Positions 1 through 64,000 of a stretch of 64,000 nt of DNA are shown here, in pieces. The notes beneath the pieces are model-generated. The model was not told the origin of the DNA, did not search any database, and saw only the letters and a list, made by a program, of their open reading frames with translations. The stretch is from Pelagomonas calceolata. Its lineage: Eukaryota. Position 1 is the first letter of the stretch, and each line of letters starts with the position of its first letter. The stretch is taken from positions 4,712,001-4,776,000 of the forward strand of contig CAKKNE010000002.1 in the NCBI GenBank assembly GCA_918797485.1, written 5' to 3'. Both the position numbers and the translations under genes were made by a program.

Positions 1-144
1 TAGAGGTACGGCGGGTAGTTGGTGGCGGCAGCCGCGACGAGCCTAAGAACGTGCGGGTTTCAGAGCGAGAGCAGTATTCGCAGGGAGACCAGTCACAAGC
101 GCCTCCCCGACAGATCTTTTTTCGGGGGCGCCGCCCCGCGCGCG
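1..144 (+). repeat. Dispersed repeat R, copy 1 (cut by window start)
   Basis: Near-identical to 2173..2318 (tagaggtacggcgggtagttggtggcggc ... cagatcttttt-gggggcgccgccccgcgcgcg). Confidence 0.9.
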
Positions 145-245
145 TTTCTCTAGTAGCTTTTGGCCGGCGCTGTTGATTGTGGCGCTGCGATTGGTCGGGA
201 GGGCACGGTTCCGGGGGCGAGGAGTCGTGCGCCGGGCCTTCGTTT

Positions 246-273
246 GCTTGCTAGTGTCTTACAGGCCGCTAGC
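246..273 (+). promoter_or_regulatory. Conserved double-CTAG upstream motif, copy 1
   Basis: gcttgctagtgtcttacaggccgctagc; recurs at six other intergenic sites. Confidence 0.6.
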
Positions 274-430
274 TAAAGCGCTCTCGCAACCAAAAACGAG
301 CTGTACTTGGCTTCGTGGGCAGCATCGGTGGTGATTTCTCGGTTTAAGCCCGCTGATTGATTGACGCAGCTGCCGTACAATTTGCCTGCGCTGTGCAGTA
401 CTGCACTGAGGCAAAACAACACCGCGCTGC

Positions 431-487
431 CAATGGACAAGGAAACAGCGGAGGCGCTGACGAGAACGAAGGCGCTCTACGACGCCG
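431..487 (+). pseudogene. Relic 5' end of a SHOCT-family gene (MDKETAEALTRTKALYDA)
   Basis: Almost identical to 2525..2581, the start of the intact paralog; similarity then stops abruptly. Confidence 0.8.
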
Positions 488-595
488 CCGCGGTGCTAGA
501 GACGTCGCACCCTCGCGCAGCGAAGCGGTGGTGACGCAAACGCAACACCGACACCACAAAAACCAAACAGGCAACATTGGTGGCGGACGCTCTGC

Positions 596-2089
596 ATGGC
601 CTCCTTGGCGGCGGCCCTGGCGCCGCCGCCGCCGGTGCGTATTGGTTATGTGACGGACATCGAGGGGAACCTCGACTATTTCCGCCGCTACGTGCGCGCG
701 TCGGGCGTGCTGCGCTTCGACGACGACGCGGAGACGGAGCTGCGCTTCGCGGACGACGGCTGCAGATTCGTCTTCGGCGGCGACGCGGTCGACAAGGGCG
801 ACGGCGACGTGCGCCTCTGCCGCATGCTCGCGGACCTGAGCGACCGCTACGGCCGGGACCGCGTCGCCCTGCTCGTCGGCAACCGCGACCTGAACAAGCT
901 CCGCTTCACGGCGGAGCTGTCGCCGGAGGCGCTCGCGACGCCGCCGGAGGCCGTGCCCGGGCCGCACTGGGACGACGCAGCGCCCCGGCTCGCGGACTAC
1001 CTCAAGTCGAAGAGCCTCGACGACTCGCGGGCGAACCGGCTCCGGTGGATGCTCGAGCACACGCTCGGCTGCCCCGGGACCTTCGAGTTCCGGAGGGCGG
1101 AGCTGAAGCAACTACGAAACGGGGCCGACGTGACGGACGACGACGTCGTCGACTCGTGCGTCGGCGAAGTGCTCCCCGGCGGCGCGCTCCGCGCCTACCT
1201 CGAGCGCGCGTCCGTCGCGGCGCGGTTCGGCTCGACGCTCTTCGTCCACGGCGCCGTCGACGCGCAGACCGCCGGCTTCGTGCCCGATAAAAACACGCGC
1301 TTCCGCGTCGGGAGGCACGGCGACGCGGGCTTCCCGCCGACGAAAAGCTTCATGGGCGAGCGCGACGTCGACGCCTGGGTCCGCGACCTCAACGCGCTCC
1401 TCGCCTGGGGCCTCGAGGACCACCTGGCGCGGCCGACGTTCGCCGCCGACGGCTCGCGCGGCGGCGACTGCCTCCTCGCGCTGCAGAACCGCTGCGCCGT
1501 CTGGGGCCGATCCGTCGTGTCCAACTGCTACGCCGACGGCGGCAACGTCGACTCAAGATCCGCGATGACGCGGCGCGCGCGGATCTGGGCCGCGGTCCGC
1601 GAGGGCGCGTCGACGGGCGCCTACGACGCGCGCGCGTTCGAGGCGTCGACCAAATACACGTCGGACGCTAGGGACCCGGCGGTCCACGCCTGGCTCCGGC
1701 GCTCCGGCGTGAAACGCGTCGTCGTCGGCCACCGGCCCGTCGGCGACTCGCCCGCGCTGCTGCGGGCGGCGGCCGGCGGCGTCGAGGTCGTCATGGCCGA
1801 CACGTCCTTCGCGGACGTCGCCGCGCCGGACAAGCGCGGCGCGAGCCTGGTCGTCGCGACCTTCGAGGGCGACGACCTCGAGCGCACGGCGACGCGCATC
1901 GTCGGGTCGCGCGCGGACGGGGCGAGCTACGAGGTCCGGGTCCCCGCGCCCGGCGACGACGCGGACGCGGACGACGTCCTCGGCACGGTCGACGCCGACG
2001 GCTGGTGGTGCAAGGCCCGCTGTGAAGACGGGTTCCTCTTCTCGCGCGGCGACGGGCGCAAGGTCGAGTACGACCTACGACCTCCTTAA
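596..2089 (+). CDS. Calcineurin-like metallophosphoesterase (497 aa)
   Basis: Motifs TDIEGN, GGDAVDKG, LVGNRD, FVHG, VVGH in the expected order. Confidence 0.85.
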   Translation: MASLAAALAPPPPVRIGYVTDIEGNLDYFRRYVRASGVLRFDDDAETELRFADDGCRFVFGGDAVDKGDGDVRLCRMLADLSDRYGRDRVALLVGNRDLNKLRFTAELSPEALATPPEAVPGPHWDDAAPRLADYLKSKSLDDSRANRLRWMLEHTLGCPGTFEFRRAELKQLRNGADVTDDDVVDSCVGEVLPGGALRAYLERASVAARFGSTLFVHGAVDAQTAGFVPDKNTRFRVGRHGDAGFPPTKSFMGERDVDAWVRDLNALLAWGLEDHLARPTFAADGSRGGDCLLALQNRCAVWGRSVVSNCYADGGNVDSRSAMTRRARIWAAVREGASTGAYDARAFEASTKYTSDARDPAVHAWLRRSGVKRVVVGHRPVGDSPALLRAAAGGVEVVMADTSFADVAAPDKRGASLVVATFEGDDLERTATRIVGSRADGASYEVRVPAPGDDADADDVLGTVDADGWWCKARCEDGFLFSRGDGRKVEYDLRPP

Positions 2090-2129
2090 AGTCTAAGAAG
2101 CTCCAGTGTGTGGGAAATGACTACGTCGG

Positions 2130-2318
2130 CGCCGGGCCGGGCCAAGTCCAAGACCCGCCTAGGACTCTTTTGTAGAGGTACGGCGGGTAGTTGGTGGCGG
2201 CGGCCGCGACTGAGCCTAACGAACGTGTGGGTTTCAGAGCGAGAGCAGTATTCGCAGGCAGACCACTCGCAAGCACCTCCCCGACAGATCTTTTTTGGGG
2301 GGCGCCGCCCCGCGCGCG
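2130..2318 (+). repeat. Dispersed repeat R, copy 2
   Basis: 3' part matches 1..144; 5' part (gccgggccgggccaagtccaagacccgcctaggactctttt) matches 4171..4211. Confidence 0.9.
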
Positions 2319-2526
2319 GACTCCCAATCAGCGCAGATCAACAAGAGCTTATTAGAATTGCCGCCTGCGTTGGGAGACGTAGAGGCAGCGCGCGGTCTGT
2401 GGCGCTATCTATACGCGTGATCGGTCTGCGCTGCTCCCGGGGCAGCACAACCCCAGCAAAAAGTTTGTGCTCTCAGAGGGGAAGTGGGTTGAGACTGGAT
2501 CCTCGTAGCTCTACGAAGCAGCCTCA

Positions 2527-3498
2527 ATGGACGAGGAAACAGCGGAGGCGCTGACGAGAACGAAGGCACTCTACGACGCCGGCGTCTTGACGGAAGAAGA
2601 ATACAACGCCAAGAAAGAAGAGTTGCTCCACGCGCCAGCCGTCGTCGTCGCGCAACCGCCGGCCAACGAACACGGAGGCGTCGTCCAGGGCCACGTCGTC
2701 GTCGCGCAACCGCCGGCCAACGAACACGGAGGCGTCGTCCAGGGCCACGTCGTCGCCGTGCAACCGCAGAAAGTCCACCCGGAGCCTCGTCCAGGCTCAG
2801 AACCAGCGGCGCGCCGGCGTCGCCGCCGTCGCGGACGCCCCGCAGGAACCGAGGACATCCTCGCCAACTACCGTTCGGACGAGGAGGCGTCGCGCGCGGC
2901 CACGCGGATACAAGCGGAAGCGCGGCGATCCGCGGCTTGGAAGGACTTCCCGCTGCCGCCCGGCGCGATTTCCGCCACGAGTTTGCAAGGATGGTGGTGC
3001 GTGCGCCGGCGCTGAAGACGTCGCGATGATGCCGACGCGATCGTCTCCCCCCGCAGGTTCGGCCCTGGCCCAATCGGTATTTGCTGCTGGGGGGTTGCCC
3101 CCGGTATCCTCCTTTTGCCGTTAGGCTGTCCTTGTTGGTGTTTCAAGTTCGAGGCACGAGGGCACAATCGACTCATGATGACCAACCTGTGCGGTTGCGA
3201 TCGCCACGACGGATACAGTCGCGAGCGCGACTCCAAGAATTTCAAACGGAACGTGTTCCAGCACAAGGGGGAAGGCAATCCATGGATGATAATCCACAAC
3301 TCGATCTGTGCTACGCATATCTGTGGCTATCACAGCGTTGGCCGTGACGTTAGCGGCAATCCGAATGGCGGCGTATTTTGCTGGGGTTGTATAACACCAC
3401 TCATGTGCCGCATCCCCGGGACGGTGCGCACGGCGTGGACAGACAGATACGGCTCAGCCGACGTCGCCACGACGCGGAACGGCGTTACAGGCTACTAA
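2527..3498 (+). CDS. SHOCT-domain, Cys-rich protein; exons 2527-2996 and 3057-3498 (303 aa)
   Basis: N-terminal ALYDAGVLTEEEYNAKKEELL (SHOCT-like); 60-nt GT..CAG intron 2997-3056 joins the frame of ORF 3115..3498; exact 54-bp tandem repeat at 2641-2748. Confidence 0.7.
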
Positions 3499-3540
3499 GC
3501 CGACGCGGGCAAGGCATCGCACGCGCCGGCGGCGGCCCAG

Positions 3541-4047
3541 ATGGATCGGGGCTTCCCCATCGCCGGGCACAAGGGGCCGCTGCGCCTGACGCTCGCGTCG
3601 CACCCCGGCCAAGCGCTCACGTTGGAAGGCGATTTCTGTTGTCCGTTTCCGCCGCCGGTCTGCTGCTGCTTCGCCTGCTGGTCCGGCGTCAGGCTAGGAG
3701 ACGAGCATCGCGCGATGCAAGTCTTCTACAAGCCGTACAACGGCCAGCTAGAACGCACCGAGGCCTGCAAAGAAATGCGCATACACAACAAGTGGGCAAA
3801 GTGGGAGCCCAACAATGAAGTGATTTCCTTCGCCTGCGGCTGCTTCGACTGCGTCACTCGCGAATCCTGGACCCTCTACTCGGACGGGACGATTCACTCG
3901 AAATATCATCCGGAGCTGGTGCTCGGCGCCCGCGACAAAGACGGCAAGCTCATCCTCGTGCGGCAGGAAGACCGGCGGAGACAACTGGTCTTCAAGGAAG
4001 TGCTCGCGATGGAAAAAATACCGGGACGAATAAACGTGCGAGGATGA
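3541..4047 (+). CDS. Cys-rich protein, or C-terminal half of the SHOCT gene cut off by a nonsense codon
   Basis: Same frame as the upstream gene; the frame reopens immediately after TAA 3496-3498. Confidence 0.55.
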   Translation: MDRGFPIAGHKGPLRLTLASHPGQALTLEGDFCCPFPPPVCCCFACWSGVRLGDEHRAMQVFYKPYNGQLERTEACKEMRIHNKWAKWEPNNEVISFACGCFDCVTRESWTLYSDGTIHSKYHPELVLGARDKDGKLILVRQEDRRRQLVFKEVLAMEKIPGRINVRG

Positions 4048-4144
4048 TTACTAGAATTGTCGATTCCCCCCCACTGATATTGTACGTCCGTCGCGTACGT
4101 GCGCTCCCGATAATCATTCTTGACTTCTTCGTCGACACTGCACA

Positions 4145-4211
4145 TGTAGCGGTACGGCGGGTTGGTGCGTGCCGAGCCGGGCCAAGTCCTAGACCCGCCT
4201 AGGACTCTTTT
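4145..4211 (+). repeat. Dispersed repeat R, partial permuted copy 3
   Basis: Two modules of repeat R in swapped order. Confidence 0.75.
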
Positions 4212-4484
4212 CGCTCGACGCATCGGCCCAGAGCAGTGGGCTAGACCTAAAAACGAGGTCCGCGCACAAGCTCGTAGGCGTAGGCTAGTATGAAAAATTC
4301 TAGTATCACGCCCGGTGCCAATCGAGGCTGTGCGCTGCGCCGGCTGTGCCGCGAAGAGCTGCCACCAGAGGGCTGCACGTCGCCAGTCGCACGAGCGGGC
4401 TGCCCGGCGCACGCCTCCGCCGCGAGGCAGCCGCTGGCCAACGAACCCTTCAGCTAGGGAGCCAACACGCGGTCGTAGGCCAGC

Positions 4485-7370
4485 ATGCCCAAAGCAAGCG
4501 AGACGGGCGAGCTCCACCGCCACGCCTCGCAGCGGTCCTACGCTTTTCATAACAACTTGCATGCGAATGCGCAGTCGAAGAGCGGACCGGTGCTGGCCAT
4601 CCTCGGCGCGGAGCCGCGGACGGCGCGGGCCCCGAAGCAGCACAAAGGGGAAGGCGTCGTCGCCCAGCTCGACCCGAAGCGGCCGCCGCAGCACTACTTC
4701 GCCGTCGTGACCCAGAGGTATCTCACGCTGACGCCCCTAGCGCCCTCCAAAACCATCGGAAGCACGGGCTACGCTCGAACAAGAGACACGGTCGTCGTCA
4801 AAGCCAAGAAAGCGCCCGAGAAGAAGCGCGTCCCCTTGGAGCCGTCGGCGTCGTGGCGGCCTGGGAGGAGGGGGACCATCGCGACGCCGGGGACCGCCGC
4901 CGTGATCGATGAAAGGCTGGAGAATGCTCTGGAAAAAAACGACGACGAGGAAAAAGAGGAGGAGGCGGAGGAGCTCGAGGGCTGGGATTCAAATATGGTC
5001 AATAGGATTGACTTGGACGAAGTGCGGTCCATCGAGGCGGTCCCGTTTTCGCTGCGGATGGCGACGATCGCCGAAGCAGCTGCAGAAGACGAGAAGAAGA
5101 CGAAGAAGACGGACAAGAACTCCTTAGATAGTTTTGAATTTGCAGACGCCGAGCTGGAGGCCCACGCCGTGCACGTGTTGATCGACGTGGAAGGTAGGAG
5201 ACCGTTCGTCGTCCTCACGTATCAAGAACAGTCGGACTTCAGCAACGAGTTGATAGGCGCGCACCGGACCGCTCTCCGACGGAACGCCCTTGGTCTACGG
5301 CCGTCGAAAGTCGCAGATCCTCGGGCATTTGCCGCTGCTTACAATCTAAGGACGACGCGGCGCGACGCGACGGAGGCCGACCTGGACCACGCCTTTTCCG
5401 TGATCGACGAACTGGAGAATGCGATCTGCGACGATAGCGACGACGACCACGTTTATGACGATGAGGCCGAAAGGGAGCACGACCTCCTCCAGAAAAGGAA
5501 GCAGGATCAACGTTACAAAGAGTACGGGGAGAGGATGGCCAAGAATCCAAGCATGCCCCTGCCATTGATAGTAGCAAGGCCGCCGAACGGCAGGCTCGAG
5601 AAGGTACGGAGGCTGGAAGACGACGGCTGTTACCGAGACGCCAGGTTGCTGCGCGATGTGGAGGACGACCTCGCCACGGACGTGGCCCTCAAACGGGCCT
5701 TCTTCACGTCTGGGAGGTTAGCCGCGCGCATTTTGGCCTGGGTCGAGCGGCTGTCGTCGGATATTGCCGCTTGCGCGGACCTCGAGGGGGCCTACTGCGC
5801 CGCCTACGACCTGGATGACGACGACGACCAGGCTAAAAGAGTGATACGGAAGGCCCAGACCGGTTTGGTGGTGCGAGCCGTGCAAGGTCTGAAGATTCTC
5901 CGGGCGGCCCTGCACGACGCGCGGGGCGTCAAGGAGCGCTTCGGCATCATGCGTTTCCGGTTCTGGTCGCCGTCGCGAATCGTCCAAGCTTTGGCGAGGG
6001 ACCACTTCAACCACACGGATCGCGTCCAGGAGAAAGAAGATTTAAGACGCGCGAGGGAAGCGCGAGCGACTCGTAGGAAGCAGATCGCCGCCGCGGGCTC
6101 CGAGAAAGCGGCCAAGGACCATAGAAAAACTGCGCGCGAGGCCCTGCAACGAGCGCGAGAAACATTCATCCAGAAGCACCTGACGCACCACACGAGTACG
6201 CCAAGTACGCCCGGCGCGCCGGCGACGCCGCACGCCGCCGTCGCCGCCTTCTCCGCGGCGCTGTCGAAGCCCGCGCCTTCCCGAAAAGTTGTTTCGTACC
6301 GCTCGATCACGGAAGAAATGACTCCCGGCGAAACTTTTGCCGATGCGGCGTATCGACTATCGCGGGGCTGCGAAACCACCCAGAAGCGCCAGGCCATCCT
6401 GACGGCCGTCAAGGCGGCCTCGTCGACCAAGAAGCTTTCAGGTGGCATCGCGTCCGCAGCAACCAGGTTGCTGGCGTCGCCTGTTAAATCGATAGACGAC
6501 GACGACTCGAGCGTGTCGACGACGTCCACGGCGTCGTCGGCATTGTTTAGGGCCGCCCAGTCGATGCAGCAAGATTCGCCGTCGGTCGCCTCTTCCAAGA
6601 GTAGAGCGGAGTCGTTCGGGGACCTCGTACCTCAATCGTCAGACTCGTCCGTCTCGGTCCTGCAGCGGCCGGCGGCGGTCTTCGTGCACGACGACGGCGC
6701 GGCCACGGCCTTCGGGGACGTGCCGACGTTGCGAGGCGACGCGTTTCTCGCGACGGACGACGCGCTGCACTTCACGCGGTTGCTAGATGCCCAGGTGGAT
6801 GTGCTCGTGGCTCTCGACGACGTCTGCGACGCGCGCAAGCGGGAGGGCGACGCCCAGGTCTGGATCGCCGGGTTAAACGACGACGCGGACTCGATGCCCC
6901 GCCCCATGGAGGGCCGCTGGGTGGCCATGGCGCTGGCGCCCGGGAACGACACGGTCCACGGCTCCCGTTTACTTTTGAGTGCATTATTCGAGCGGTGCGT
7001 CGCGCTGGGTCTGCGGCTGGCCAAGGCGCCGGATCTGACTATTACTAGGAAAAACTTCTTTCCCGACCAGTCCCAGGCGATCGCCCTGTACGGCGCGGGC
7101 GACCAGTCGGCGCTCGCGTTATTGAACCACTCTACATTATTATTGGCGTTATTGAGAGCGGGACACATGGCCCGGGCGTGTGCCCACGAGTTTTGTCGAG
7201 ACGAGGTCGACGACTTCCTGGCCAAGGACGAGTTTTACGAGCCGCTGGACGCGAACCGCATCACGAGGCTAGCCGCGGCGAACCTGCGGGAGGCCGTGCG
7301 ACTCGCGCGCGCGGCGGGCGACTCGGCGCAGGCCGCGCGCGACCGGCAGCTGTCCGGTGGGCGGGTATAA
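4485..7370 (+). CDS. Hypothetical protein (961 aa)
   Basis: Long ATG-initiated ORF with protein-like composition; no family recognised. Confidence 0.75.
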   Translation: MPKASETGELHRHASQRSYAFHNNLHANAQSKSGPVLAILGAEPRTARAPKQHKGEGVVAQLDPKRPPQHYFAVVTQRYLTLTPLAPSKTIGSTGYARTRDTVVVKAKKAPEKKRVPLEPSASWRPGRRGTIATPGTAAVIDERLENALEKNDDEEKEEEAEELEGWDSNMVNRIDLDEVRSIEAVPFSLRMATIAEAAAEDEKKTKKTDKNSLDSFEFADAELEAHAVHVLIDVEGRRPFVVLTYQEQSDFSNELIGAHRTALRRNALGLRPSKVADPRAFAAAYNLRTTRRDATEADLDHAFSVIDELENAICDDSDDDHVYDDEAEREHDLLQKRKQDQRYKEYGERMAKNPSMPLPLIVARPPNGRLEKVRRLEDDGCYRDARLLRDVEDDLATDVALKRAFFTSGRLAARILAWVERLSSDIAACADLEGAYCAAYDLDDDDDQAKRVIRKAQTGLVVRAVQGLKILRAALHDARGVKERFGIMRFRFWSPSRIVQALARDHFNHTDRVQEKEDLRRAREARATRRKQIAAAGSEKAAKDHRKTAREALQRARETFIQKHLTHHTSTPSTPGAPATPHAAVAAFSAALSKPAPSRKVVSYRSITEEMTPGETFADAAYRLSRGCETTQKRQAILTAVKAASSTKKLSGGIASAATRLLASPVKSIDDDDSSVSTTSTASSALFRAAQSMQQDSPSVASSKSRAESFGDLVPQSSDSSVSVLQRPAAVFVHDDGAATAFGDVPTLRGDAFLATDDALHFTRLLDAQVDVLVALDDVCDARKREGDAQVWIAGLNDDADSMPRPMEGRWVAMALAPGNDTVHGSRLLLSALFERCVALGLRLAKAPDLTITRKNFFPDQSQAIALYGAGDQSALALLNHSTLLLALLRAGHMARACAHEFCRDEVDDFLAKDEFYEPLDANRITRLAAANLREAVRLARAAGDSAQAARDRQLSGGRV

Positions 7371-7646
7371 CTGGGTTTATTTGAGCTAGTTATGATCTGC
7401 CCGGGCGCCGCGCCCACTTCACTACCCATCTCACTACCCGGCCAGTGACTCGTGATACGCACGGTGACGTCGATACCAGTGGCACTCAGGTTCAGGCTGA
7501 TGGCATCCATACTAGTACTCCGAGTCCGAGTCACCACGGGGAGCCGCGAGCGTTCAGGCAACGGTGTACTTAGGACCAGTACGCCAGGGGGCAGACTAGA
7601 CGGAAAGACCACGGACGGTCTCGTCGACGCGACGGATCATGACGCC

Positions 7647-9432
7647 TCACACGGCCTCGTCGCCGCGGGGCTGCTCGTCGCATATGTCGGGCGCCGGCGG
7701 CCCGCCCTCGCCCCGCTCCCTTCTACGATCAGCCTCCCTTTGTTCCAGCTCTTCTTTGGAGGCACCACCTCCAATATTATCCATCCAGCCGGCCTTGTTG
7801 TGTTTGCCTCCCACCGCCTCCTCGTCGTGGTAACCTGCGTGGAAATCATCGCGTCGACCTCCACGCCATCGACGCGACGCCACGCACCCGACACACTGCT
7901 TGATTTCCACACAGATGATAACGCTTCACGTGCCAGCCCTTCGCGTCGAAGTTCAACCCGGCGTCGCGCAGCATCGTCAGCGTGCCCCGTCGCTCCGGAA
8001 AGCACGTCAGCCGGCACCCGCCCCCGCAGCAGTACCCCAGCGAACCGCCGACGCAGCCGCGGCACGGCCCGAGCAGCCCCAGACCCTCGTGGAACTCCAT
8101 CGTCTCCGTGCCGACGGACCGCGACGCCCCGACGAAGTAGACGTCGTCGACGTTGGCCACGAAATCCTCGACGCACATCCAGAAGATGCCATCATCACTT
8201 TCCCGATCTACTCGTTTCCCCTTCATCGACGTCACGCCTTCAGCCATCCAGGCCGCGTCCTTATCCGAGTACTTTCCTTGCCATTCGCCTTGCGCGTGGG
8301 GGTTCCTTATTTTCAGTAACTTGGCGCCCGACGAGAGCTTGGCGCAGTCCAGGATGCTATAAGCATGGCCCGTGATCAACCCCTGCTCGGCCTTGGCGAA
8401 GGAGCAGCCCACCAGCATGTTTGGGGGTCGTACGTCCATGACAAACCCATGAGACAAAGTCCCATGGATGACGTCGAAGAACTGGTCGTTTGACGTACTT
8501 TGGCAGTACTTCTGGACATCCATCAGGACCCCGTGGTTGCCCGTGAAGCTTTGTAACGCTAGAATCACGTGGCCACCCTCGAGATACCCGTAGGCGCCCC
8601 ACAATTTCGCGAAGGCCTTTTCGAGTAGTAGAACCCAGAGCTCCGGGCCGTTCGGCCGCGAGAAGCGTGGGTGTAGTCCATCGTCGGTCATCGGGATCCG
8701 ATCGTCTATCACGACCGTGGTCCACCGCTCATACCGTACGTCATACAATCTTATACGGTAAATACCACAGGGCTCCACAAAATTCGTCAGGAATAGAGAT
8801 CTTATTATCTCCGGATGGGCCTCAGCTATCGCGCCGATCGCAGCGAGTAACCAGCAGTTCCCAAGGCCTCCTTGTTGCACATCTGCGGCTTCGATCTTGC
8901 CTTCAAATAACTGCGCTCTACCTTTCTCTTGGCCATCTCGCGACTCAACGACGTCCGTAGCTCTAGACCAAGGTATGGTAGCTTCCGAACAGGGGTTGTG
9001 GCAAACACACACGATCTTCGCGCAGCAACAACAAAAAAAGTCCAAACAAGGCTTCGGCCCTCGACCCAACAAGTTATACCCGATCGACGCGTCGTTCGCC
9101 GGGAACCACATGTCCCGGTACTTCGGGAAGACCTTGCCGCATCTCAGGATCTCGCAGCAAAACTTCGACAGCATCATATGCAGCGTTGTGAGTAGGCACG
9201 GGATGACGTAGATCCGCAACCAACCAAGAGCGAAGGCGAAGGGTGCCAGGAACAGATTGGCCAGACAGGCCAACAGCAGACAGAACGGCCGCGGGAAGTA
9301 CCAGCACACTGGTCCCTTTTCTTTTTGGCGCACGTCCCAGAGACACGTCTTGGACAGGGCGCAGCCCCCCACGTTGCAGCAGGGCGGGTCGCCCATGTTG
9401 ATGGTCTTGCTGGGCTGGACCTTGGCCGCCAT
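7647..9432 (-). CDS. Calpain-family (CysPc) cysteine protease with Cys-rich hydrophobic N-terminus; exons 9432-7923 and 7834-7647 (565 aa)
   Basis: Triad motifs QQGGLGNCW, GHAYS, IRNPH; LLEKAFAKLWGAY; splicing gives ...VKRYHDEEAV... Confidence 0.9.
7835..7914 (-). mobile_element. Introner element in calpain gene (intron 7835-7922)
   Basis: TIRs ctgcgtggaaatca / tgatttccacacag; TSD on minus strand GTTATCAT vs GTTACCAC. Confidence 0.9.
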
Positions 9433-10133
9433 GGTCTACGCTACGGCGTTACGACTCGGGTCTTCTGGCTGCCGTGAGTGCTCTGCAGCCACACTGGGAT
9501 TACGATTGGGCAAAGTCCTGGGGCTGCCCGAGGAGTGTGGCCTACAGTAGGACTTCGGATGCTCGAGGCAGCGTCTCCTCGGGGCTGCCGTGGAGAACTT
9601 GTGCCCAGGGGCAGTTCAGGTACCTCTTAAGCTGCTGTGGCAGTGATCTGACCCGCGCTGGACGATCGAGCGCCGCAATACCCGCACGTTCAAAAGTCTT
9701 CGGCTACGTAAACGTCCGCGGGCGACGGAACGGCCGCGGGAAGTACCAGCACACTGGTCCCTTTTTTTTTGGCGCACGTCCCAGAGACACGTCTTGGACA
9801 GGGCGCAGAGCAGGGCGGGTCGCCCATGTTGATGGTCTTGCTGGGCTGGACCTTGGCCGCCATGGTCTACGCTACGGCGTTACGACTCGGGTCTTCTGGC
9901 TGCCGTGAGTGCTCTGCAGCCACACTGGGATTACGATTGGGCAAAGTCCTGGGGCTGCCCGAGGAGTGTGGCCTACAGTAGGACTTCGGATGCTCGAGGC
10001 AGCGTCTCCTCGGGGCTGCCGTGGAGAACTTGTGCCCAGGGGCAGTTCAGGTACCTCTTAAGCTGCTGTGGCAGTGATCTGACCCGCGCTGGACGATCGA
10101 GCGCCGCAATACCCGCACGTTCAAAAGTCTTCG
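9283..10133. repeat. Tandem duplication of calpain 5' end plus promoter (9283-9702 and 9728-10133)
   Basis: 420-bp and 406-bp copies, identical apart from 13-bp and 1-bp deletions; 25-bp spacer. Confidence 0.95.
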
Positions 10134-10453
10134 CTTCTACTGCTCAACGACGCCTCGTCAAGCCTCCCAGCGCGACCCGACGACCCATCTCCGCGTTTGC
10201 GGATGGCCTTACGCATTTTTGCGAGGCTGGGCCACAGCTTAGAGATCCGCTGCGCAGGCCCGTGGCAGGCAGACAAGAGCTTTCGCAGCACCACGGCATA
10301 GCTGGGACCTCACAGCTTTGCCTGCTCGCGCTCGGCGCTGCGCGGCGCTCGCCGGCAAGCAGATTTGCCTCGCTCTCCGAGACACGTGTAAACCAGCATT
10401 CGCGGGCGCGCGCGGGCGAGGGCGCCGTCGCGCTGAGCCGCGCGCGACGCACG

Positions 10454-12112
10454 ATGACGGGCGACGGCGACCTCGCGACGCTCCTCGTCACCTTTGGGGT
10501 GGTCTTCGTTGGCGTGCTCTCGGTCGCCTACTTGTTTGGCACGAAACCCGCGAAGGCGCCCGTCAAGAAGGCTAAAAGGAGAGAGAAGAAGCAATCTCCA
10601 CCACCGAAACCGAAGAAGAACGGCCACGTCGCTGAACCGTCAGGGTCGGCCGGCGCCGGTGCACCTAGACAGCCGCAAAAGCAGACCTCCCAACCGAAGC
10701 GCAAGCGCAACAAGAAGAAGAAGAGCCAGAGCCCGCCGCCGCCCCAGGAGCCCGTAGCTCCGGAGCCCGTAGCCCCAGAGCCCGTGGTAGAAGATAACAC
10801 AGACGACGGGTGGACGGTGGTCGCGGAGGAGAAGCCTCGCCGGAAGAAGGAGAAGAAACCGACGGTGGTGCAGCAGCCCGACGTCGATGTGGTGGAATGT
10901 GGTGGTGGCGCTGCCGCTGTGGTGGGTCGCGGTGGCGAGACGATTAAGCGTATAGAAACTTCGACGGGTGCGAAACTGAATCTCGACAAGAAGAACCAGA
11001 CCTGTGAGATCACGGGCGATGCTGACAGTAGGAAGAAGGCCAAGGCTCTCGTGTTAGAAGCGCTAGAAAAAAGTGGTCATGGGCCGAACGCGCCCCGGAC
11101 GACGTCTTGTCAAGTGGACGGCGGTTCTAACGTAAATAAGGTCATCGGTTCGGGCGGTTCGACCATCAAGTACATCCAGGAGACGTCCGGTGCGAAGGTA
11201 GACACTGGGAGAGAATCCTCCATGATTACTATAAGTGGTACACAGCAACAGATCAGCGAAGCACGAACACTGGTAGAACGAGCCCTGAAGGGCGAGGACG
11301 TCGCGGCAGCGACGTCGCACACCATAGATTTGGGAGCGCGAGGCGCCCGGATACTTGTGGGGAAGCAAGGCGCGGCCATAAAAGTACTCAGAGAAAATCA
11401 CCCGGTCCGATTTGATGTAAGAAGGGGCGACGGCCGCGGCACGTCGCGGGACACGTGTATTATTTCGGGAGACGCGGACGAGGTCACGGAAGCAGTAGTC
11501 GCGCTGAATGCGTTGCTTAGTGATCACTCCTCGTCAGAAACTTTAACGTTGGCCTGTCGAGTCGGCGCCATCCTAGGGAAAGGTGGTTCCACAATAACGA
11601 AGATCCAGGACGCGTCCGGCGCCGATCTGGATGTCCAAGCTCAGGGTGCTGATGAGTGTGTCGTGAAAGTGACAGGTACAAATGCGCAAGTCGCCGCCGC
11701 CAAACGACTAGTGTTGAAAGCCTGCGAGGCGTCGAAGGCGCCGCCTCCTGTGCCGCCTGGCGAGGTTCGGGAGACGCTGCCGGTGCCCGATAGTTGTAGA
11801 GGCGCGGTGGTCGGTCGGGGCGGCGCGACGATCTCCGCCATCCAGAGCGAGACCGGTGCTCGCTTAGATTTGGTCGACGGTGCTGATGGTACCGGATCGT
11901 GCGTGATCACGGGTAAAAAAGACGCGGTCGCCGACGCGTTGGAACGGGTGAAGACCGCGGTCGAAAAGCACGAAGCCATCGCCGCGCGGGACGCGGCGCG
12001 CCGCGCGCCGGCGCCCGCGGAGGGCGAGGGCGGCGCGGGCTTTGACGCGGTGGCAGCGTCCGCCGACGACGCGTGGGCGACGCCCGAGGGCGAGGACGCG
12101 TGGGGCGCCTAG
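10454..12112 (+). CDS. Membrane-anchored protein with five KH RNA-binding domains
   Basis: N-terminal hydrophobic helix; GxxG loops VVGRGG, VIGSGG, LVGKQG, ILGKGG, VVGRGG; first in-frame ATG at 10454. Confidence 0.85.
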   Translation: MTGDGDLATLLVTFGVVFVGVLSVAYLFGTKPAKAPVKKAKRREKKQSPPPKPKKNGHVAEPSGSAGAGAPRQPQKQTSQPKRKRNKKKKSQSPPPPQEPVAPEPVAPEPVVEDNTDDGWTVVAEEKPRRKKEKKPTVVQQPDVDVVECGGGAAAVVGRGGETIKRIETSTGAKLNLDKKNQTCEITGDADSRKKAKALVLEALEKSGHGPNAPRTTSCQVDGGSNVNKVIGSGGSTIKYIQETSGAKVDTGRESSMITISGTQQQISEARTLVERALKGEDVAAATSHTIDLGARGARILVGKQGAAIKVLRENHPVRFDVRRGDGRGTSRDTCIISGDADEVTEAVVALNALLSDHSSSETLTLACRVGAILGKGGSTITKIQDASGADLDVQAQGADECVVKVTGTNAQVAAAKRLVLKACEASKAPPPVPPGEVRETLPVPDSCRGAVVGRGGATISAIQSETGARLDLVDGADGTGSCVITGKKDAVADALERVKTAVEKHEAIAARDAARRAPAPAEGEGGAGFDAVAASADDAWATPEGEDAWGA

Positions 12113-12283
12113 GAGCCTGCTCCTGCCGTGACTGGTGCCTTGCTTCTGCCGTAACTGGCGGGGGCGGGCTGCCGCGCCTAGGAGCCTGCTCCTGCCGTGA
12201 CTGGTGCCTTGCTTCTGCCGTAACTGGCGGGGGCGGGCTGCCGCGCGGTGGATGCCTGGCTTCTGCCGTGACTGGCGGAGGCA
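12105..12283 (+). repeat. 69-bp tandem repeat (2 copies plus degenerate partial) spanning the KH-gene stop
   Basis: Unit gcgcctaggagcctgctcctgccgtgactggtg... starts at 12105 and 12174. Confidence 0.9.
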
Positions 12284-12701
12284 GTTGGGTAAATACTTAT
12301 GATGATGAGTCGGCTCGGCGGCGGGGCGGGCTGCGAGTACTCGTCCTTCGCGTAGCTCCGGCCGCCCGTGCGGTCGAGCCAACGACGCGACCTCGCGTCC
12401 TCGCCTCCGTGGCTCGATGGCGTGGAGGGCGTACGCCAGATCACGGCTCCCGCGACCGAGGGCGCGCTCGTCGCGGCGGCGTCCGCGGGTCCGCAAAGGC
12501 TTGGCTTGCTCGTCGCCTTCGAGATTTGGCACCGAGAGCCGGCTTCGCAGTGCGCCATCGAGCAAACGACAGCACGCAAACGACCGCAGTCGACCGCAGT
12601 CGACCGCCCCACCACCGTGCAGCCCTTGAAGGGCCCGGCGCGGGGCTGCACAGCACTCCAACAAAAGTGGCCTCTGCTTTTCTGCGGGAAATTATCCTAC
12701 G

Positions 12702-14530
12702 ATGACGCCGAACCGCCTGTTGTGCGGCGTCCTGCTCGCCGCCAGCCTCCACTGCGCGCGGGGCAACGCGCACGAGCCGACGCGCGCACCCACTACACAA
12801 GCCGCGGCGCCGACGCCGCGCCCGACCATGACAGACCGCCGCGGCGGGGACGCGGCCGAGATTCCGGTGCGCGCCGCGGCCTTCGCCGCCGCGGGGTTCG
12901 CCGCGCTGGGCCTCATCGCGGCCGCGGTCTGGCACGAGTCCCGCGTCGAGCGAGTGGGGCCTTCGTCGCCGAGCCTCCCGCGCGGGCTCGCTCGGAAGCG
13001 CTGCGGGACGCCGCGGCTCGGCTGGCATGCGTGGACGCCGCGCCTCGCCCAGCCGCGCGCGCCGCGCGGCCGCCTCCTCCCGTCGCGCTCCCGCGTCCGC
13101 CCGACCGCCACCATCACCGTCACCGCACAGGTACCGCCCCAAGGCCGCCAAGAAGACCTACGCCAACCAACTCCCGACGCACACCAAGGGCCAGGCTTCA
13201 CAATTAGTAAAACAAGTGAGAAGACACCAACGCCGCAATACGCCGCCCGACGCGGGGAGCTACTTCCGGCGCCGCCGCCGCCGCGTCTTCGACTGGATTA
13301 ATAATGTTGCGAGGTGGACGTCGGACGGCCCCGAGGAACGCGAGGACGGGTCCCAGCGGGTCCTCCGGCACTACCGCCGCAACCACCTGTCCCTAGAAAC
13401 TTTATCGGCACCACTACCTCTGGGCGAAACATCAAAACAACTCCAGCAAGCCTTGAGTGAAGCTACGTATGCCCCATACCAAACGCGGGTCGACGCCTTC
13501 CAGAAGGCGATGGATTCTACAAGAGTCTCGTGGGAAGTCGGCCGCGTCGAACTACGCATTAGGAGACACCACTGTTTGGTAGACGCCGCAAAGGCCCTCC
13601 AAGACCTACCGTCCCACAAGTGGCGGGAGCCCTGGTACGTCACGTTCGCGAACGAAAGTGCCCTCGACGCGGGCGGTCCCTCGCGCGAGTTTTTTCGTTT
13701 GGTCTCGAAGGATCTGGCGTCCTCCGGCTTGTTCTCTATTGCACATGATGAAAGCTACGCGTTGAAAGCGGACGCCGTGCTATCGGACAAGTTTCCGCGC
13801 GCTCACGAGATGCTGCTGTTGGCGGGCCGATTGTGCGGCAAGGCGCTGCTCGAGGGCCACCATCTGGAACATCTTAGATTGAATCCCATCTTGCTGAAGC
13901 ATGTCGTCGCCGAACCGTTGTCATTGAAAGACCTCGCGTTGTTGGACGGGGACCTCGCCCGGGGTCTCGACGCGTTGCTGAATATGGATCCAGATGACGT
14001 GCCGTCGTTGTGTCTGACGTGGTCCGTGTCCGACGATTTGGATGTGGATGACAAGAAGTGGACGCGCGACCTCGTGCCGAACGGGTCCGAGATTCCGGTT
14101 GCGAGCGTGCGGAAATCGAATTTCGGGCGCCTGCTCGATGGCGTGGAAGTTCTACGCCATCGACGCGGCGTTGCCCCCGTTACCACGGTTCCACGCAGGT
14201 CACCGGCAAAGACGCGCGGGGCTTCGTCGCGGCCCGTTTCTTAGACGCGTGCTTCGCGAAGAGCGCTGATGGTTTGAGAAGCTTCCTCGGGGGTTTATAC
14301 GACGTCGTCCAGCCGGAAGCGTTGATGTTATTAAGCGCGCGCGAGCTGGAACTGCAGCTCTGCGGCGCGGCCGTCATCGACGTGAAAGCCTGGAAAAGAA
14401 GTTGTGTCTACAGGGGCGACTTCGACGTCCAGAGGGGCAACCCCTTCGCGCCGCTGCATCCGGTCGTGCAGTACTTTTGGGATGAGGTGGAATCGTGGTC
14501 CGACGAGCAGCGCGCGCTTTTGTTGCTGTG
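12702..14530 (+). CDS. Signal peptide + transmembrane HECT E3 ligase, 3'-truncated; exons 12702-12937, 13131-14097, 14199-14530
   Basis: HECT motifs FANESALDAGGPSREFF, LAGRLCGKALL, DLVPNGSEIPVT, ELELQLCG, VQYFW; introns restore the frame; catalytic C-lobe end not found. Confidence 0.75.
14106..14198 (+). mobile_element. Degenerate introner in HECT gene (intron 14098-14198)
   Basis: Ends cgtgcggaaatcgaatttcgggcgcc ... ttccacgcag; internal tcgatggcgtgga and cgccatcgacgcg; TSD only 4/8. Confidence 0.75.
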
Positions 14531-14538
14531 GTGCACGG

Positions 14539-14744
14539 CTGTGTGGAAATCAACCAGTGCGTCGGGGGCACCTGACGCCATGTTCGAGGCGGGTCCCGTG
14601 TTTGCGACGGCACGCGATGGAGGGGCGTTCAGCGCCAGTGTGTGAGTTCAGGGGGTGTAGGGGGTTAATACTCACGAATTTGCGGCCTCGGTCTTGCGCC
14701 CAGCGGCTCGTAAGAGCTCTGCAATCCGGGAGTTTCCAACACAG
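14539..14744 (+). mobile_element. Introner left end where the HECT gene breaks off
   Basis: ctgtgtggaaatcaaccagtgcgtcggg preceded by GTGCACGG; possible right end tttccaacacag (14733-14744) but no second TSD. Confidence 0.6.
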
Positions 14745-15039
14745 ATTTTAGGCTGTGACGCCCTTTGCGGCGACCACTGGGGCCAAGGAATAGATAGAAG
14801 GAAGGTTTCCGCCCGCTGGATGTCGCGTTTGCCAACGAGGACGCTGGGAGACGCGCAAAGCTTTTAATCTCAAGTTTGCAAACCTGCTTTTTGCCCCTGC
14901 TTGGGCACCCCGCGCACGCGCGCAGGTCTTGTTGCGAAGCGTTGTACTCTGATACCTCTCTCGTACGCCGACGACGCGCCGTCGACGCGACCGTCCAAAA
15001 CCGCGCCGCGCGAGAAGACCATAGGTTAGTACATACTTA

Positions 15040-16605
15040 CTAAAGGAACTCGATGCGCCCGTCTAAACCGTCATCTTCGGACGCGAAGCCGTCGCTCCAC
15101 CCCTCCGGTAAAGGGACCGTGTCGCCGACGACCTCGGGCCCCCCAAAGAGTTTGCGCAGGCCCTTCCGCGCCAATAACCTCGACTTCTCGCGCCGAACAA
15201 TGGCCGAGAAGGCGTCGCAGCGCGCGTCGTGCGTCTCCGCATCTAGCAGCGACTGCAATTCGTGCTTCGCTGCGTGCACGGGCTCCAAGTCGTCCGCGAC
15301 GCGCGCGTCCAACGTCGTTAATGCTGCTCTCAAATCCCGCGGTAATTCAGATAAAGCTAATGTAGCAGAAGCGTCCCCCACGTCCATGCCGACCTCCGGC
15401 AATCGTCCTGTCGAGCGAAGAAAATCCAACAACCTTTCATGCAGGTCGGCATGCAACTTACGTCTAACACCAGAAGCCCTTCCATCCAGGTAAGCCAGCC
15501 ACGTCTCGGCGACGTTCCACAACGTGCCCACGCCCACGCCGCGCCCCGCACCTAAGAGTGATACGGCCTTTTCGTTAAATCTGACGTCCTCGTCCACTTC
15601 TCTTTGCAGGGCCGCGACTTCCTTCAATAACTCGAGCAGCTGCTTTTCTCTTCGAGGTAGCGGCAATTCCGTGACCGTTTCTTCGAACGTGACCTTTTCG
15701 ATACCTATCGAGTCCTGTAACGTCTTCTTCGTTCGGACGTCGAGTCTTTTCACGAGCTCGCCCAGCTCGCCCGTCGTCTGTTCCAGCGTCTTGAGTAGCG
15801 AGGCCAGCGGCGACTTCTGGGTCTCCTTCTCTTGAGGCAGGTCGACGACCTCCACACTTCTCCGGCCGCGACTCGCGAGGACCTCGCCGTCATCAGTTCG
15901 GAGACGGACCCAGCCGTTGACCACGCCTTCGACGGTACCGCTCACACCAGCGTGCTTGCCCGTCCTGACACGTACTTGCGAGCCGGCGATGACTTCACTC
16001 GGGTCGGTCTCGACATCAGCCGATTCAGACGCGACGCAGCGTAGGTAAGACGCGTCTCCCGCGGATCTAGCGACTACTTTGTCAATTCTAACACGAGATG
16101 AAGACAGTTGGTGGCGGCAGCGCCACTGGAGCCTACCTTGCGATTCGTCCCTGACGTCCTCGACTTTTTGCAACTCCATCTGGCACCCGTACCGCGCGAG
16201 GCAGGTCCGGTTCTCGGCCCGGACGCCCCAGGTCGTGATGACGCGGCGCGAGCCCGTTCTTAGCAAGTCGTCGAAGAGCTTGCTTAGTCCAGCGTCGTTC
16301 GCGGGTACGGAGACGTCGTGCGAACTGCCCGGGATCAAGGGGCCATCTAACACATATAAAGGCACGGCCTCGTCGCTCTCAAAGTCGCCGGGGACCCAGT
16401 CCTTGGGCTCGACCCAGACGGCGCGGTCGTCCTTGGGGGCGGCGAGCGGGCTGGCCGCGGCGGGCTCCTGGGGCTTGGCGGCGAGACGCGTCGTCGGCCG
16501 CGCGGGGTGCGGCCTGCCACTTCGGTGGGCCACCGGCGCCCAGCCGCTTACTGCGGCGACGAGCATCATCAGTGATGCATACTTAGATGCTCTGACTCCA
16601 GTCAT
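15040..16605 (-). CDS. Probable plastid-targeted protein with LON-N-like and KOW-like regions
   Basis: Signal-like LMMLVAAVSG-WAP; VPLYVLDGPLIPG; KOW-like GSQVRVRTGKHAGVSGTV. Confidence 0.65.
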   Translation of the reverse strand: MTGVRASKYASLMMLVAAVSGWAPVAHRSGRPHPARPTTRLAAKPQEPAAASPLAAPKDDRAVWVEPKDWVPGDFESDEAVPLYVLDGPLIPGSSHDVSVPANDAGLSKLFDDLLRTGSRRVITTWGVRAENRTCLARYGCQMELQKVEDVRDESQGRLQWRCRHQLSSSRVRIDKVVARSAGDASYLRCVASESADVETDPSEVIAGSQVRVRTGKHAGVSGTVEGVVNGWVRLRTDDGEVLASRGRRSVEVVDLPQEKETQKSPLASLLKTLEQTTGELGELVKRLDVRTKKTLQDSIGIEKVTFEETVTELPLPRREKQLLELLKEVAALQREVDEDVRFNEKAVSLLGAGRGVGVGTLWNVAETWLAYLDGRASGVRRKLHADLHERLLDFLRSTGRLPEVGMDVGDASATLALSELPRDLRAALTTLDARVADDLEPVHAAKHELQSLLDAETHDARCDAFSAIVRREKSRLLARKGLRKLFGGPEVVGDTVPLPEGWSDGFASEDDGLDGRIEFL

Positions 16606-17084
16606 CGTTGATACGCAACCGTGGCGGGCGCCAAGGCAGGGCGCGGCTCAGTGGGGCCTGGGGAGAGTTTACCGAAGCCGTGTGCTGCGGAGGTGCTCTC
16701 TCGGCGGTGTTTGTGAGTAGCCGCAAGGTGTGCGTGTCGCGGTCCTGCAACGCAAAGTCGATGCAAGGAAGCGTTTTTTGACAGCTCCGGGAGCTGCACG
16801 AGGCATACAGGGCTCCGCTCCCGGGCTTTCGCTGTGTGCTCGCGACCGTACTAGCGACAACCGTACTAGCAGCTCTCGATGCTTGGGCCGCGGCGCGAGC
16901 AGCCTCAAGAGCAAGCGCGAGCAAGCATATATATATTGTTAAAAGCCTTCTTGCAACGCCGCACAGCGCTGTGCCGACTTTGAACCGAAACGAGCCAGCA
17001 GCGGCAGCAAAAAGCACCATAGCAGCTGCAGCTCTCGCACCACGCCATCGCAGCGATTCAGCGCAAAAGTAGAACGCAGCAATC

Positions 17085-17840
17085 ATGGCCCAACTCTACG
17101 ACGCCGGCCCGCGAGCAGCCCTAGACTTAGGCGACGTCCCGGACGACGCCAGCGACGCGACGACCGAGGAGGATCCGCAAACCGTCGAAGCCTTCGTGCG
17201 CCGCATGCGTAAGGAAAGCAGGCAGCTCGGCGACGTCTTCCTGGCTGATGATGAAGCTGAGAACAGTCGGAGACGGTCGACCGCGTCCGACCTGCCCGAA
17301 ACGAAGGAGACGATGCCAGTCGAGTGGGCGCGCAGCGTGCTCGCGGACTTCTCCGACTTGCGGTTGGCGCTCGAGGCGCATGCTGCTGCTGGTGTGGGCG
17401 GCAAGAATGGACCTAGAATGCCCGTGCCGCGCCTGAAAGATAGTAGGGGCTGGCACCGTTTTTGTTTTGGGGACACGGAGGCGTGTCCCGACTCTAGTGA
17501 TGACGAAGAAGAGACAGTAGAAACACCGCAAGGCACTTTACCAAGCGTGCGGTTGTTGCTCCAGTTCGACTTCGTGATGACGCAGCGGCTCGTGGCGATG
17601 CACGTTAGGTGGTTAGATTCCTGTGCGCTGTCTCATAATAGAGCGCTGTGGCTCTACGCTCTCCTCGCTAGATTGCACAAGCCGCTGCACCGCGACACGT
17701 GTGCGGTCCTCCGGCAATTGGTGAAGCGCCTGCTGGCGCTGCGCGATTCGTGTGACGAGCCCGCGGCGCTCAACGCCCTGCTCGCGCTGGCGGGGCGCTA
17801 CTTCGACCAGGCGTCGGCGGACGAAATCGGTAGCTTCTAA
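17085..17840 (+). CDS. GEMIN2: Gemin2 / SIP1 (SMN-interacting protein)
   Basis: FVRRMRKES, FSDLR, WLYALLARLHKPL..D..AVLRQL, AGRYFDQ. Confidence 0.8.
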   Translation: MAQLYDAGPRAALDLGDVPDDASDATTEEDPQTVEAFVRRMRKESRQLGDVFLADDEAENSRRRSTASDLPETKETMPVEWARSVLADFSDLRLALEAHAAAGVGGKNGPRMPVPRLKDSRGWHRFCFGDTEACPDSSDDEEETVETPQGTLPSVRLLLQFDFVMTQRLVAMHVRWLDSCALSHNRALWLYALLARLHKPLHRDTCAVLRQLVKRLLALRDSCDEPAALNALLALAGRYFDQASADEIGSF

Positions 17841-18012
17841 GGGTGTTCTGTGTTATTTTTACATGGTCGCGGCGATGGCGTACTGGTGGGGTCAGGGCCG
17901 GGCCGCGGGCTTCGTCTGGCGCCGCCGTAGGCTATGCCGTGATGGCGGAGGCTGTCGCGCCGACGGCGTCGAGCCGCGGCGCATACAGGTCACACAAAAA
18001 GGCACGATCGCG

Positions 18013-18868
18013 TCACACAAAAGGCGGCAACAGTCGCGACGGCGTTTTCGCGGCGTAGTTCCGCCACGCGTCCCCGAACTGCTCCTCTAGGATCTTGTCC
18101 TCGCTCGCCATCCGTGGTTTGTAGAACCTCCATGCTGATAGCAGCAGTACCGCGATGGCGAGCGGCGACCCGAGACTGGCGAGGCCGCCGGCGAAGAGAA
18201 AAAGATAAGCCGTGTAGATGGGATGCCGCACGACGCGGTACGGGCCCGTCGTAACGAGTGACTCCGGCGTCACGACGCGGTCGTAGGCCCGGCCCAGCGT
18301 CCACGCGGCGCTCGCACCGATCAGCGTGCCCGCAATCCGCAACGCGAAGAGCTCTCGCGAATTGATCCACCCGCGCGCGCCGCGCCAGGCCCCGAGCCAA
18401 TGGGCCGCCCAGACGCTCAGCAGGAATTGGCCGAACTCGCCGCCGCCGGCGCCCTTCGCCGGCTCCGCGGCGCGCTCCGAGTATTTTCCGAAGCGGTATG
18501 ACCTCGGCAACGTGACCTGCGCGGACGTGTAGACTTTCATGCGGCCGCGTCGACGACGTCACGGCGACCGTGTCGTCTTGAAGCCGACTTCCCGCGCCGG
18601 TTCAGACGACTGCAAAGAATGCGAAATATTCCGTTGAGAGGCGCCAGCCGAGCGCGGGGCGGCCGCAGGCGTAGCACGGCAGCTCCACGAGCAGGCCGAC
18701 CGCGGCGGCCAATTGGACGGGCTGCAGGAGCTTTTGAGTCGGCGAGAGCGGCGTCGCGCCCGCGTCGGACTTTTTGATTGCCTCTGCCTTGCTTACAAAC
18801 CTGGCTGCCGGTAGTACAAAGGCTGCACTCACCGCAGCTATCGCGAGCAGTCTCGGTAGCATGCGCAT
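18013..18868 (-). CDS. ICMT/PEMT-family membrane methyltransferase, likely plastid-targeted; exons 18868-18611 and 18516-18013 (253 aa)
   Basis: LVTTGPYRVVRHPIY and SED..LEEQFG motifs; signal-like AAVSA-AFV; GT..CAG intron 18517-18610 restores the frame. Confidence 0.8.
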
Positions 18869-19008
18869 CGTTGCGAGCAGCTCAGGACTCACGGTGATCA
18901 TCCAAGCTGTTGCGGCCACGGGGCAGCTCAGCGATGGCGTCGATTGTGTTGGTTCCACAAATAGAGCTCCTGCGAGAGCAAGAGGCTGCCAAGAGCAGGC
19001 CCTGAGAT

Positions 19009-19035
19009 GCTTGCTAGTGCCTTACCGGCCGCTAG
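19009..19035 (+). promoter_or_regulatory. Conserved double-CTAG upstream motif, copy 2
   Basis: gcttgctagtgccttaccggccgctag, ~140 bp upstream of ATG 18868. Confidence 0.6.
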
Positions 19036-19074
19036 AAAGAATAGCACAAAACTCACAAGTTAAACAAACATAGA

Positions 19075-20025
19075 CTACCTCTTCGCCTCCGCGGCGACGG
19101 CTCCCGGCCGACGCTTCGCGCGCCGGTCGGACGCGCGGACCTTTTTGTCCTCGCGCGCCGCGGCGGAGCCGCTCTTCGCGGCGAGCTTGTGGATGTCTTG
19201 TTCCGGCGCCGCACAACCTTCCACGTCGCAGGGAAAGATCATCTGGTGGCCGTCACCGATGTACGGATCCTTCCGGTCCGCGTGGCCGTTCCTCGTCAGG
19301 CTCTGCAGCGTCTCGGTATCAGAATTGATCGACATGCGCGGGTCGAGCGGCGGCCGCACGGTCCCAAAGCAGTGCCGCTCAGTCGCCGAGCGGTACGAGT
19401 TCTGGTGGAGCGTCGAGCCGCTGTTCGTGAGGCACCGGAAGCGACACAACTCGAAATCGTCGGCCGCCTCTTTGAGAACGGCGTGGACCGCATGCTTCCG
19501 GACGAGCCGTCTCTGCTCGACGTTCCTGGGCCTCACGCAGCACGCCACGCAATTCTCGTACGTGTCGCAGCAGCTCGACGCCGCGCAGCGGTCGCACGGG
19601 TTTCCCGACGCCTGGCAGCAGCAGCCGTTCTCATCAAGGCCGTCGGGCGCGCAGACGCCGCCCCGCGAGTCGGCGACTGCGCTCGGCGACGCGCCGTACG
19701 TGTTCGCGCAGCCGGCGGCCGCGGCCGCGCGCGGCTGGCGCCGCGCCGGCGCGCCGGCGGCCGGCGGGTGGCGCACGACCGGCGGCAAGACCGGCGCGCC
19801 GCCGGCCGGCTGGTGGGGCACGACTGGCGCCGGCGGTGGCCGCGGGCGGAGCACCGCGTAGTGCGCTGCGGCCGTCATCACCAGAGCAGCTGTGAGCACT
19901 GCACCAGCAATTATTTTCAGCACGCTGCAGCGCAGGCCTCGCCTCGCGCGCGCCGCCGTGCCTCGAGGTGTTGTAGGCCTTGACAGAGGTGCTGGGGCTG
20001 CTCCCGAGAGGCGCCGCGCGGCCAT
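19075..20025 (-). CDS. SPRING1/C12orf49-like type II membrane Cys-rich protein
   Basis: TM helix, then CANT, DSRGGVC, NGCC, CCDTYENCVACC, FELCRFRCLTNSGST.HQNSY, HCF. Confidence 0.75.
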   Translation of the reverse strand: MAARRLSGAAPAPLSRPTTPRGTAARARRGLRCSVLKIIAGAVLTAALVMTAAAHYAVLRPRPPPAPVVPHQPAGGAPVLPPVVRHPPAAGAPARRQPRAAAAAGCANTYGASPSAVADSRGGVCAPDGLDENGCCCQASGNPCDRCAASSCCDTYENCVACCVRPRNVEQRRLVRKHAVHAVLKEAADDFELCRFRCLTNSGSTLHQNSYRSATERHCFGTVRPPLDPRMSINSDTETLQSLTRNGHADRKDPYIGDGHQMIFPCDVEGCAAPEQDIHKLAAKSGSAAAREDKKVRASDRRAKRRPGAVAAEAKR

Positions 20026-20285
20026 GTCAGCGGTTTTCGCACTGTATCTCGCACAGCACGCAGCGATGCGAGACTGTTCGGGTCAGCTATGCGCTGCTTG
20101 GCGCGATGCCAAAGAGCTGGCTGCCTGCCCTGTGCAGGGCCAGACTTTGCAAAGCCTGTCGTGACGCGTACGCCGCACCGATTGACGTGAGATTTTTTGC
20201 AGTGGCTTAAAGTCTCCACCGAATACAGCGTACGAATTCTGCAAGGATTTCGCAGCGTGGCCGCGCTCACTCTTGGTGCATAAGC

Positions 20286-21764
20286 ATGAGGCTGGCACGA
20301 CACATTCGACGGCGCACCGATGCCGTACGCAGCTTCAGCGCACCAACCATGCCTGTGGCCAAGCGCCACGACTGGCTGTCCACGCTCGAAGACGCCGACG
20401 TCGCAAATCTCAATGCGCGCTGCTCGAAGATTATCGAAGGCGCCGACGCGAAGCCGTATAATCGTGATTGGATGGACAAATGTGAAGGCAAAGCTAGAAT
20501 AGTAGCGCAGCCGGCGACGACGGAGGAAGTCTCCGCAGTATTGGCGTACTGCAACGAAAAACGACTGGCGGTGACGACGCAGGGCGGCAAGACGGGCCTG
20601 GTCGGCGGTAGTGTCCCGGTGCACGACGAGGTCATCCTGTCGACGACGCGGTTAAATACAATAGAAGGTTTGGACAAGGACACGGGCGTTGTGACCTGCG
20701 GCGCGGGCGTCGTCCTGGAGACGCTCGACGCCTATCTGCGAGAGCACGACTTCGTGGCTCCCTTGGATTTGGGCGCGGCGGGCACGTGTACCATTGGAGG
20801 CAACCTCGCGACGAACGCCGGCGGCGTGCGCTTCGTACGCTATGGCTCATTACGAGGCGCCTGCGTTGGATTGGAGTTCGTGAAGGCCGACGGCACGGTC
20901 GTCGACTGCGCGCGGACGTCGCTGCGCAAGGACAACACCGGTTATGCCTTACCGCAGCTGTTGATCGGGTCGGAGGGCACACTGGGCGTCATCACGAAAT
21001 GTTGTATAGCGTGTCCCTCGTTGTCACCTTTCGTCAACGTCGCGTGGCTCGCTTGTAACAGCTTCGATGAAGTGAGGAAAGTGCTGACGACCGCACGTAG
21101 TACGTTGGGTGAGATTCTGAGTGCGGTGGAGTTCCTGGATCGCGGGGCGTTGGATGCTACCCTTAGAGCCCATCCGGACATCGAGGACCCGCTAGAAACG
21201 GATGCCCCGTTCCGCGTGCTCGTCGAGACGGCGGGATGCGACGCGACGCACGACGCGGCGAAGCTGGAGCGGTTCCTCGAGGCCATCGACGTCGAGGACG
21301 GCTGCGTCGCTCCAACAACCTCAGCGATGAACGCGTTGTGGACGCTCCGCGAGGGCGTCTCCGACGCGATGACCTCACGAGGCTTCGTTTATAAATACGA
21401 CGTGTCCCTGCCTCCTTCCACTTTATATGACCTCGTTGAGAAGACTACGGAAAGGCTGGAGCATTTGGACGTCGACGTCGCGGGGTATGGACATGTGGGC
21501 GATGCGAACCTCCATTTGAACGTCTGCGACGTGACGGGGTATAGAGAAGAGGTCCACGCTCTACTGGAACCGTGGGTTTATGAAGAAGTGGCCCGTTCAA
21601 GGGGGTCCATCAGCGCGGAGCACGGCGTCGGCCAGTGCAAGCCCGAGTACTTGCATTTGAACAAGTCTGTTGAGGCGATGGACCTGATGGGGTCTTTGAA
21701 AAAAGTGATGGACCCTCATCTCATCTTGAACCCGTACAAGGTGCTGCCGGCTTCGGTTTTGTAA
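20286..21764 (+). CDS. D2HGDH: D-2-hydroxyglutarate dehydrogenase (FAD-linked, mitochondrial-type)
   Basis: QGGKTGLVGGSVP, LRKDNTGY, IGSEGTLG, GHVGDANLH, GSISAEHGVG; Arg-rich presequence. Confidence 0.9.
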   Translation: MRLARHIRRRTDAVRSFSAPTMPVAKRHDWLSTLEDADVANLNARCSKIIEGADAKPYNRDWMDKCEGKARIVAQPATTEEVSAVLAYCNEKRLAVTTQGGKTGLVGGSVPVHDEVILSTTRLNTIEGLDKDTGVVTCGAGVVLETLDAYLREHDFVAPLDLGAAGTCTIGGNLATNAGGVRFVRYGSLRGACVGLEFVKADGTVVDCARTSLRKDNTGYALPQLLIGSEGTLGVITKCCIACPSLSPFVNVAWLACNSFDEVRKVLTTARSTLGEILSAVEFLDRGALDATLRAHPDIEDPLETDAPFRVLVETAGCDATHDAAKLERFLEAIDVEDGCVAPTTSAMNALWTLREGVSDAMTSRGFVYKYDVSLPPSTLYDLVEKTTERLEHLDVDVAGYGHVGDANLHLNVCDVTGYREEVHALLEPWVYEEVARSRGSISAEHGVGQCKPEYLHLNKSVEAMDLMGSLKKVMDPHLILNPYKVLPASVL

Positions 21765-22063
21765 GTGAGATTTTGTTTGTGCTTTTCCTTTGACAGTCTG
21801 TCATGTGATTGTTACGGTGCTAGGACTAGTGGGCGGAGCCCCTGGGGGGGAGTGTTACCGCGCGTCTAGAGCGCACGGCGCGGTGGCTAGTTCCTTTTTC
21901 CGCCATTGCTGCATGAGTTCCAGCTACGCCTCCGGACGCGTTGCTGCGGCGTGCGGCGTCGGCGTCAGAGGGCCTCAAGTGTGCAACTTTTGGACTCAGT
22001 TCGACGACTGCCACGCTGTTCGCGCCGTACACCTCGCACAAGCAGACATTTGTCGCAAGCATC

Positions 22064-22861
22064 ATGGTTCGCACGCTTAAAACAGCTCTCCTGCTCGGTG
22101 CCAGCAGCTCCGCGTTACTCGTGCCCGGCAAGCCGCGCACCAAGACGCTGCGCTTCGTGGAGGTCGCGGAGCGCATCTCGACTTCGGAGGACAAAGCCGA
22201 GACGTTCGAGACTGCGGACTACTTGCAGGACATGGACCGATACGAAGGAAAAAACAACGTGATACCCACGGGGTTCGACGTGAACGCCGCCATCGACGCG
22301 GCGGCGACCGAGTCGACGACGTTCATCGACGTGGTCGTTGAGGAGACCGTGGCGAAGGTCGCGGAGGAACGCAAGGACGAGGCCGCGGCCGACGCTGTCG
22401 CGAGTGTCGAGAAGAAACTCGAGGAGAAGCTCGAGACCACTATGGACAAGATCGAGGCCGCCGCGGTGCCGATGGAAGAGATCGAGGTCGGCCCGGTCGG
22501 CGAGTTCCTCATTAAATGGGGCTTCAAGGACGACCCAAGGATCCCTGAGGACGAGCGCGTGCCTGCGATGCAGAGAATCAAGGATAGCGGCAAGGCCGGT
22601 GTGATCGCCTACGCTCTCACCGAAGGTGCGTTCTGGATCGGCTCGGTGCCGTTCGCGATCGCGGCGGTCACGCTCGCGACGGGATCGTTCCCGGACATCG
22701 CCTCGGACGAGGGCAAGGCCGCCATCGGTGCCGACGCGTTCATCTTCATCAATTTCGCACGCCTCATTGTGCCGGCCCGCATCGCGTTCGCGCTGGGCCT
22801 GGCACCGTGGGTCGACGAGAACATCGTCAAGAAGTTCGGCGGCGACGAGAAGGAGGAGTAG
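22064..22861 (+). CDS. Probable plastid-targeted membrane protein of unknown function
   Basis: Signal-like MVRTLKTALLLGASSSALL; acidic middle; two C-terminal hydrophobic segments. Confidence 0.7.
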   Translation: MVRTLKTALLLGASSSALLVPGKPRTKTLRFVEVAERISTSEDKAETFETADYLQDMDRYEGKNNVIPTGFDVNAAIDAAATESTTFIDVVVEETVAKVAEERKDEAAADAVASVEKKLEEKLETTMDKIEAAAVPMEEIEVGPVGEFLIKWGFKDDPRIPEDERVPAMQRIKDSGKAGVIAYALTEGAFWIGSVPFAIAAVTLATGSFPDIASDEGKAAIGADAFIFINFARLIVPARIAFALGLAPWVDENIVKKFGGDEKEE

Positions 22862-22987
22862 GCGGCCGCGTCTGCCCAAGAAAGCCGAGCGAGGCGTGTA
22901 ATTTGATTTTTATGTGATTTGATGTCTCTTCTTGCTTGCCACTAGCTCCAACGCCATAGAAATTACTGGTTTGCGCGTTCATGCTTA

Positions 22988-23014
22988 GCTAGCGGCTGTG
23001 TGACACTAGCAAGC
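22988..23014 (-). promoter_or_regulatory. Conserved double-CTAG upstream motif, copy 3
   Basis: Minus strand gcttgctagtgtcacacagccgctagc, ~230 bp upstream of ATG 23243. Confidence 0.55.
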
Positions 23015-23242
23015 TCTCCGACGAGCTTGAGCCTCGGCTCGTTCCCAGCTGTTCCCGGGCGCATACCTGGCCGAGAGTCGACAGTATTGCACAAACGGTC
23101 TACGACATCTCGCTGCGCGAACGTGTGGGCAACTCTTGTGCCAGTTAAGCCATTGCAGGCACCGCACTCGAACTAGCCGCAGCCGGATACGCAGCCGCAT
23201 TGATCGAAAAGCAGCCGGATAGGTAGCCGCATCGATCAAAAA

Positions 23243-25644
23243 ATGCGCAGATTCCTACTTCTAGCACTCACCGCAGCCAGCGCGCATGGCAAGAAAGCGG
23301 TGATAGGCTTCGACATCGGCACCGAGAGCGTGCGAGCTGGTTTATTCGACGCCCAGTCGGGGGAACTCCTCGCCACGAAGTCACACCCGCACGAGACGCG
23401 GTTCCCGCAGCCCGGCTACGCCGAGCAGTCTCCCTCAGATTGGTGGGCCGGCATGGGCGAGGCCTGTCGAGCAGTCGTGCAGGAGTGCGCCGATGTTGAT
23501 GTGGTAGCGATCTGCCTCGCGGCGACGTCGTGCACGGTCGTGGCTTGTGGTGAAGACGGCGCGCCGCTGCGCGACTGTCTCCTGTGGATGGACCAGCGGG
23601 CGGCCGCGGAGAGCGACGAGATTTTACGGCTCGGCGACGGCGACGCCGCGCTCAACGTCAACGCGCAGGGCAAAGGGCCCATCTCCGCGGAGTGGATGCT
23701 TCCGAAAGCCTTGTGGCTCAAGAAGCACGAACCTGAAATCTATGCCGCCGCCAACGTAATCTGCGAGTGCCAGGACTGGCTCAACCACAAGTGCACCGAC
23801 ACATGGGTCGCGGGCGGCTGCAACGTGGCGACGCGCTGGCACTGCGACGGCAAGGCGGCGTGCGAGGAAGTCGAGAACGGCCGGTTCGGCGGCCGGCCGT
23901 CGGAATTACTACGTAGGTGCGGTCTCGAGGCCCTGGAGGAGAAGTGGCCGCGGACGTGCGTCGCGATGGGCCAGCCGGCGGGCGCGCTCACGGCCGCCGC
24001 CGCGGCACACCTAGGGCTGAAAGAAAACACACCGGTCTCGCAGGGCGGCGCCGACGCCTTCGTGGGACTCGTGGGCCTGGGCACCGCGACGCGCGGCGGC
24101 GTCGGCGTCATCACCGGGTCTTCAAGTCTACACCTGGCCGTGGCGCCCGCGCCGCCGAAGGGCCCGCCGCGGGGCGCGCCCGGCGTCTGGGGCCCCTACC
24201 GCGGCGCGCCGCTGGCGGACCTGGCCATGTCCGAGGGCGGCCAGTCGACGACTGGTGCAGCTTTACAGTGGGCGCGGCGCATCTTCGGGGACGCGTCCTT
24301 CGACGACCTCGAGGCCGAAGCTTCAAAACTGCCGGTCGGCGCCGAAGGTTGTGCTGCATTGGAGACGTTCCAGGGCGCGCGGACGCCCGAGACGGACCCC
24401 AAGGCGCGCGGGGCGCTCTACGGTTTGACGCTCAAGCACGGCCGCGGCCACGTCTGGCGGGCGCTGCTCGAGGCAACGGCGCTTGGTACTCGCGCGAGCG
24501 TCGACGCACTTACGCAAAATGGGCCAAAGGAAGATCTTGCGCTGTCCGGCGGCGCGACGCGGTCCAAGCTCTGGCTCCAGATGCACGCCGACGCCTGCGG
24601 CCGCGACGTTGTTGTCTGTGTGGCAGTCAAATTTCAGGCCGTTATCCCGTCACTGAAGGTCCCTGAACACAGGTTATAATCGGCGAGTCGGCCGAGGCGC
24701 CTTTATTAGGTTGCGCCGTGCTCGCGAGCGCGCTCGCGGGCGTCCACCCTACTATAAGCGAGGCGGTCGAGGCCATGGTCCGGCCGGCGCGGCGCATCAA
24801 GCCCGACGCCGATGCGGCAAAGGCCTTCGATGCCTTGTACGACCGCGTCTACCGCCACGGCTTCTCGGCGCTCAAGCCGCTGTCGCACCGAACCTCGACT
24901 GAGGCAACCGCTGCATCCGACGATCGAAGAGGCGTCGTCGCCGCGTCACTCCTCGCGGCCGACGCCGGGCATTTAGGAGATGCGGCCGACGCCGTGCTAC
25001 ACGCCGGCGCCGACTGGCTCCACGTGGATATTTTCGACGGTTCGAAGGCGTCGAACGGCGCCCTGTCGTCGATGGGGCCCCAGACCGTGAAGGCGTTGCG
25101 GCGGCGGCTTCCAGACGCCTATTTAGACGTACATGTTGGCTGCCGCGACCCTTCGGCTGTTGTCGAGACGCTCCTCGCGGACGGCTGTTCCAGCGGGCTC
25201 ACGTTCCAGTTCGAGTCCTGCGCGAGTCTGGATGCGGCCAAGGCGCTCGCCGGCGAGATAAGGCAGGGCGGGTGTGATGTTGGTATCTGCCTGGCGCCGG
25301 AGACGCCAATCTCCGCCATAACGTCACTCCTGGACGCGGGGCTCGTGGACATGGTCGACGTGTTGGCCGTCGCACCGGGCCGCGGCGGCCAGTCGTTTGA
25401 TGGTGCCGCGGCCCTGCCGAAGCTGCGCGCGCTCCGCGAGAAGTACCCGGGCCTGCGGCTCCAGGTCGACGGCGGCATCGATGCGACGACCGCGCCGGAT
25501 GCCGTGGAGGCTGGCGCGGACGTCCTGGTCGCGGGGTCGTATATCTTCCGGGCGGGAGACGCTGCCGAGGCCGTAGCAGCTCTGCGCGAGGCGTTTCCTT
25601 CCGAGACGTCGCCGCGGGAAAAACGGTGGCCTTGGCAGAGATAA
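23243..25644 (+). CDS. FGGY pentulose (ribulo)kinase fused to ribulose-phosphate 3-epimerase; exons 23243-24607 and 24673-25644 (778 aa)
   Basis: GFDIGTESVR, LLWMDQRA, FQGARTP, SGGATRS (FGGY); ASLLAAD, HVDIFDG, LDVHV, PGRGGQSF, QVDGGI, LVAGS (RPE); 65-nt intron joins both in frame. Confidence 0.85.
24616..24672 (+). mobile_element. Short degenerate introner (intron 24608-24672)
   Basis: Left end ctgtgtggcagtcaaatttcagg, right end aacacag; TSD GTTGTTGT vs GTTATAAT. Confidence 0.7.
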
Positions 25645-25651
25645 ATTAGAA

Positions 25652-26680
25652 TTAGTGAATAGATGCCGACACGGCCCCTCGCTTCTTCATGCCGAAGACA
25701 CGCCGTCCCCGCCGCCGCACGGATCTGGCGGCGGGGTTGCTTGCACCGGAGTATAGCTCTTCCAAGGCACCAGGCGGCGCCGACGAGAACAGCAGCCCCG
25801 AGGGCTTGCCGTGCTTGCGCACCGTCGCTAACGCCTTCCTTCGCAAGGCGGCGTCGACGTCGCCAGGGGTGCACGTGGCGAGGTCCCGCGGCGCGATCGC
25901 GGGCGTATCGGAGAAGCATCCGGCGTTGACGGCTATGTTCATAGGCGTCATAAAATTCTGGAGCATCATGACCATGAGGGCGAACATGAGCGCGGACAGG
26001 CCAAGCATCACACCGCTGTCCGACGCGACGCAGACCGCCAGCGCGAAGAAGAACGACGACGCGTAGAACATGAGTACGATAAAGACGTTCGGAATCATGA
26101 GGCAGTTTGTGACGCTCGACGAGCGCACAAACGCTGGTAAATTTGTATCGGAGACGGGCGCGAGCATGACGAGTACGAGGTAGACGGCGCCGATGACGAG
26201 CCAGCTGAACACTATCGATAGCCATCCCACGACGACGAGCCAGAACCGGGCCTTCGCCGGCTCTACCTGGCGCACCGCTTCGTAGGCGTCCTCGTCCACG
26301 GCACTGAGGAAAATCGTCCAGTTCACGCCGAGCATCAATGCCGCAAAAATAATCTCGGTCTCGTACGTCGAGCTGAGTCCGTCGCGTAGACTCGCGGCGT
26401 CGTACTGCTTCGAGCAGGCCAGATGTTGCCGCCACTCCAAATTGTGGTCCTTCGGGATATTGCCCATCTTTTCGAGCAGCGTGAACGCCTCGCTCCAGAA
26501 GGTCATGTAGCCGATGCCGCCCTTCACGGGAATCGCATCGTCGCCCGCTTCCTCGAACGCATCGGATGCGTCGTCTCCAGCGATCACCGCCGCCTTGGCG
26601 TGCGTGAACTCCTGGTCGGTCAGCACGCCCTTGGCCTTGAGCTCGGCCAGTTTTTCGATCTCCGACGCGAGCGAGGCCAT
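25652..26680 (-). CDS. SHOCT-domain multi-pass membrane protein
   Basis: EIEKLAELKAKGVLTDQEFTHAK plus about 4 hydrophobic helices. Confidence 0.8.
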   Translation of the reverse strand: MASLASEIEKLAELKAKGVLTDQEFTHAKAAVIAGDDASDAFEEAGDDAIPVKGGIGYMTFWSEAFTLLEKMGNIPKDHNLEWRQHLACSKQYDAASLRDGLSSTYETEIIFAALMLGVNWTIFLSAVDEDAYEAVRQVEPAKARFWLVVVGWLSIVFSWLVIGAVYLVLVMLAPVSDTNLPAFVRSSSVTNCLMIPNVFIVLMFYASSFFFALAVCVASDSGVMLGLSALMFALMVMMLQNFMTPMNIAVNAGCFSDTPAIAPRDLATCTPGDVDAALRRKALATVRKHGKPSGLLFSSAPPGALEELYSGASNPAARSVRRRGRRVFGMKKRGAVSASIH

Positions 26681-26979
26681 TATGGCTGCCCTGAGACGCT
26701 GCCCTGTTCGCTGGTCTGCGCCAGCGATCGATTACTGAGTCTGCAGCAGCTTCGCACTACGCGTGCACAGCGCTACGGTGTGGCGCGTGCGATGGGCAGC
26801 GTTTTGTAGCAGGTGCGGCCGGCAGCCGCAGCGGCAGTCGGGGTCTCCGGCGTTTGAATCCTCGGATGGCTGTAGTCTACGCGCTGCAGTCGATGCGGCG
26901 CCTGGGCAGGGATGGAGGGCTATTTCCCGTTTGTGGCTTCCCCACGGTCCTCGCCGCCGACGGCCCTACGATGTTGTAT

Positions 26980-27936
26980 TTAGGCCCCGCCCCCCTGGGC
27001 CCGGTGCACCTTGACCTGCAAGGCGGCCCCACCAGACCCGGCGTAGCCCGAGACGCCGCTCTTCAATTTCACCACATCCTTGTCCCGAAAAGAAGCCCCG
27101 GTCACGGGGCACCGCTTCTCCTCCAACACTTTCAACTTGCGCGCGACCGGCTCCAAGATGATGCAGCCCGTCGGCTTGATGAGCAGCACCTCCTGCGTCG
27201 TGATCTCGTCGCCAGACACGTGGCACAAGAATCTGACGTCGTGACCGTCGTTTTTATTTTGGGACGCCTTGCCGACTGACGATCGTCGTAAATCTAACGA
27301 AACTAAGTCCTTCGATCTGAGTTCAGCGCCGGTCACGGGCGACGGCGGCCGTCTGGGCGGTCGCGGCGGGATCTTTTTTTGGGCAGAGGGCTGCTGCGAC
27401 GGCAGCCAGAACGAAGTACGCGCCAAATCCGTTTTATGTTTGTCCTTGGCCTCGAAGTCAATTTTCTTGGACGTCTGCGCGACGACCAGAGCGTGGGAGC
27501 CTGTCGGGACCGCCTGGGCGAAGTTGGACTGCGAGTGTTCTGTACGTTGTCGTTTCGGTGCTGATGCACTTGTGGTAGCATCATTAGTCTGCTCGAACTC
27601 CAGCAACAACTGGCGGTCGTCCTCGGTGCGCTGCTGGCCCGCTTCTTTGGCCTCGCGCGCGCGGTCCGCGTCCCACTTGGCGCGCGCGGCCTTCAGCTCG
27701 TCGCCCTTGGAGACCATGTGCTCCAGCAGACTCTCGCGGGAGTAAATGTGGCCGGAGGGCGTGCAGACGGGGTCCTTTGCCGGTTGGAGCGACAGCGCGC
27801 ACCACCCGAAGGGCAACTGGGCGTCGGCGCCCGTGCGCTCGTCGATACTCGACATGAATGAACATTGCTTGCGCTCGCCATACGAAAAGACGCCGTAGGT
27901 GGACGAGCCATTGTTCTTGGAGTGCTTTTGGGGCAT
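26980..27936 (-). CDS. NOSIP: NOSIP (nitric oxide synthase-interacting protein) homolog
   Basis: HSKNN, PFGWCALSLQPAKDPVCTPSGHIY, SFWLP, C-terminal CPVT. Confidence 0.9.
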   Translation of the reverse strand: MPQKHSKNNGSSTYGVFSYGERKQCSFMSSIDERTGADAQLPFGWCALSLQPAKDPVCTPSGHIYSRESLLEHMVSKGDELKAARAKWDADRAREAKEAGQQRTEDDRQLLLEFEQTNDATTSASAPKRQRTEHSQSNFAQAVPTGSHALVVAQTSKKIDFEAKDKHKTDLARTSFWLPSQQPSAQKKIPPRPPRRPPSPVTGAELRSKDLVSLDLRRSSVGKASQNKNDGHDVRFLCHVSGDEITTQEVLLIKPTGCIILEPVARKLKVLEEKRCPVTGASFRDKDVVKLKSGVSGYAGSGGAALQVKVHRAQGGGA

Positions 27937-28126
27937 GGTTGCGTACGCGCGACGGCTGCGGGGCGTCTGGGCTAGCTAGGTGTAGTGCAGCTCCTGGAGC
28001 CCGCGGGCGTCTCAAATTACCTTTCGCGCAGCGAAGGGCGTCTCGTAGGCTGCTTTCAGCGAAGGCAGAGAGCCGTGCGAGTCTGTGCGAGCCTGCGTGG
28101 CGTTTTTTGCCGTGCAAAAAATAATG

Positions 28127-28153
28127 GCTAGCGGCATGTAAGACACTAGCAAG
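28127..28153 (-). promoter_or_regulatory. Conserved double-CTAG upstream motif, copy 4
   Basis: Minus strand cttgctagtgtcttacatgccgctagc, centred between divergent ATGs 27936 and 28344. Confidence 0.6.
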
Positions 28154-28343
28154 GTCGGACTCGCGGGCGCCTGCACAGCTCGATACGCAAGTGTTGCAAG
28201 GCCTTAGGCCGCTCGTGCACTCGTTTGATACCCAGCTTTCGGCGTGCAGCTCAACAGCTCTCAGAAAGGGCTTGCCGCCCAGCACTGCATAGTGCCCAAG
28301 CCAGCAAGCAAGAAAGGCGGCGCGGCGCGTCGGCGAGCAAGCA

Positions 28344-31300
28344 ATGGCCGACGACGACGTGCGCCTCACGCTACTAGCCGACTTCCGCCTCGCGCAGATC
28401 ACAACAGACCCGCAGAGCGCCGTCGCCGGCGCCGGCGTCGCCGTGCTCGACCGCCACGGCGTCGTCTGCGTCGGCGCGGGGCGCGAGATCGTTTGTGTGG
28501 AGGCGGCGGCGCTCGAGGCCGCCGCCTGGGCACGGTACGACGACTCTAAAAAATCGGGCGGCTCGAAGCGGCGCGAGGGCGCGGCGCCGCCTTCCCTGAC
28601 ACGCGCGGAGCTTGCCGGACCGTGCACGTGCTGCGCCGCTTCATCGGACGCCGCCGTCGTGGCCGCGGCGTCGAGTCAAGATGTTGCGGTCTTTGCGGTC
28701 GAGCGCGGGCCCTCGCTGCGACGCGTCCGCGCGACGCCCCATGCCAACGTGACGGCTCTGGCCGTCTCGGCCGACGGCGCCTGGGTCGCCGCGTCCACTT
28801 CCACCAAAACGACCGTCTTCAAGGTCGATGGAGGCGGCGACATGGAGCTGGACGGCTCCCACGCGGCCTTCCGCGGAGCCAAGCTCGCCGTGGCCTCGAG
28901 CGAGGGCGTCGTGACCTACGCTTTGGCCAACGACGTCTGGCGCGAGGAGGGCCGCGTGGGTGCGGACGCCGACTCGCTGGGCGACGACGACGCGCGGTCA
29001 CCACATTTCGTGCGCTGGCTCGACGACGCGAGAATTTTACTAGGCTTCCGCCATACGGAAGATGCCCTGGCGCGGGCCATCGTCGTCGACGTCTCCAGTA
29101 AAACGGTGACGACCTACGCGGCGGATTTAGGTGACACGGTCGTCGCGTTTTTTGATCGGGAGGCGCCTGGTTCTCCACATACCTTCTTCGCCGCGTCATC
29201 TAGGAGTGGCTTGTGTCTGGTCGCCTGCAATTTGAGCAGGGACGTCGGCGTGGTACGGGAGGACCCCGAGCAACCTGGTGCTTATTATTTACATGAGGCC
29301 TACGACGAGGCGGCGCTCGTGTGTCAGACGCCCTGCCAGTCGTTCCAGGGCGACGAGCGCGAGACGCTGGTCGCGGGGCTGGGGGTGCTGGCGACGGGCG
29401 TGGCGCGGGCGGCGCCGCCCGCGGACCCTTCGCTGCCTGTGCCGCCCGACGCGCCGCCGGCGGCGCTCGTCGTGCTGCTGTCGACGGCGGGGCTCCTCTC
29501 GTGCTACGCGCTGGCCGACGACGAGCGGCCGGCTTCTAGGGTCGCCGCCGCGCCGCTGCCGGCGCCTTCCGCCGCCGCCGCGACGTCGAGCTATCCGCCG
29601 ATGCCTTCCAAACCACCGAGCAAGCTGCCCTTCGGCGCGCCCGCCCCGGCGCCCGCGCCGGCGTTCTCCTTCGGCGGCGCGGCCGCGGCGAAGCCCTCGT
29701 TCTCCTTCGCGGCGCCCGCGCCCGCACCCGCCGCCGCGGCGAAGTCGGGCTACCCGCCCATGCCCACGAAAGCGCCGAGCAAATTACCCTTTGGGGCGCC
29801 GGCGCCCGCCGCCGCGGCGAAGTCGAGCTACCCGCCCATGCCCACGAAAGCGCCGAGCAAATTACCCTTCGGCGCGCCGGCGCCCGCTGCCGCGAAATCG
29901 GCCTACCCGCCGATGCCCACGAAAGCGCCGAGCAAGCTTCCGTTCGGCGCGCCCGCGCCCGCTGCCGCGAAATCGGCCTACCCGCCGATGCCCACGAAAG
30001 CGCCGAGCAAATTACCCTTTGGGGCGCCGGCGCCAGCCGCCGCGGCAAAATCGAGCTACCCGCCGATGCCCACAAAAGCTCCCAGCAAGCTACCCTTTGG
30101 ATCTCCTGCGCCGGCCGCCGCGAAGCCGTCCTCGGGCTACCCGCCGATGCCCACGAAGGCTCCCAGCAAGCTTCCGTTCGGCGCGCCCGCGCCCGCGCCG
30201 GCCGCGAAGCCGGCGACCTTCGGCTTCGGCAGTCCCGCGGCCGCACCGGCGCCTGCGAAATCGGCCTACCCGCCGATGCCCACGAAGGCTCCCAGCAAGC
30301 TCCCCTTTGGAGCACCTGCGCCGGCGCCAGCGGCGAAGCCGGCGGGGTTCGGCAGTCCCGCGCCGGCCGCGCCGACGACGCAAGAGGACCTACCCCCCGG
30401 CTGGTCCCTGCAAGTCCCCAAAGACGCGGAAGAGGCCGAGAAGTGGCGCGTCTGCCTCGAGATGGAGCAGGCCATGAGTGCCATGAGAAAAGAATTACAA
30501 ATCGCGAAGGCAGCCATCGCCCCGCAATTGAAAAAGGGCCAAGAAGATTTACGGAAGGAACGGGCGTTGTTGGCCGAAGCTAGAACAACTGCTCTCGCAT
30601 TAGAAGCGCAGGAGCGCGAGTTCGGCGAAGCGAGGGCCGCATTGCTCGGTTCCGTGGAAACGGCCCAGCGCCAGAACGAAGAGACGCGGGCCAATCTAGA
30701 TATCGCCGAGGGCATGATGGCCGACTGCACCGATGAACAATTGAAGAAGAAGGCCAAGGACTGGGAGGAGGTCCTCAAGCACCAGGAGTTGGACGCGGCC
30801 AGTCAGCGGCAGCTAGATAAACTTACGAAACTATCAAGTGAGGTCGCCGACAAGTTGGCCGAGGTGTCTTTGGTGAACTCGCACCGAGAAGCTTTGTCAA
30901 AACAAGCCGATGTGGGAGACACGTCCTTCTTCGGGTCTCCTCGAGACGCGCCCTCGTTCGGGACCGCTCGAGTGAAAAGTTCGTCGCAGAACGACGCCGC
31001 CGCGTTTTTGCGGAGAGTCCGGGCGACCTACGAGCAGACGCTGCAGTTGCAGGAAGTTATTATTCCTTCATTGGATAAGAGGTGGGACGCGGCCTGTGCT
31101 GAGAGGGACAGGCTCAAAGCCCTCAAGACCGATTTGTCGCCCGAGATCGAGGCGGCCATGAAACGCGATTGTGAGGCGCGCAAGGGCATCGAACCGCCCC
31201 CTCTCGAACCCTGGGAGCAGGCCTTCATCAAAATGTGTCAGGAGAACACGCCTCCCATTGTAAGGGATTGCCGACCAATGCACCAACGGACCAAACCTAT

Positions 31301-33203
31301 ACCAGGGGCGATCCCCGACGACCACTACCCTCAGCAGACATTCGTGTCTCAAAAGGTCGAAGAACCGAAGCTGGCGACGCACGTCGAGGGCCTGAAGGGC
31401 GCGGCGGCCGTGCCCTGGGCGAAAGTTCATAGAGAGGCCGTGCACCGCGCGAAGCTCGAAACGCCGTCCACGCCGTCGACGCCCGCGCCGGCGCCGGCGC
31501 CCGCGCCGTCGCTGGGCTTCGGCGCCGCCTTCGGCGCGGCCCTGGACGCGCCCGCGCCGGCGCCCGCCGCTCCATCATCGTCGACCTACCCGCCGATGCC
31601 CTCCAAGCCACCGAGCAAGCTGCCCTTCGGCACGCCGGCGCCCGCACCGGCGCAGAAGAAGAAGGCGAGCCCGTTCGGCGGCGCCTTCGCGCTCGAGGGC
31701 CTCGGGGCCGCGTTGGAGGCCAAGGCCGCGGCCGCGGGCGCCGCGCCTGCTGCCGCACCCGCGCCTGCGGCCTCTGGCGGCTTTGGCGCCGCCACGCCGG
31801 CACCGGCGCCCGCTGCCTTTGGCGGGTTTGGAGCGCCGGCGCCCGTGCCCGCGCCCGCGCCGGCGGCGCCGGCCTTCACGCCCGCGCCCGCACCGGCTTT
31901 TGGTGCGCCTGCTGCGGTGCCCGCGCCGGCGCCCGCGGCGACGCCTTTCGGCGGCTTCGGCGCGCCCGCAGCCGGCGGTGCCGGCGACGCGCGCGCTAAG
32001 GTCGTCGAGATCTACCAGAAGTGCAACCCGACGAAGCTTTCGGAGGTCGACAAGCTCTTGGCCAAATACGCGGGCAAGGAGGCCGAGCTCGTGCTACGAC
32101 TCCAGAAGAAGTACGCGGCGCAGCTCGGCTCGCCGGCCGCGGCGTCCCCGTTCGGACAAACCCCGGCGCCGGCGGCGTCGCCGTTCGGCCAGGCGCCGGC
32201 TCCTGCTGCATCGCCCTTTGGCGCACCCGCGCCCGCCGCCGCGTCGCCGTTCGGGACGACACCGGCCGCTGCATCGCCGTTCGGCCAGACGCCCGCGCCC
32301 GCTGCCTCGCCGTTCAGTGGCAGCGCGCCGGCACCCGCGCCCTTCGGCGGCAGCGCGTTTGGGAGCCCCTCAACGCTCGGTGCCGGCGGCTCGGCCTTCG
32401 GGAGCACGTCTAGCCTCGGCGCGGGCGCCGCAGCCTTCGGGAGCGCGTCGGCGCTCGGGACTCCGGGGTTCGGAGCCGCGGGCGGCGACGCTCGATCAAA
32501 AGTTGTCGAGATCTACCAGAAATGTAACCCCACGAAGCTCGGCGAAGTCGACAAACTGCTGGCCAAGTACGCGGGCCGCGAGGCCGAGCTCGTCGCGCGG
32601 CTCCAGAAAAAATACGCGGCGCAGCTCGGAAACGCAGGCGGTGGGTTCGGCCAGCCCGCGGCCCTGGGCGGCGCGACGTTCGGCGGGGCGGCCGCGGCGC
32701 CGAGCGCGGGCTTTGGCGGGTTCGGCGGCGGCGCCGGGGCATCCACTGGCGGATTCGGCCAGCCCGCGGCCCTCGGAGGCGGCTCGGCCTTCGGCGCCAC
32801 GTCGACGCTCGGCGGGGGCGGTGCGACGTTCGGCGGGGCGGCGGCGGCGCCCAGCTCAGGCTTCGGAGGCTTCGGCGGCGGCGCGGCCGCTGCGCCGACG
32901 AGTGGTTTCGGCGCCGCGGCGCAGGCCCCGGCGTTTGGCTCGCCAGCGGCGCTCGGCGGCGGCGCGGCGTTCGGCGGCGCGTCGCCGGGTGGCGGCTTCG
33001 GTGGAGCCGCGGGCGCGCCGAGTTCTGGCTTCGGAGGTTTCGGTGGGGCGGCCGCCGCGCAGTCGCCAGGCTTCGGCCAGCCCCAGCAACAGCCCGCGTT
33101 CGGCGGCAGCGGTTTCGGCTCGCCCGCGGCGCCCGCCTTCGGCCAGCCACAGGGGCAGCAGTCGTCCACATTCGGGCGGAGCTTCACGCAATTCCGGGGC
33201 TAG
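28344..33203 (+). CDS. Nup214/Nup159-like FG nucleoporin (1619 aa)
   Basis: N-terminal beta-propeller-like region, central coiled coil, long FG/xFGG tail ending SFTQFRG. Confidence 0.75.
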   Translation: MADDDVRLTLLADFRLAQITTDPQSAVAGAGVAVLDRHGVVCVGAGREIVCVEAAALEAAAWARYDDSKKSGGSKRREGAAPPSLTRAELAGPCTCCAASSDAAVVAAASSQDVAVFAVERGPSLRRVRATPHANVTALAVSADGAWVAASTSTKTTVFKVDGGGDMELDGSHAAFRGAKLAVASSEGVVTYALANDVWREEGRVGADADSLGDDDARSPHFVRWLDDARILLGFRHTEDALARAIVVDVSSKTVTTYAADLGDTVVAFFDREAPGSPHTFFAASSRSGLCLVACNLSRDVGVVREDPEQPGAYYLHEAYDEAALVCQTPCQSFQGDERETLVAGLGVLATGVARAAPPADPSLPVPPDAPPAALVVLLSTAGLLSCYALADDERPASRVAAAPLPAPSAAAATSSYPPMPSKPPSKLPFGAPAPAPAPAFSFGGAAAAKPSFSFAAPAPAPAAAAKSGYPPMPTKAPSKLPFGAPAPAAAAKSSYPPMPTKAPSKLPFGAPAPAAAKSAYPPMPTKAPSKLPFGAPAPAAAKSAYPPMPTKAPSKLPFGAPAPAAAAKSSYPPMPTKAPSKLPFGSPAPAAAKPSSGYPPMPTKAPSKLPFGAPAPAPAAKPATFGFGSPAAAPAPAKSAYPPMPTKAPSKLPFGAPAPAPAAKPAGFGSPAPAAPTTQEDLPPGWSLQVPKDAEEAEKWRVCLEMEQAMSAMRKELQIAKAAIAPQLKKGQEDLRKERALLAEARTTALALEAQEREFGEARAALLGSVETAQRQNEETRANLDIAEGMMADCTDEQLKKKAKDWEEVLKHQELDAASQRQLDKLTKLSSEVADKLAEVSLVNSHREALSKQADVGDTSFFGSPRDAPSFGTARVKSSSQNDAAAFLRRVRATYEQTLQLQEVIIPSLDKRWDAACAERDRLKALKTDLSPEIEAAMKRDCEARKGIEPPPLEPWEQAFIKMCQENTPPIVRDCRPMHQRTKPIPGAIPDDHYPQQTFVSQKVEEPKLATHVEGLKGAAAVPWAKVHREAVHRAKLETPSTPSTPAPAPAPAPSLGFGAAFGAALDAPAPAPAAPSSSTYPPMPSKPPSKLPFGTPAPAPAQKKKASPFGGAFALEGLGAALEAKAAAAGAAPAAAPAPAASGGFGAATPAPAPAAFGGFGAPAPVPAPAPAAPAFTPAPAPAFGAPAAVPAPAPAATPFGGFGAPAAGGAGDARAKVVEIYQKCNPTKLSEVDKLLAKYAGKEAELVLRLQKKYAAQLGSPAAASPFGQTPAPAASPFGQAPAPAASPFGAPAPAAASPFGTTPAAASPFGQTPAPAASPFSGSAPAPAPFGGSAFGSPSTLGAGGSAFGSTSSLGAGAAAFGSASALGTPGFGAAGGDARSKVVEIYQKCNPTKLGEVDKLLAKYAGREAELVARLQKKYAAQLGNAGGGFGQPAALGGATFGGAAAAPSAGFGGFGGGAGASTGGFGQPAALGGGSAFGATSTLGGGGATFGGAAAAPSSGFGGFGGGAAAAPTSGFGAAAQAPAFGSPAALGGGAAFGGASPGGGFGGAAGAPSSGFGGFGGAAAAQSPGFGQPQQQPAFGGSGFGSPAAPAFGQPQGQQSSTFGRSFTQFRG

Positions 33204-33279
33204 TCGTTTAAATGGATGTTTAGGTTATGTCATATCCAAGTGCTGTGCCCCGAGACAAGTCAGGCCACAGCGCCGGCGC

Positions 33280-35055
33280 TCACGACTGCCCGAGCACCTC
33301 GAGCACCGCGTGGCGCACGGGCATGCTCTCCGCGGCGTGCTCGGCCGGCGTCTTGCCCTCATTGTCCCTCGCCTCGACGTCGGCGCCCGCCTCGACGAGC
33401 AGCCGCACGCACTCTGTATGGCCGTTGGCGGCGGCCTCGTGCAGCGGGAGTTTTCCGTTCTTTCGCTTTGGGTTGACGAAGGCGCCGAATTCGATGAGAC
33501 ATCGGATGCAGTCGGCATGGCCGCCCTTGGCCGCGTCGCCCATCGCGGAGAGCCCGAGGCCGCCGCTGACGTAGTCGATCTCGTCGCGCTGGCCATGCGC
33601 GACCAGGTGCTCGCACAGGTAGCGCATGCACCGGGCGTGGCCGAAGCGGCCGCACATCATCAGTTGCGACATGCCGAAGGCGTTCTTGAACGTCGGGCTC
33701 ACTCCGAGGGTCTCCACGCAGTACTTCAGCATCGGCAGGTGCCCCATCATCGCGCAGTTCCACCCCATCATGTTCATGTCGCGCTCGGGGTGCGAGTCGT
33801 ACCCGCCCTGCCGCCCGTCGCCGCGGCCGCAGAAGGCCTCGTAGTCGTCGCGGGTGATCTCCGCGGCCGGCGCCGACCAGCCCTCGGCCACGAAGTCGGG
33901 CTCCTCCGTCGTCTCGGCCAGCACGAGCGGCTTGAGCGTGACGAACGTCCAGATGTTCCAGAAGGCCTGGATGCTGCCCTTCATGGACGCGCCGACGCGC
34001 TCCTCGAAGGGAGCCTCGCGATGGCCCTCCGCGTCCAGCTGCGACCAGACGTATTTCAGCTGCCGCTCGAAGAGTCCGTGCAGCACCCGGCGCAGCTCGA
34101 GCTTGTCGCACGCGATCGGCGTGACCGAGCCGTCCGCGGAGGTGACCTTGTGCCCGAGGCGGCAGCACGAGAAGGCGCCGGTGAGCACGGCGGTCTTGCG
34201 CTGCGTCATGTTCCACGCGCGGTCGATCTTGTCGAGCGTGCGCACCCGCGGCGGCTCGCCGAAGGGCTGCGTGACCAGGAGCGGTCGCCCGTCGCCCAAA
34301 CGCACCAGGTTGAGCACGGCCTCCTCCATCCGGCACCAGCCGCGCGCGAGCCACGTCTCGTAGTCGGCCTCGAAGCCGGCGTCGGCGTGCCGCACGCCCG
34401 CCGGCGCGCAGATCCAGAAGTTCTGAGCATGCTGCACGTACGAGGGAATGGCGTGGATCGCCGCCTTCTGCTCGGCGAGCACGCGCAGTGTCTCCTCCGT
34501 CGTCGTGCACGTGATCGTTTGAGGGATCGATATATAATCCATCCACACCCAGCCGTCGGCGATCGACGCGAGGAAGTGCGCCTCGCTTCGCAGCACCGAC
34601 TCCTCGTCGCCGAACGACCCCTGCGTCGCCGACGCGTGCTTGGTGGAGGCACTTCCTGCATTCTCTGCGGTGTACCCCTTACTGTAGGCGTTCCAGTCCT
34701 CCTCGGAGCGGAAGATACTCTCGCCGGCGATGGCCATGCGGAAGATCGCCTGCATCGTCTTCAGGTGCGCGCCCTCGGGGTCCGCCTCGGCATAAGCGAG
34801 CCACTGGTGCGACACGAAGTTGAGGCGTTCGCCGCGGTGCTCGCCCGAAAAGTCGACGGGCACGACGAGACCCTTGGCGGCCAGGGTGTTGTGCGGCTCG
34901 AGCCTCGTGAGCTCGAGGAAGTCGCGCATCCGCATGGCGTAGAGCGGGAAGCCCGTCTCCGGCTCGACCGGCGCATCGGCCGTCGCGTGCTCGCCCGTCG
35001 CGACGGTGGTCACCTTGGCGCCCTCGGCGGTGGCTTCCTTCGTGGATTTGGCCAT
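33280..35055 (-). CDS. HET-like domain + C-terminal ankyrin repeat protein
   Basis: FVSHQW, WVWMDYISIPQ, RGWCRME; ankyrin repeats such as PLHEAAANGHTECVRLLVEAGAD; first ATG 35055. Confidence 0.8.
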   Translation of the reverse strand: MAKSTKEATAEGAKVTTVATGEHATADAPVEPETGFPLYAMRMRDFLELTRLEPHNTLAAKGLVVPVDFSGEHRGERLNFVSHQWLAYAEADPEGAHLKTMQAIFRMAIAGESIFRSEEDWNAYSKGYTAENAGSASTKHASATQGSFGDEESVLRSEAHFLASIADGWVWMDYISIPQTITCTTTEETLRVLAEQKAAIHAIPSYVQHAQNFWICAPAGVRHADAGFEADYETWLARGWCRMEEAVLNLVRLGDGRPLLVTQPFGEPPRVRTLDKIDRAWNMTQRKTAVLTGAFSCCRLGHKVTSADGSVTPIACDKLELRRVLHGLFERQLKYVWSQLDAEGHREAPFEERVGASMKGSIQAFWNIWTFVTLKPLVLAETTEEPDFVAEGWSAPAAEITRDDYEAFCGRGDGRQGGYDSHPERDMNMMGWNCAMMGHLPMLKYCVETLGVSPTFKNAFGMSQLMMCGRFGHARCMRYLCEHLVAHGQRDEIDYVSGGLGLSAMGDAAKGGHADCIRCLIEFGAFVNPKRKNGKLPLHEAAANGHTECVRLLVEAGADVEARDNEGKTPAEHAAESMPVRHAVLEVLGQS

Positions 35056-35696
35056 TCCACTGGGGCAGCCTCCTACTTGCTGGAAAAGCAGCAGCACTGG
35101 TCGAAATAGCTCTGGCTGCAGGGCAGCTGTGACAGATGGTGCTGCGGTAGCAAGCCGGATCTCAGAAGTCCTGGCCGCGCTGCATTACTATCTTGTGCTC
35201 TAATATTGGCAGCCTGCGCTGCGTGCGCGGCCCTCTAGTCCCGCGGGGGCAACGGCGGCCCCGGAAGAGTCCTCGTATGGCTGAGCACAAGGAGCAGAAG
35301 CTTCCGGGCAGGGTAAACCACCCGAGCTGCCCCATGCTGGGGGACACCGCCGCCACGCAGCCCTGGTGGCTTGCCCGTCCCGCGAAGCTTGCGCCGACGC
35401 ATCAGCACGGGAGCCCCACGAAGGACCGCACTTCCGTTTCAAACCGGCTATAACTAGGAAGCTAGGATACTTTCGCCTCCGCCGGCTACTCGTCGTCTGT
35501 CTCACGCCGGGAGAGGCCTTCGAAGCTGCCCGTCGCGGCGTCGAGGCAGCGCTCCGCTACTCGTCGTCTGCCTGCGCGGGAGTGGCCAACGAGGCTGCCC
35601 GTCGCGAGCCCCGAGGCAGCACCCAGACCGTAGCCAGTAGCCCAGCTAGCGCAGCGCCGCGCGAGCAGGCAGCACCCGGACCGTAGCCAGCTCAAG

Positions 35697-37286
35697 ATGT
35701 CCGCCGCCGCGGCCCACGCGGCCAGACAAAAAAACAAGGCCAAGAAGGAGGCCGCCGCCGCGAAGGACAACTCGCCGTCGAAGTGGTCCTTCCGCAGCAC
35801 GAAGGTAGAGGACGCGCCGGCCGAGGGTATCATACAAACGGACGAAGATGTCGAGTACTCGAAGTGCTTCCCCACGCTCGAAGTGGAACGACCTAGCACG
35901 GACGGCTTCTTCCTCAACAAATTGCGCTACTACCAGCCCGAGGACAAGTATATCTACGAGCACGTCTACGTGCAAATCTTCGTCGCCGTCCTCATCATGG
36001 GTAATTTCGGCGTGAACATCGCGGAAGCGCAGATCGGCACGAACGGCTACGCTAAAGAGGCGGAGTCGGGCCGGGGCAGCTACAAGGACAAGGGCGGCTA
36101 CAAGGAGACGACGTACGACGGCACGGATATCTACTTTAAGAGGGGCGAGGACTCGCACCTGTCGTCGACGATGCGCGTCTTCGTGGGCTTCGAGGAGTTT
36201 TTTTTCTGGGCCTTCCTCATTGAGTTGTCGATGAACTATTATAGATATGCCGATTATCGACTCAACGAGTTCTGGAAGGACGGCTGGAACTGCTTCGATA
36301 GTTTCATTGTGGGCGTGACGATCCTATTCAAGATGCCGTTCGAATTACCGGTCTACCTGAAGTACTTGCGGTTATTGCGGGCGTTCCGCGTGTTTCGATT
36401 ATTCAAGCGCATCAAGTCGCTCAACAAAATTATTGTTTCATTGGGCAAGGCCGTGCCCGGCGTGTCGAACGCCTTTTTGATCCTTTTGTTAGTGATGGCG
36501 ATCTACGCGATCTTGGGCGTCGAGCTCTTCAGCCAGCTGCCCTGCGGCGTGAACAGCCGGGACGGGCCGAACTCGTGCGTGAGCATGAACGGCTGGATGG
36601 CCGAGGGCTACCACCTCTATGGGTTGCAGGACTCGACGTGTACCGGCACGGGCTGCCCGGATTTTTCTACCTATGATAATTGGGATAAAACGGCCGCGAA
36701 CTGCCCGGCCGGCTGCGTATACACTGCAAACGGCTGGGGGCGCGACGGGAAGTTCAAGTGGGGCGGCGACGTCGGCCAGGCTGGGGTGGATAGGCCCGCG
36801 GACGGGCCGCCTCCCTTAATGTGCTCCAAGGAGGGCGCGCCCGGCTACGGCATCGTCAAGGAGTGCCGGATCCAGTACCACTACGGCCAGGAGTACTGGG
36901 GCAACTTCATGAAGTCTTTGTATACACTGTTCCAAGTGTTGACGGGCGAGTCGTGGTCCGAGGCCGTCGCGAGGCCGCTACTCGAATGGTCCCCGGTACC
37001 AACGGCCATCTTCTTCGTGAGCTTCATGCTGCTGAACGGTATTGTTTTGATCAACGTCGTCGTGGCCGTTTTGTTGGAGAAGATGGTCGACGAAGACCCG
37101 CCGCCCGAGGACGAGGGCGGCGACGAGCCCATCACGGAGGCAGGTGTTGACGGCGGCGCGCCGCCGCGCCCCGATGCCGACGGGGACGCGTTGATGACCA
37201 AACTGGAAGCGATTCAGAAACAGCTCGACGTCCTGACGGCGCAGCGGGACGGCGCGGTCCGGGCGCAGCCGGCGGCGGCGGCGTAG
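35697..37286 (+). CDS. Single-domain 6-TM voltage-gated cation channel (EukCat/BacNav-like)
   Basis: DGWNCFD, S4 LRLLRAFRVFRLFKRIK, pore TLFQVLTGESWSE, S6 LINVVVAVLL, C-terminal coiled coil. Confidence 0.9.
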   Translation: MSAAAAHAARQKNKAKKEAAAAKDNSPSKWSFRSTKVEDAPAEGIIQTDEDVEYSKCFPTLEVERPSTDGFFLNKLRYYQPEDKYIYEHVYVQIFVAVLIMGNFGVNIAEAQIGTNGYAKEAESGRGSYKDKGGYKETTYDGTDIYFKRGEDSHLSSTMRVFVGFEEFFFWAFLIELSMNYYRYADYRLNEFWKDGWNCFDSFIVGVTILFKMPFELPVYLKYLRLLRAFRVFRLFKRIKSLNKIIVSLGKAVPGVSNAFLILLLVMAIYAILGVELFSQLPCGVNSRDGPNSCVSMNGWMAEGYHLYGLQDSTCTGTGCPDFSTYDNWDKTAANCPAGCVYTANGWGRDGKFKWGGDVGQAGVDRPADGPPPLMCSKEGAPGYGIVKECRIQYHYGQEYWGNFMKSLYTLFQVLTGESWSEAVARPLLEWSPVPTAIFFVSFMLLNGIVLINVVVAVLLEKMVDEDPPPEDEGGDEPITEAGVDGGAPPRPDADGDALMTKLEAIQKQLDVLTAQRDGAVRAQPAAAA

Positions 37287-37419
37287 ACCGCCGGCGCCCT
37301 AACGTATAACGAATATTAGTCTATAGTACTCTTCCCGCGTACTAGTACTAACGGGACTCGGGGCGACGGCGCATGGGGGCCGGTGGCGGGACGCGCGTTC
37401 GGTCAGTAGTACGTCCCAT

Positions 37420-37712
37420 CATGATCGCGGATATTTTTAAAATGGTCAAGTCGGTCGATCATGAATCTAATACCGGTTCCTATGTCCTGTGTGGTAGTGG
37501 AGTCGCTGATATATTTTAGGTTTTAATCCCGGCCCATTTTAATACCTTACCCCCATGGCGACGGGTCGCGCAGCATGCGGGATTTTATGGAGAGTGGTCA
37601 AGTCGGTCGATCATAAATGTAATAACGGTTCCTATGTCCGGTGGATACCCCCGTCTCGGCCTAGTCACAGCTTTAATCCCCCGTGCCGTTTTAGATACCT
37701 TACCTTACCCTA
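37420..37712. repeat. Degenerate ~152-bp tandem repeat, AT-richer than surroundings
   Basis: tggtcaagtcggtcgatcat.aat.taata.cggttcctatgtcc at 37443 and 37595, each followed by tttaatccc...ataccttac. Confidence 0.8.
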
Positions 37713-37833
37713 TTGCCAACCAGTTGCTGACCAGTAGTCACTGACCAGTAGGTTGGGATTAAAGCGTCCGGCACTGCTCCCGGGGCCGCGCCGCCGTCGC
37801 CGCTAACACTCGGCAAAGCACCTTGAACAAATA

Positions 37834-39387
37834 TTAGTCCCCCAACGCCGTCGCCGCGTGCACGAGCCGCGCGTCGAGGCCCTCCCCCACCTCGTCACCC
37901 GCGCGGTAGAGCAGGAGCCGGCCCGCCCGCACGAGGTCCAGCACGACGCGCGCGTCCGCTCTTGAGGGAGGCGGCCGCCGCGCGGCGACGCACGGCTCGC
38001 CCGGCGCGAGGGCGGCGAGCTGCGCGTCGCCCCGTCGGATCACGAAGTCGTGGCGCTTCTCGTTCTCCACACAAATTCCGCCGCACCAATGACTTGGATC
38101 ACCCCTCACACAACACGCGTCGTACTCCGCCTTGGATCGAGAGGACGCGTCCCTGACAACAGCGACGTACCGCAAGTCCAGCGCGTAGTCGAGGCCGTGG
38201 TTTCTGGCAGGCGCCGCGACCCACTCCTCGCAGTCATCGAAGGCTTGTCGCGCCACCCTCGCATGTATCGAGGCGTCGTCCACCGAGAAAGGTAACGAGA
38301 CCCAGGCGCACGTTTTTTTACCTTCCAATGGATCGAGCCGCCGGAAGTCGCTCGTCTCGTGCGAGTGCAGGACGTCGCAGTGGCGGCCCCCCTTCAGCCG
38401 TTTCTCGACGGCTAGGGCGGCCGAAACGGCTCGTGGGGAGGTCTCCGGGTCGTCCGTGGAGGAGGAGGTAGCCACGAAGGTATCCTCATGATCAAAGCCG
38501 TCGCAAGTTAATGCGGCATGCGCGCGCGTCGCCGGGTCCCGGCCCCGGCAGTTCGCGGCGTCATCTATTGAATGCCACTTTGCCCGAGATATATGCAGCG
38601 CCGCTCTGAAAGCGACCTGATCCATCAATTGCGGCGGGTCCGCTCGTCGCAGGTCTCTGTACGTCCTCGACCAATGGTTTAACAGATCTAACGCTTTCGG
38701 CGTTCTTCTCAGAAACAAAGCACCGGTGTTCGCTTCGGGTGTTGATAGATCCACATCATAGGACAGCCTCAACTGGCCGCCGGCGTGCCACCTTGCTGGA
38801 GGCACGGGCACGAATGCGACGTCAGCTTTGTCCATAGCACAAGCGTACTTCACGAGGCTGCGACACACGATCGTGTCCGCGTCCAGGAACACGAGCGCAC
38901 CGTAGGTCGGCGCTCTTTTTAAAGCTTCCGTCAGGGATCTGATTTTTGCCGCTCGCAAATCCGCGACCGCCTTGTTATTCGCATCCCCAACAGTAGTCCA
39001 GGGCTTGTGCTTCGACACGAGTTTTTTCCCGTCCTTCTGGTACGTGCGGAAGGCCACAAATTCCGGCATGCTGTTGAACGATGTCGCGTTTTCTGCCTCT
39101 GCCAATACGTCGACATAGTCAAAAACGACGCCGTGGCCGTCGCATTTTGTCGCTTCCTTCTTCACGTGCGACGCGCCCTTCGCATCGGTGATCAGCACCG
39201 TATGGGCTTGCGGATGCGCGGCCTTCGCCGAACGCGCGCTCCGGCGCGCTTTCGCGAGCGTCCGCGGGCCTACCGCAAAATAGGCGAAGGCTAGTTCTTC
39301 GCAGTGGTCGGCGTGTTCGTCTGCCGTTGTGGCGGCGTGCTCCTGCGCCGCCGTGGCGAGCAGCAGAAGCAGTAGGCGCGCGATCAT
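37834..39387 (-). CDS. Secretory-pathway nucleotide-diphospho-sugar glycosyltransferase
   Basis: Signal peptide MIARLLLLLLATAAQ; FLDAD (DxD), NTGALF, MDQVAF. Confidence 0.75.
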   Translation of the reverse strand: MIARLLLLLLATAAQEHAATTADEHADHCEELAFAYFAVGPRTLAKARRSARSAKAAHPQAHTVLITDAKGASHVKKEATKCDGHGVVFDYVDVLAEAENATSFNSMPEFVAFRTYQKDGKKLVSKHKPWTTVGDANNKAVADLRAAKIRSLTEALKRAPTYGALVFLDADTIVCRSLVKYACAMDKADVAFVPVPPARWHAGGQLRLSYDVDLSTPEANTGALFLRRTPKALDLLNHWSRTYRDLRRADPPQLMDQVAFRAALHISRAKWHSIDDAANCRGRDPATRAHAALTCDGFDHEDTFVATSSSTDDPETSPRAVSAALAVEKRLKGGRHCDVLHSHETSDFRRLDPLEGKKTCAWVSLPFSVDDASIHARVARQAFDDCEEWVAAPARNHGLDYALDLRYVAVVRDASSRSKAEYDACCVRGDPSHWCGGICVENEKRHDFVIRRGDAQLAALAPGEPCVAARRPPPSRADARVVLDLVRAGRLLLYRAGDEVGEGLDARLVHAATALGD

Positions 39388-39557
39388 CGCATTTTTTTGG
39401 CAGCCTAATTGGAGCAGGTGTGCTTGCGATGAACAATGCCTCGAATTGCAGTGTTTTTTCGTCTTGCGCTGCACCGTAGGGTCGCCTTTAGCTCCTGGCC
39501 GCACGTAAACTGGCGGTGCGTGCAAGCTTAAGCAAAAAAGCAAAAAATTGCCGATAA

Positions 39558-39580
39558 CTAGCGGCTTAAAGACACTAGAA
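39558..39580 (-). promoter_or_regulatory. Conserved double-CTAG upstream motif, copy 5
   Basis: Minus strand ttctagtgtctttaagccgctag, between divergent ATGs 39387 and 39778. Confidence 0.5.
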
Positions 39581-39777
39581 ACGAAAGCCAAGCTGGCGCG
39601 CCGCTCGACTGAGGCTATAGAATCAGTCTCCGGCGCCGCTCTGGGCTCAGGGGAGCTATTTGTCACCGGCATCGCTGCCACGCGCGCGCGCGCTGCGTCA
39701 AAGGCCGCCGCCGCGCCGGGTCAGATCGATCTGCCAAAAGCGCCTTTAAAACGCGCCGCAGCGCGACGTAGCGCACG

Positions 39778-40506
39778 ATGACCAGCGACGTCGCGAGAAT
39801 AGCGACGAGCACCTGCGACAAGCTCCTCGCCAAGAAGGACACGTTCGGCGACCAGTGCGTCGCCGTGAGGGCCGAGCTCGAGAACTTCGCGAAGACTTGC
39901 AAGAAGCTCGAGGTGTCCGACGCGGCGAAGAAGAAGGCGTTTGATGCCATGATCAAGGCGATGTCAGGCACGCTGGAGACGACGCACGCCATCGACGCGT
40001 TCGTGCGAGCCTTGGAGAAGGTGCGGAACGACGCGAGGAGGGGTGTTTTCGACAACTCCGGAGACGCGTTCCCGGATGAATTCAGGAAAGCGTTGGACGC
40101 GGCCGTCGAGTCTTATGGAGAGGCCGACATCGACGACGAGCCTCCATTAAAAAAGCTGAGGGAAACCGCGGGCTTCGAGAAGGCTGATGATGCGGACGAG
40201 GACGTGGTATTGGACGACACGCATGATCAGGGAGAGGCGGCGCTGACGTGCCCCCTCTCGACCGGTCTTTTAGTGCAGCCGGTGAAGGCGCGGCCCTGCG
40301 GCCACGTCTACTCCACGGCCTCGGCCAAGGCCTTCTTCAAGGGCCAGGGCAAGAAGTGCGCCGTCTTCGGCTGCGACAAAATGCTCAAGTGGAGCGACTT
40401 CGTCAAGGACAAGGCCTCGGAGATCGCGCTCCGCGAGGCGCGGAAGAGGCGCGAGCGGACGCAGCGGTCCCAGGCCGAGGAGATCGACGACGAGGACGAC
40501 GAGTGA
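39778..40506 (+). CDS. NSE2: NSE2/Mms21 SP-RING SUMO E3 ligase (SMC5/6 subunit)
   Basis: Acidic linker DEDVV, then CPLS...PV...CGHVYS...CAVFGC. Confidence 0.8.
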   Translation: MTSDVARIATSTCDKLLAKKDTFGDQCVAVRAELENFAKTCKKLEVSDAAKKKAFDAMIKAMSGTLETTHAIDAFVRALEKVRNDARRGVFDNSGDAFPDEFRKALDAAVESYGEADIDDEPPLKKLRETAGFEKADDADEDVVLDDTHDQGEAALTCPLSTGLLVQPVKARPCGHVYSTASAKAFFKGQGKKCAVFGCDKMLKWSDFVKDKASEIALREARKRRERTQRSQAEEIDDEDDE

Positions 40507-40533
40507 GTAAGTGTGTACAACCCAACTACTCAA

Positions 40534-41799
40534 CTACTTAACAACAACACTGAAGTCCCACGTGATGCACACGTTCAGGAGGACGCTCTGGGGGGCGACG
40601 GGCTCGGCCGCGGCCGAGGGCGCCGTGCGGTCCAGGAGCCCGTGGCCGACGCCGACCTGCAGGGCGATCATGGCGACCCACGTCGCCGCCGCATAGATCG
40701 GCGAAATGTGCAGGTCGGCGGCCATCGCAAGCTGCGGCGGCGCGAGCCAGACCGTATGTGGAGGCCGCGCCGCCGCCGTGCCGAGGGCCACGCAGACCTG
40801 GAGCGCCCAGACTACCACGGGTCCGCAGCACTGCCGCAGGACCGCGAGGAACGCGACCCACTCGATCGGCGAGAGGAGCGCGTGGAGCCATTTGTTTGCC
40901 GCTCCCGGATGCGCCGCGGCGTATTTTCTCCTTTCTTCCGCGTAGGCGTCGCGCCAGCGCTGGAGCGGCGAGCGCCGCGGCAGCGCCAGCAGCGCGTCGA
41001 GTTCTTTAGAAACGCAGAGCCCGTCGTTCGTCCAGGCCGAGACGGCGGCGGCGGCCGTTTTGGCCGCCTCCGTAGCGTTCGCCGTCGCGACGCCGACGTG
41101 CGCGGCGCGGAGCATCGCCGCGTCGTTGTGGCCGTCCCCGATTGCTACCGTCGCCGTCCGTAGCATCTCGTCGCCGAGGACGCGGCGCAGAGCCGTGGCC
41201 TTGTCGACCCCTCTCGAGACGAACTCGACGTGGATCTCGGCTTCCACAACGTCGAGGCCGTCGGGGAGCCGTACGTCATGCGCCGTCGCCGCTGGATCGT
41301 CGCTCAGCGCGAGGACCTTGATGGCTTCACATACGTAGGGCGCGCCGTCCGCGACGACCTCCTGCGCCGATCCGGCTTTCCGATCGAGCGCCGCAAGCTG
41401 GGCGCGCTGCTTCGCATTTGTCGCGACGCCGACGCTGCGAGTCGGCAGGACCAGCGAGACCGCGCCGCCGCATTCAATGGCGGCACGATACGCTTTGGCA
41501 GCGCGCTCCTCTCCGAGCGGCTCGAGGAAGCGTGTTACTGGCGCAGTGTGCGGCCGCAGCGTCGCACAGGACGCGCCGTTGAACAAAATGCACGTGACGG
41601 GCGCGCCGAGCGCATCCACAAAAGGCTGGACGTCCCAGGTCGGCCGGCCCGTGGCGAATATGAGGCGTACCGCTCTGCTGGCGCGGCGCAGCGCCGCGAG
41701 AGTTGCGGGTGCCAGCTTGTGGTCCGCGTCGAGCGTCGTGCCGTCGAGGTCTAGAGCTACTACGGCTGGGCGTACTTTTAGCAGGGCGGCTGCGGCCAT
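40534..41799 (-). CDS. Cof-type HAD phosphatase fused to Mpo1/DUF962-like membrane domain
   Basis: DLDGT, ATGR, NGA, VDKATAL, GDGHND (HAD IIB); YAAAH...NKWLH and QVGVGH in a hydrophobic C-terminus. Confidence 0.75.
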   Translation of the reverse strand: MAAAALLKVRPAVVALDLDGTTLDADHKLAPATLAALRRASRAVRLIFATGRPTWDVQPFVDALGAPVTCILFNGASCATLRPHTAPVTRFLEPLGEERAAKAYRAAIECGGAVSLVLPTRSVGVATNAKQRAQLAALDRKAGSAQEVVADGAPYVCEAIKVLALSDDPAATAHDVRLPDGLDVVEAEIHVEFVSRGVDKATALRRVLGDEMLRTATVAIGDGHNDAAMLRAAHVGVATANATEAAKTAAAAVSAWTNDGLCVSKELDALLALPRRSPLQRWRDAYAEERRKYAAAHPGAANKWLHALLSPIEWVAFLAVLRQCCGPVVVWALQVCVALGTAAARPPHTVWLAPPQLAMAADLHISPIYAAATWVAMIALQVGVGHGLLDRTAPSAAAEPVAPQSVLLNVCITWDFSVVVK

Positions 41800-42343
41800 T
41801 CTTTAGCGCTGCGGTTGCGTGTGCTGCTCTACTTTGGGAGAGCACCTCCTGAACTCGATGTCAAGTGCAGCTCGCAGCCCAAAACTTGCAGCACTGAAAG
41901 CACGCGTTACGAAGACAATGATAACGGCTTGAAATAGCTGAATTCACGACAGCGGCAGCGGCAGCCGCGTCAAAGCCGCGCCGAGCTGCATGCAGAGCTC
42001 GGGTTTTTACGAATCTCCAGGTGCGTTTTCTTCGCCAGCAGAGCCCTTCCAGCCCTCGTGCTGCCGCAGCACACGCGAAGAGACGGATGCGGCTGGCCAT
42101 AGAATTTTTTTTTTTAGCAAAAAACATCTCGCGGCTTCCTCTTGCGGGAGCGTGCGCAGCGGTGGAGCAGCCGCCAAGCGCAGTGTGCTGCGGAATTGCA
42201 GCGCTGCAAGCGGCCCAAAGAGCTAGCGCCGAAGCGCTGCGGCCGTGGCGCAAGGCGTGACCCGACCGCCTCACAACAGGTGGCCTGAGCGCCCAGCCGG
42301 GACGCGGCGCGCGGGAGCAAGTTACGCAGCGGAATAATTCATC

Positions 42344-45300
42344 ATGGCGCAGCAAATACCCTTAACGTTTAGCGAGGTGCTCAACCTGCCGAGCCTGGGC
42401 GTCTCGGCGAACGCGATAAAATTCGGCGTACGCGACCTGAGTGAATAATGACCTTCCCGCCCGCGCCGCGCCGCCTTAGCTGTTTCCCCGTATTATCGAT
42501 CCGAACGCCCCGCGCGCGCCGCGCCGTTTCGCACCGTCGCGCGCGAAACCCCCGCGGAACGCCCACGCCTCGTTTCCTCACACAGTCCTGCGCCATGGAG
42601 TCCGACGCCTTCGTGAGCGTCTGCGACGGCTCGTCCGGCCAGCCCCAGGTTTTTATTGTGGACCTCAAGAACGGCAACCAGGTCATGAAGCGGCCGATGT
42701 CTGCTGAAGCCGCGATCATGAACCCGGTGAGCAAGATCCTGGCCTTGCGGGCGGGCCAACAACTACAAATCTTCAATCTGGAGTTAAGAGCCAAGATGAA
42801 GAGCCACCAGATGCCCGAGGCCGTCGTCTTCTGGCGCTGGGTCTCGCCGTCGACGATCGCGCTGGTCACACCGACCGCGGTCTTCCATTGGTCGACCGAG
42901 GGGTCCTCAGCACCCTCAAAAGTCTTCGACCGCCATGCGCAGCTCGGCGAGGGCACGCAAGTCATCAATTATCAAGTAAGCCCGGACGAGAAGTGGTGCC
43001 TCCTCATGGGCATCAGTCAAGGCGGCGCCGGCGTTATTAAAGGAGCGATGCAGTTGTATTCCAGAGACAAGTCGGTCTCGCAGACCTTGCAAGGCCATGC
43101 CGGCTGCTTCCACACCATGTCCGTGCCCGGTCGAACGGACAAGGCCCAGGTCCTCTGTTTCCAGGAGAAGAAGGAAGGCCAGCCCGCGAAGCTCTTCGTC
43201 ATGGAAGTTGGTCGAGATGCGTCGGCCGGCGCGGCGTTCCGACTGGCCCCAGTGCCCATCCCGGTGCCGGGCGACGCGCAGAACGACTTCCCCGTGTCTA
43301 TGTGAGTTGCAGTGTCCGTGACGCTTACGCCATCGCCGCGCGTCGTCTCCGTCAGACGAGGTCGTTCCGAGAGGACGCGGTCACGTCGATGGCGTCTTGA
43401 GACCGCGCCGCCGCGACGGCGTCGACGCGATGCCACGTCGACGCGGCCGTATCGAGGGAGCTGCAGCATCGTAACATCGCACACACAGGCTCGCCTCGCC
43501 GAAGCACGACATCCTCTACATGGTGTCGAAGATGGGCTACCTCTACTTGTTCGACTGTCTGAGCGGCAAGGCCTTATGTAGGGCTAGAATCACGACGGAC
43601 ACCGTCTTCGTCACGTGCCCTCAAACCTCCACCGGAGGCATTCTGGGCGTCACCGCGAGAAAAGGCCAATTATTACAAGTGTCGGTCAACGAACAGACGC
43701 TCGTGCCGTACGTCGTCTCGACGCTACGAGACACGCAATTGGGAATAGCGTTAGCCGGAAGACTAGGCTTACCAGGAGCCGACGACTTGTACGCGCAGGA
43801 GTTCCAGCGCCAGCTCGCCGCTGGTGATGTCTCTGGTGCCGCAAAAACAGCGGCAGACTCGCCCAACGGCATGCTGAGAACGGCAGAAACCATCCAAAGG
43901 TTCCAGGGTTTACCAGGACAGCCGGGCCAGCCCCAGCCCGTCTTCCAGTACTTCCACCTGTTACTAGAGAGAGGCAAGCTCAATTCCTTGGAGTCGATGG
44001 AGCTTGCTAAGCCCGTCATCGCGCAGGGGCGCACGCAGTTCCTCGAGAAGTGGCTCACGGAGGACAAGTTGGAGTGCTCGGAGCAGCTCGGTGATTTAGT
44101 AGTACAATCGGATGTCAATATGGCTCTCTCAGTATACTTGAGAGCCAATGTCCCCGAGAAGGCCGTGAATTGCTTCTTGCAACGGGGCGAGTACGACAAG
44201 ATCGCGGCGTATGCCGCGAAGGTCGGCTACCGCTGCGATTATGGAGTTATGCTCGGCAACCTAGCCAGGCAGAACCCCGCTGGCGCGCTAGATTTTGCGA
44301 AACAACTTAGTGCGGGTTCATTGGTGGATCCGAACGCCGTGGTAGAAATCTTCATGGGCCTGAACCGCATCCAGGAGACGACGGCGTTTCTGTTGGAAGC
44401 TTTGAAAGGTAACAAGCCCGAAGAGGGCTACCTCCAGACCAAATTGTTAGAAATCAACTTACGAGGCGGCTCCCCACAAGTGGCCGATGCCATTCTCCAG
44501 AACGCCATGTTCACGCACTACGACCGCCAGTACGTCGCGAAGTTGTGCGAGAGCTGTGGGTTGTCTCAAAGGGCTTTAGAACACTACACGGACACGGACG
44601 ACATCAAACGGTCACTGCTCGCGATGTGCAGCAACCCGCAGCAGTTGAATCCCGAATTTGTCCTGTCCTACTTCGGTTCGCTGTCTCCTGAAGCCTCATT
44701 GGACTGTCTTCGCGAATTATTACAGCGCAACATGCGGGGCAACATGCAGATCGTTACCCAGGTCGCCGCGAAATACAACGAGCAGATCGGGGCCGAGCCG
44801 CTGGTCGAGCTGTTCGAGGGCTTCAAATGCTACGAAGGGTTGTTTTATTATTTAGGACAGATCGTGAACTTTTCTCAAGATGCTTTAGTGCATTTCAAGT
44901 ACATCGAGGCGGCGGCGAAGTGCCAGCAGTTCAAGGAGGTCCGTTGTCCGGTGTCCTGCCTACGCCATCGTCGCGTCGACTGCGTGGAGGCGGACGCGAG
45001 GGCACGCCATCGACGCGATACACACGCAGGTTGAGCGCGTCTGCCGCGATAGTACCGTGTACGACCCCGAGACGGTGAAGCAGTTCCTGATGGACGCCAA
45101 ACTGCCCGACCCGAGACCGTTGATCCACGTCTGCGATAGACATGATTTTGTGGAAGAAATGACGTCGTATTTGCACAGCAACCAGCTCCAGAAGTACATT
45201 GAGGTCTACTGCAACAAAGTCAGTCCCCAGAAGACGCCGTTAGTCGTGGGCAAACTCCTAGATCTCGACGCGAACGAGGACTTCGTGCGCGGGTTACTCA

Positions 45301-47981
45301 ACTCCGTAGGACATGCGTGTCCCGTCGAGGAGCTCGTGGAGCAGGTCGAGCGTAGGAACCGACTGAGGTTGTTACAACCGTGGCTGGAGGCGAGAATCGC
45401 CACGGGCAACCAGGAGGTGGGCACGCACAATGCTATTGGCAAGATATATGTTACACTTAACAGGGACCCCGTATCATTTTTAACAAACGACCAGTGGTAC
45501 GACCCGGCCGTGCTCGGGAAGTACTGCGAGAAGCTGGATCCGTCGCTCGCATTTATCGCGTATAAGCGGGCGGGTGGGGCCTGCGACCAGGATTTGATTC
45601 GCGTTACTACTGCTAATGGGTTGTTCAAGGACCAGGCTCGGTATCTCGTCGAGAAGCAGGACCTGGAGCTGTGGGCCACCGTGTTGACGCCGCCGGACGA
45701 AGAGCAGCCCGGGGATACCTCGGAACAGAACCGTCGCTCTCTGATCGACCAGGTCGTGCAGACGGCGCTGCCGGAGACGCGGGACCCCGACCACGTGTCT
45801 ACTACCGTGAAAGCCTTCATGGCCGCGGACTTACCTCATGAGCTCATTGAGTTACTTGAGAGAATAGTGTTACAGGGTAGCGACTTCAGTGAAAATAAAA
45901 ATTTGCAGAATTTGTTGATTTTAACCGCTATAAAAGCGGACAAGGAGCGCGTCATGGAGTACATCAACCGCCTGGACAACTTCGACGGGCCGGAGATCGC
46001 GAAGATCGCGATTAGCGACCAGTACGGCATGTACGAAGAAGGTTTTGTAATATATACAAAGTTCGCCAAGGCCGCGGCCAAGCCGGATGAGGCCACCGAG
46101 CTGAACGTTTTAGCGATGGGCGTGCTTGTTGGTGATCTGAAGGCCATGGAGCGCGCCGCCGAGTTTGCCGAAAGGGCCGACGACAAGGCCGTGTGGTCTC
46201 GGCTGGCCAAGGCGCAACTCGCTGAAGGGTTACTGGCTCCGTCAATAGCTTCTTACTTGAAGGCCGACGACCACAAGGACTGGCCCGAGGTCGTGTCTGC
46301 CGCGGAAGGTTCCGATAGCTATGAGGAGCTCGTTCCTTATCTAGTGATGGCTAGAACCCATGTCAAGGAAGCCCAACTCGACACGACCTTGATCTACGCC
46401 TACGCCAAAGCGAACAAGCTCGGCGAGCTCGAAGAGTTCATCAGTGCGCCGAACGTGGCTCGCATCGACGACGTCGGCGAGCGCTGCTTCAACGAGCAGA
46501 TGTTCTCGGCCGCCAAGTTGTTATTTGCGTCGATCAACAACAACGCGAAGCTTGCGCTGTGTTTGGTGAATCTCGAGCAGTACCGCGAAGCTGTCGACGC
46601 TGCGCATAAGGCCAACAGTGTTTCTACCTGGAAGGAGGTCAATCGCGTCTGCGTTCGAGTGGGCGAGTTCAAGCTCGCTAGGATCGCGGGCCTGCAGATC
46701 ATCGTGCACCCGGATCACTTAGAAGAGCTCACTTCACTCTACGAGCGTTCAGGCGCCACTGATGAACTCATAGAATTGATGGAGCAAGGATTAGGGTTGG
46801 ATCAAGCCCATTCGGGCGTGTTCACGGAGCTCGGCGTCCTCTACTCGAAGTACGTCCCGGAAAAGCTCATGGAGCACATCAAGATCTTCTGGAGTCGCAT
46901 GAACGCGCCCAAGGTCATGAAGGCCTGCGAGAAGGCGTTGCTCTGGGACGAGGCCGTCTTCCTGCTCAAGGAAGATGAACAATATGATAGCGCCGTGAAG
47001 ACGATGATCGCGCATCCGTCCGCGTTCTCCCATGATCTGTTCCTGGATTGCGCGCAGAAGGTGCGGAACGCCGAGGTCTACTACAAGGCCATCGCGTTCT
47101 ACGTGGAACAGCAGCCGCTGCAGCTCAACAGGCTATTGCAGGTCTTGACGCCGAATCTAGATCACTCTAGGGTCACGCATCAACTGAGAAAACTTGAGAA
47201 TTTACCTTTGGCCCTACCTTACTTGAGGGACGTCCAGAAGGAAAATCTGACGGCCGTCAACGACGCCGTGAACGAGCTCTGCGTCGACGATGAAGATTAC
47301 GACGCTCTCCGGTCGTCGATCAACGACTTCGACAACTTCGATCATATTGCTTTGGCCCAGAAGGTCGAGAAGCATGAGCTGCTCGAGTTTCGACGCATCG
47401 CGGCCACGATCTACAAGAAGCACAAGCGCTGGGAGAAGAGTATACAGTTGTCCAAAGCTGATAAGATGTACAAGGACGCGATCGACACGTGTTCAGCGTC
47501 GGGCGACCCGGCCCTCGCGGAAGATTTGTTGAGGTTCTTCGTCGATGTGTGCGACAAGGAGTGCTTCTGCGCCACACTCTATACGTGCTACAAGATCGTA
47601 ACTCCCGACGTGGCCCTGGAGCTGGCCTGGCGGTCGGATTACGTGGACTTTGCGATGCCCTATGTTATACAATATGCGAGACACCTGCACGATACGATCG
47701 CGGAGCTCGAGAAGCGCACGGCACCGAAGGAGGAGCCCACCGAGTCGGAGCAGGCCCAGGCCGCCGCGGCGGCCATGTACGGCGACCCGGCCATGGGCAT
47801 GGCCGGCGCGCCGCTCCAGATCGGCTACCAGGACCCGTCGATGGGCTACGCGGACCCGTCGCAGATGTACAACGCGGGCATGAACGGCGGCATGGCGCCG
47901 CCAATGCCTGGTACCATGCCTGGTATGCCTCCACAAATGCCGCCGCAGGGCATGTACCCGGGCCAGATGCCGCAATACTAG
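42344..47981 (+). CDS. CLTC: Clathrin heavy chain; exons 42344-42427, 42586-43301, 43489-44938, 45030-47981 (1733 aa)
   Basis: KRPMSAEAAIMNP, LQIFNLE, WLTEDKLECSE, LQNLLILTAIK, LEFRRIAA; three GT..AG introns give one continuous frame. Confidence 0.97.
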
Positions 47982-48300
47982 ACACGCGCCTTCCCTCTCC
48001 CCGTCCCCTCCCCCGCTTCGTCGTAAGCATCTATAGGCGCTATTGTTCTTACTCGAGGCTAGAGTTCCAGACGACTTCCAGACGCGTCTCGCGCAAATCT
48101 CGAAAGATCTAGGGTGAAGCCCTACTACCGCCGTAGTACCGGATTACTAGTAATCCGAGTCCCGGGCCGAGTCGATTGCGCCGTCACGTGACGGTGGAGA
48201 CTCGGACGCCTGAGCATAGAGCTATGACCCCGGAGCTATGACGTCCAGTCACTACGGTCCCCTCAGGACGCCCTCGACGCGCACCAAGACCACACAACCC

Positions 48301-48858
48301 TTACTCATCTTCATCAGGTAAATGAACTTCGACGGCCACGCGAGGCCTTCCACTATCATCCCGCAGCTCCAAGCGATGGCCGTGCGGGATCGCCCGGCTC
48401 GATTGACCGCCCGGGCCGAAGGGCACGACCGGCGCGTCGTCGTGGTGCTTCAATTCAATGACTGAATTACTTTCGAGCATCGGGTTCGAAAACGTGATCC
48501 CATAGGGCTGCTCGATGAACCGACTCGGAATGATGTGAAACCGCACGCGCCACTTCATGTCCGCGCTCCGGACCACGAACGAATCGCGGAACCGCACGAA
48601 CCGGCCCGCTTCCTCGTCCGGCCCGAGTACCGCACAGAGCGTCTCGGACATGTCCCACGTCGGTTCTGGATGCTCCATGCCCTGGTTGCCCTCGTTGCCC
48701 AAGTAGTAGAAGGCCAAATCCTCGTCCCCAATGTTGGAAACGATGATCTTGTGGTGTTTATCGACGCGAAAGTCCCGTGCCAATTCGATGTCCGCGTGGC
48801 TGGCGTGGATGTGGTCGTCGGCCGCCGCGAGGGCTGCGAGGAGGAGTATCCGCCGCAT
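48301..48858 (-). CDS. Small secreted hypothetical protein
   Basis: Signal peptide MRRILLLAALAAA followed by a beta-rich domain. Confidence 0.65.
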   Translation of the reverse strand: MRRILLLAALAAADDHIHASHADIELARDFRVDKHHKIIVSNIGDEDLAFYYLGNEGNQGMEHPEPTWDMSETLCAVLGPDEEAGRFVRFRDSFVVRSADMKWRVRFHIIPSRFIEQPYGITFSNPMLESNSVIELKHHDDAPVVPFGPGGQSSRAIPHGHRLELRDDSGRPRVAVEVHLPDEDE

Positions 48859-49049
48859 GGCTTCGTTGCAACACGTATCGCTGGGCAGCGTGCAGCAATG
48901 CGATAGCGTACGGTGGGCTGCCCCCAAAAAAAAGTCGAGCTCGACGCGTGCGTGCGGGTTCTTGAAGAACGCTCCAAAGGTCCCAACCCCTTACGCCGTC
49001 GCCGCGCCACGCATCAACTTCCACAAATATATACAACACATCCTTACCC

Positions 49050-49982
49050 TCACCGCAAAAATCCATTGTCGCGCAGCTGCATGACCATGGCCACCTGGCA
49101 GTCGAACTTGACGCGCTGGAAGGCCACGCGCGCGCGATGGCGCTCCAGGGCGTGGTAGCGCCGCCCGGCTGCGGTCTTCTCCAGAGCGTAGGCGACCGTC
49201 GTCCGGTAGTGCTCGTCCTCGAGCTTTTCTGTTAATGAAGCTGTCAACAACGCATTGGTGTCCAGCGCGAGGCGCTCCATGGCGTCGGCGGCGTCCTTTG
49301 CGGGGCCTGCTGATTGCGCGGTTGTTTTCTTCAGCGGAGGCCGCGGTAGCGTGAGGCGGGCGTTCTTCCGTCTCAAAGGTCTTGAGAGTAACGCAGAGGA
49401 CGACGTGTCGACGGGGCAGCCCCAGTTGACGACGGGGGGCAGCTTCTGTGTCGGCTTTCGTCGTCGTCGTCGCTCGGGGATCGGGCTGCACGCCGGCCGT
49501 TGTGTCAATGACGCCCGCGACTGTGTCGTGGCGTGCGACGGCTCACCTTGTGATGACGGCAGCGAGTCGAGGGACAAGCGAGAGAGGACCGTCGACTCGT
49601 CGTCTCCTATGGACAATCTACGCTGCACCTCGCTCGCGTCGTCCGGCCGCGGCTTCTCCCATTGGAGGGGAGGCCGCGTCTCGTAGTCCCGGGCGAAGGC
49701 GCGCATGGCCTCCTCGATGCTACGTCGCGTCGCGATGCGCCGCCTCGTTACGCGCTGGAGCCGCCGCGCCGCTTGCTCGGGGTCCAGCGCCGCCGCGGCC
49801 TCGGGCGGCGGCGCCGCCGCGGTCGGCAGTGGCGGTGGGGTCGCCGCGGGCGGCCTTGCGTTGGCCTTGCGCTGGCTCTGCCGGAGGAGCACCCGGCCCA
49901 GCTTGGCCCTGGCCCGGTCGCGGGCCCAGGCGTCGACGTCGAAGGCCTCGGCGGGCTGCCCCGCGGCGTCTGCTTGCTCCAT
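49050..49982 (-). CDS. Hypothetical protein with IQ-like motif
   Basis: ATG-initiated 310-aa ORF; AARRLQRVTRRR. Confidence 0.55.
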   Translation of the reverse strand: MEQADAAGQPAEAFDVDAWARDRARAKLGRVLLRQSQRKANARPPAATPPPLPTAAAPPPEAAAALDPEQAARRLQRVTRRRIATRRSIEEAMRAFARDYETRPPLQWEKPRPDDASEVQRRLSIGDDESTVLSRLSLDSLPSSQGEPSHATTQSRASLTQRPACSPIPERRRRRKPTQKLPPVVNWGCPVDTSSSALLSRPLRRKNARLTLPRPPLKKTTAQSAGPAKDAADAMERLALDTNALLTASLTEKLEDEHYRTTVAYALEKTAAGRRYHALERHRARVAFQRVKFDCQVAMVMQLRDNGFLR

Positions 49983-50253
49983 GCCTTGTCTTGTGTCGCC
50001 CCGGGGGCTTCTCCGGCGTGGCCCGAGCGCGTGGTGCTCTCCAGAGAGCTCTGGATCGAGAAGTTGTCGGACTTGTGCTCAAGCCCGATGGCTGGCTGAG
50101 GACCTGTACTGATATGTATCTACCGATCGAAGCGCCCGCGCATGCGGCGTAGGCGATTGCCCACGTCTAGTATCGACCCTAGACGCCCTCGGGGAGACCT
50201 CAGGACCACGAATCGACAGGATTCCATCGACGCGCCCGCCATGGCGGGATCGT

Positions 50254-50613
50254 CATGGCACAGAGCATCAAATCACCCTCAGAGAAGCCAGCAATTACGC
50301 ACTCACCCTGATCAAACTAGGGCGCTACGCAGAAGCCAGGGCATTTACACGCAATAGAATGCCCGTAGCCAGCCGCGTTCTCGGAGATAATAACGACATC
50401 ACGCTCAAGATGAGGAGGACTTACGCGATGGCACTTTACAGGGACGCCGGCGCCTCGCTCGACGATGTCCGCGAGGCCGTGACGACGCTCGAGGAGTCGA
50501 AACGGACCGCCCGGCGTGTTCTCGGCAGCGCCCACCCAACAGTAAGCTGGATAGAGCGGTCCCTGCGAGATGCGCGAGCGGCGCTCCGCGCCCGCGAGAC
50601 GGGGGACGCCTAA
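50254..50613 (+). pseudogene. Startless C-terminal fragment of a TPR-like helical-repeat family gene
   Basis: Reads HGTEHQITLREASNYA...RVLGDNNDITL...RRVLGSAHP; no ATG between the stop at 50112 and the start of the repeats. Confidence 0.65.
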
Positions 50614-50642
50614 GCTACTAACAGATTACACCACAATAAAAA

Positions 50643-53600
50643 TCAAGCCAGCCCGTCGTGCAACAACAACCGCAGGATCGCCCCGACGACGGCCGACCCG
50701 AGCACGTCCAGCTGCGGCCGCTCGGCCTTGTCCACGAGCAAAGCGTCGAAGTGCTCCCTCAGAGCAGCAACCAACGCCCCGACGCGCGCGTGCGCCGCGA
50801 AGGAGACCCAACCATCCACCACAATCGACCCCTGCAACGGCCGCGGCTCGACCCTGCCCCCGAAGAGCAGGACCGCGTACGGCGCCGCCTCGCCGCAGTC
50901 GCGTATGGACACGCGGTGCGTCTCGACGCACTCGCCGTAGACGGCCCAGGGCGACGGCCACGAGCGCTCCGCGTAGCACGACGACGTCGGGTGTAAGAAA
51001 GCTCTTTCGAGCTGCCCCGTCGGCGTCCTTCTGAGAAACCGCAGTTCCCGCGCTTGGGCGTCCATGGCAATGTTCCCCTCCGACGTCTCGGCGTATTTCT
51101 GCGAGGGCTTCTCGATCTTCACTAAACGCGGATACAGCGCGCCGGCGACGACCGCGCGTGCGACGCGCCAGAGCGCCGGTCCCGACAGTTGCGTGGCGTA
51201 CGACCCGAAGCCGCGGTCCGAGAGCGCGCCGTCCAACTGTTTGACTAGGGACAACGCGTCCTCCAAGGGGTCCGCGCTCAAGCCGCGCTGCGCGCACCAG
51301 TCTCGTAAAGCCCGTTTCCGCGCCCAGCCCCGCTGTGACCTGTGCGCAAATCGACCAGTGAGTCGGGTGCAGTCGCGTCGATGGCGTGGAGGTCGACGCA
51401 GTGAGTCGGGTGCACGCCACCGAGCAGGCATCGCGTCGATGGCGTGGAAGGCACCGTGACGTGTTGATGCACAGGTTGGGACGAAGCCTCGGCATAGGCC
51501 CGCAACGCCAACGCATCTAGGGCGTGGTCCGACCGGCCGCAGCCGTGCCGCTCCCGCAACTCCTGGCGGAATTTTGCTGCTAAAGGCCTATCATCAGGAT
51601 GCGACCGCCACGGGCTTCTCCCCCCTAGACCGGCCGCGACCCGCAACGCCTCGTCGCGCACGCCCAGGGACGCCCCGAGCACCAGGAGCTTGCCTAGTCT
51701 CGGCGCGCACGGGAGGTGGGCTAAATGACGGCCCAATGGAGTTAACTTCTTTGACGAGACAGCACCCAAGTCCGAGAGCTCCCGCAACGCTTGCTGTAAC
51801 GTATCAGGTGAAGGAGGATCGAGCAGCGATGGAGCAAAGGTCTCGACGTCGAGGTCCATCGACAGGACTTGCAGACACAACCCATCCAAGCCGACCCTAT
51901 GGATCTCCGGTGTGGTGTGCTCCCCAAAGCCCTCGAAGAAGGACTTGGGACACAGCCGGTAGCACCGGCCCCGCCGCACGCGGCCCGCCCGACCTTTCCT
52001 TTGCTTCGCGGCATCCTGGCGCACCCACACCTCCTTCAGACACGGTAACGACCTAGAAGCGTCGTAGCCCGTCTCCTTGCATCGCAACGTGTCCACCACC
52101 GCCGTCACGTCGGGTATGGTGATACTGGTCTCAGCCACATTGGTAGCAACAACTATTTTTGTTTTACCTTTAGGTGCCGTATCGAAGGCTCTACGTTGGT
52201 CCTTTGCGGGTAGGGAACCATGTAAAGGTAGGGGGTACAATGTAGGGTCTCGCTCCAGTATTCTACAGATCTGTGTTATTTCTAGAGCACCACTCACGAA
52301 GACCAATACCGCACCGGTTGAATCTCTCTGAAATTCATCCAGAGCGATAGCTCGACAGGCGTCGGCGACGAACTGCACATCCAATCGTTGCGGCGTCGCC
52401 GTCCAGGCCTCCTTTTCTCTACGAGTCATCTCTTCGTCCTGATCTAGTAACCTCTTGACATCATTCAAATAACTCACGTCGACGGGATGCGCGAATCCTG
52501 GTATAGATAGGACGGGACACCTGCCCTTATATAGCTGAGGATTGAGATCGGCGAAGTACCGCGAGAACCGACTCGTGTCCATCGTTGCCGACATCAGGAT
52601 GACTCTCAGGGAAGGTCGCTTTTGTAGTAGTGGCCTTAGTAAAGCTAACAACAAATCGGCATCCAGGTGCCGTTCGTGCACCTCATCGACAATCAGGTGT
52701 GTTATGCCTTGTATATTAGTGTCGCTCCTTAGACGTTGTAGTAACACCCCAGTCGTGCAGAACAGCAAATGGGAGCCCATCGACACTTCCCCTCTTACTG
52801 CTACTCCGACCGTACTACCGACGTGTTCGCCCCGTTCTTCAGCGACTCGGGACGCGACACCCACCGCAGCCACTCGCCTTGGTTGGGCCACCACTATCTT
52901 GATCGGTTCAGTCGCATTATCTAATAAAAATTGGGGCACCTGGGTCGTCTTACCACATCCGGTACCGCCCTCAATTAACATGACCTGGTACTTGGATACC
53001 GTATCGATAACGTTGCTAGCCTCTTTGTGCGCGGGCAGCGTCTTCCGTTGTAGTGTGATGGATGTCCTAGGCTGCGATGGCGGTGGCGGGCCATTCGAAG
53101 GCTGCGACCACCAGTCGGGGCCCCGTCGACGCATGCGCCGCGGCGGTCGCGGTGCGACGACGGGCGCCGCCTTCGGTTGAACGACGGGCGGCGGCGGCGG
53201 CACATCCACAGGATTCTTAGCAGCCTCGACGAGATCGAAGAGCATGGGCTCGCCCACCAAGGAGAAGGCGAGCGTCGCCCACGCCGCATGTGCTTTTTGT
53301 GACGCGCCCTTCTTGAGGACCATGGCCGGTATCGACGGGTACGTTGATGGTACCAGCAAGCACGCGTCCCCCATGGTCATCACCGAGCCCTGGTCCTCTT
53401 TTACAGCAGTAACGTCGAGCGTCGCCTCGAGGGCCTCGATTTCATCAGTCTCACCACCTTCCCCCGCTTCGAAGGACGCGTCCGGCCTTGCGAGTCTAGC
53501 GCATTGGGTCCACCTACTACAAAAGTCGCCCTCAACCGCAAAAGAAGCTACTTTGCGAGAAACAACAACGTCCAGATTCGCGCCGCTCTTCGGGTCGAAC

Positions 53601-54807
53601 GTCTCCGGTAAATCGCCCTCGTCCACATGGAGACATAAATGAGCCAACGCCGCCTCGGTAGCTTGCAAGGCATCATTTGTTGATGTCGTAGCCACGGCCT
53701 CGACGGCCTGGCCCGGCCGAAAGCCTAGACCAACTAAGTGTTGCGCCGCGTCCCTCTTCGCACCTTCGAGGTCTGCCAATTTTTGGAGGTCGTTCGAACT
53801 TCCACCGTCGTCCTCCTTTGTTCGCTGTAAACCTAACGCCTCCACGACGGCGCGCCTTACGGAAGGCGCCATATAAACTCGAGCGTCGGGGTTGGCCCGC
53901 TTCCGCGCCTCCCGCGCGTGCGTCCTTTGGTTCCGGACGGCCTCCTTGGCGCGCCTCGCCCTATCGGCCTCGGCCCTCGACGCGTGGGCGCGGTCCATCG
54001 TCGGCACTACTATAGAAGGCTTCTCCGGCGCGGCGGCGGCGGCCTCCTCGAGATTATTCTTCGAGCCCTTGCGCGGGAGCTTCGCCGGCTCCTTCTTCGC
54101 CGTGGCCGCGCCTGCGTGGAATCAAATTTCGGGCGCCCCACGCCGTCGACGCGATGTTGTCCCCGTGGCAGCGTCGGCTCGATGGCGTGGAGGTCACGAA
54201 GGTCCACGCTATGATTTCCACACAGGCCCGCGCCCATGGCGAGCCACGTGCTCCGGTAGGGCTCCGGTAATTTCCGCTCCAGAGGGAGACTCCCTTGCGT
54301 CTGCTTCAGAGCTAATAGCGCAGCATTCTCCTTCGCCACACTTTCGGAAGGAAACGCCTCGGCGGGGCAGAAGGCCAGGTCGTGCTCGGCGCCCCGCCTC
54401 TTGGGATCGGGCACGATACACCTGGAACGGTGCTTGCCCGGCGGCGCGGGTTTGGCCGGGTGCCATCTAGGTTTCGGCCGCTTCTCGCGCTGGCACCACT
54501 CACCCAGCATCTGGGAGGGCAACTTCTCGTGCGTTTTCAAGGTCAAACCCTTCACTTCCTTGGGACCCTTGTCCGTGAGCTTCGACGCGATGCGCTGGTC
54601 CCGACTCCCTTTGCCGACCCATTTTTGCACCTCGCCGTCCCATCGGAAGCCGTGGTCGGGCTTGCCGTCCTTTTTCGTGGGGCGTTCCGGCCTTATGCCG
54701 CACTCGCACCGTCTTTCACACTCGCAGCGTTTTTGTACTGGCTCCTTGCCCTTGCCCTTCTTCTTCTTGTCGGCCTTCGAGGGCGGCGGGGGCTTGTCGC
54801 GACCCAT
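50643..54807 (-). CDS. DHX57/DHX29-like DEAH-box RNA helicase; exons 54807-54234, 54111-51483, 51339-50643 (1299 aa)
   Basis: GGTGCGKTT, QPRR, DEVH, MSAT, TNVAETSIT, QRKGRAGR; dsRBD-like and UBA/RWD-like N-terminus; OB-fold-like C-terminus; introns restore the frame. Confidence 0.92.
51340..51474 (-). mobile_element. Introner in helicase (intron 51340-51482)
   Basis: Ends ctgtgcgcaaatcgaccagtgagtcggg ... gatgcacag; TSD on minus strand GTCCCAAC vs GTCACAGC; two internal tcgcgtcgatggcgtgga. Confidence 0.85.
54112..54225 (-). mobile_element. Introner in helicase forming a GC-AG intron (54112-54233)
   Basis: TIRs ctgcgtggaatca / tgatttccacacag; TSD on minus strand GCGCGGGC vs GCGCGGCC (7/8). 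Confidence 0.9.
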
Positions 54808-55006
54808 CTTTCTCGGCAGCGATGCGCGCAGCGATGCAGTGCTGCAGCACACAGCGATTGAAGGCTGCAGTGATTGATGCTAGCTGTACCAGCAATGCAG
54901 CGCGCCGCAGCAATCGACACAACGACGAGAAACGATGTTAAACGCTACAGGAGCACCCCTGTCCAGCAGTACGTCCGTCTACAGCCCCGCCACAGTAGTC
55001 GAGGCG

Positions 55007-55032
55007 GCTTGCTAGTATCTTACACCGCTAGC
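55007..55032 (+). promoter_or_regulatory. Conserved double-CTAG upstream motif, copy 6
   Basis: gcttgctagtatcttacaccgctagc, between divergent ATGs 54807 and 55199. Confidence 0.55.
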
Positions 55033-55198
55033 TCCGCTCCGTCCACTTCTCCCACACGCAAACTACTAAACTACGTCGTCTCCGACGCCTCGAGTTGAGG
55101 TACGATTCGCATTTGCTGGGAGTTTGAGTCCTGTTGACTCTCCGGCCGCCAGAGAGCCGCCAATACTGCTGCACTGGAAGGCGACTAGGACGCACTGA

Positions 55199-56290
55199 AT
55201 GCTGCGGCTAGCGAAACGGTTATTCAGACGCGGTGGGGACGACATGGCAGCGCCCTCGATCGACGCAAAAGCCGACACCGCATCGGAAGACACCTCCGCG
55301 GCGACGACCGCATCAGTGTGTGACCTGCTGATCGGAAACAACCTCCTGCAGGGGTACTTGGGCGGTGCGGACGCGCTTCGCTTGGAGGTCGTGTCGAAGC
55401 GGCACCCGTTCGGGAAGGATGCGCTGCGCAACCGCACCCTGCTCCGATTCCCGAGCAACGACGAGGGATTTAGTTATAAATGGTGGCAGTCGCCTTTGCG
55501 TCACATTCTGGATCGCTACCCGAACATACGAATTATCGACGCAGAAATATCGACCATGGACTGCATAGGAGACGACAATCGCCGCTTCCTACACGTCCTG
55601 ATGATCGAGTTGGCCGGCGCATCCCTGCCGCACCTGCGCGAGCTCCAAGTACCGGAAGCCTACTTGTCCGTGGAGCGGTATATGGTCTGCCAGGAGTACC
55701 CGCACCTCGTCGTGACACCAGCGCTTGATGCTTCCGTCGAGCAGTTCCTGGCGGCGGGGTATGCGTGCGGAAACCGCGAGGAGTATCCCTGGCGAATCCA
55801 CCGTTGTCACCAGTATGAGGAACCGAATGGCTGGTATATATTTTCTGCGCCGGGCACGGATGGCTACAGTGCAAAATTAGTAAACTATGAATTACGGGGC
55901 GGGATCATATACTACGAGGCCGTCATTCGAACGCCGGACAAGGACATCCGGGTAACCTGGGGGGACGCCAACTCACCCCTGAACGGCGACATCGAGGCCC
56001 TGGTGGACACTTGGCACGATCAGATCTATGAGGCATTTGGCGCTAGCCGGCACGGGCCTTCGTATGAACTCGAACCGCCCGGGCTGATCTATGATATCGT
56101 GGCTGATCTGTTGAACAACATGGATTGGGAGGGAGAAGCGTGGCTTGCGTTCGAGCGAAGCTGCCGAGAAGATTACGAGGAGCAACAGCGCGAGTCTTTC
56201 CAGCGGGGCGCCTTCGATATGCTGTTATATTACATGGCGGATTTTTATGGGAATGACGTCCAGATCACCATCATGGCTCGTCGCGGCTAG
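55199..56290 (+). CDS. Hypothetical protein (363 aa)
   Basis: ATG-initiated ORF with globular-like composition; no family recognised. Confidence 0.7.
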   Translation: MLRLAKRLFRRGGDDMAAPSIDAKADTASEDTSAATTASVCDLLIGNNLLQGYLGGADALRLEVVSKRHPFGKDALRNRTLLRFPSNDEGFSYKWWQSPLRHILDRYPNIRIIDAEISTMDCIGDDNRRFLHVLMIELAGASLPHLRELQVPEAYLSVERYMVCQEYPHLVVTPALDASVEQFLAAGYACGNREEYPWRIHRCHQYEEPNGWYIFSAPGTDGYSAKLVNYELRGGIIYYEAVIRTPDKDIRVTWGDANSPLNGDIEALVDTWHDQIYEAFGASRHGPSYELEPPGLIYDIVADLLNNMDWEGEAWLAFERSCREDYEEQQRESFQRGAFDMLLYYMADFYGNDVQITIMARRG

Positions 56291-56323
56291 GTCCTAAGAG
56301 TACGGTATATATATCCAGAAGAC

Positions 56324-59300
56324 TTAGAGACTCGTCAGCTCCGCCGCGCGCGGGCTGTACCCCTCATCCTCCATCACTTTCTTGCGACTCCGCACCGAAT
56401 CGGAAATCTCCTGCTTCCGTTCTTTGCCATAATTTTCATAACCAGGATAGTCCAAGTAAACCACGGAGTCATCTTTATCAAATATGGTCACGTCCGGCGC
56501 GTCCCCATCGTCGGCGTCCGCGTTCGGGACTTCTATTTGGTCGTCCGCGGCACAAAAGATCAGCTTCTTCTCGACGAACTCCTGCCTATCTATTTGTATT
56601 TGGACATCCCCAGGAACATCTTCAATCACCAACGCCGCCAACTGCTTCGCCACCACCATCCCGTGGTACAGGAAACAAAAGGTGATGATGCGGTGCGCGT
56701 TGTTCCAATGTGTGAGGAACTCGCCCGTATATGTAATAATGATACTATTCGTAAAGACCGCGATATACGACAGCAGTTCGATGATGTCCGCCCAGGAGCC
56801 AATGTCCTCGGCGTTTTGTGGCCAAGGGCGTCTGCTGACCACCGAGATGTTCCAGGCGTCCACCCGGATCTGGGCGTAGGCGTTTATTAACGCGAGCATC
56901 GGCGCTAGAGGTAATGCCGCGACGAATAACACGGTGTAACCATATATAAGTACCAAATCTCTGTAGTCTCCAAAAGTACCTAACATATGATGGTATTCGT
57001 CCAGCTCCAGCTCCCGTTCGGCAGGCGAGATGTCCCGAGAAACAACCTCCTCCTCCTCGGGCGGCTCTTCGCCCAGCGCGGCGTACTCGTCGAGCCTCTC
57101 TTGCTTCGCCATCTCATCGAGTTCGGCCCTTCTTTGTTCTTGGATGCGGTCCTTCTTCCACCAGAAGTGGGGGATCATGATCTCCTTGACGTTGGCCAGC
57201 ACGACTTTCGAGATGAAGATAGCTTGTAATTGTTTATTCAATTCCGACATACAGGTGCCCTTGCAGCCATAGCTCCCGGGAAACGGCTGCAATATGGCGC
57301 GGTTCGCTTGGAGTTGCTTGAAGAAGGCTATATATATATAGGAGAAGAAGGAGTTGATGCCCTGGAAGATGAAAACCTTCTCGGTTAATTTATCCGTAAA
57401 CTCGGTATCGGTCGCGTGGTTCTCGTAGCGATTCAAGAACAGAGCGAGTTCATTAAACACGTTCTCCAAAGCGAATATTTGTGCAGCTTGGGCTAGCGAC
57501 ACAAGCGTGTTGCCGATCTCGCCGGACATGTCAACACCGAGCCAGCGCGGGATGCCGTAATTCTTGACGCATTTGGGAGAACCAGAGAATTGCCTCTGGT
57601 TCTTCCTGCAGTTCCAGTGGCGCGTGTTCAGCAAGTTATTTCTCACCGCTAAGATAGCCTTCAAAAAAAATGTAGCTATAACAAGGGCCATCACCGCCGT
57701 AGAAGCCACGAGAATGACGGTCCACGCGATTAAATTCCTTCTAGCCTTGATGTTCGGCGGGAAGTATTTGATTTCCTCGCCGTCGACGGGCGAGTTGATA
57801 TCTATAACTAAGTCACTCTCAAGAAAATCAGGTCTTTCTTCTTCGATCTCCTCGATGCCCACCATGCCCCACTCCATGGCATACCTGCTTTGCTTTCTCT
57901 TCCACGTTTCCAAGAACACAGTAGCCCATACTGACATGACGACGCAAAAAAACGGTATGACTGGCGAATTCACGCCGCCCGTGAGACACGCCGCGAGCCA
58001 CACGATCACCCCAATAATCGCCGCGACGCCGGCCTGCTCCGTGTAGTGGCCCAGGAACACGAAATACAGGCCGATCTTCTCGCCAAAATAATCCTTGATC
58101 TTCACGAACGGCTGGTCCCACCTGCGGCGGTGTCGCGTGACGCGGGGCGTCTCCCCGTGGTCGTCTCCACGAGAGATGATCGAAGTCGGGCGCGACGCGA
58201 GGACGCCGCGAGACGTACGGCCAGCTCCAATACACGAGCCACTTCGCCTGGCAGGCCTGCAGTTCGCTTCGATCGTGCAGCGGGAACGCCGCCAGGATGA
58301 TTTCAGCTTTGAGCAATTTCTCGAGCACCAATCCGGCGCCGTTTTCGTTCGGGTCGCACTTCAGGATGCTCATGATCAACTTCACGCGATCGACCGACCG
58401 GAACATGCTTGACGTCCGAGGGTACTTCTGATATAATGATTGCAATTCCGGATTCGAGCGGTACTCCCCGTAGATATACTCGTAGTACCTGCGCGTGATA
58501 TGCATCGAGTCGCGATCTCGCCCGAACCCACGGCCTCGTCTGATGGAGACGAGTCGCGGCGATGGCGTAAGGAGGGATATATAGGGCGCCGCTGCAAACG
58601 CGTACGGGCACTGGTCCTCGGTGTCGGTGATGGCCGTCTCCATCTGGAAGCCCTTGTAGGTCCAGCCGTTCTTGCGCGGGTAGACGTCGTACTCGTCGGG
58701 GTTCAGGGGGTCCGGCTGGCCATCTAGCAGTCGTTGTTTCACATTTCTTTCATCTAAACGAAACTTCATATTCAACCGATCCGCTTCCTCCTCGAGTCGC
58801 TCGCGACTAGCTCGGATCTTGATGAAGACCTTGTCGAACTTCCTGGACTTGTACTGCTCCGTCTCCAGGTCGGCGTTCTCCAGCGCTGAGACAATATTAC
58901 GCATACTGTTTTTTCTTTGTAGGTCATCTACGAGCTTATGACCCTCGTCCTTAATAGAAGTAACAATAACAAAGTCGTAGTTCCAGTTCTGGCCCTCCTC
59001 GCGACTCTGGAACTTGTCCTTGACGAACCGGTACCTGTGTGTGATGTATCGAGTCGCGATCTCGCCCGAAACGCGCTCAAAATCCAAAATGAGACCACCC
59101 ACGTCCATCATTCCTGGAGACGAGTCGCGTCGATGGCGTGAAGGCGCCGCAGCACCGCGGGACGCCGGGTCCGTACTCCGGGAACTCGTCGATCTGGGCA
59201 GTAGCCATGTGTAACAACTGCTTGAGGCAGAACATCACGAACGCAATGTTCGCGAAGATCGTGATGCCCGGCGTGAATCGCGACACGATGGTGTACTCGA

Positions 59301-59637
59301 AGAAGACGGCCTCCGTCGCTGGGGGTGGGGTGGTTGTGGTATTGGTGGCGTTCGTCGCTTGCAGGAAGCGCCGCGCGAAGTGCTCGTCGGTCATGAAGCC
59401 CGCCCCTAGGTCATGTAGTGGTCTTTTTGGGACTATGAATGACGCTATGAAGCATACGAATGGGATTGCTACGAATACGTAGTTGTATAAGCGCAGCGGT
59501 TCCTGGGGTAGGTAGTCTTTTATTGATGAAACGCGCCGCCGTCGTCCCGGTCGCGGCTTTCTAGCCGGCGGCGCTTGTTCAGCGGCGGCGTCCCAGTCGT
59601 GGGGCGTGGGGCCGTCGGTGTCTCGTCGGTGGCGCAT
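56324..59637 (-). CDS. Anoctamin/TMEM16 channel-scramblase; exons 59637-59177, 59034-58606, 58488-58219, 58121-56324 (985 aa)
   Basis: FPLHD, QP...IKDYFGEKIGLYF, WKRKQ, ENH.T.TEF, YGYTVLF...PLAP, RRP...AEDIGSW; three introns give a continuous frame. Confidence 0.92.
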
Positions 59638-60081
59638 GCTTGTGTTGGGGCTGCCTCTGGTCCTGTTGTGTGCTTTCAGGGGCAGCCCTGGCGCCTGGCT
59701 GCCGAAGCCGCCACGCACGCTAGCGTCCGCTGCGGCGTCTGCCTAGCAGCGTAGACCTTTTGGTGGGCGTAGCCCTTTTGTTTTTGGCTCCCTCTCGATG
59801 GCTTTTGCTTGCGAAATGCTAGCTTCCCCGCACGATGCACGCCACGAGAGCGGTGCGCCCAACTCTCTGAGGCTCGTGGAAGGGATCGGATGCGTACGCA
59901 GACGAATAAAAAGTTTAGGCCTCCAGCCCTCGATGCCTCTGCGCAGCGGCTCTTAGAACGCAGGCAGTGGCCGCAGACTCGAAGCGCGCTTGATTCGGAC
60001 ACGCAGGAATCATTTAATTGCTCTCTGCAAGCAATTGCTGCTTACGCGAACGCCGCATCTGCCCTACACAGGGAGAGCAGC

Positions 60082-61320
60082 ATGGCCTCATTAGCTGGCT
60101 TTGCTGACGCCAAGCGCAGCACACCGGTGGCGTCCGAGCAAAAGCCAGCCACGACCACCACGCCGGCGCAGCGCTCCTCCGCACCGCTCGCCGGCTTTGC
60201 GCCTGCTGCAAAACCATTGAGCGGTTTCGCGCCCGCCAAAAAGCCGGTCGCAAACGGCTTCGCCGCCGCCAAGCCGGTGCGAGCGCGCACGGGCGCCGCC
60301 GCGATTCCGCCCGGGAGGGATGGTGGCGTCGTCCCGCGCGGCCCGCGCCTGTCCGACAAGTGGGTGTCGGGCGGCAGCGCGCGAAAGGTCGTGGCGGCGC
60401 CGCGCGCTCCCTCGTCGCGGGACGTCTGCGACGACTGCGGCTGGCGCGACTGCCAGTGCGCGCACCGGAAGGTCGTGCGCGTCGTCCGGGCGCCGCTGCC
60501 CGCCGGTGCGGCCTGCCGCGTGTGCTTCTGCGGCGAGGAGGACGAGCCCCTCTGGCAGCCCTGCGCGTGCCGCGGCGAGTCGGCCTACGCCCACGCTTCT
60601 TGCTTGAGAAAATGGGCCGAGATGGCGACGGTGAGCACGGCCGCGTCGTACGAGTGCCCAACTTGCAAGACGCGGTATACGGGCCCGACCGCCGTCGCGC
60701 TGGCCGTGGATCGGGTGGATTTGGAGTACGATAGGTCTGGTTCCGACTCGCGGCACGCCGACGTCGCGTGCGCGAATCTCGTCGTCGTGGGATTGCGCGA
60801 GGGCACGACCATCGACGCGGCGCTGTTGCGTCGGCAACTGCGCAAGGACACGCGGCGGGACCGCCTCGACTCCGTGCTCGCCTCCATAAAGAAGTGCGAG
60901 CAAAAACGCGACAAGGCCATCGAGGCGACGAAAGCGTCCCTGCTCGACGTTGATGAAGGGGCTTTGCGCAAGAAATGCGACGCGCCCGCGTCGACGGCCG
61001 CCGAGCAGCTCTCCCGCGCCGACTCGCGACTGGAACTAGCCTTCGTGCTCGCGGAGCGCTGCGTCCGGCGGCTCAACGACCACACTCGATCTCGCGACGA
61101 GGATCGGAAGTTGCAAGTCGCTGCATCGGAGGCGTTATCGCTCGCGCAAGCCGCGCATGGGGACGTAAAGCGGATACTCGGCCCGAATCACGACGACACA
61201 CGCCGCCACCTGCGCTGCGTCGGCCGCCTCCACGCTCTCGATAAGCATCTCCGCGAGGTGAACGCGCAGCGGGCGAAGCGCGAGAATTTGGCCGAGCGGC
61301 TGGCGCGCGTGGATTGTTAG
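60082..61320 (+). CDS. RING-CH (RINGv, C4HC3) domain protein
   Basis: CRVC...PCACRG....AHASCL..W...CPTC; first ATG 60082. Confidence 0.8.
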   Translation: MASLAGFADAKRSTPVASEQKPATTTTPAQRSSAPLAGFAPAAKPLSGFAPAKKPVANGFAAAKPVRARTGAAAIPPGRDGGVVPRGPRLSDKWVSGGSARKVVAAPRAPSSRDVCDDCGWRDCQCAHRKVVRVVRAPLPAGAACRVCFCGEEDEPLWQPCACRGESAYAHASCLRKWAEMATVSTAASYECPTCKTRYTGPTAVALAVDRVDLEYDRSGSDSRHADVACANLVVVGLREGTTIDAALLRRQLRKDTRRDRLDSVLASIKKCEQKRDKAIEATKASLLDVDEGALRKKCDAPASTAAEQLSRADSRLELAFVLAERCVRRLNDHTRSRDEDRKLQVAASEALSLAQAAHGDVKRILGPNHDDTRRHLRCVGRLHALDKHLREVNAQRAKRENLAERLARVDC

Positions 61321-61345
61321 GTTAAACTTGTACACACTATCACAC

Positions 61346-62197
61346 TTAGTAGTAACCACAGTGGGCCCAGAGCTTCACGATGTGACGGACGACGTCTGCG
61401 TTAAGATGCGGAAATTTCGGGACGAATATCGCGACGAGGGCGTCCGTGTGTTCCTTCTCGTAGGCAGCGAATGACCCTGCTCGCTGGATTTGGGTGAGGT
61501 ACGAGAAGCGCTGCCGGCGAAGGTGCGCTGGTATCGCATCCCAGGAGTGCCGAGGGAAAGCTGCGCCGGCCCGCAGGAGTAGTGGGTAGATGCGGTGCAC
61601 CCGTGGCCGGTTGTTGACCCTGCCTGTTTCAATCGCTCTGTCTAGCGGTGTCCAGTAAGGTCCCGTAAAGTTCCCAGTTTGACGATCACGGTCCTGGCAC
61701 TTCGCGTCCACTTCGGCGCCAGCAGCTAGTAGTAGCTGAACACATTGCGGGCATTGCTCAGCTGCATAGTGTAGCGGCGTGCTACCGAGGTAGTTGGGCG
61801 TCCGGGGATTGCTTCCCGCTTCTAGAAGCAGCTTGATGATCCGGGCGTGGCCATAAATTGCCGCCCCATGGAGCGCTGGAGTGCCGGGCGGATTCGGCGA
61901 CGCGCCCGCGCGCAGGAGCGCGACGACACAGGCCTCTTGATTTTCTTGAGTTGGGCGCACAATTTCCCCTGTTGAGAGTCCAAAGTTCAGTCCCCCCGAC
62001 GCATAAAACAGAGCCGAGCGCTGAGGCCATTGGTGTAACCAGCCATTTATATGTGGAGCAGTACGAGCAGCACTTGCTAAATCAGGTGAGACCCCCGCCG
62101 CGAGTAATCTGCGTATCTCTGCGACGTCGCCGCGCCTGGCGGCAGCTAGGAATGGGTGACCTATGCTTGTTGTCCCTTCCAACTGCAGATCCGCCAT
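61346..62197 (-). CDS. Ankyrin-repeat protein
   Basis: ALHGAAIYGH..IIKLLLEAG, TPLHYAA, TPLDRA. Confidence 0.85.
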   Translation of the reverse strand: MADLQLEGTTSIGHPFLAAARRGDVAEIRRLLAAGVSPDLASAARTAPHINGWLHQWPQRSALFYASGGLNFGLSTGEIVRPTQENQEACVVALLRAGASPNPPGTPALHGAAIYGHARIIKLLLEAGSNPRTPNYLGSTPLHYAAEQCPQCVQLLLAAGAEVDAKCQDRDRQTGNFTGPYWTPLDRAIETGRVNNRPRVHRIYPLLLRAGAAFPRHSWDAIPAHLRRQRFSYLTQIQRAGSFAAYEKEHTDALVAIFVPKFPHLNADVVRHIVKLWAHCGYY

Positions 62198-62253
62198 GTT
62201 TGACAACAGGGGCCGATAAATGCGGTAGTTATACTTACAGGATAGGCGCGGAG

Positions 62254-62280
62254 GCTTGCTAGTGTCTTACCGACGCTAGC
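62254..62280 (+). promoter_or_regulatory. Conserved double-CTAG upstream motif, copy 7
   Basis: gcttgctagtgtcttaccgacgctagc, between divergent ATGs 62197 and 62474. Confidence 0.6.
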
Positions 62281-62473
62281 TACGGCTTTTGCGGGCGCGG
62301 CTTGTTTTTGGGCACCAGGGCTATAGACTGATTATAGCGCTGTAAGGAAAGTCATCAACGTCTCACAGCGCCGCTGCAAAACAACTCGTACTGCCCTCGG
62401 AGCCTCTGAGAAGCCACCAAGCTGCCACTGGCTGTGCATAGCAAGAGCTGTGTCGCCACATTGATCGATAGCG

Positions 62474-63772
62474 ATGTCCGCACAACTCGCGGAGGACTCG
62501 TCAGACGGCGACGACGCGACTCTCGTCGGTCTGCGGGCAATAGGCGAAGATGAACCACTCGTCGACCCAAACGCGGACACCTTCGAGCTCGACCTCGGCG
62601 CGGGCCGACGAGTGGTCATACCGATGGACCGCGCAGCCCAGCGCCGCGGCGTCGCCGGCGCGTCGGGCACGGAGGCCGCGTCGGAGACCGGCGCGGTCGT
62701 CTGGGACGGCGCGGTACTGCTAGCGCGTCGCCCGGCACGGCGCCCAAACGAAAAGCGCAACGTACTGGAGCTGGGCGCGGGCTGCGGGCTGACAGGTATA
62801 GCCTGGGCCGTGACCCTGGGGGCCAACGGCTGCAATTTGACCTTGACCGATAGACCGCACCGGCTCCAGGCGCTGCGAGAAAACGCTCGGCGCAACGGCG
62901 TCCAGGCAACGGTTGCGGCTCTAGACTGGACGCGGGCCCTGGAAGACGCGGCACAACTCGAGTTGTTTGGCTCTTCAGATGTCGTCCTCGCGGCGGACTG
63001 CGTGTACGACGAGGCGCTCGCCACGCCCCTCGTGCGCACGATCTCCTACGCGATGCACGACGAGTCGATCGCCTTCGTCGCGGTCGACGAGGCGAATCGG
63101 CGGCCCGCGGCCCTCAGGGCCTTCCTGCGCGTCGCCGAGCGCGCGTTTAGCTATTTCAGGGAGGAATCATATGGAATGGAACCGCGGAGCCGATGGAGCC
63201 ACGGCCACGACCGTGAGTCCATCCGGCTCTTCGTATTTCGCGGCCCGCGGCTCTTCGACCCGCGACGGCCTCTTCGCGTAATAATAGCAGGCCCCTGCGG
63301 CTGCGGCAAGACCACGGTCGGCAGGGAGCTGGCCGCGGTCCTCGGCCTCCCGTTCATCGAGGGCGACGACCTGCACCCCGAGGCCAACCGGGCGAAGATG
63401 GCGCGCGGCGAGCCGCTCGACGACGCCGACCGCGCGCCCTGGCTCGAACGCATCCGGGCCGCGGTCGGCGCCAGCCAGGAGGGCGCCGTCGCGAGCTGCT
63501 CGGCGCTCAAGCAGATTTATCGAGACGCGCTCGGCCCGGTGCGCATCGCTCTGCTGGACGTGCCCGAGGCCGTCGCGCGGGAACGGGTCGAAAAGCGGTC
63601 GGGCCACTACATGCCCGCGTCGCTCGTCGCGTCGCAGTACGCGGCGCTCGAGCTGCCCGCGGTAGAGTGCCGGGCCTTGGTCTTCGACGGGACGCTCGCG
63701 CCGGCCGCGCTCGTCGACGAGATCGTCGGGACGATCGCCAAGGACGAGCTCTGGCGTCGGTCCTGCCGCTGA
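62474..63772 (+). CDS. METTL21-type (family 16) methyltransferase fused to gluconokinase
   Basis: TGAVVWDGA, VLELGAGCGL, AADCVYD; then GPCGCGKT, EGDDLHP.AN..KMARGEPL.D.DR.PWL, SCSALK, GHYMPASLV.SQ. Confidence 0.85.
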   Translation: MSAQLAEDSSDGDDATLVGLRAIGEDEPLVDPNADTFELDLGAGRRVVIPMDRAAQRRGVAGASGTEAASETGAVVWDGAVLLARRPARRPNEKRNVLELGAGCGLTGIAWAVTLGANGCNLTLTDRPHRLQALRENARRNGVQATVAALDWTRALEDAAQLELFGSSDVVLAADCVYDEALATPLVRTISYAMHDESIAFVAVDEANRRPAALRAFLRVAERAFSYFREESYGMEPRSRWSHGHDRESIRLFVFRGPRLFDPRRPLRVIIAGPCGCGKTTVGRELAAVLGLPFIEGDDLHPEANRAKMARGEPLDDADRAPWLERIRAAVGASQEGAVASCSALKQIYRDALGPVRIALLDVPEAVARERVEKRSGHYMPASLVASQYAALELPAVECRALVFDGTLAPAALVDEIVGTIAKDELWRRSCR

Positions 63773-64000
63773 CTAAGCTTTTTGTGGTGTGTGTTTATTG
63801 CATCTCTGTCAGCAAAACCCGTCACAGCACTGTTTCTTTGTTTATACGACCTTGCCGGACGCACCGGTCGTCGTTATACACTTGATCACGCGCGAATAGC
63901 TCGTTCTCCAACGTGCGTGTCCGCCACTCTGCATTCTTCAGCGATCTCAGGCAAGTAAGATCCTGATTAAAGAGATAAAGAGACTGCCCTGAAAGACATG

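Follow-up and report, generated by a model that had tools for sequence, protein, structure and literature searches.

A recurrent bipartite double-CTAG motif as a probable promoter-proximal element in a Pelagomonas-like pelagophyte

A motif of 27–28 bp with the form G-CTTGCTAGTGTCTTAC-(2–4 nt)-CGCTAG-C occurs seven times in the window, i.e., the entire 64-kb stretch of DNA analyzed here, and is probably an orientation-independent promoter-proximal site for a putative sequence-specific factor, likely fixing transcription starts on one or both of its sides. The window is 63% GC and intron-poor, has introner-like repeats and contains one gene per ~2 kb, statistics that are in line with a Pelagomonas-like pelagophyte as described in part of one published source (PMC9481584).

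Matches to the 16-mer CTTGCTAGTGTCTTAC with up to 3 mismatches number six in the window against 0.17 expected. The looser pattern CTAG-N10-16-CTAG is matched nine times against 2.17 expected, a count reached by none of 100 shuffles, and these nine comprise the seven copies and unrelated matches at 4285 and 16851. On a combined score, the window is bimodal: six copies reach 22–24 out of 24 and one reaches 18, with nothing at 19–21, and the rest of the window scores at most 17, the same as simulated sequence. The preliminary description had reported seven copies, and each was recovered in both place and strand, as were the spacing of 12–14 nt between the two CTAG cores and the unrelated nature of the flanks, which show no alignment among the seven window copies. 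It had also placed every copy outside coding sequence, which is borne out by the lack of coding potential at all seven.

Four copies lie between divergent gene pairs, three of them near the midpoint, just as had been claimed. Copy 4 (28127..28154, minus strand; 23/24) marks the midpoint of its gap, 191 bp from the ATG at 27936 (minus) and 190 bp from that at 28344 (plus). Copy 6 (55007..55032, plus strand; 23/24, with a 2-nt spacer) is 200 bp from ATG 54807 (minus) and 167 bp from ATG 55199 (plus). Copy 5 (39557..39583, minus strand) is the most diverged at 18/24 and keeps CTAGTGTCTT and GCCGCTAG; it falls within the non-coding 5' extension of the ORF 37834–39672, 170 bp from the likely start of that ORF at ATG 39387 (minus) and 195 bp from ATG 39778 (plus). 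The fourth, copy 7 (62254..62280, plus strand; 24/24, with a 3-nt spacer), is placed 57 bp from ATG 62197 (minus) and 194 bp from ATG 62474 (plus). Outside the divergent gaps, copy 3 (22988..23014, minus strand; 22/24, CACAC replacing CTTAC) is flanked by the poly(A) site at ~22898–22917, which belongs to the upstream gene, and the start of an FGGY-kinase gene. Copy 2 (19009..19036, plus strand; 22/24) occupies a tandem gap with minus-strand genes on both sides, 40 bp past the stop (19075) of a SPRING1-family gene, and copy 1 (246..273, plus strand) is a perfect match, GCTTGCTAGTGTCTTAC-AGGC-CGCTAGC, at 24/24, with its left side beyond the window.

A distance of ~140–230 bp to at least one ATG, which had been proposed for every copy, stands for copies 3–7 (167–229 bp, at least one supported ATG) and fails for the other two. 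At copy 1, the ATG at 433 that had been invoked is without coding support, and the next supported one (596, plus) is 323 bp to the right; at copy 2, the nearby plus-strand ORF is antisense to the SPRING1-family gene, and the candidate served gene, the minus-strand ORF 18013–18540, has its ATG at 18540, 469 bp away. The absence of copies from convergent gaps is true of the window but weighs little, since such gaps make up only 12% of its non-coding positions. By a hand tally of the window's gene calls, there are about 18 promoter-bearing gaps, and the motif is present in six of them, with one further copy at the window edge.

Starts at the level of single nucleotides were obtained for two of the seven copies, on 5–9 molecules each, from stranded poly(A) RNA-seq, which is not a 5'-end method. 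For the FGGY-kinase gene, RNA 5' ends pile up at 23046 (plus strand), 32 bp beyond the 5' edge of copy 3, with five molecules in run X24 and a step in plus-strand depth from 3.8 to 18.2. For the Rtf2/NOSIP-like gene, they pile up at 28097 (seven molecules in X21, nine in X24) and 28107 (five in X24), both on the minus strand and 30 and 20 bp outside copy 4, respectively, on the motif's 3' side. Thus, transcription leads away from the motif at these two copies, on its 5' side in one case and its 3' side in the other, beginning 20–32 bp beyond its edge, which puts the motif center ~33–45 bp upstream of the start. Coarser strand-specific depth steps at copies 2, 6 and 7 agree with starts near the motif: minus-strand RNA depth rises 2–5 fold in the bin adjoining copy 2 on the left; minus-strand RNA ends and plus-strand RNA begins inside the 267-bp bin of copy 6; and plus-strand RNA starts inside the bin of copy 7, the minus-strand gene there being silent in the runs used. 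Copies 6 and 7 are without pile-ups because expression is low. At least three other genomic loci yield reads that contain the motif, with up to a median of 83 nt of upstream sequence. The position of copy 4 also receives reads from other transcribed copies, and of the 19 flagged as foreign by a variant at 28136, 17 carry the motif in consensus orientation. Some other loci are therefore transcribed through the motif, and the start is not always ~30 bp outside it.

The gene context seen in the window can be compared with that in marine metagenomes, where at least 120 contigs match a strict form of the motif; genes on these were called with our own codon log-odds ORF caller, and one duplicate locus pair (L029/L080) stayed in the gene-context counts. 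Only 2 of 122 copies among the matches listed lie in an ORF, and a weak one. The neighboring genes mostly turn their 5' ends toward the motif (left side, 50:14; right side, 46:20); taken together, 96 of 130 neighbors (74%) among the matches listed are 5'-facing versus 57–58% at random non-coding positions, a moderate enrichment (p ~7e-4 against 0.60). The median distance to the ATG is 162 bp on the left and 194 bp on the right, and 75 of the 96 5'-facing ATGs are at 50–250 bp with just one closer than 50 bp, again among the matches listed. Where both sides are known among these matches, 15 gaps are divergent, 21 tandem and 4 convergent, with the motif in both orientations; convergent gaps are not depleted (4/40 among the matches listed versus a 12–21% baseline). 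A/T homopolymer runs of at least 4 occur within 30 bp of the motif in 50 of 104 copies on the 3' side and 32 of 104 on the 5' side, and in 9–22 of 104 in the farther 30-bp windows, all among the matches listed. A Pfam match was found for 33 of 70 adjoining ORFs among the matches listed, the families including Ras, V-ATPase d, kinase, Hsp33, ubiquitin and carriers, among others.

The preliminary description had read the motif as an orientation-independent promoter element, a reading in keeping with its placement outside genes, mostly beside 5' ends and in either orientation, and with the RNA 5' ends close to it at two copies. A putative protein would read it as two halves, 16 bp on the left and 7 bp on the right, across a flexible spacer of 2–4 nt, and a site this long and information-rich suggests a binder that is dimeric or has several domains. 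Such a factor, aided by the A/T tracts on either side, may keep the site nucleosome-free and direct initiation, which in divergent gaps of ~400 bp would run in both directions. As the neighboring genes are functionally diverse, a general promoter module is more likely here than a regulon signal. Selection also seems to maintain the copies: decayed versions form no tail in the score distribution, and the metagenome locus of a relative that is orthologous to copy 3 (L072) and 76–87% identical overall has retained the motif. This bears out the conservation at orthologous promoters that had been suggested as a check, for one orthologous pair, in which the window copy has 3–4 changes, in the weakly conserved part of the motif; presence/absence variation was not seen in this pair.

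An unlikely alternative is a role in chromatin or genome maintenance rather than in promoters proper, either as an insulator or roadblock keeping crowded transcription units apart or as a recognition site for replication origins. It is long and information-rich, as sites of architectural proteins are, with flanking A/T tracts, and, with genes spaced at ~2 kb, it sits between transcription units, sometimes midway between divergent genes and, at copy 3, after the upstream gene's poly(A) site and before the following start. The results are compatible with this role and the promoter role alike, and a single factor could serve both. For a replication origin, one site per 9 kb would be dense, and the preference for 5' gene ends is not a known trait of yeast origins.

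We consider it improbable that the motif marks insertions of a very short element, mobile or templated (for example a MITE terminus, a REP-like palindrome or a Helitron end), that are tolerated between genes and play no part in promoter activity. Near-identical copies with sharp boundaries would befit such an element, as would the introner-like short repeats in the same genome, but nothing is shared past 1–2 nt on either side in 114 unique copies among the matches listed, where information is at background beyond G(-1) and C(+1)T(+2) and stays under 0.12 bit beyond -2 and +3. The longer shared flanks that had been named as the mark of a transposon are thus missing in these 114 copies. A second copy is present at 10 of 120 loci among the matches listed, some in tandem or inverted, and in places the motif abuts another dispersed repeat (joint 21852 to 28152; L099, L092); the paired copies, however, have no constant spacing (53–1660 bp among the matches listed) and are of mixed orientation. 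Target-site duplications do not rise above permutation for k = 3–8 at any boundary (best 6 of 123 among the matches listed versus 2.2 expected). The 7-bp arms GCTAGTG and CGCTAGC form an imperfect inverted pair within the motif, but the hairpin is weak (z-scores +0.24 to -2.23). The 3' end of a Helitron is CTRR, next to which stands a T of the host, and a GC-rich hairpin lies a few nucleotides upstream. Solo termini of a Helitron-like element, raised earlier as an alternative, are not supported by this comparison: the flanks are unshared, C rather than T follows the 3' CTAG in 100 of 114 copies among the matches listed, and there is no strong subterminal hairpin. The element-internal sequence that Helitron termini would share on one side is absent (114 copies among the matches listed), and so are the target-site duplications and the inverted termini at a constant distance that a MITE or TIR transposon would have (53–1660 bp among the matches listed). 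Further against a mobile element are the lack of a decayed-copy tail in the window with retention of the site at the ortholog and the RNA 5' ends adjoining the motif at two copies.

Spreading would nevertheless account for thousands of identical 27-bp sites, the creation of which in near-identical form by point mutation is unlikely, and a mobile origin is compatible with a present-day promoter role. It is a long shot that both hold, with the motif being a self-spreading 27-bp module, the eukaryotic counterpart of bacterial REP elements, at thousands of intergenic sites, each copy bringing a factor-bound two-way initiation site; were this true, a large share of the alga's promoters would have been born by insertion and not by gradual evolution.

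Very improbable is a role in RNA, as a hairpin or protein-binding element of a 5' or 3' UTR or part of a small non-coding RNA: poly(A) reads from other loci contain the motif, in consensus orientation in 17 of the 19 variant reads, a stem of 5–7 bp is possible between the two CTAG arms, and copy 2, 40–66 nt past a stop codon, may be in a 3' UTR, but the motif occurs in both orientations relative to adjoining genes, lies on the opposite strand from both neighbors in 15 of 21 tandem gaps and could be in a sense 3' UTR for only 14 of 64 left neighbors (both among the matches listed), the main 5' ends at copies 3 and 4 are outside it and directed away, it folds no better than shuffles (z-scores +0.24 to -2.23), invariance is as strict in the conserved "loop" (TCTTAC) as in the "stem", which never varies and so cannot show covariation, and no Rfam family or tRNA was found in the window.

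The motif is restricted to one lineage: it has no matches in viral contigs and just two in 596 billion bases of prokaryote genomes, both the same identical sequence of 60% GC, present as a single match in each of two marine MAGs. Being nearly absent from prokaryote genomes, it tags contigs of this eukaryotic lineage that were mis-binned into prokaryote MAGs. In the literature, neither a description of the motif nor anything on promoters of Pelagomonas-like pelagophytes was found in print. Few small eukaryotes of the open ocean are more abundant than such algae, and the motif would offer a strong handle for locating their gene boundaries and transcription starts, in metagenomes as well as genomes. 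It could inform promoter design for transformation and is a bait for the putative factor, which may be a lineage-specific general transcription factor. It also bears on promoter birth, through the rise of thousands of near-identical long sites.

Parallels might be struck with several known systems. Bacterial REP elements and the 3' termini of Helitrons are short, occur dispersed and contain an imperfect palindrome, the Helitron end being CTAG-like; the alga's motif shares these traits but is without shared internal sequence, a host T after CTAG, a strong hairpin or a decay series. The cores of BEAF/DREF sites are short and of the CGATA type. As with the BEAF-32/DREF sites of Drosophila, at least as presented in part of one source (PMC3483549), a sequence-specific element is found between close divergent genes in a compact arrangement. 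The motif differs from those short cores in its 27–28 bp, and the likeness is one of gene arrangement. The sites of the yeast general regulatory factors Reb1, Abf1 and Rap1 are 7–13 bp long, orientation-independent and located in promoter gaps, where poly(dA:dT) tracts border them; the genes they serve are functionally diverse, and read-through can be blocked at them as well. The alga's motif resembles them in its flanking A/T runs, its probable position upstream of starts and the diversity of its genes, and differs in being 27–28 bp long. Lastly, the ZNF143/Staf site (SBS) of vertebrate promoters, at ~18–20 bp or more, is information-rich, lies near starts and works whichever way it faces; the genes it serves are many and unrelated, and bidirectional promoters often contain it. 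The alga's motif is similarly long, probably near starts, present in both orientations and associated with diverse genes, whereas it is unrelated in sequence and lineage and has a bipartite build of its own, with two CTAG cores and a variable spacer of 2–4 nt.

The double-CTAG motif is a real, conserved and lineage-restricted promoter-region motif. The window is 63% GC eukaryotic DNA with ~30 genes and few introns, in agreement with the statistics in the main text of the Pelagomonas genome paper (PMC9481584; 63% GC, 0.45 introns per gene, introner-like introns), and no Rfam families or tRNAs were found in its 64 kb. A pattern scan recovered all seven copies claimed in the preliminary description (copies 1–7, at 246(+), 19009(+), 22988(-), 28127(-), 39557(-), 55007(+) and 62254(+)), and these make up seven of the nine CTAG-N10-16-CTAG matches in the window, against 2.17 expected, with none of 100 shuffles reaching nine. 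The left half, CTTGCTAGTGTCTTAC, has six window matches at ≤3 mismatches against 0.17 expected, and the seven aligned copies share 16 invariant columns. Scored together, the two halves give a bimodal distribution, in which six copies reach 22–24 of 24, that at 39557–39583 scores 18, and all other window sequence stays at or below 17, the same as simulated sequence. Searched by itself, the right half-site (CGCTAGC) has 13 window matches, five of these within the double-CTAG motif, and the number outside it is near chance expectation by a rough hand estimate. The flanks of the seven copies do not align, as had been claimed.

The strict pattern CTTGCTAGTRYCTTAC-N2-5-CGCTAG was scanned in three public collections, with matches in at least 120 marine metagenome contigs, in no viral contigs and in two contigs from prokaryote genomes. 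Both of the latter (L121/L122; G001:C54, G002:C24) are one identical 60–61% GC sequence assigned to two marine MAGs, each with that single match, and probably represent mis-binned eukaryote DNA. One of these MAGs is labelled gammaproteobacterial and the other archaeal, and in their shared sequence the motif has a typical T-run flank. Flanking sequence was retrieved for 80 loci among the marine metagenome matches listed, and the conservation profile draws on 114 unique listed copies flanked by 80 bp or more. In these, G precedes the pattern at -1 in 91/114, while C follows at +1 in 100/114 and T at +2 in 62/114; past these positions the information content is at background. Of the listed copies, 70 have a 4-nt spacer, 29 a 3-nt, 14 a 2-nt and one a 5-nt spacer. 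The sole window-orthologous locus among the matches listed, L072, shows 76–87% identity across 2.6 kb spanning the copy-3 region and keeps the motif, with copy 3 differing at 3–4 positions in the less conserved part.

Gene context was assessed with an ORF caller based on codon log-odds, trained on 22 Pfam-supported window ORFs and run on 122 metagenome copies among the matches listed, with the duplicate locus pair L029 and L080 still included in the counts. Only 2 of the 122 lie over any called ORF, a weak one with a score of 16. Genes flanking the motif on its 5' side face it with their 5' ends in 50 cases and with their 3' ends in 14, and those flanking it on its 3' side do so in 46 and 20 cases, respectively; thus, 96/130 (74%) of the ends facing the motif are 5' ends, against 58% (window) and 57% (loci) for random non-coding positions. 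Among the listed gaps with both neighbours called, 15 are divergent, 21 tandem and 4 convergent, the last against a baseline of 12–21%; therefore, convergent gaps are not depleted. In the tandem gaps the served gene lies on the motif's 5' side in 15 and on its 3' side in 6 (p = 0.08). Median distances from motif to ATG in the listed metagenome copies are 162 and 194 bp, with 75/96 falling in 50–250 bp and one below 50 bp. In the window, the first supported ATG is 323 bp downstream of copy 1. Copy 2 is found 40 bp beyond a stop codon and 469 bp upstream of the next ATG on the minus strand, and copy 3 occupies a tandem gap, 229 bp upstream of the ATG of the FGGY gene. Copies 4–7 lie in divergent gaps, with ATGs at 191/190, 170/195, 200/167 and 57/194 bp, respectively, the ATG at 39387, where coding potential begins, being used for copy 5. 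Pfam matches were obtained in 33/70 flanking ORFs scanned, several of them beginning at profile position 1–2, which supports the start calls; the matches are functionally diverse, and the idea of a regulon was rejected on this diversity of neighbouring genes. The FGGY-kinase ORF is itself joined in frame by splicing to a ribulose-phosphate 3-epimerase ORF through a 65-nt GT..AG intron (24608–24672, 12 supporting reads), giving one open 778-residue kinase-epimerase fusion (23243–25644, plus strand). A protein-atlas search for the organism gave nothing but generic epimerase clusters, with no taxon.

Evidence from RNA comes from four raw runs of stranded poly(A) RNA-seq from the same organism; ~6–12% of each was read, with reads placed on 18700–28699 and 54650–62649. 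Reads with the first mate on the minus strand cover plus-strand genes, e.g., the FAD oxidase gene at 20286–21764, and the read ends recorded match upward depth steps at 22015, 59957 and 59792, and were therefore taken as RNA 5' ends. At copy 4, upstream of a minus-strand Rtf2/NOSIP-like gene, minus-strand 5' ends fall at two places outside the motif's 3' edge: 30 bp away at 28097 (7 and 9 molecules in two runs) and 20 bp away at 28107 (5 molecules). Between this copy and its RNA 5' ends lies a perfect inverted repeat, TTTTTTGC-ACG-GCAAAAAA (28108–28121, minus strand). At copy 3, plus-strand 5' ends fall at 23046, which is 32 bp outside the 5' edge (5 molecules from a single run); the poly(A) site of the gene upstream is at ~22898–22917, so that this copy sits within an untranscribed spacer. 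For copies 2, 6 and 7, RNA changes are at the level of 267–333 bp bins: minus-strand depth rises 2–5 fold to the left of copy 2, minus-strand RNA ends and plus-strand RNA starts in the bin of copy 6, and plus-strand RNA starts in that of copy 7; expression at copies 6 and 7 is too low for 5' end pile-ups. There are also promoters without the motif, with starts at 59792/59794 (minus), 59957 (plus) and 22015 (plus) and no copy nearby. The first of these belong to the anoctamin gene and the second to a RINGv gene, their divergent 5' ends at 59792–59957 being 165 bp apart with no double-CTAG motif between; the first in-frame ATG of the RINGv gene (59890) is upstream of its RNA start, so the true start codon is probably later.

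The anoctamin gene has three spliced introner-like introns (58119–58217, 58486–58598 and 59030–59173; 97, 111 and 142 nt), the last of which belongs to a repeat family found in six metagenome loci among the matches listed. Other introner-like repeat sites lie at 54110–54226, 7831–7881, 43384, 45005 and 51376–51434, and many RNA reads of other copies fall on such repeats. Nine occurrences of the introner core CGTCGATGGCG are in the window and 28 in the listed loci, and its string gave chance matches only in the literature.

The best-supported reading is that the motif is a DNA-level, orientation-independent, promoter-proximal site of a putative sequence-specific factor. The centre of the motif would lie ~33–45 bp upstream of the starts to one side or both, and A/T tracts flank it. 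Among the 104 listed copies, A/T homopolymer runs of at least 4 occur within 30 bp on the 3' side in 50 and on the 5' side in 32, against 9–22 in any farther 30-bp window, and 70 have one on at least one side. On the 3' side of the listed metagenome copies, a T-run with an A-run after it is a common feature of the first 30 bp. The orientation-independent core-promoter element first proposed stands in part: the occurrence in both orientations, the preference for 5' ends (96/130) and the outward RNA 5' ends at copies 3 and 4 favour it, while transcription runs through some copies. A less likely role, that of an insulator or roadblock, would fit the present data as well as the promoter reading does.

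The transcribed copies are seen in reads from at least three other loci, in which the motif forms part of the RNA and unrelated sequence (median 37–83 nt) continues past one or other edge; this runs against a simple promoter picture. One such locus has a relative in the metagenome locus L046. A variant at 28136 marks 19 foreign reads, with the motif in consensus orientation in 17/19; this 17:2 bias at 28127–28153 is explained by none of the readings. A role at the RNA level is disfavoured, since the motif can face either way relative to genes, is antisense to both neighbours in 15/21 tandem gaps among the matches listed, and is not part of the main transcripts at copies 3 and 4. A spliced leader, an idea prompted by loose read ends, was rejected because the sequence flanking the motif in the foreign reads is unrelated on either side and the motif's spacer varies. 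Foreign-locus reads with differing continuations, mostly of minus-strand RNA, are also numerous at a second dispersed intergenic element (…CTAGGACTAGTGGGCGGAGCCCCTGGGGGGGAG; 21808–21852), 44–88 bp past the FAD-oxidase stop codon, which recurs in L023, L074, L092 and L099 and directly adjoins the double-CTAG motif at some genome sites (read joint 21852 to 28152).

As to origin, the motif may have spread through a copying mechanism other than Helitron or MITE. Helitron ends are followed by a host T. The solo Helitron-like termini offered as an alternative in the preliminary description find no backing: C, not T, follows the 3' CTAG; no target-site duplication of 3–8 nt was found at any boundary offset among the matches listed (best 6/123 against 2.2 expected); no flank is shared around the motif among the 114 unique copies listed; and no decay series of motif copies exists in the window. 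A second copy occurs in 10/120 listed loci, 53–1660 bp away and in mixed orientation, and MITE pairs were rejected because the spacing is not constant. Together, these observations argue against Helitron ends or MITEs. The arms GCTAGTG and CGCTAGC are able to pair, with folds of -1.5 to -7.2 kcal/mol (z-scores +0.24 to -2.23), and a hairpin or cruciform was rejected, the stems being weak and no better than shuffles.

No description of the motif was found in the openly accessible literature; its string gave only a chance primer match, searches on pelagophyte or Pelagomonas promoters, motifs, transcription start sites and cis-regulation found nothing relevant, and the main text of the Pelagomonas genome paper (PMC9481584) has no occurrence of 'motif', 'promoter' or 'intergenic'. 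The motif is similar in kind to long promoter motifs already known. Vertebrate ZNF143/Staf sites are long promoter motifs, and the sites of yeast general regulatory factors have poly(dA:dT) flanks; the double-CTAG motif would be like both in kind. By the same analogy, it may be likened to the Drosophila BEAF/DREF sites at head-to-head genes, as portrayed in the abstract of PMC3483549.

Follow-up and report, generated by a model that had tools for sequence, protein, structure and literature searches.

Five introns of Pelagomonas calceolata read as shortened copies of a 203-nt inverted-repeat element

Why do five introns in four genes of one stretch of Pelagomonas calceolata DNA have similar ends, and what made their splice sites? 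We analysed this stretch of 64,000 nucleotides (hereafter the window), in which an initial annotation had placed five introns and, at 14531, a broken copy of the same sequence. All six were confirmed at the coordinates given there (Table 1). Removal of the introns joins the reading frames of a calpain, a HECT ligase, an FGGY kinase-epimerase fusion and a DEAH helicase. Each intron begins with eight nucleotides that resemble the start of the next exon, followed by CTG or a decayed form of it, and ends in CAG. We read the five, with a probability of about 0.93, as shortened copies of a non-autonomous 203-nt element with terminal inverted repeats (TIR), likely moved by cut and paste and flanked by an 8-bp target duplication. 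They are spliced from the GT or GC of the upstream target copy to the terminal AG of the element, which is shown for three introns and predicted for two.

Table 1. Features of the window; alpha and beta are subfamilies of the element, and matches are identical positions
Feature	Position	Strand	Host gene and intron type	Element content and orientation	First 8 intron nt vs first 8 nt of next exon (of 8)	End-to-end ungapped match (of 14)
E1	7835..7922	-	calpain gene, 88 nt, GT-AG, phase 1	target copy GTTATCAT (8 nt) + 80-nt deleted alpha element, forward, left end at donor side; exonic target copy 7827-7834	6	13
E2	14098..14198	+	HECT ligase gene, predicted intron, 101 nt, GT-AG, phase 0	deleted beta element, reverse	4	6
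E3	24608..24672	+	FGGY kinase / ribulose-phosphate epimerase fusion gene, predicted intron, 65 nt, GT-AG, phase 0	strongly deleted beta element, reverse, without core	5	7
E4	51340..51482	-	DEAH helicase gene, 143 nt, GT-AG, phase 2	rearranged alpha element, reverse, left end at acceptor side	6	8
E5	54112..54233	-	same DEAH helicase gene as E4, 122 nt, GC-AG, phase 1	deleted beta element, forward, left end at donor side	7	10
Broken copy	14531..14576	+		8-nt target GTGCACGG (GT start) + left ~38 nt of alpha element
Likely empty site	24430..24437	+	kinase-epimerase gene	single GCTCAAGC
Further RNA-confirmed GT-AG introns	43302-43488, 44939-45029	+	clathrin heavy chain
Further RNA-confirmed GT-AG introns	58122-58218, 58489-58599, 59035-59176	-	anoctamin
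Further RNA-confirmed GT-AG intron	18517-18607	-

The likeness of the ends is preserved to different degrees. The terminal 14-mer CTGYGTGGAAATCA occurs exactly four times in the 64-kb window (7835, 7901, 14539 and 54212) and never in 100 shuffled versions. The shared termini described initially are exact at these four places and decayed at the remaining ends, with a decayed TIR in four of the five introns. The eight nucleotides at the two sides of the elements agree at 28 of 40 positions in total, and none of the five window introns has a perfect 8-bp duplication. An 18-nt core, previously attributed to most copies, was found within two mismatches in four of the six and is absent from E3 and from the broken copy. 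The window copies are deletion forms in which the element part spans 57-135 nt, and their alignments to full-length copies score above all controls. E1 is identical to a full-length alpha copy at 76 of 80 nt, while E2 and E5 are identical to beta at 80 of 93 and 103 of 114 nt, respectively. The local score of E3 against full-length copies exceeds those of all 150 control segments.

Splicing at these positions is directly visible for three introns. Poly-A RNA reads skip the 88 nt of E1 (82 + 74 reads, one contig), and RNA reads skip the 143 nt of E4 (11 + 7 reads, two contigs) and the 122 nt of E5 (3 and 0 reads in two runs, one contig). The position of the E5 joint is ambiguous over 7 nt, and the sequence offers an AG acceptor only at the cut listed in Table 1. 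The mapping of RNA junctions thus bears out three of the five introns; E2 and E3 have no joint among the 15 of 107 joints listed. We excluded as evidence the RNA runs that hold small shares of the words of the window. Thousands of RNA reads from elsewhere match the element ends, which indicates that the family is repeated in P. calceolata.

Annotated proteins and domains add to this picture. The spliced helicase of the window is identical at 1299 of 1299 residues to a protein labelled P. calceolata that is also found as a transcript (P0194). The calpain gene has a PF00648 match in the exon upstream of E1. In the HECT gene, the profile matches positions 11-133 before and 154-239 after the predicted intron E2, and homologs are colinear across it. 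The kinase-epimerase and another protein with the P. calceolata label (P0155) agree at 778 of 778 aligned residues; one additional Val in P0155 at E3 means that its annotation uses a donor at 24611 (a 62-nt intron). Orthologs without the intron have the length expected from a donor at 24608. The E3 donor may therefore be either of two candidates 3 nt apart: the orthologs fit 24608 and the annotation of P0155 fits 24611.

To characterise the family outside the window, we scanned metagenome contigs with the 21-nt left end, which gave at least 120 loci and at least 124 left ends among the matches listed. A right end within 600 nt was required for pairing; 84 of the 124 listed left ends were paired, and the other 40 were excluded as unpaired (contig end, decayed or missing right end). 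The 84 listed pairs have distinct flanks and represent a repeated family at unrelated sites. Their inverted repeat, CTGYGTGGAAATCAA, is present at both ends and spans 15 bp, not the 14 bp of the initial annotation. Among these 84 listed copies, flank identity peaks at 0.84 for a length of 8 bp, compared with 0.20-0.32 at lengths 2-7 and 9-12. The 8-bp duplication is perfect in 37 of the 84, and the 8-bp flanks match at 566 of 672 positions, where the maximum in 10,000 re-pairings was 301. A GT or GC donor stands at the edge of the duplication, in one or both directions, in 83 of the 84 listed copies, against a frequency of 0.32 for random 8-mers. This donor is usable with the left end at the donor side in 35 of the listed copies, with the right end in 29 and both ways in 19; the one-way copies among the matches listed have 51 GT and 13 GC donors. 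Hence, the listed metagenome copies substantiate both the 8-bp duplication and the use of both orientations, as proposed from the window.

Element lengths range from 54 to 377 nt among the 84 listed copies, 13 of which measure exactly 203 nt. The full-length copies fall into three subfamilies, to which the listed copies were assigned by best score: alpha (58/84), beta (22/84) and gamma (4/84). Their mutual identity is 39-49% (ungapped, ends included); the interiors differ, and the length of exactly 203 nt is common to all three (L005, L009, L012 and others). Gamma has no core and its loci are richer in G+C (0.68-0.73); these copies may come from another pelagophyte. The motif ACCAGTG adjoins the left repeat, and AAATTTT (alpha) or AATTT..GGCGC (beta) adjoins the right one. 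What had been taken for two subterminal types of element are therefore the left and right ends of a single asymmetric element, both in the 84 listed copies and in the alignments of the window. The longest paired element (377 nt, L025:707-1084) appears to contain or abut a second copy of 125 nt with a common right end. The 21-nt left end has no match in viral contigs. Four matches of the 18-nt core in viral contigs were taken as chance, since none has an inverted end or a likeness longer than 27 nt. Rfam gave no match at gathering score in the window.

These observations suggest a simple course of events. A transposase encoded elsewhere, hAT-like by the length of the duplication, would move the 203-nt element into exons and duplicate eight target bases upon insertion. 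Splicing, shown at three sites and predicted at two, starts at the GT or GC that opens the upstream target copy and finishes at the terminal AG of the element. With CTG...CAG at both ends, the element brings an acceptor whichever way it lies, and the removal of the element together with one target copy restores the original length. Insertions lacking GT or GC at the start of the target would be removed by selection, and deletions would then shorten each copy where it stands, from the initial 203 nt to 57-135 nt. The central claim of the initial annotation, an acceptor brought by the element and a donor taken from the 8-bp target copy, agrees with the RNA joints of three of the five introns, with the 84 listed copies and with relatives lacking the insertion at four of four sites compared.

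The identity of the enzyme is the part of this account that faces the most serious competition. Most hAT elements have ends that begin with YAG, with the terminal consensus YAGNG. The ends of the present family begin with CTGYG (the first three letters were fixed by the search pattern) and depart from that consensus. The same anatomy could thus have arisen through a mover of a non-hAT superfamily with 8-bp duplications, with the GT/GC bias reflecting a target preference of the enzyme instead of selection, an alternative that we consider unlikely though a genuine contender. The hAT class of the closest published family (fam2, see below), in the available part of its source, rests on a Repbase match to hATv-2N1_EHux (PMC12130899), and hATv is described in the accessible text of PMC10138859 as a small haptophyte group, one member of which has 7-bp duplications. 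Among the rows listed of the P. calceolata annotation table, there is one transposase row (Tc1-like) and no PF05699. The donor is available both ways in 19 of 83 listed copies, where about 8 would be expected from independent sides, which favours a target preference; among the 37 listed copies with perfect duplications there are 4 such cases, near the 3.6 expected from one-sided selection, which argues against it. Short inverted ends together with an 8-bp duplication are in keeping with hAT, as in the Ace family described in the available part of PMC10138859, and fam2 is classed as hAT in print (PMC12130899). The duplication length and the published class speak for a hAT-type mover and the terminal motif against it; we infer hAT membership, as has also been done in print.

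One point against the account is that no mover came to light in the ORFs scanned. As initially stated, the window holds no transposase: none of its 111 ORFs of at least 170 aa has a transposase domain. None was found beside unpaired ends in 23 of 98 ORFs either, where L026, L066 and L069 are followed by host-type genes or by nothing known. The paired copies do not exceed 377 nt among the 84 listed, so none of them is a long element.

The splice sites could also predate the element, if old introns had later been hit by it or homogenised with it. Among the six other RNA-confirmed introns of the window, four have the core or rank with the highest-scoring controls but lack inverted ends and any clear duplication, which shows that element-like sequence can occupy introns of other make. 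In E1 to E5, however, the intron ends coincide with the end of the element and the start of the duplication, the donor lies at the duplication edge in 83 of 84 listed copies, and relatives are without the intron at all four sites compared; we find this origin very improbable. Spread through RNA by reverse splicing of excised introns, as proposed for fungal introner-like elements, is the least credible reading: stable hairpins in four of five copies (z -2.2 to -3.7) and the lack of a transposase in the ORFs scanned would fit it, but the inverted ends account for the hairpins, the elements lie either way round with respect to splicing where intron RNA would have a fixed direction, and the first eight intron nucleotides come from the local target where a fixed 5' end of the family would be expected.

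Insertion of full-length elements followed by shortening is consistent with the state of the copies. The longer the element, the better its duplication matches (Spearman 0.36, p 0.0009, n=84 listed copies), and perfect duplications are found in 13 of 19 full-length copies against 12 of 36 copies shorter than 150 nt (listed copies). Where homologous proteins of different relatives read into E2 or E4, a single site has several versions of the interior. The poorer duplications of the shorter copies and the differing interiors at single sites suggest that copies shrink after insertion and do not move as short forms.

We scored empty and filled sites from homologous proteins for E2 to E5; these entries may repeat the same populations. 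At E2, nine homologs read into the element, whereas five close ones and seven more distant ones run through; the close empty homologs are identical at 110-115 of 118 residues, and one at 35 of 36. Four homologs are filled at E3, where nine of an 83% cluster run through, and four at E4, where one close homolog and eleven of a 61% cluster run through. None of 13 homologs is filled at E5. Some of the proteins that run through one site read into an element at another (P0199, P0132 and P0193 run through at E5, P0011 and P0147 at E2), so that such proteins were likely translated from unspliced DNA in which the site is empty. P0199 enters E4 just as the window does, yet has the spliced sequence of the window at E5; at the protein level, it appears to be the clearest example of an empty site at which restoration is exact. 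The converse is seen at 24430, where the window has one copy of the target and 12 of the 27 homologous proteins covering the site read into the right end of an alpha element. At the protein level, relatives thus lack the insertion at four of four sites compared, the kind of empty site that the initial annotation had proposed to seek in other strains, and the insertion sites look polymorphic among close relatives. Among the metagenome loci listed, the overlap with window genes is nowhere close enough to reveal an empty site as DNA.

The claim that splicing restores the original codons holds at E5 and is less simple elsewhere: the E3 donor is disputed, and the two residues before E2 differ between filled and empty alleles. 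The six exon bases 14092-14097 read IP in nine of nine filled alleles, against KN, RG or RS in the five close empty ones, and hence the protein at E2 is not simply the ancestral one. The GATTCCG before E2 resembles the reverse complement of a nearby repeat end, and with it a G precedes the donor. How this exon might have changed is a matter of guesswork: template switching is one idea, selection that improved the donor another.

The broken copy lies in the same HECT gene. It has no right end and no second target copy, and the sequence beyond it is unrelated. The last ~50 codons of the gene are missing past this point, where the homologs P0004, P0007 and P0008 continue with WCTG-SSR.., and a tblastn search found no match to this tail in the window. 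The ~50-residue tail of the homologs includes an HTCFN motif, which presumably holds the catalytic cysteine. The gene is thus likely truncated at the element, to judge from these alignments, through a deletion, a rearrangement or an error of assembly. RNA depth is 0 at 13304-13967 in all four runs mapped. We did not accept outright that the gene is silent: four other runs contain 0.76-0.80 of the words of 13000-15000, and one of them is RNA-like elsewhere.

Other features of the window deserve mention in their own right. Four of the six further introns have core-like sequence, with local scores that 0-2 of the 150 controls attain, and the introns at 43302, 58489 and 59035 are mutually alike; from their sequences, they possibly belong to a second or older introner family. 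A core-like stretch at 12378-12429 has one match in L001 and no flanking inverted ends, and a 45-nt stretch at 21808-21852 is also present in L023 and draws reads from elsewhere. Between the calpain and KH-domain genes, a 300-nt direct repeat (9378-9677 and 9809-10108, 431 nt apart, 100% identical) is either a recent duplication or an assembly fault. A pair of 98-nt repeats (47-144 and 2221-2318) is 94% identical. The fusion of the FGGY kinase to ribulose-phosphate 3-epimerase (23243-25644) is common in algal homologs. An ORF of 1636 codons (28293-33203) with Pro/Ala/Phe-Gly repeats has no Pfam match; we take it to resemble an FG-repeat nucleoporin.

Overall, the five introns are a clean case of transposon-driven intron gain, for which the mechanism and a matching P. 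calceolata family are already in print. Our analysis adds the length of the duplication, the asymmetry of the ends, the use of both orientations, the decay with age and a likely presence/absence variation among close strains. We found no publication on strain polymorphism of P. calceolata introns in a search that left out most subscription journals. An evenly balanced conjecture is that the birth and maturation of introns are still segregating in wild Pelagomonas: site occupancy would differ between strains, each strain would have its own deletions, the exon next to a new donor could change (from KN to IP at E2), half elements would be left in genes that they had killed, and movement would be confined to elements of exactly 203 nt in spite of their different interiors, implying a size ruler in transposition. 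If this is true, ocean metagenomes would allow direct measurement of the gain, decay and cost of new introns. The details added here could make P. calceolata a convenient system in which to measure the fixation and shrinkage of new introns.

Introner elements were reportedly described in Aureococcus anophagefferens by Huff, Zilberman and Roy in 2016. As far as the available descriptions go, those introners resemble the window family in having a TIR, a target duplication, a length of ~210 bp and a pair of splice sites of which the element brings one and co-opts the other, and they differ in belonging to another species than the host of the window. An equal splice geometry is reported for other genomes in the accessible part of Gozashti et al. 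2022 (bioRxiv). In P. calceolata itself the kind is already known, and very likely the very same family has been catalogued. The available part of Gozashti et al. 2025 (PMC12130899) lists 11 introner families in this species. No family consensus was found in its supplements, and GTGGAAATCA has no match in 12 of the 14 files. One of the families, fam2 (340 copies, 202 bp, 13-bp TIR), is given there as TIR DNA / hAT with the mechanism "co-opt 5' carry 3'", and two others, fam3 and fam39, measure 203 bp. Compared by description, fam2 (also 3 and 39) and the window family have in common the species, a length of 202-203 bp, a TIR (13-14 bp in the published families) and the splice mechanism. The donors of fam2 are gt:281 and gc:42, next to 51 GT and 13 GC among the listed one-way copies of the window family. 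The families differ in that the TSD columns of fam2 read NA in the accessible tables of PMC12130899, whereas we measured 8 bp, and in that the window copies are deletion forms of 57-135 nt, compared with 202 bp for fam2. Guerin et al. 2022 (PMC9481584) report, in the available part of the article, 956 putative introner elements in P. calceolata. That part makes no mention of duplication length, orientation, subfamilies or polymorphism. It describes introns whose lengths peak at about 210 bp, with GT or GC as donor, an AG acceptor and a conserved TIR; the full-length element of the window family with its duplication has a similar length (203 + 8 = 211).
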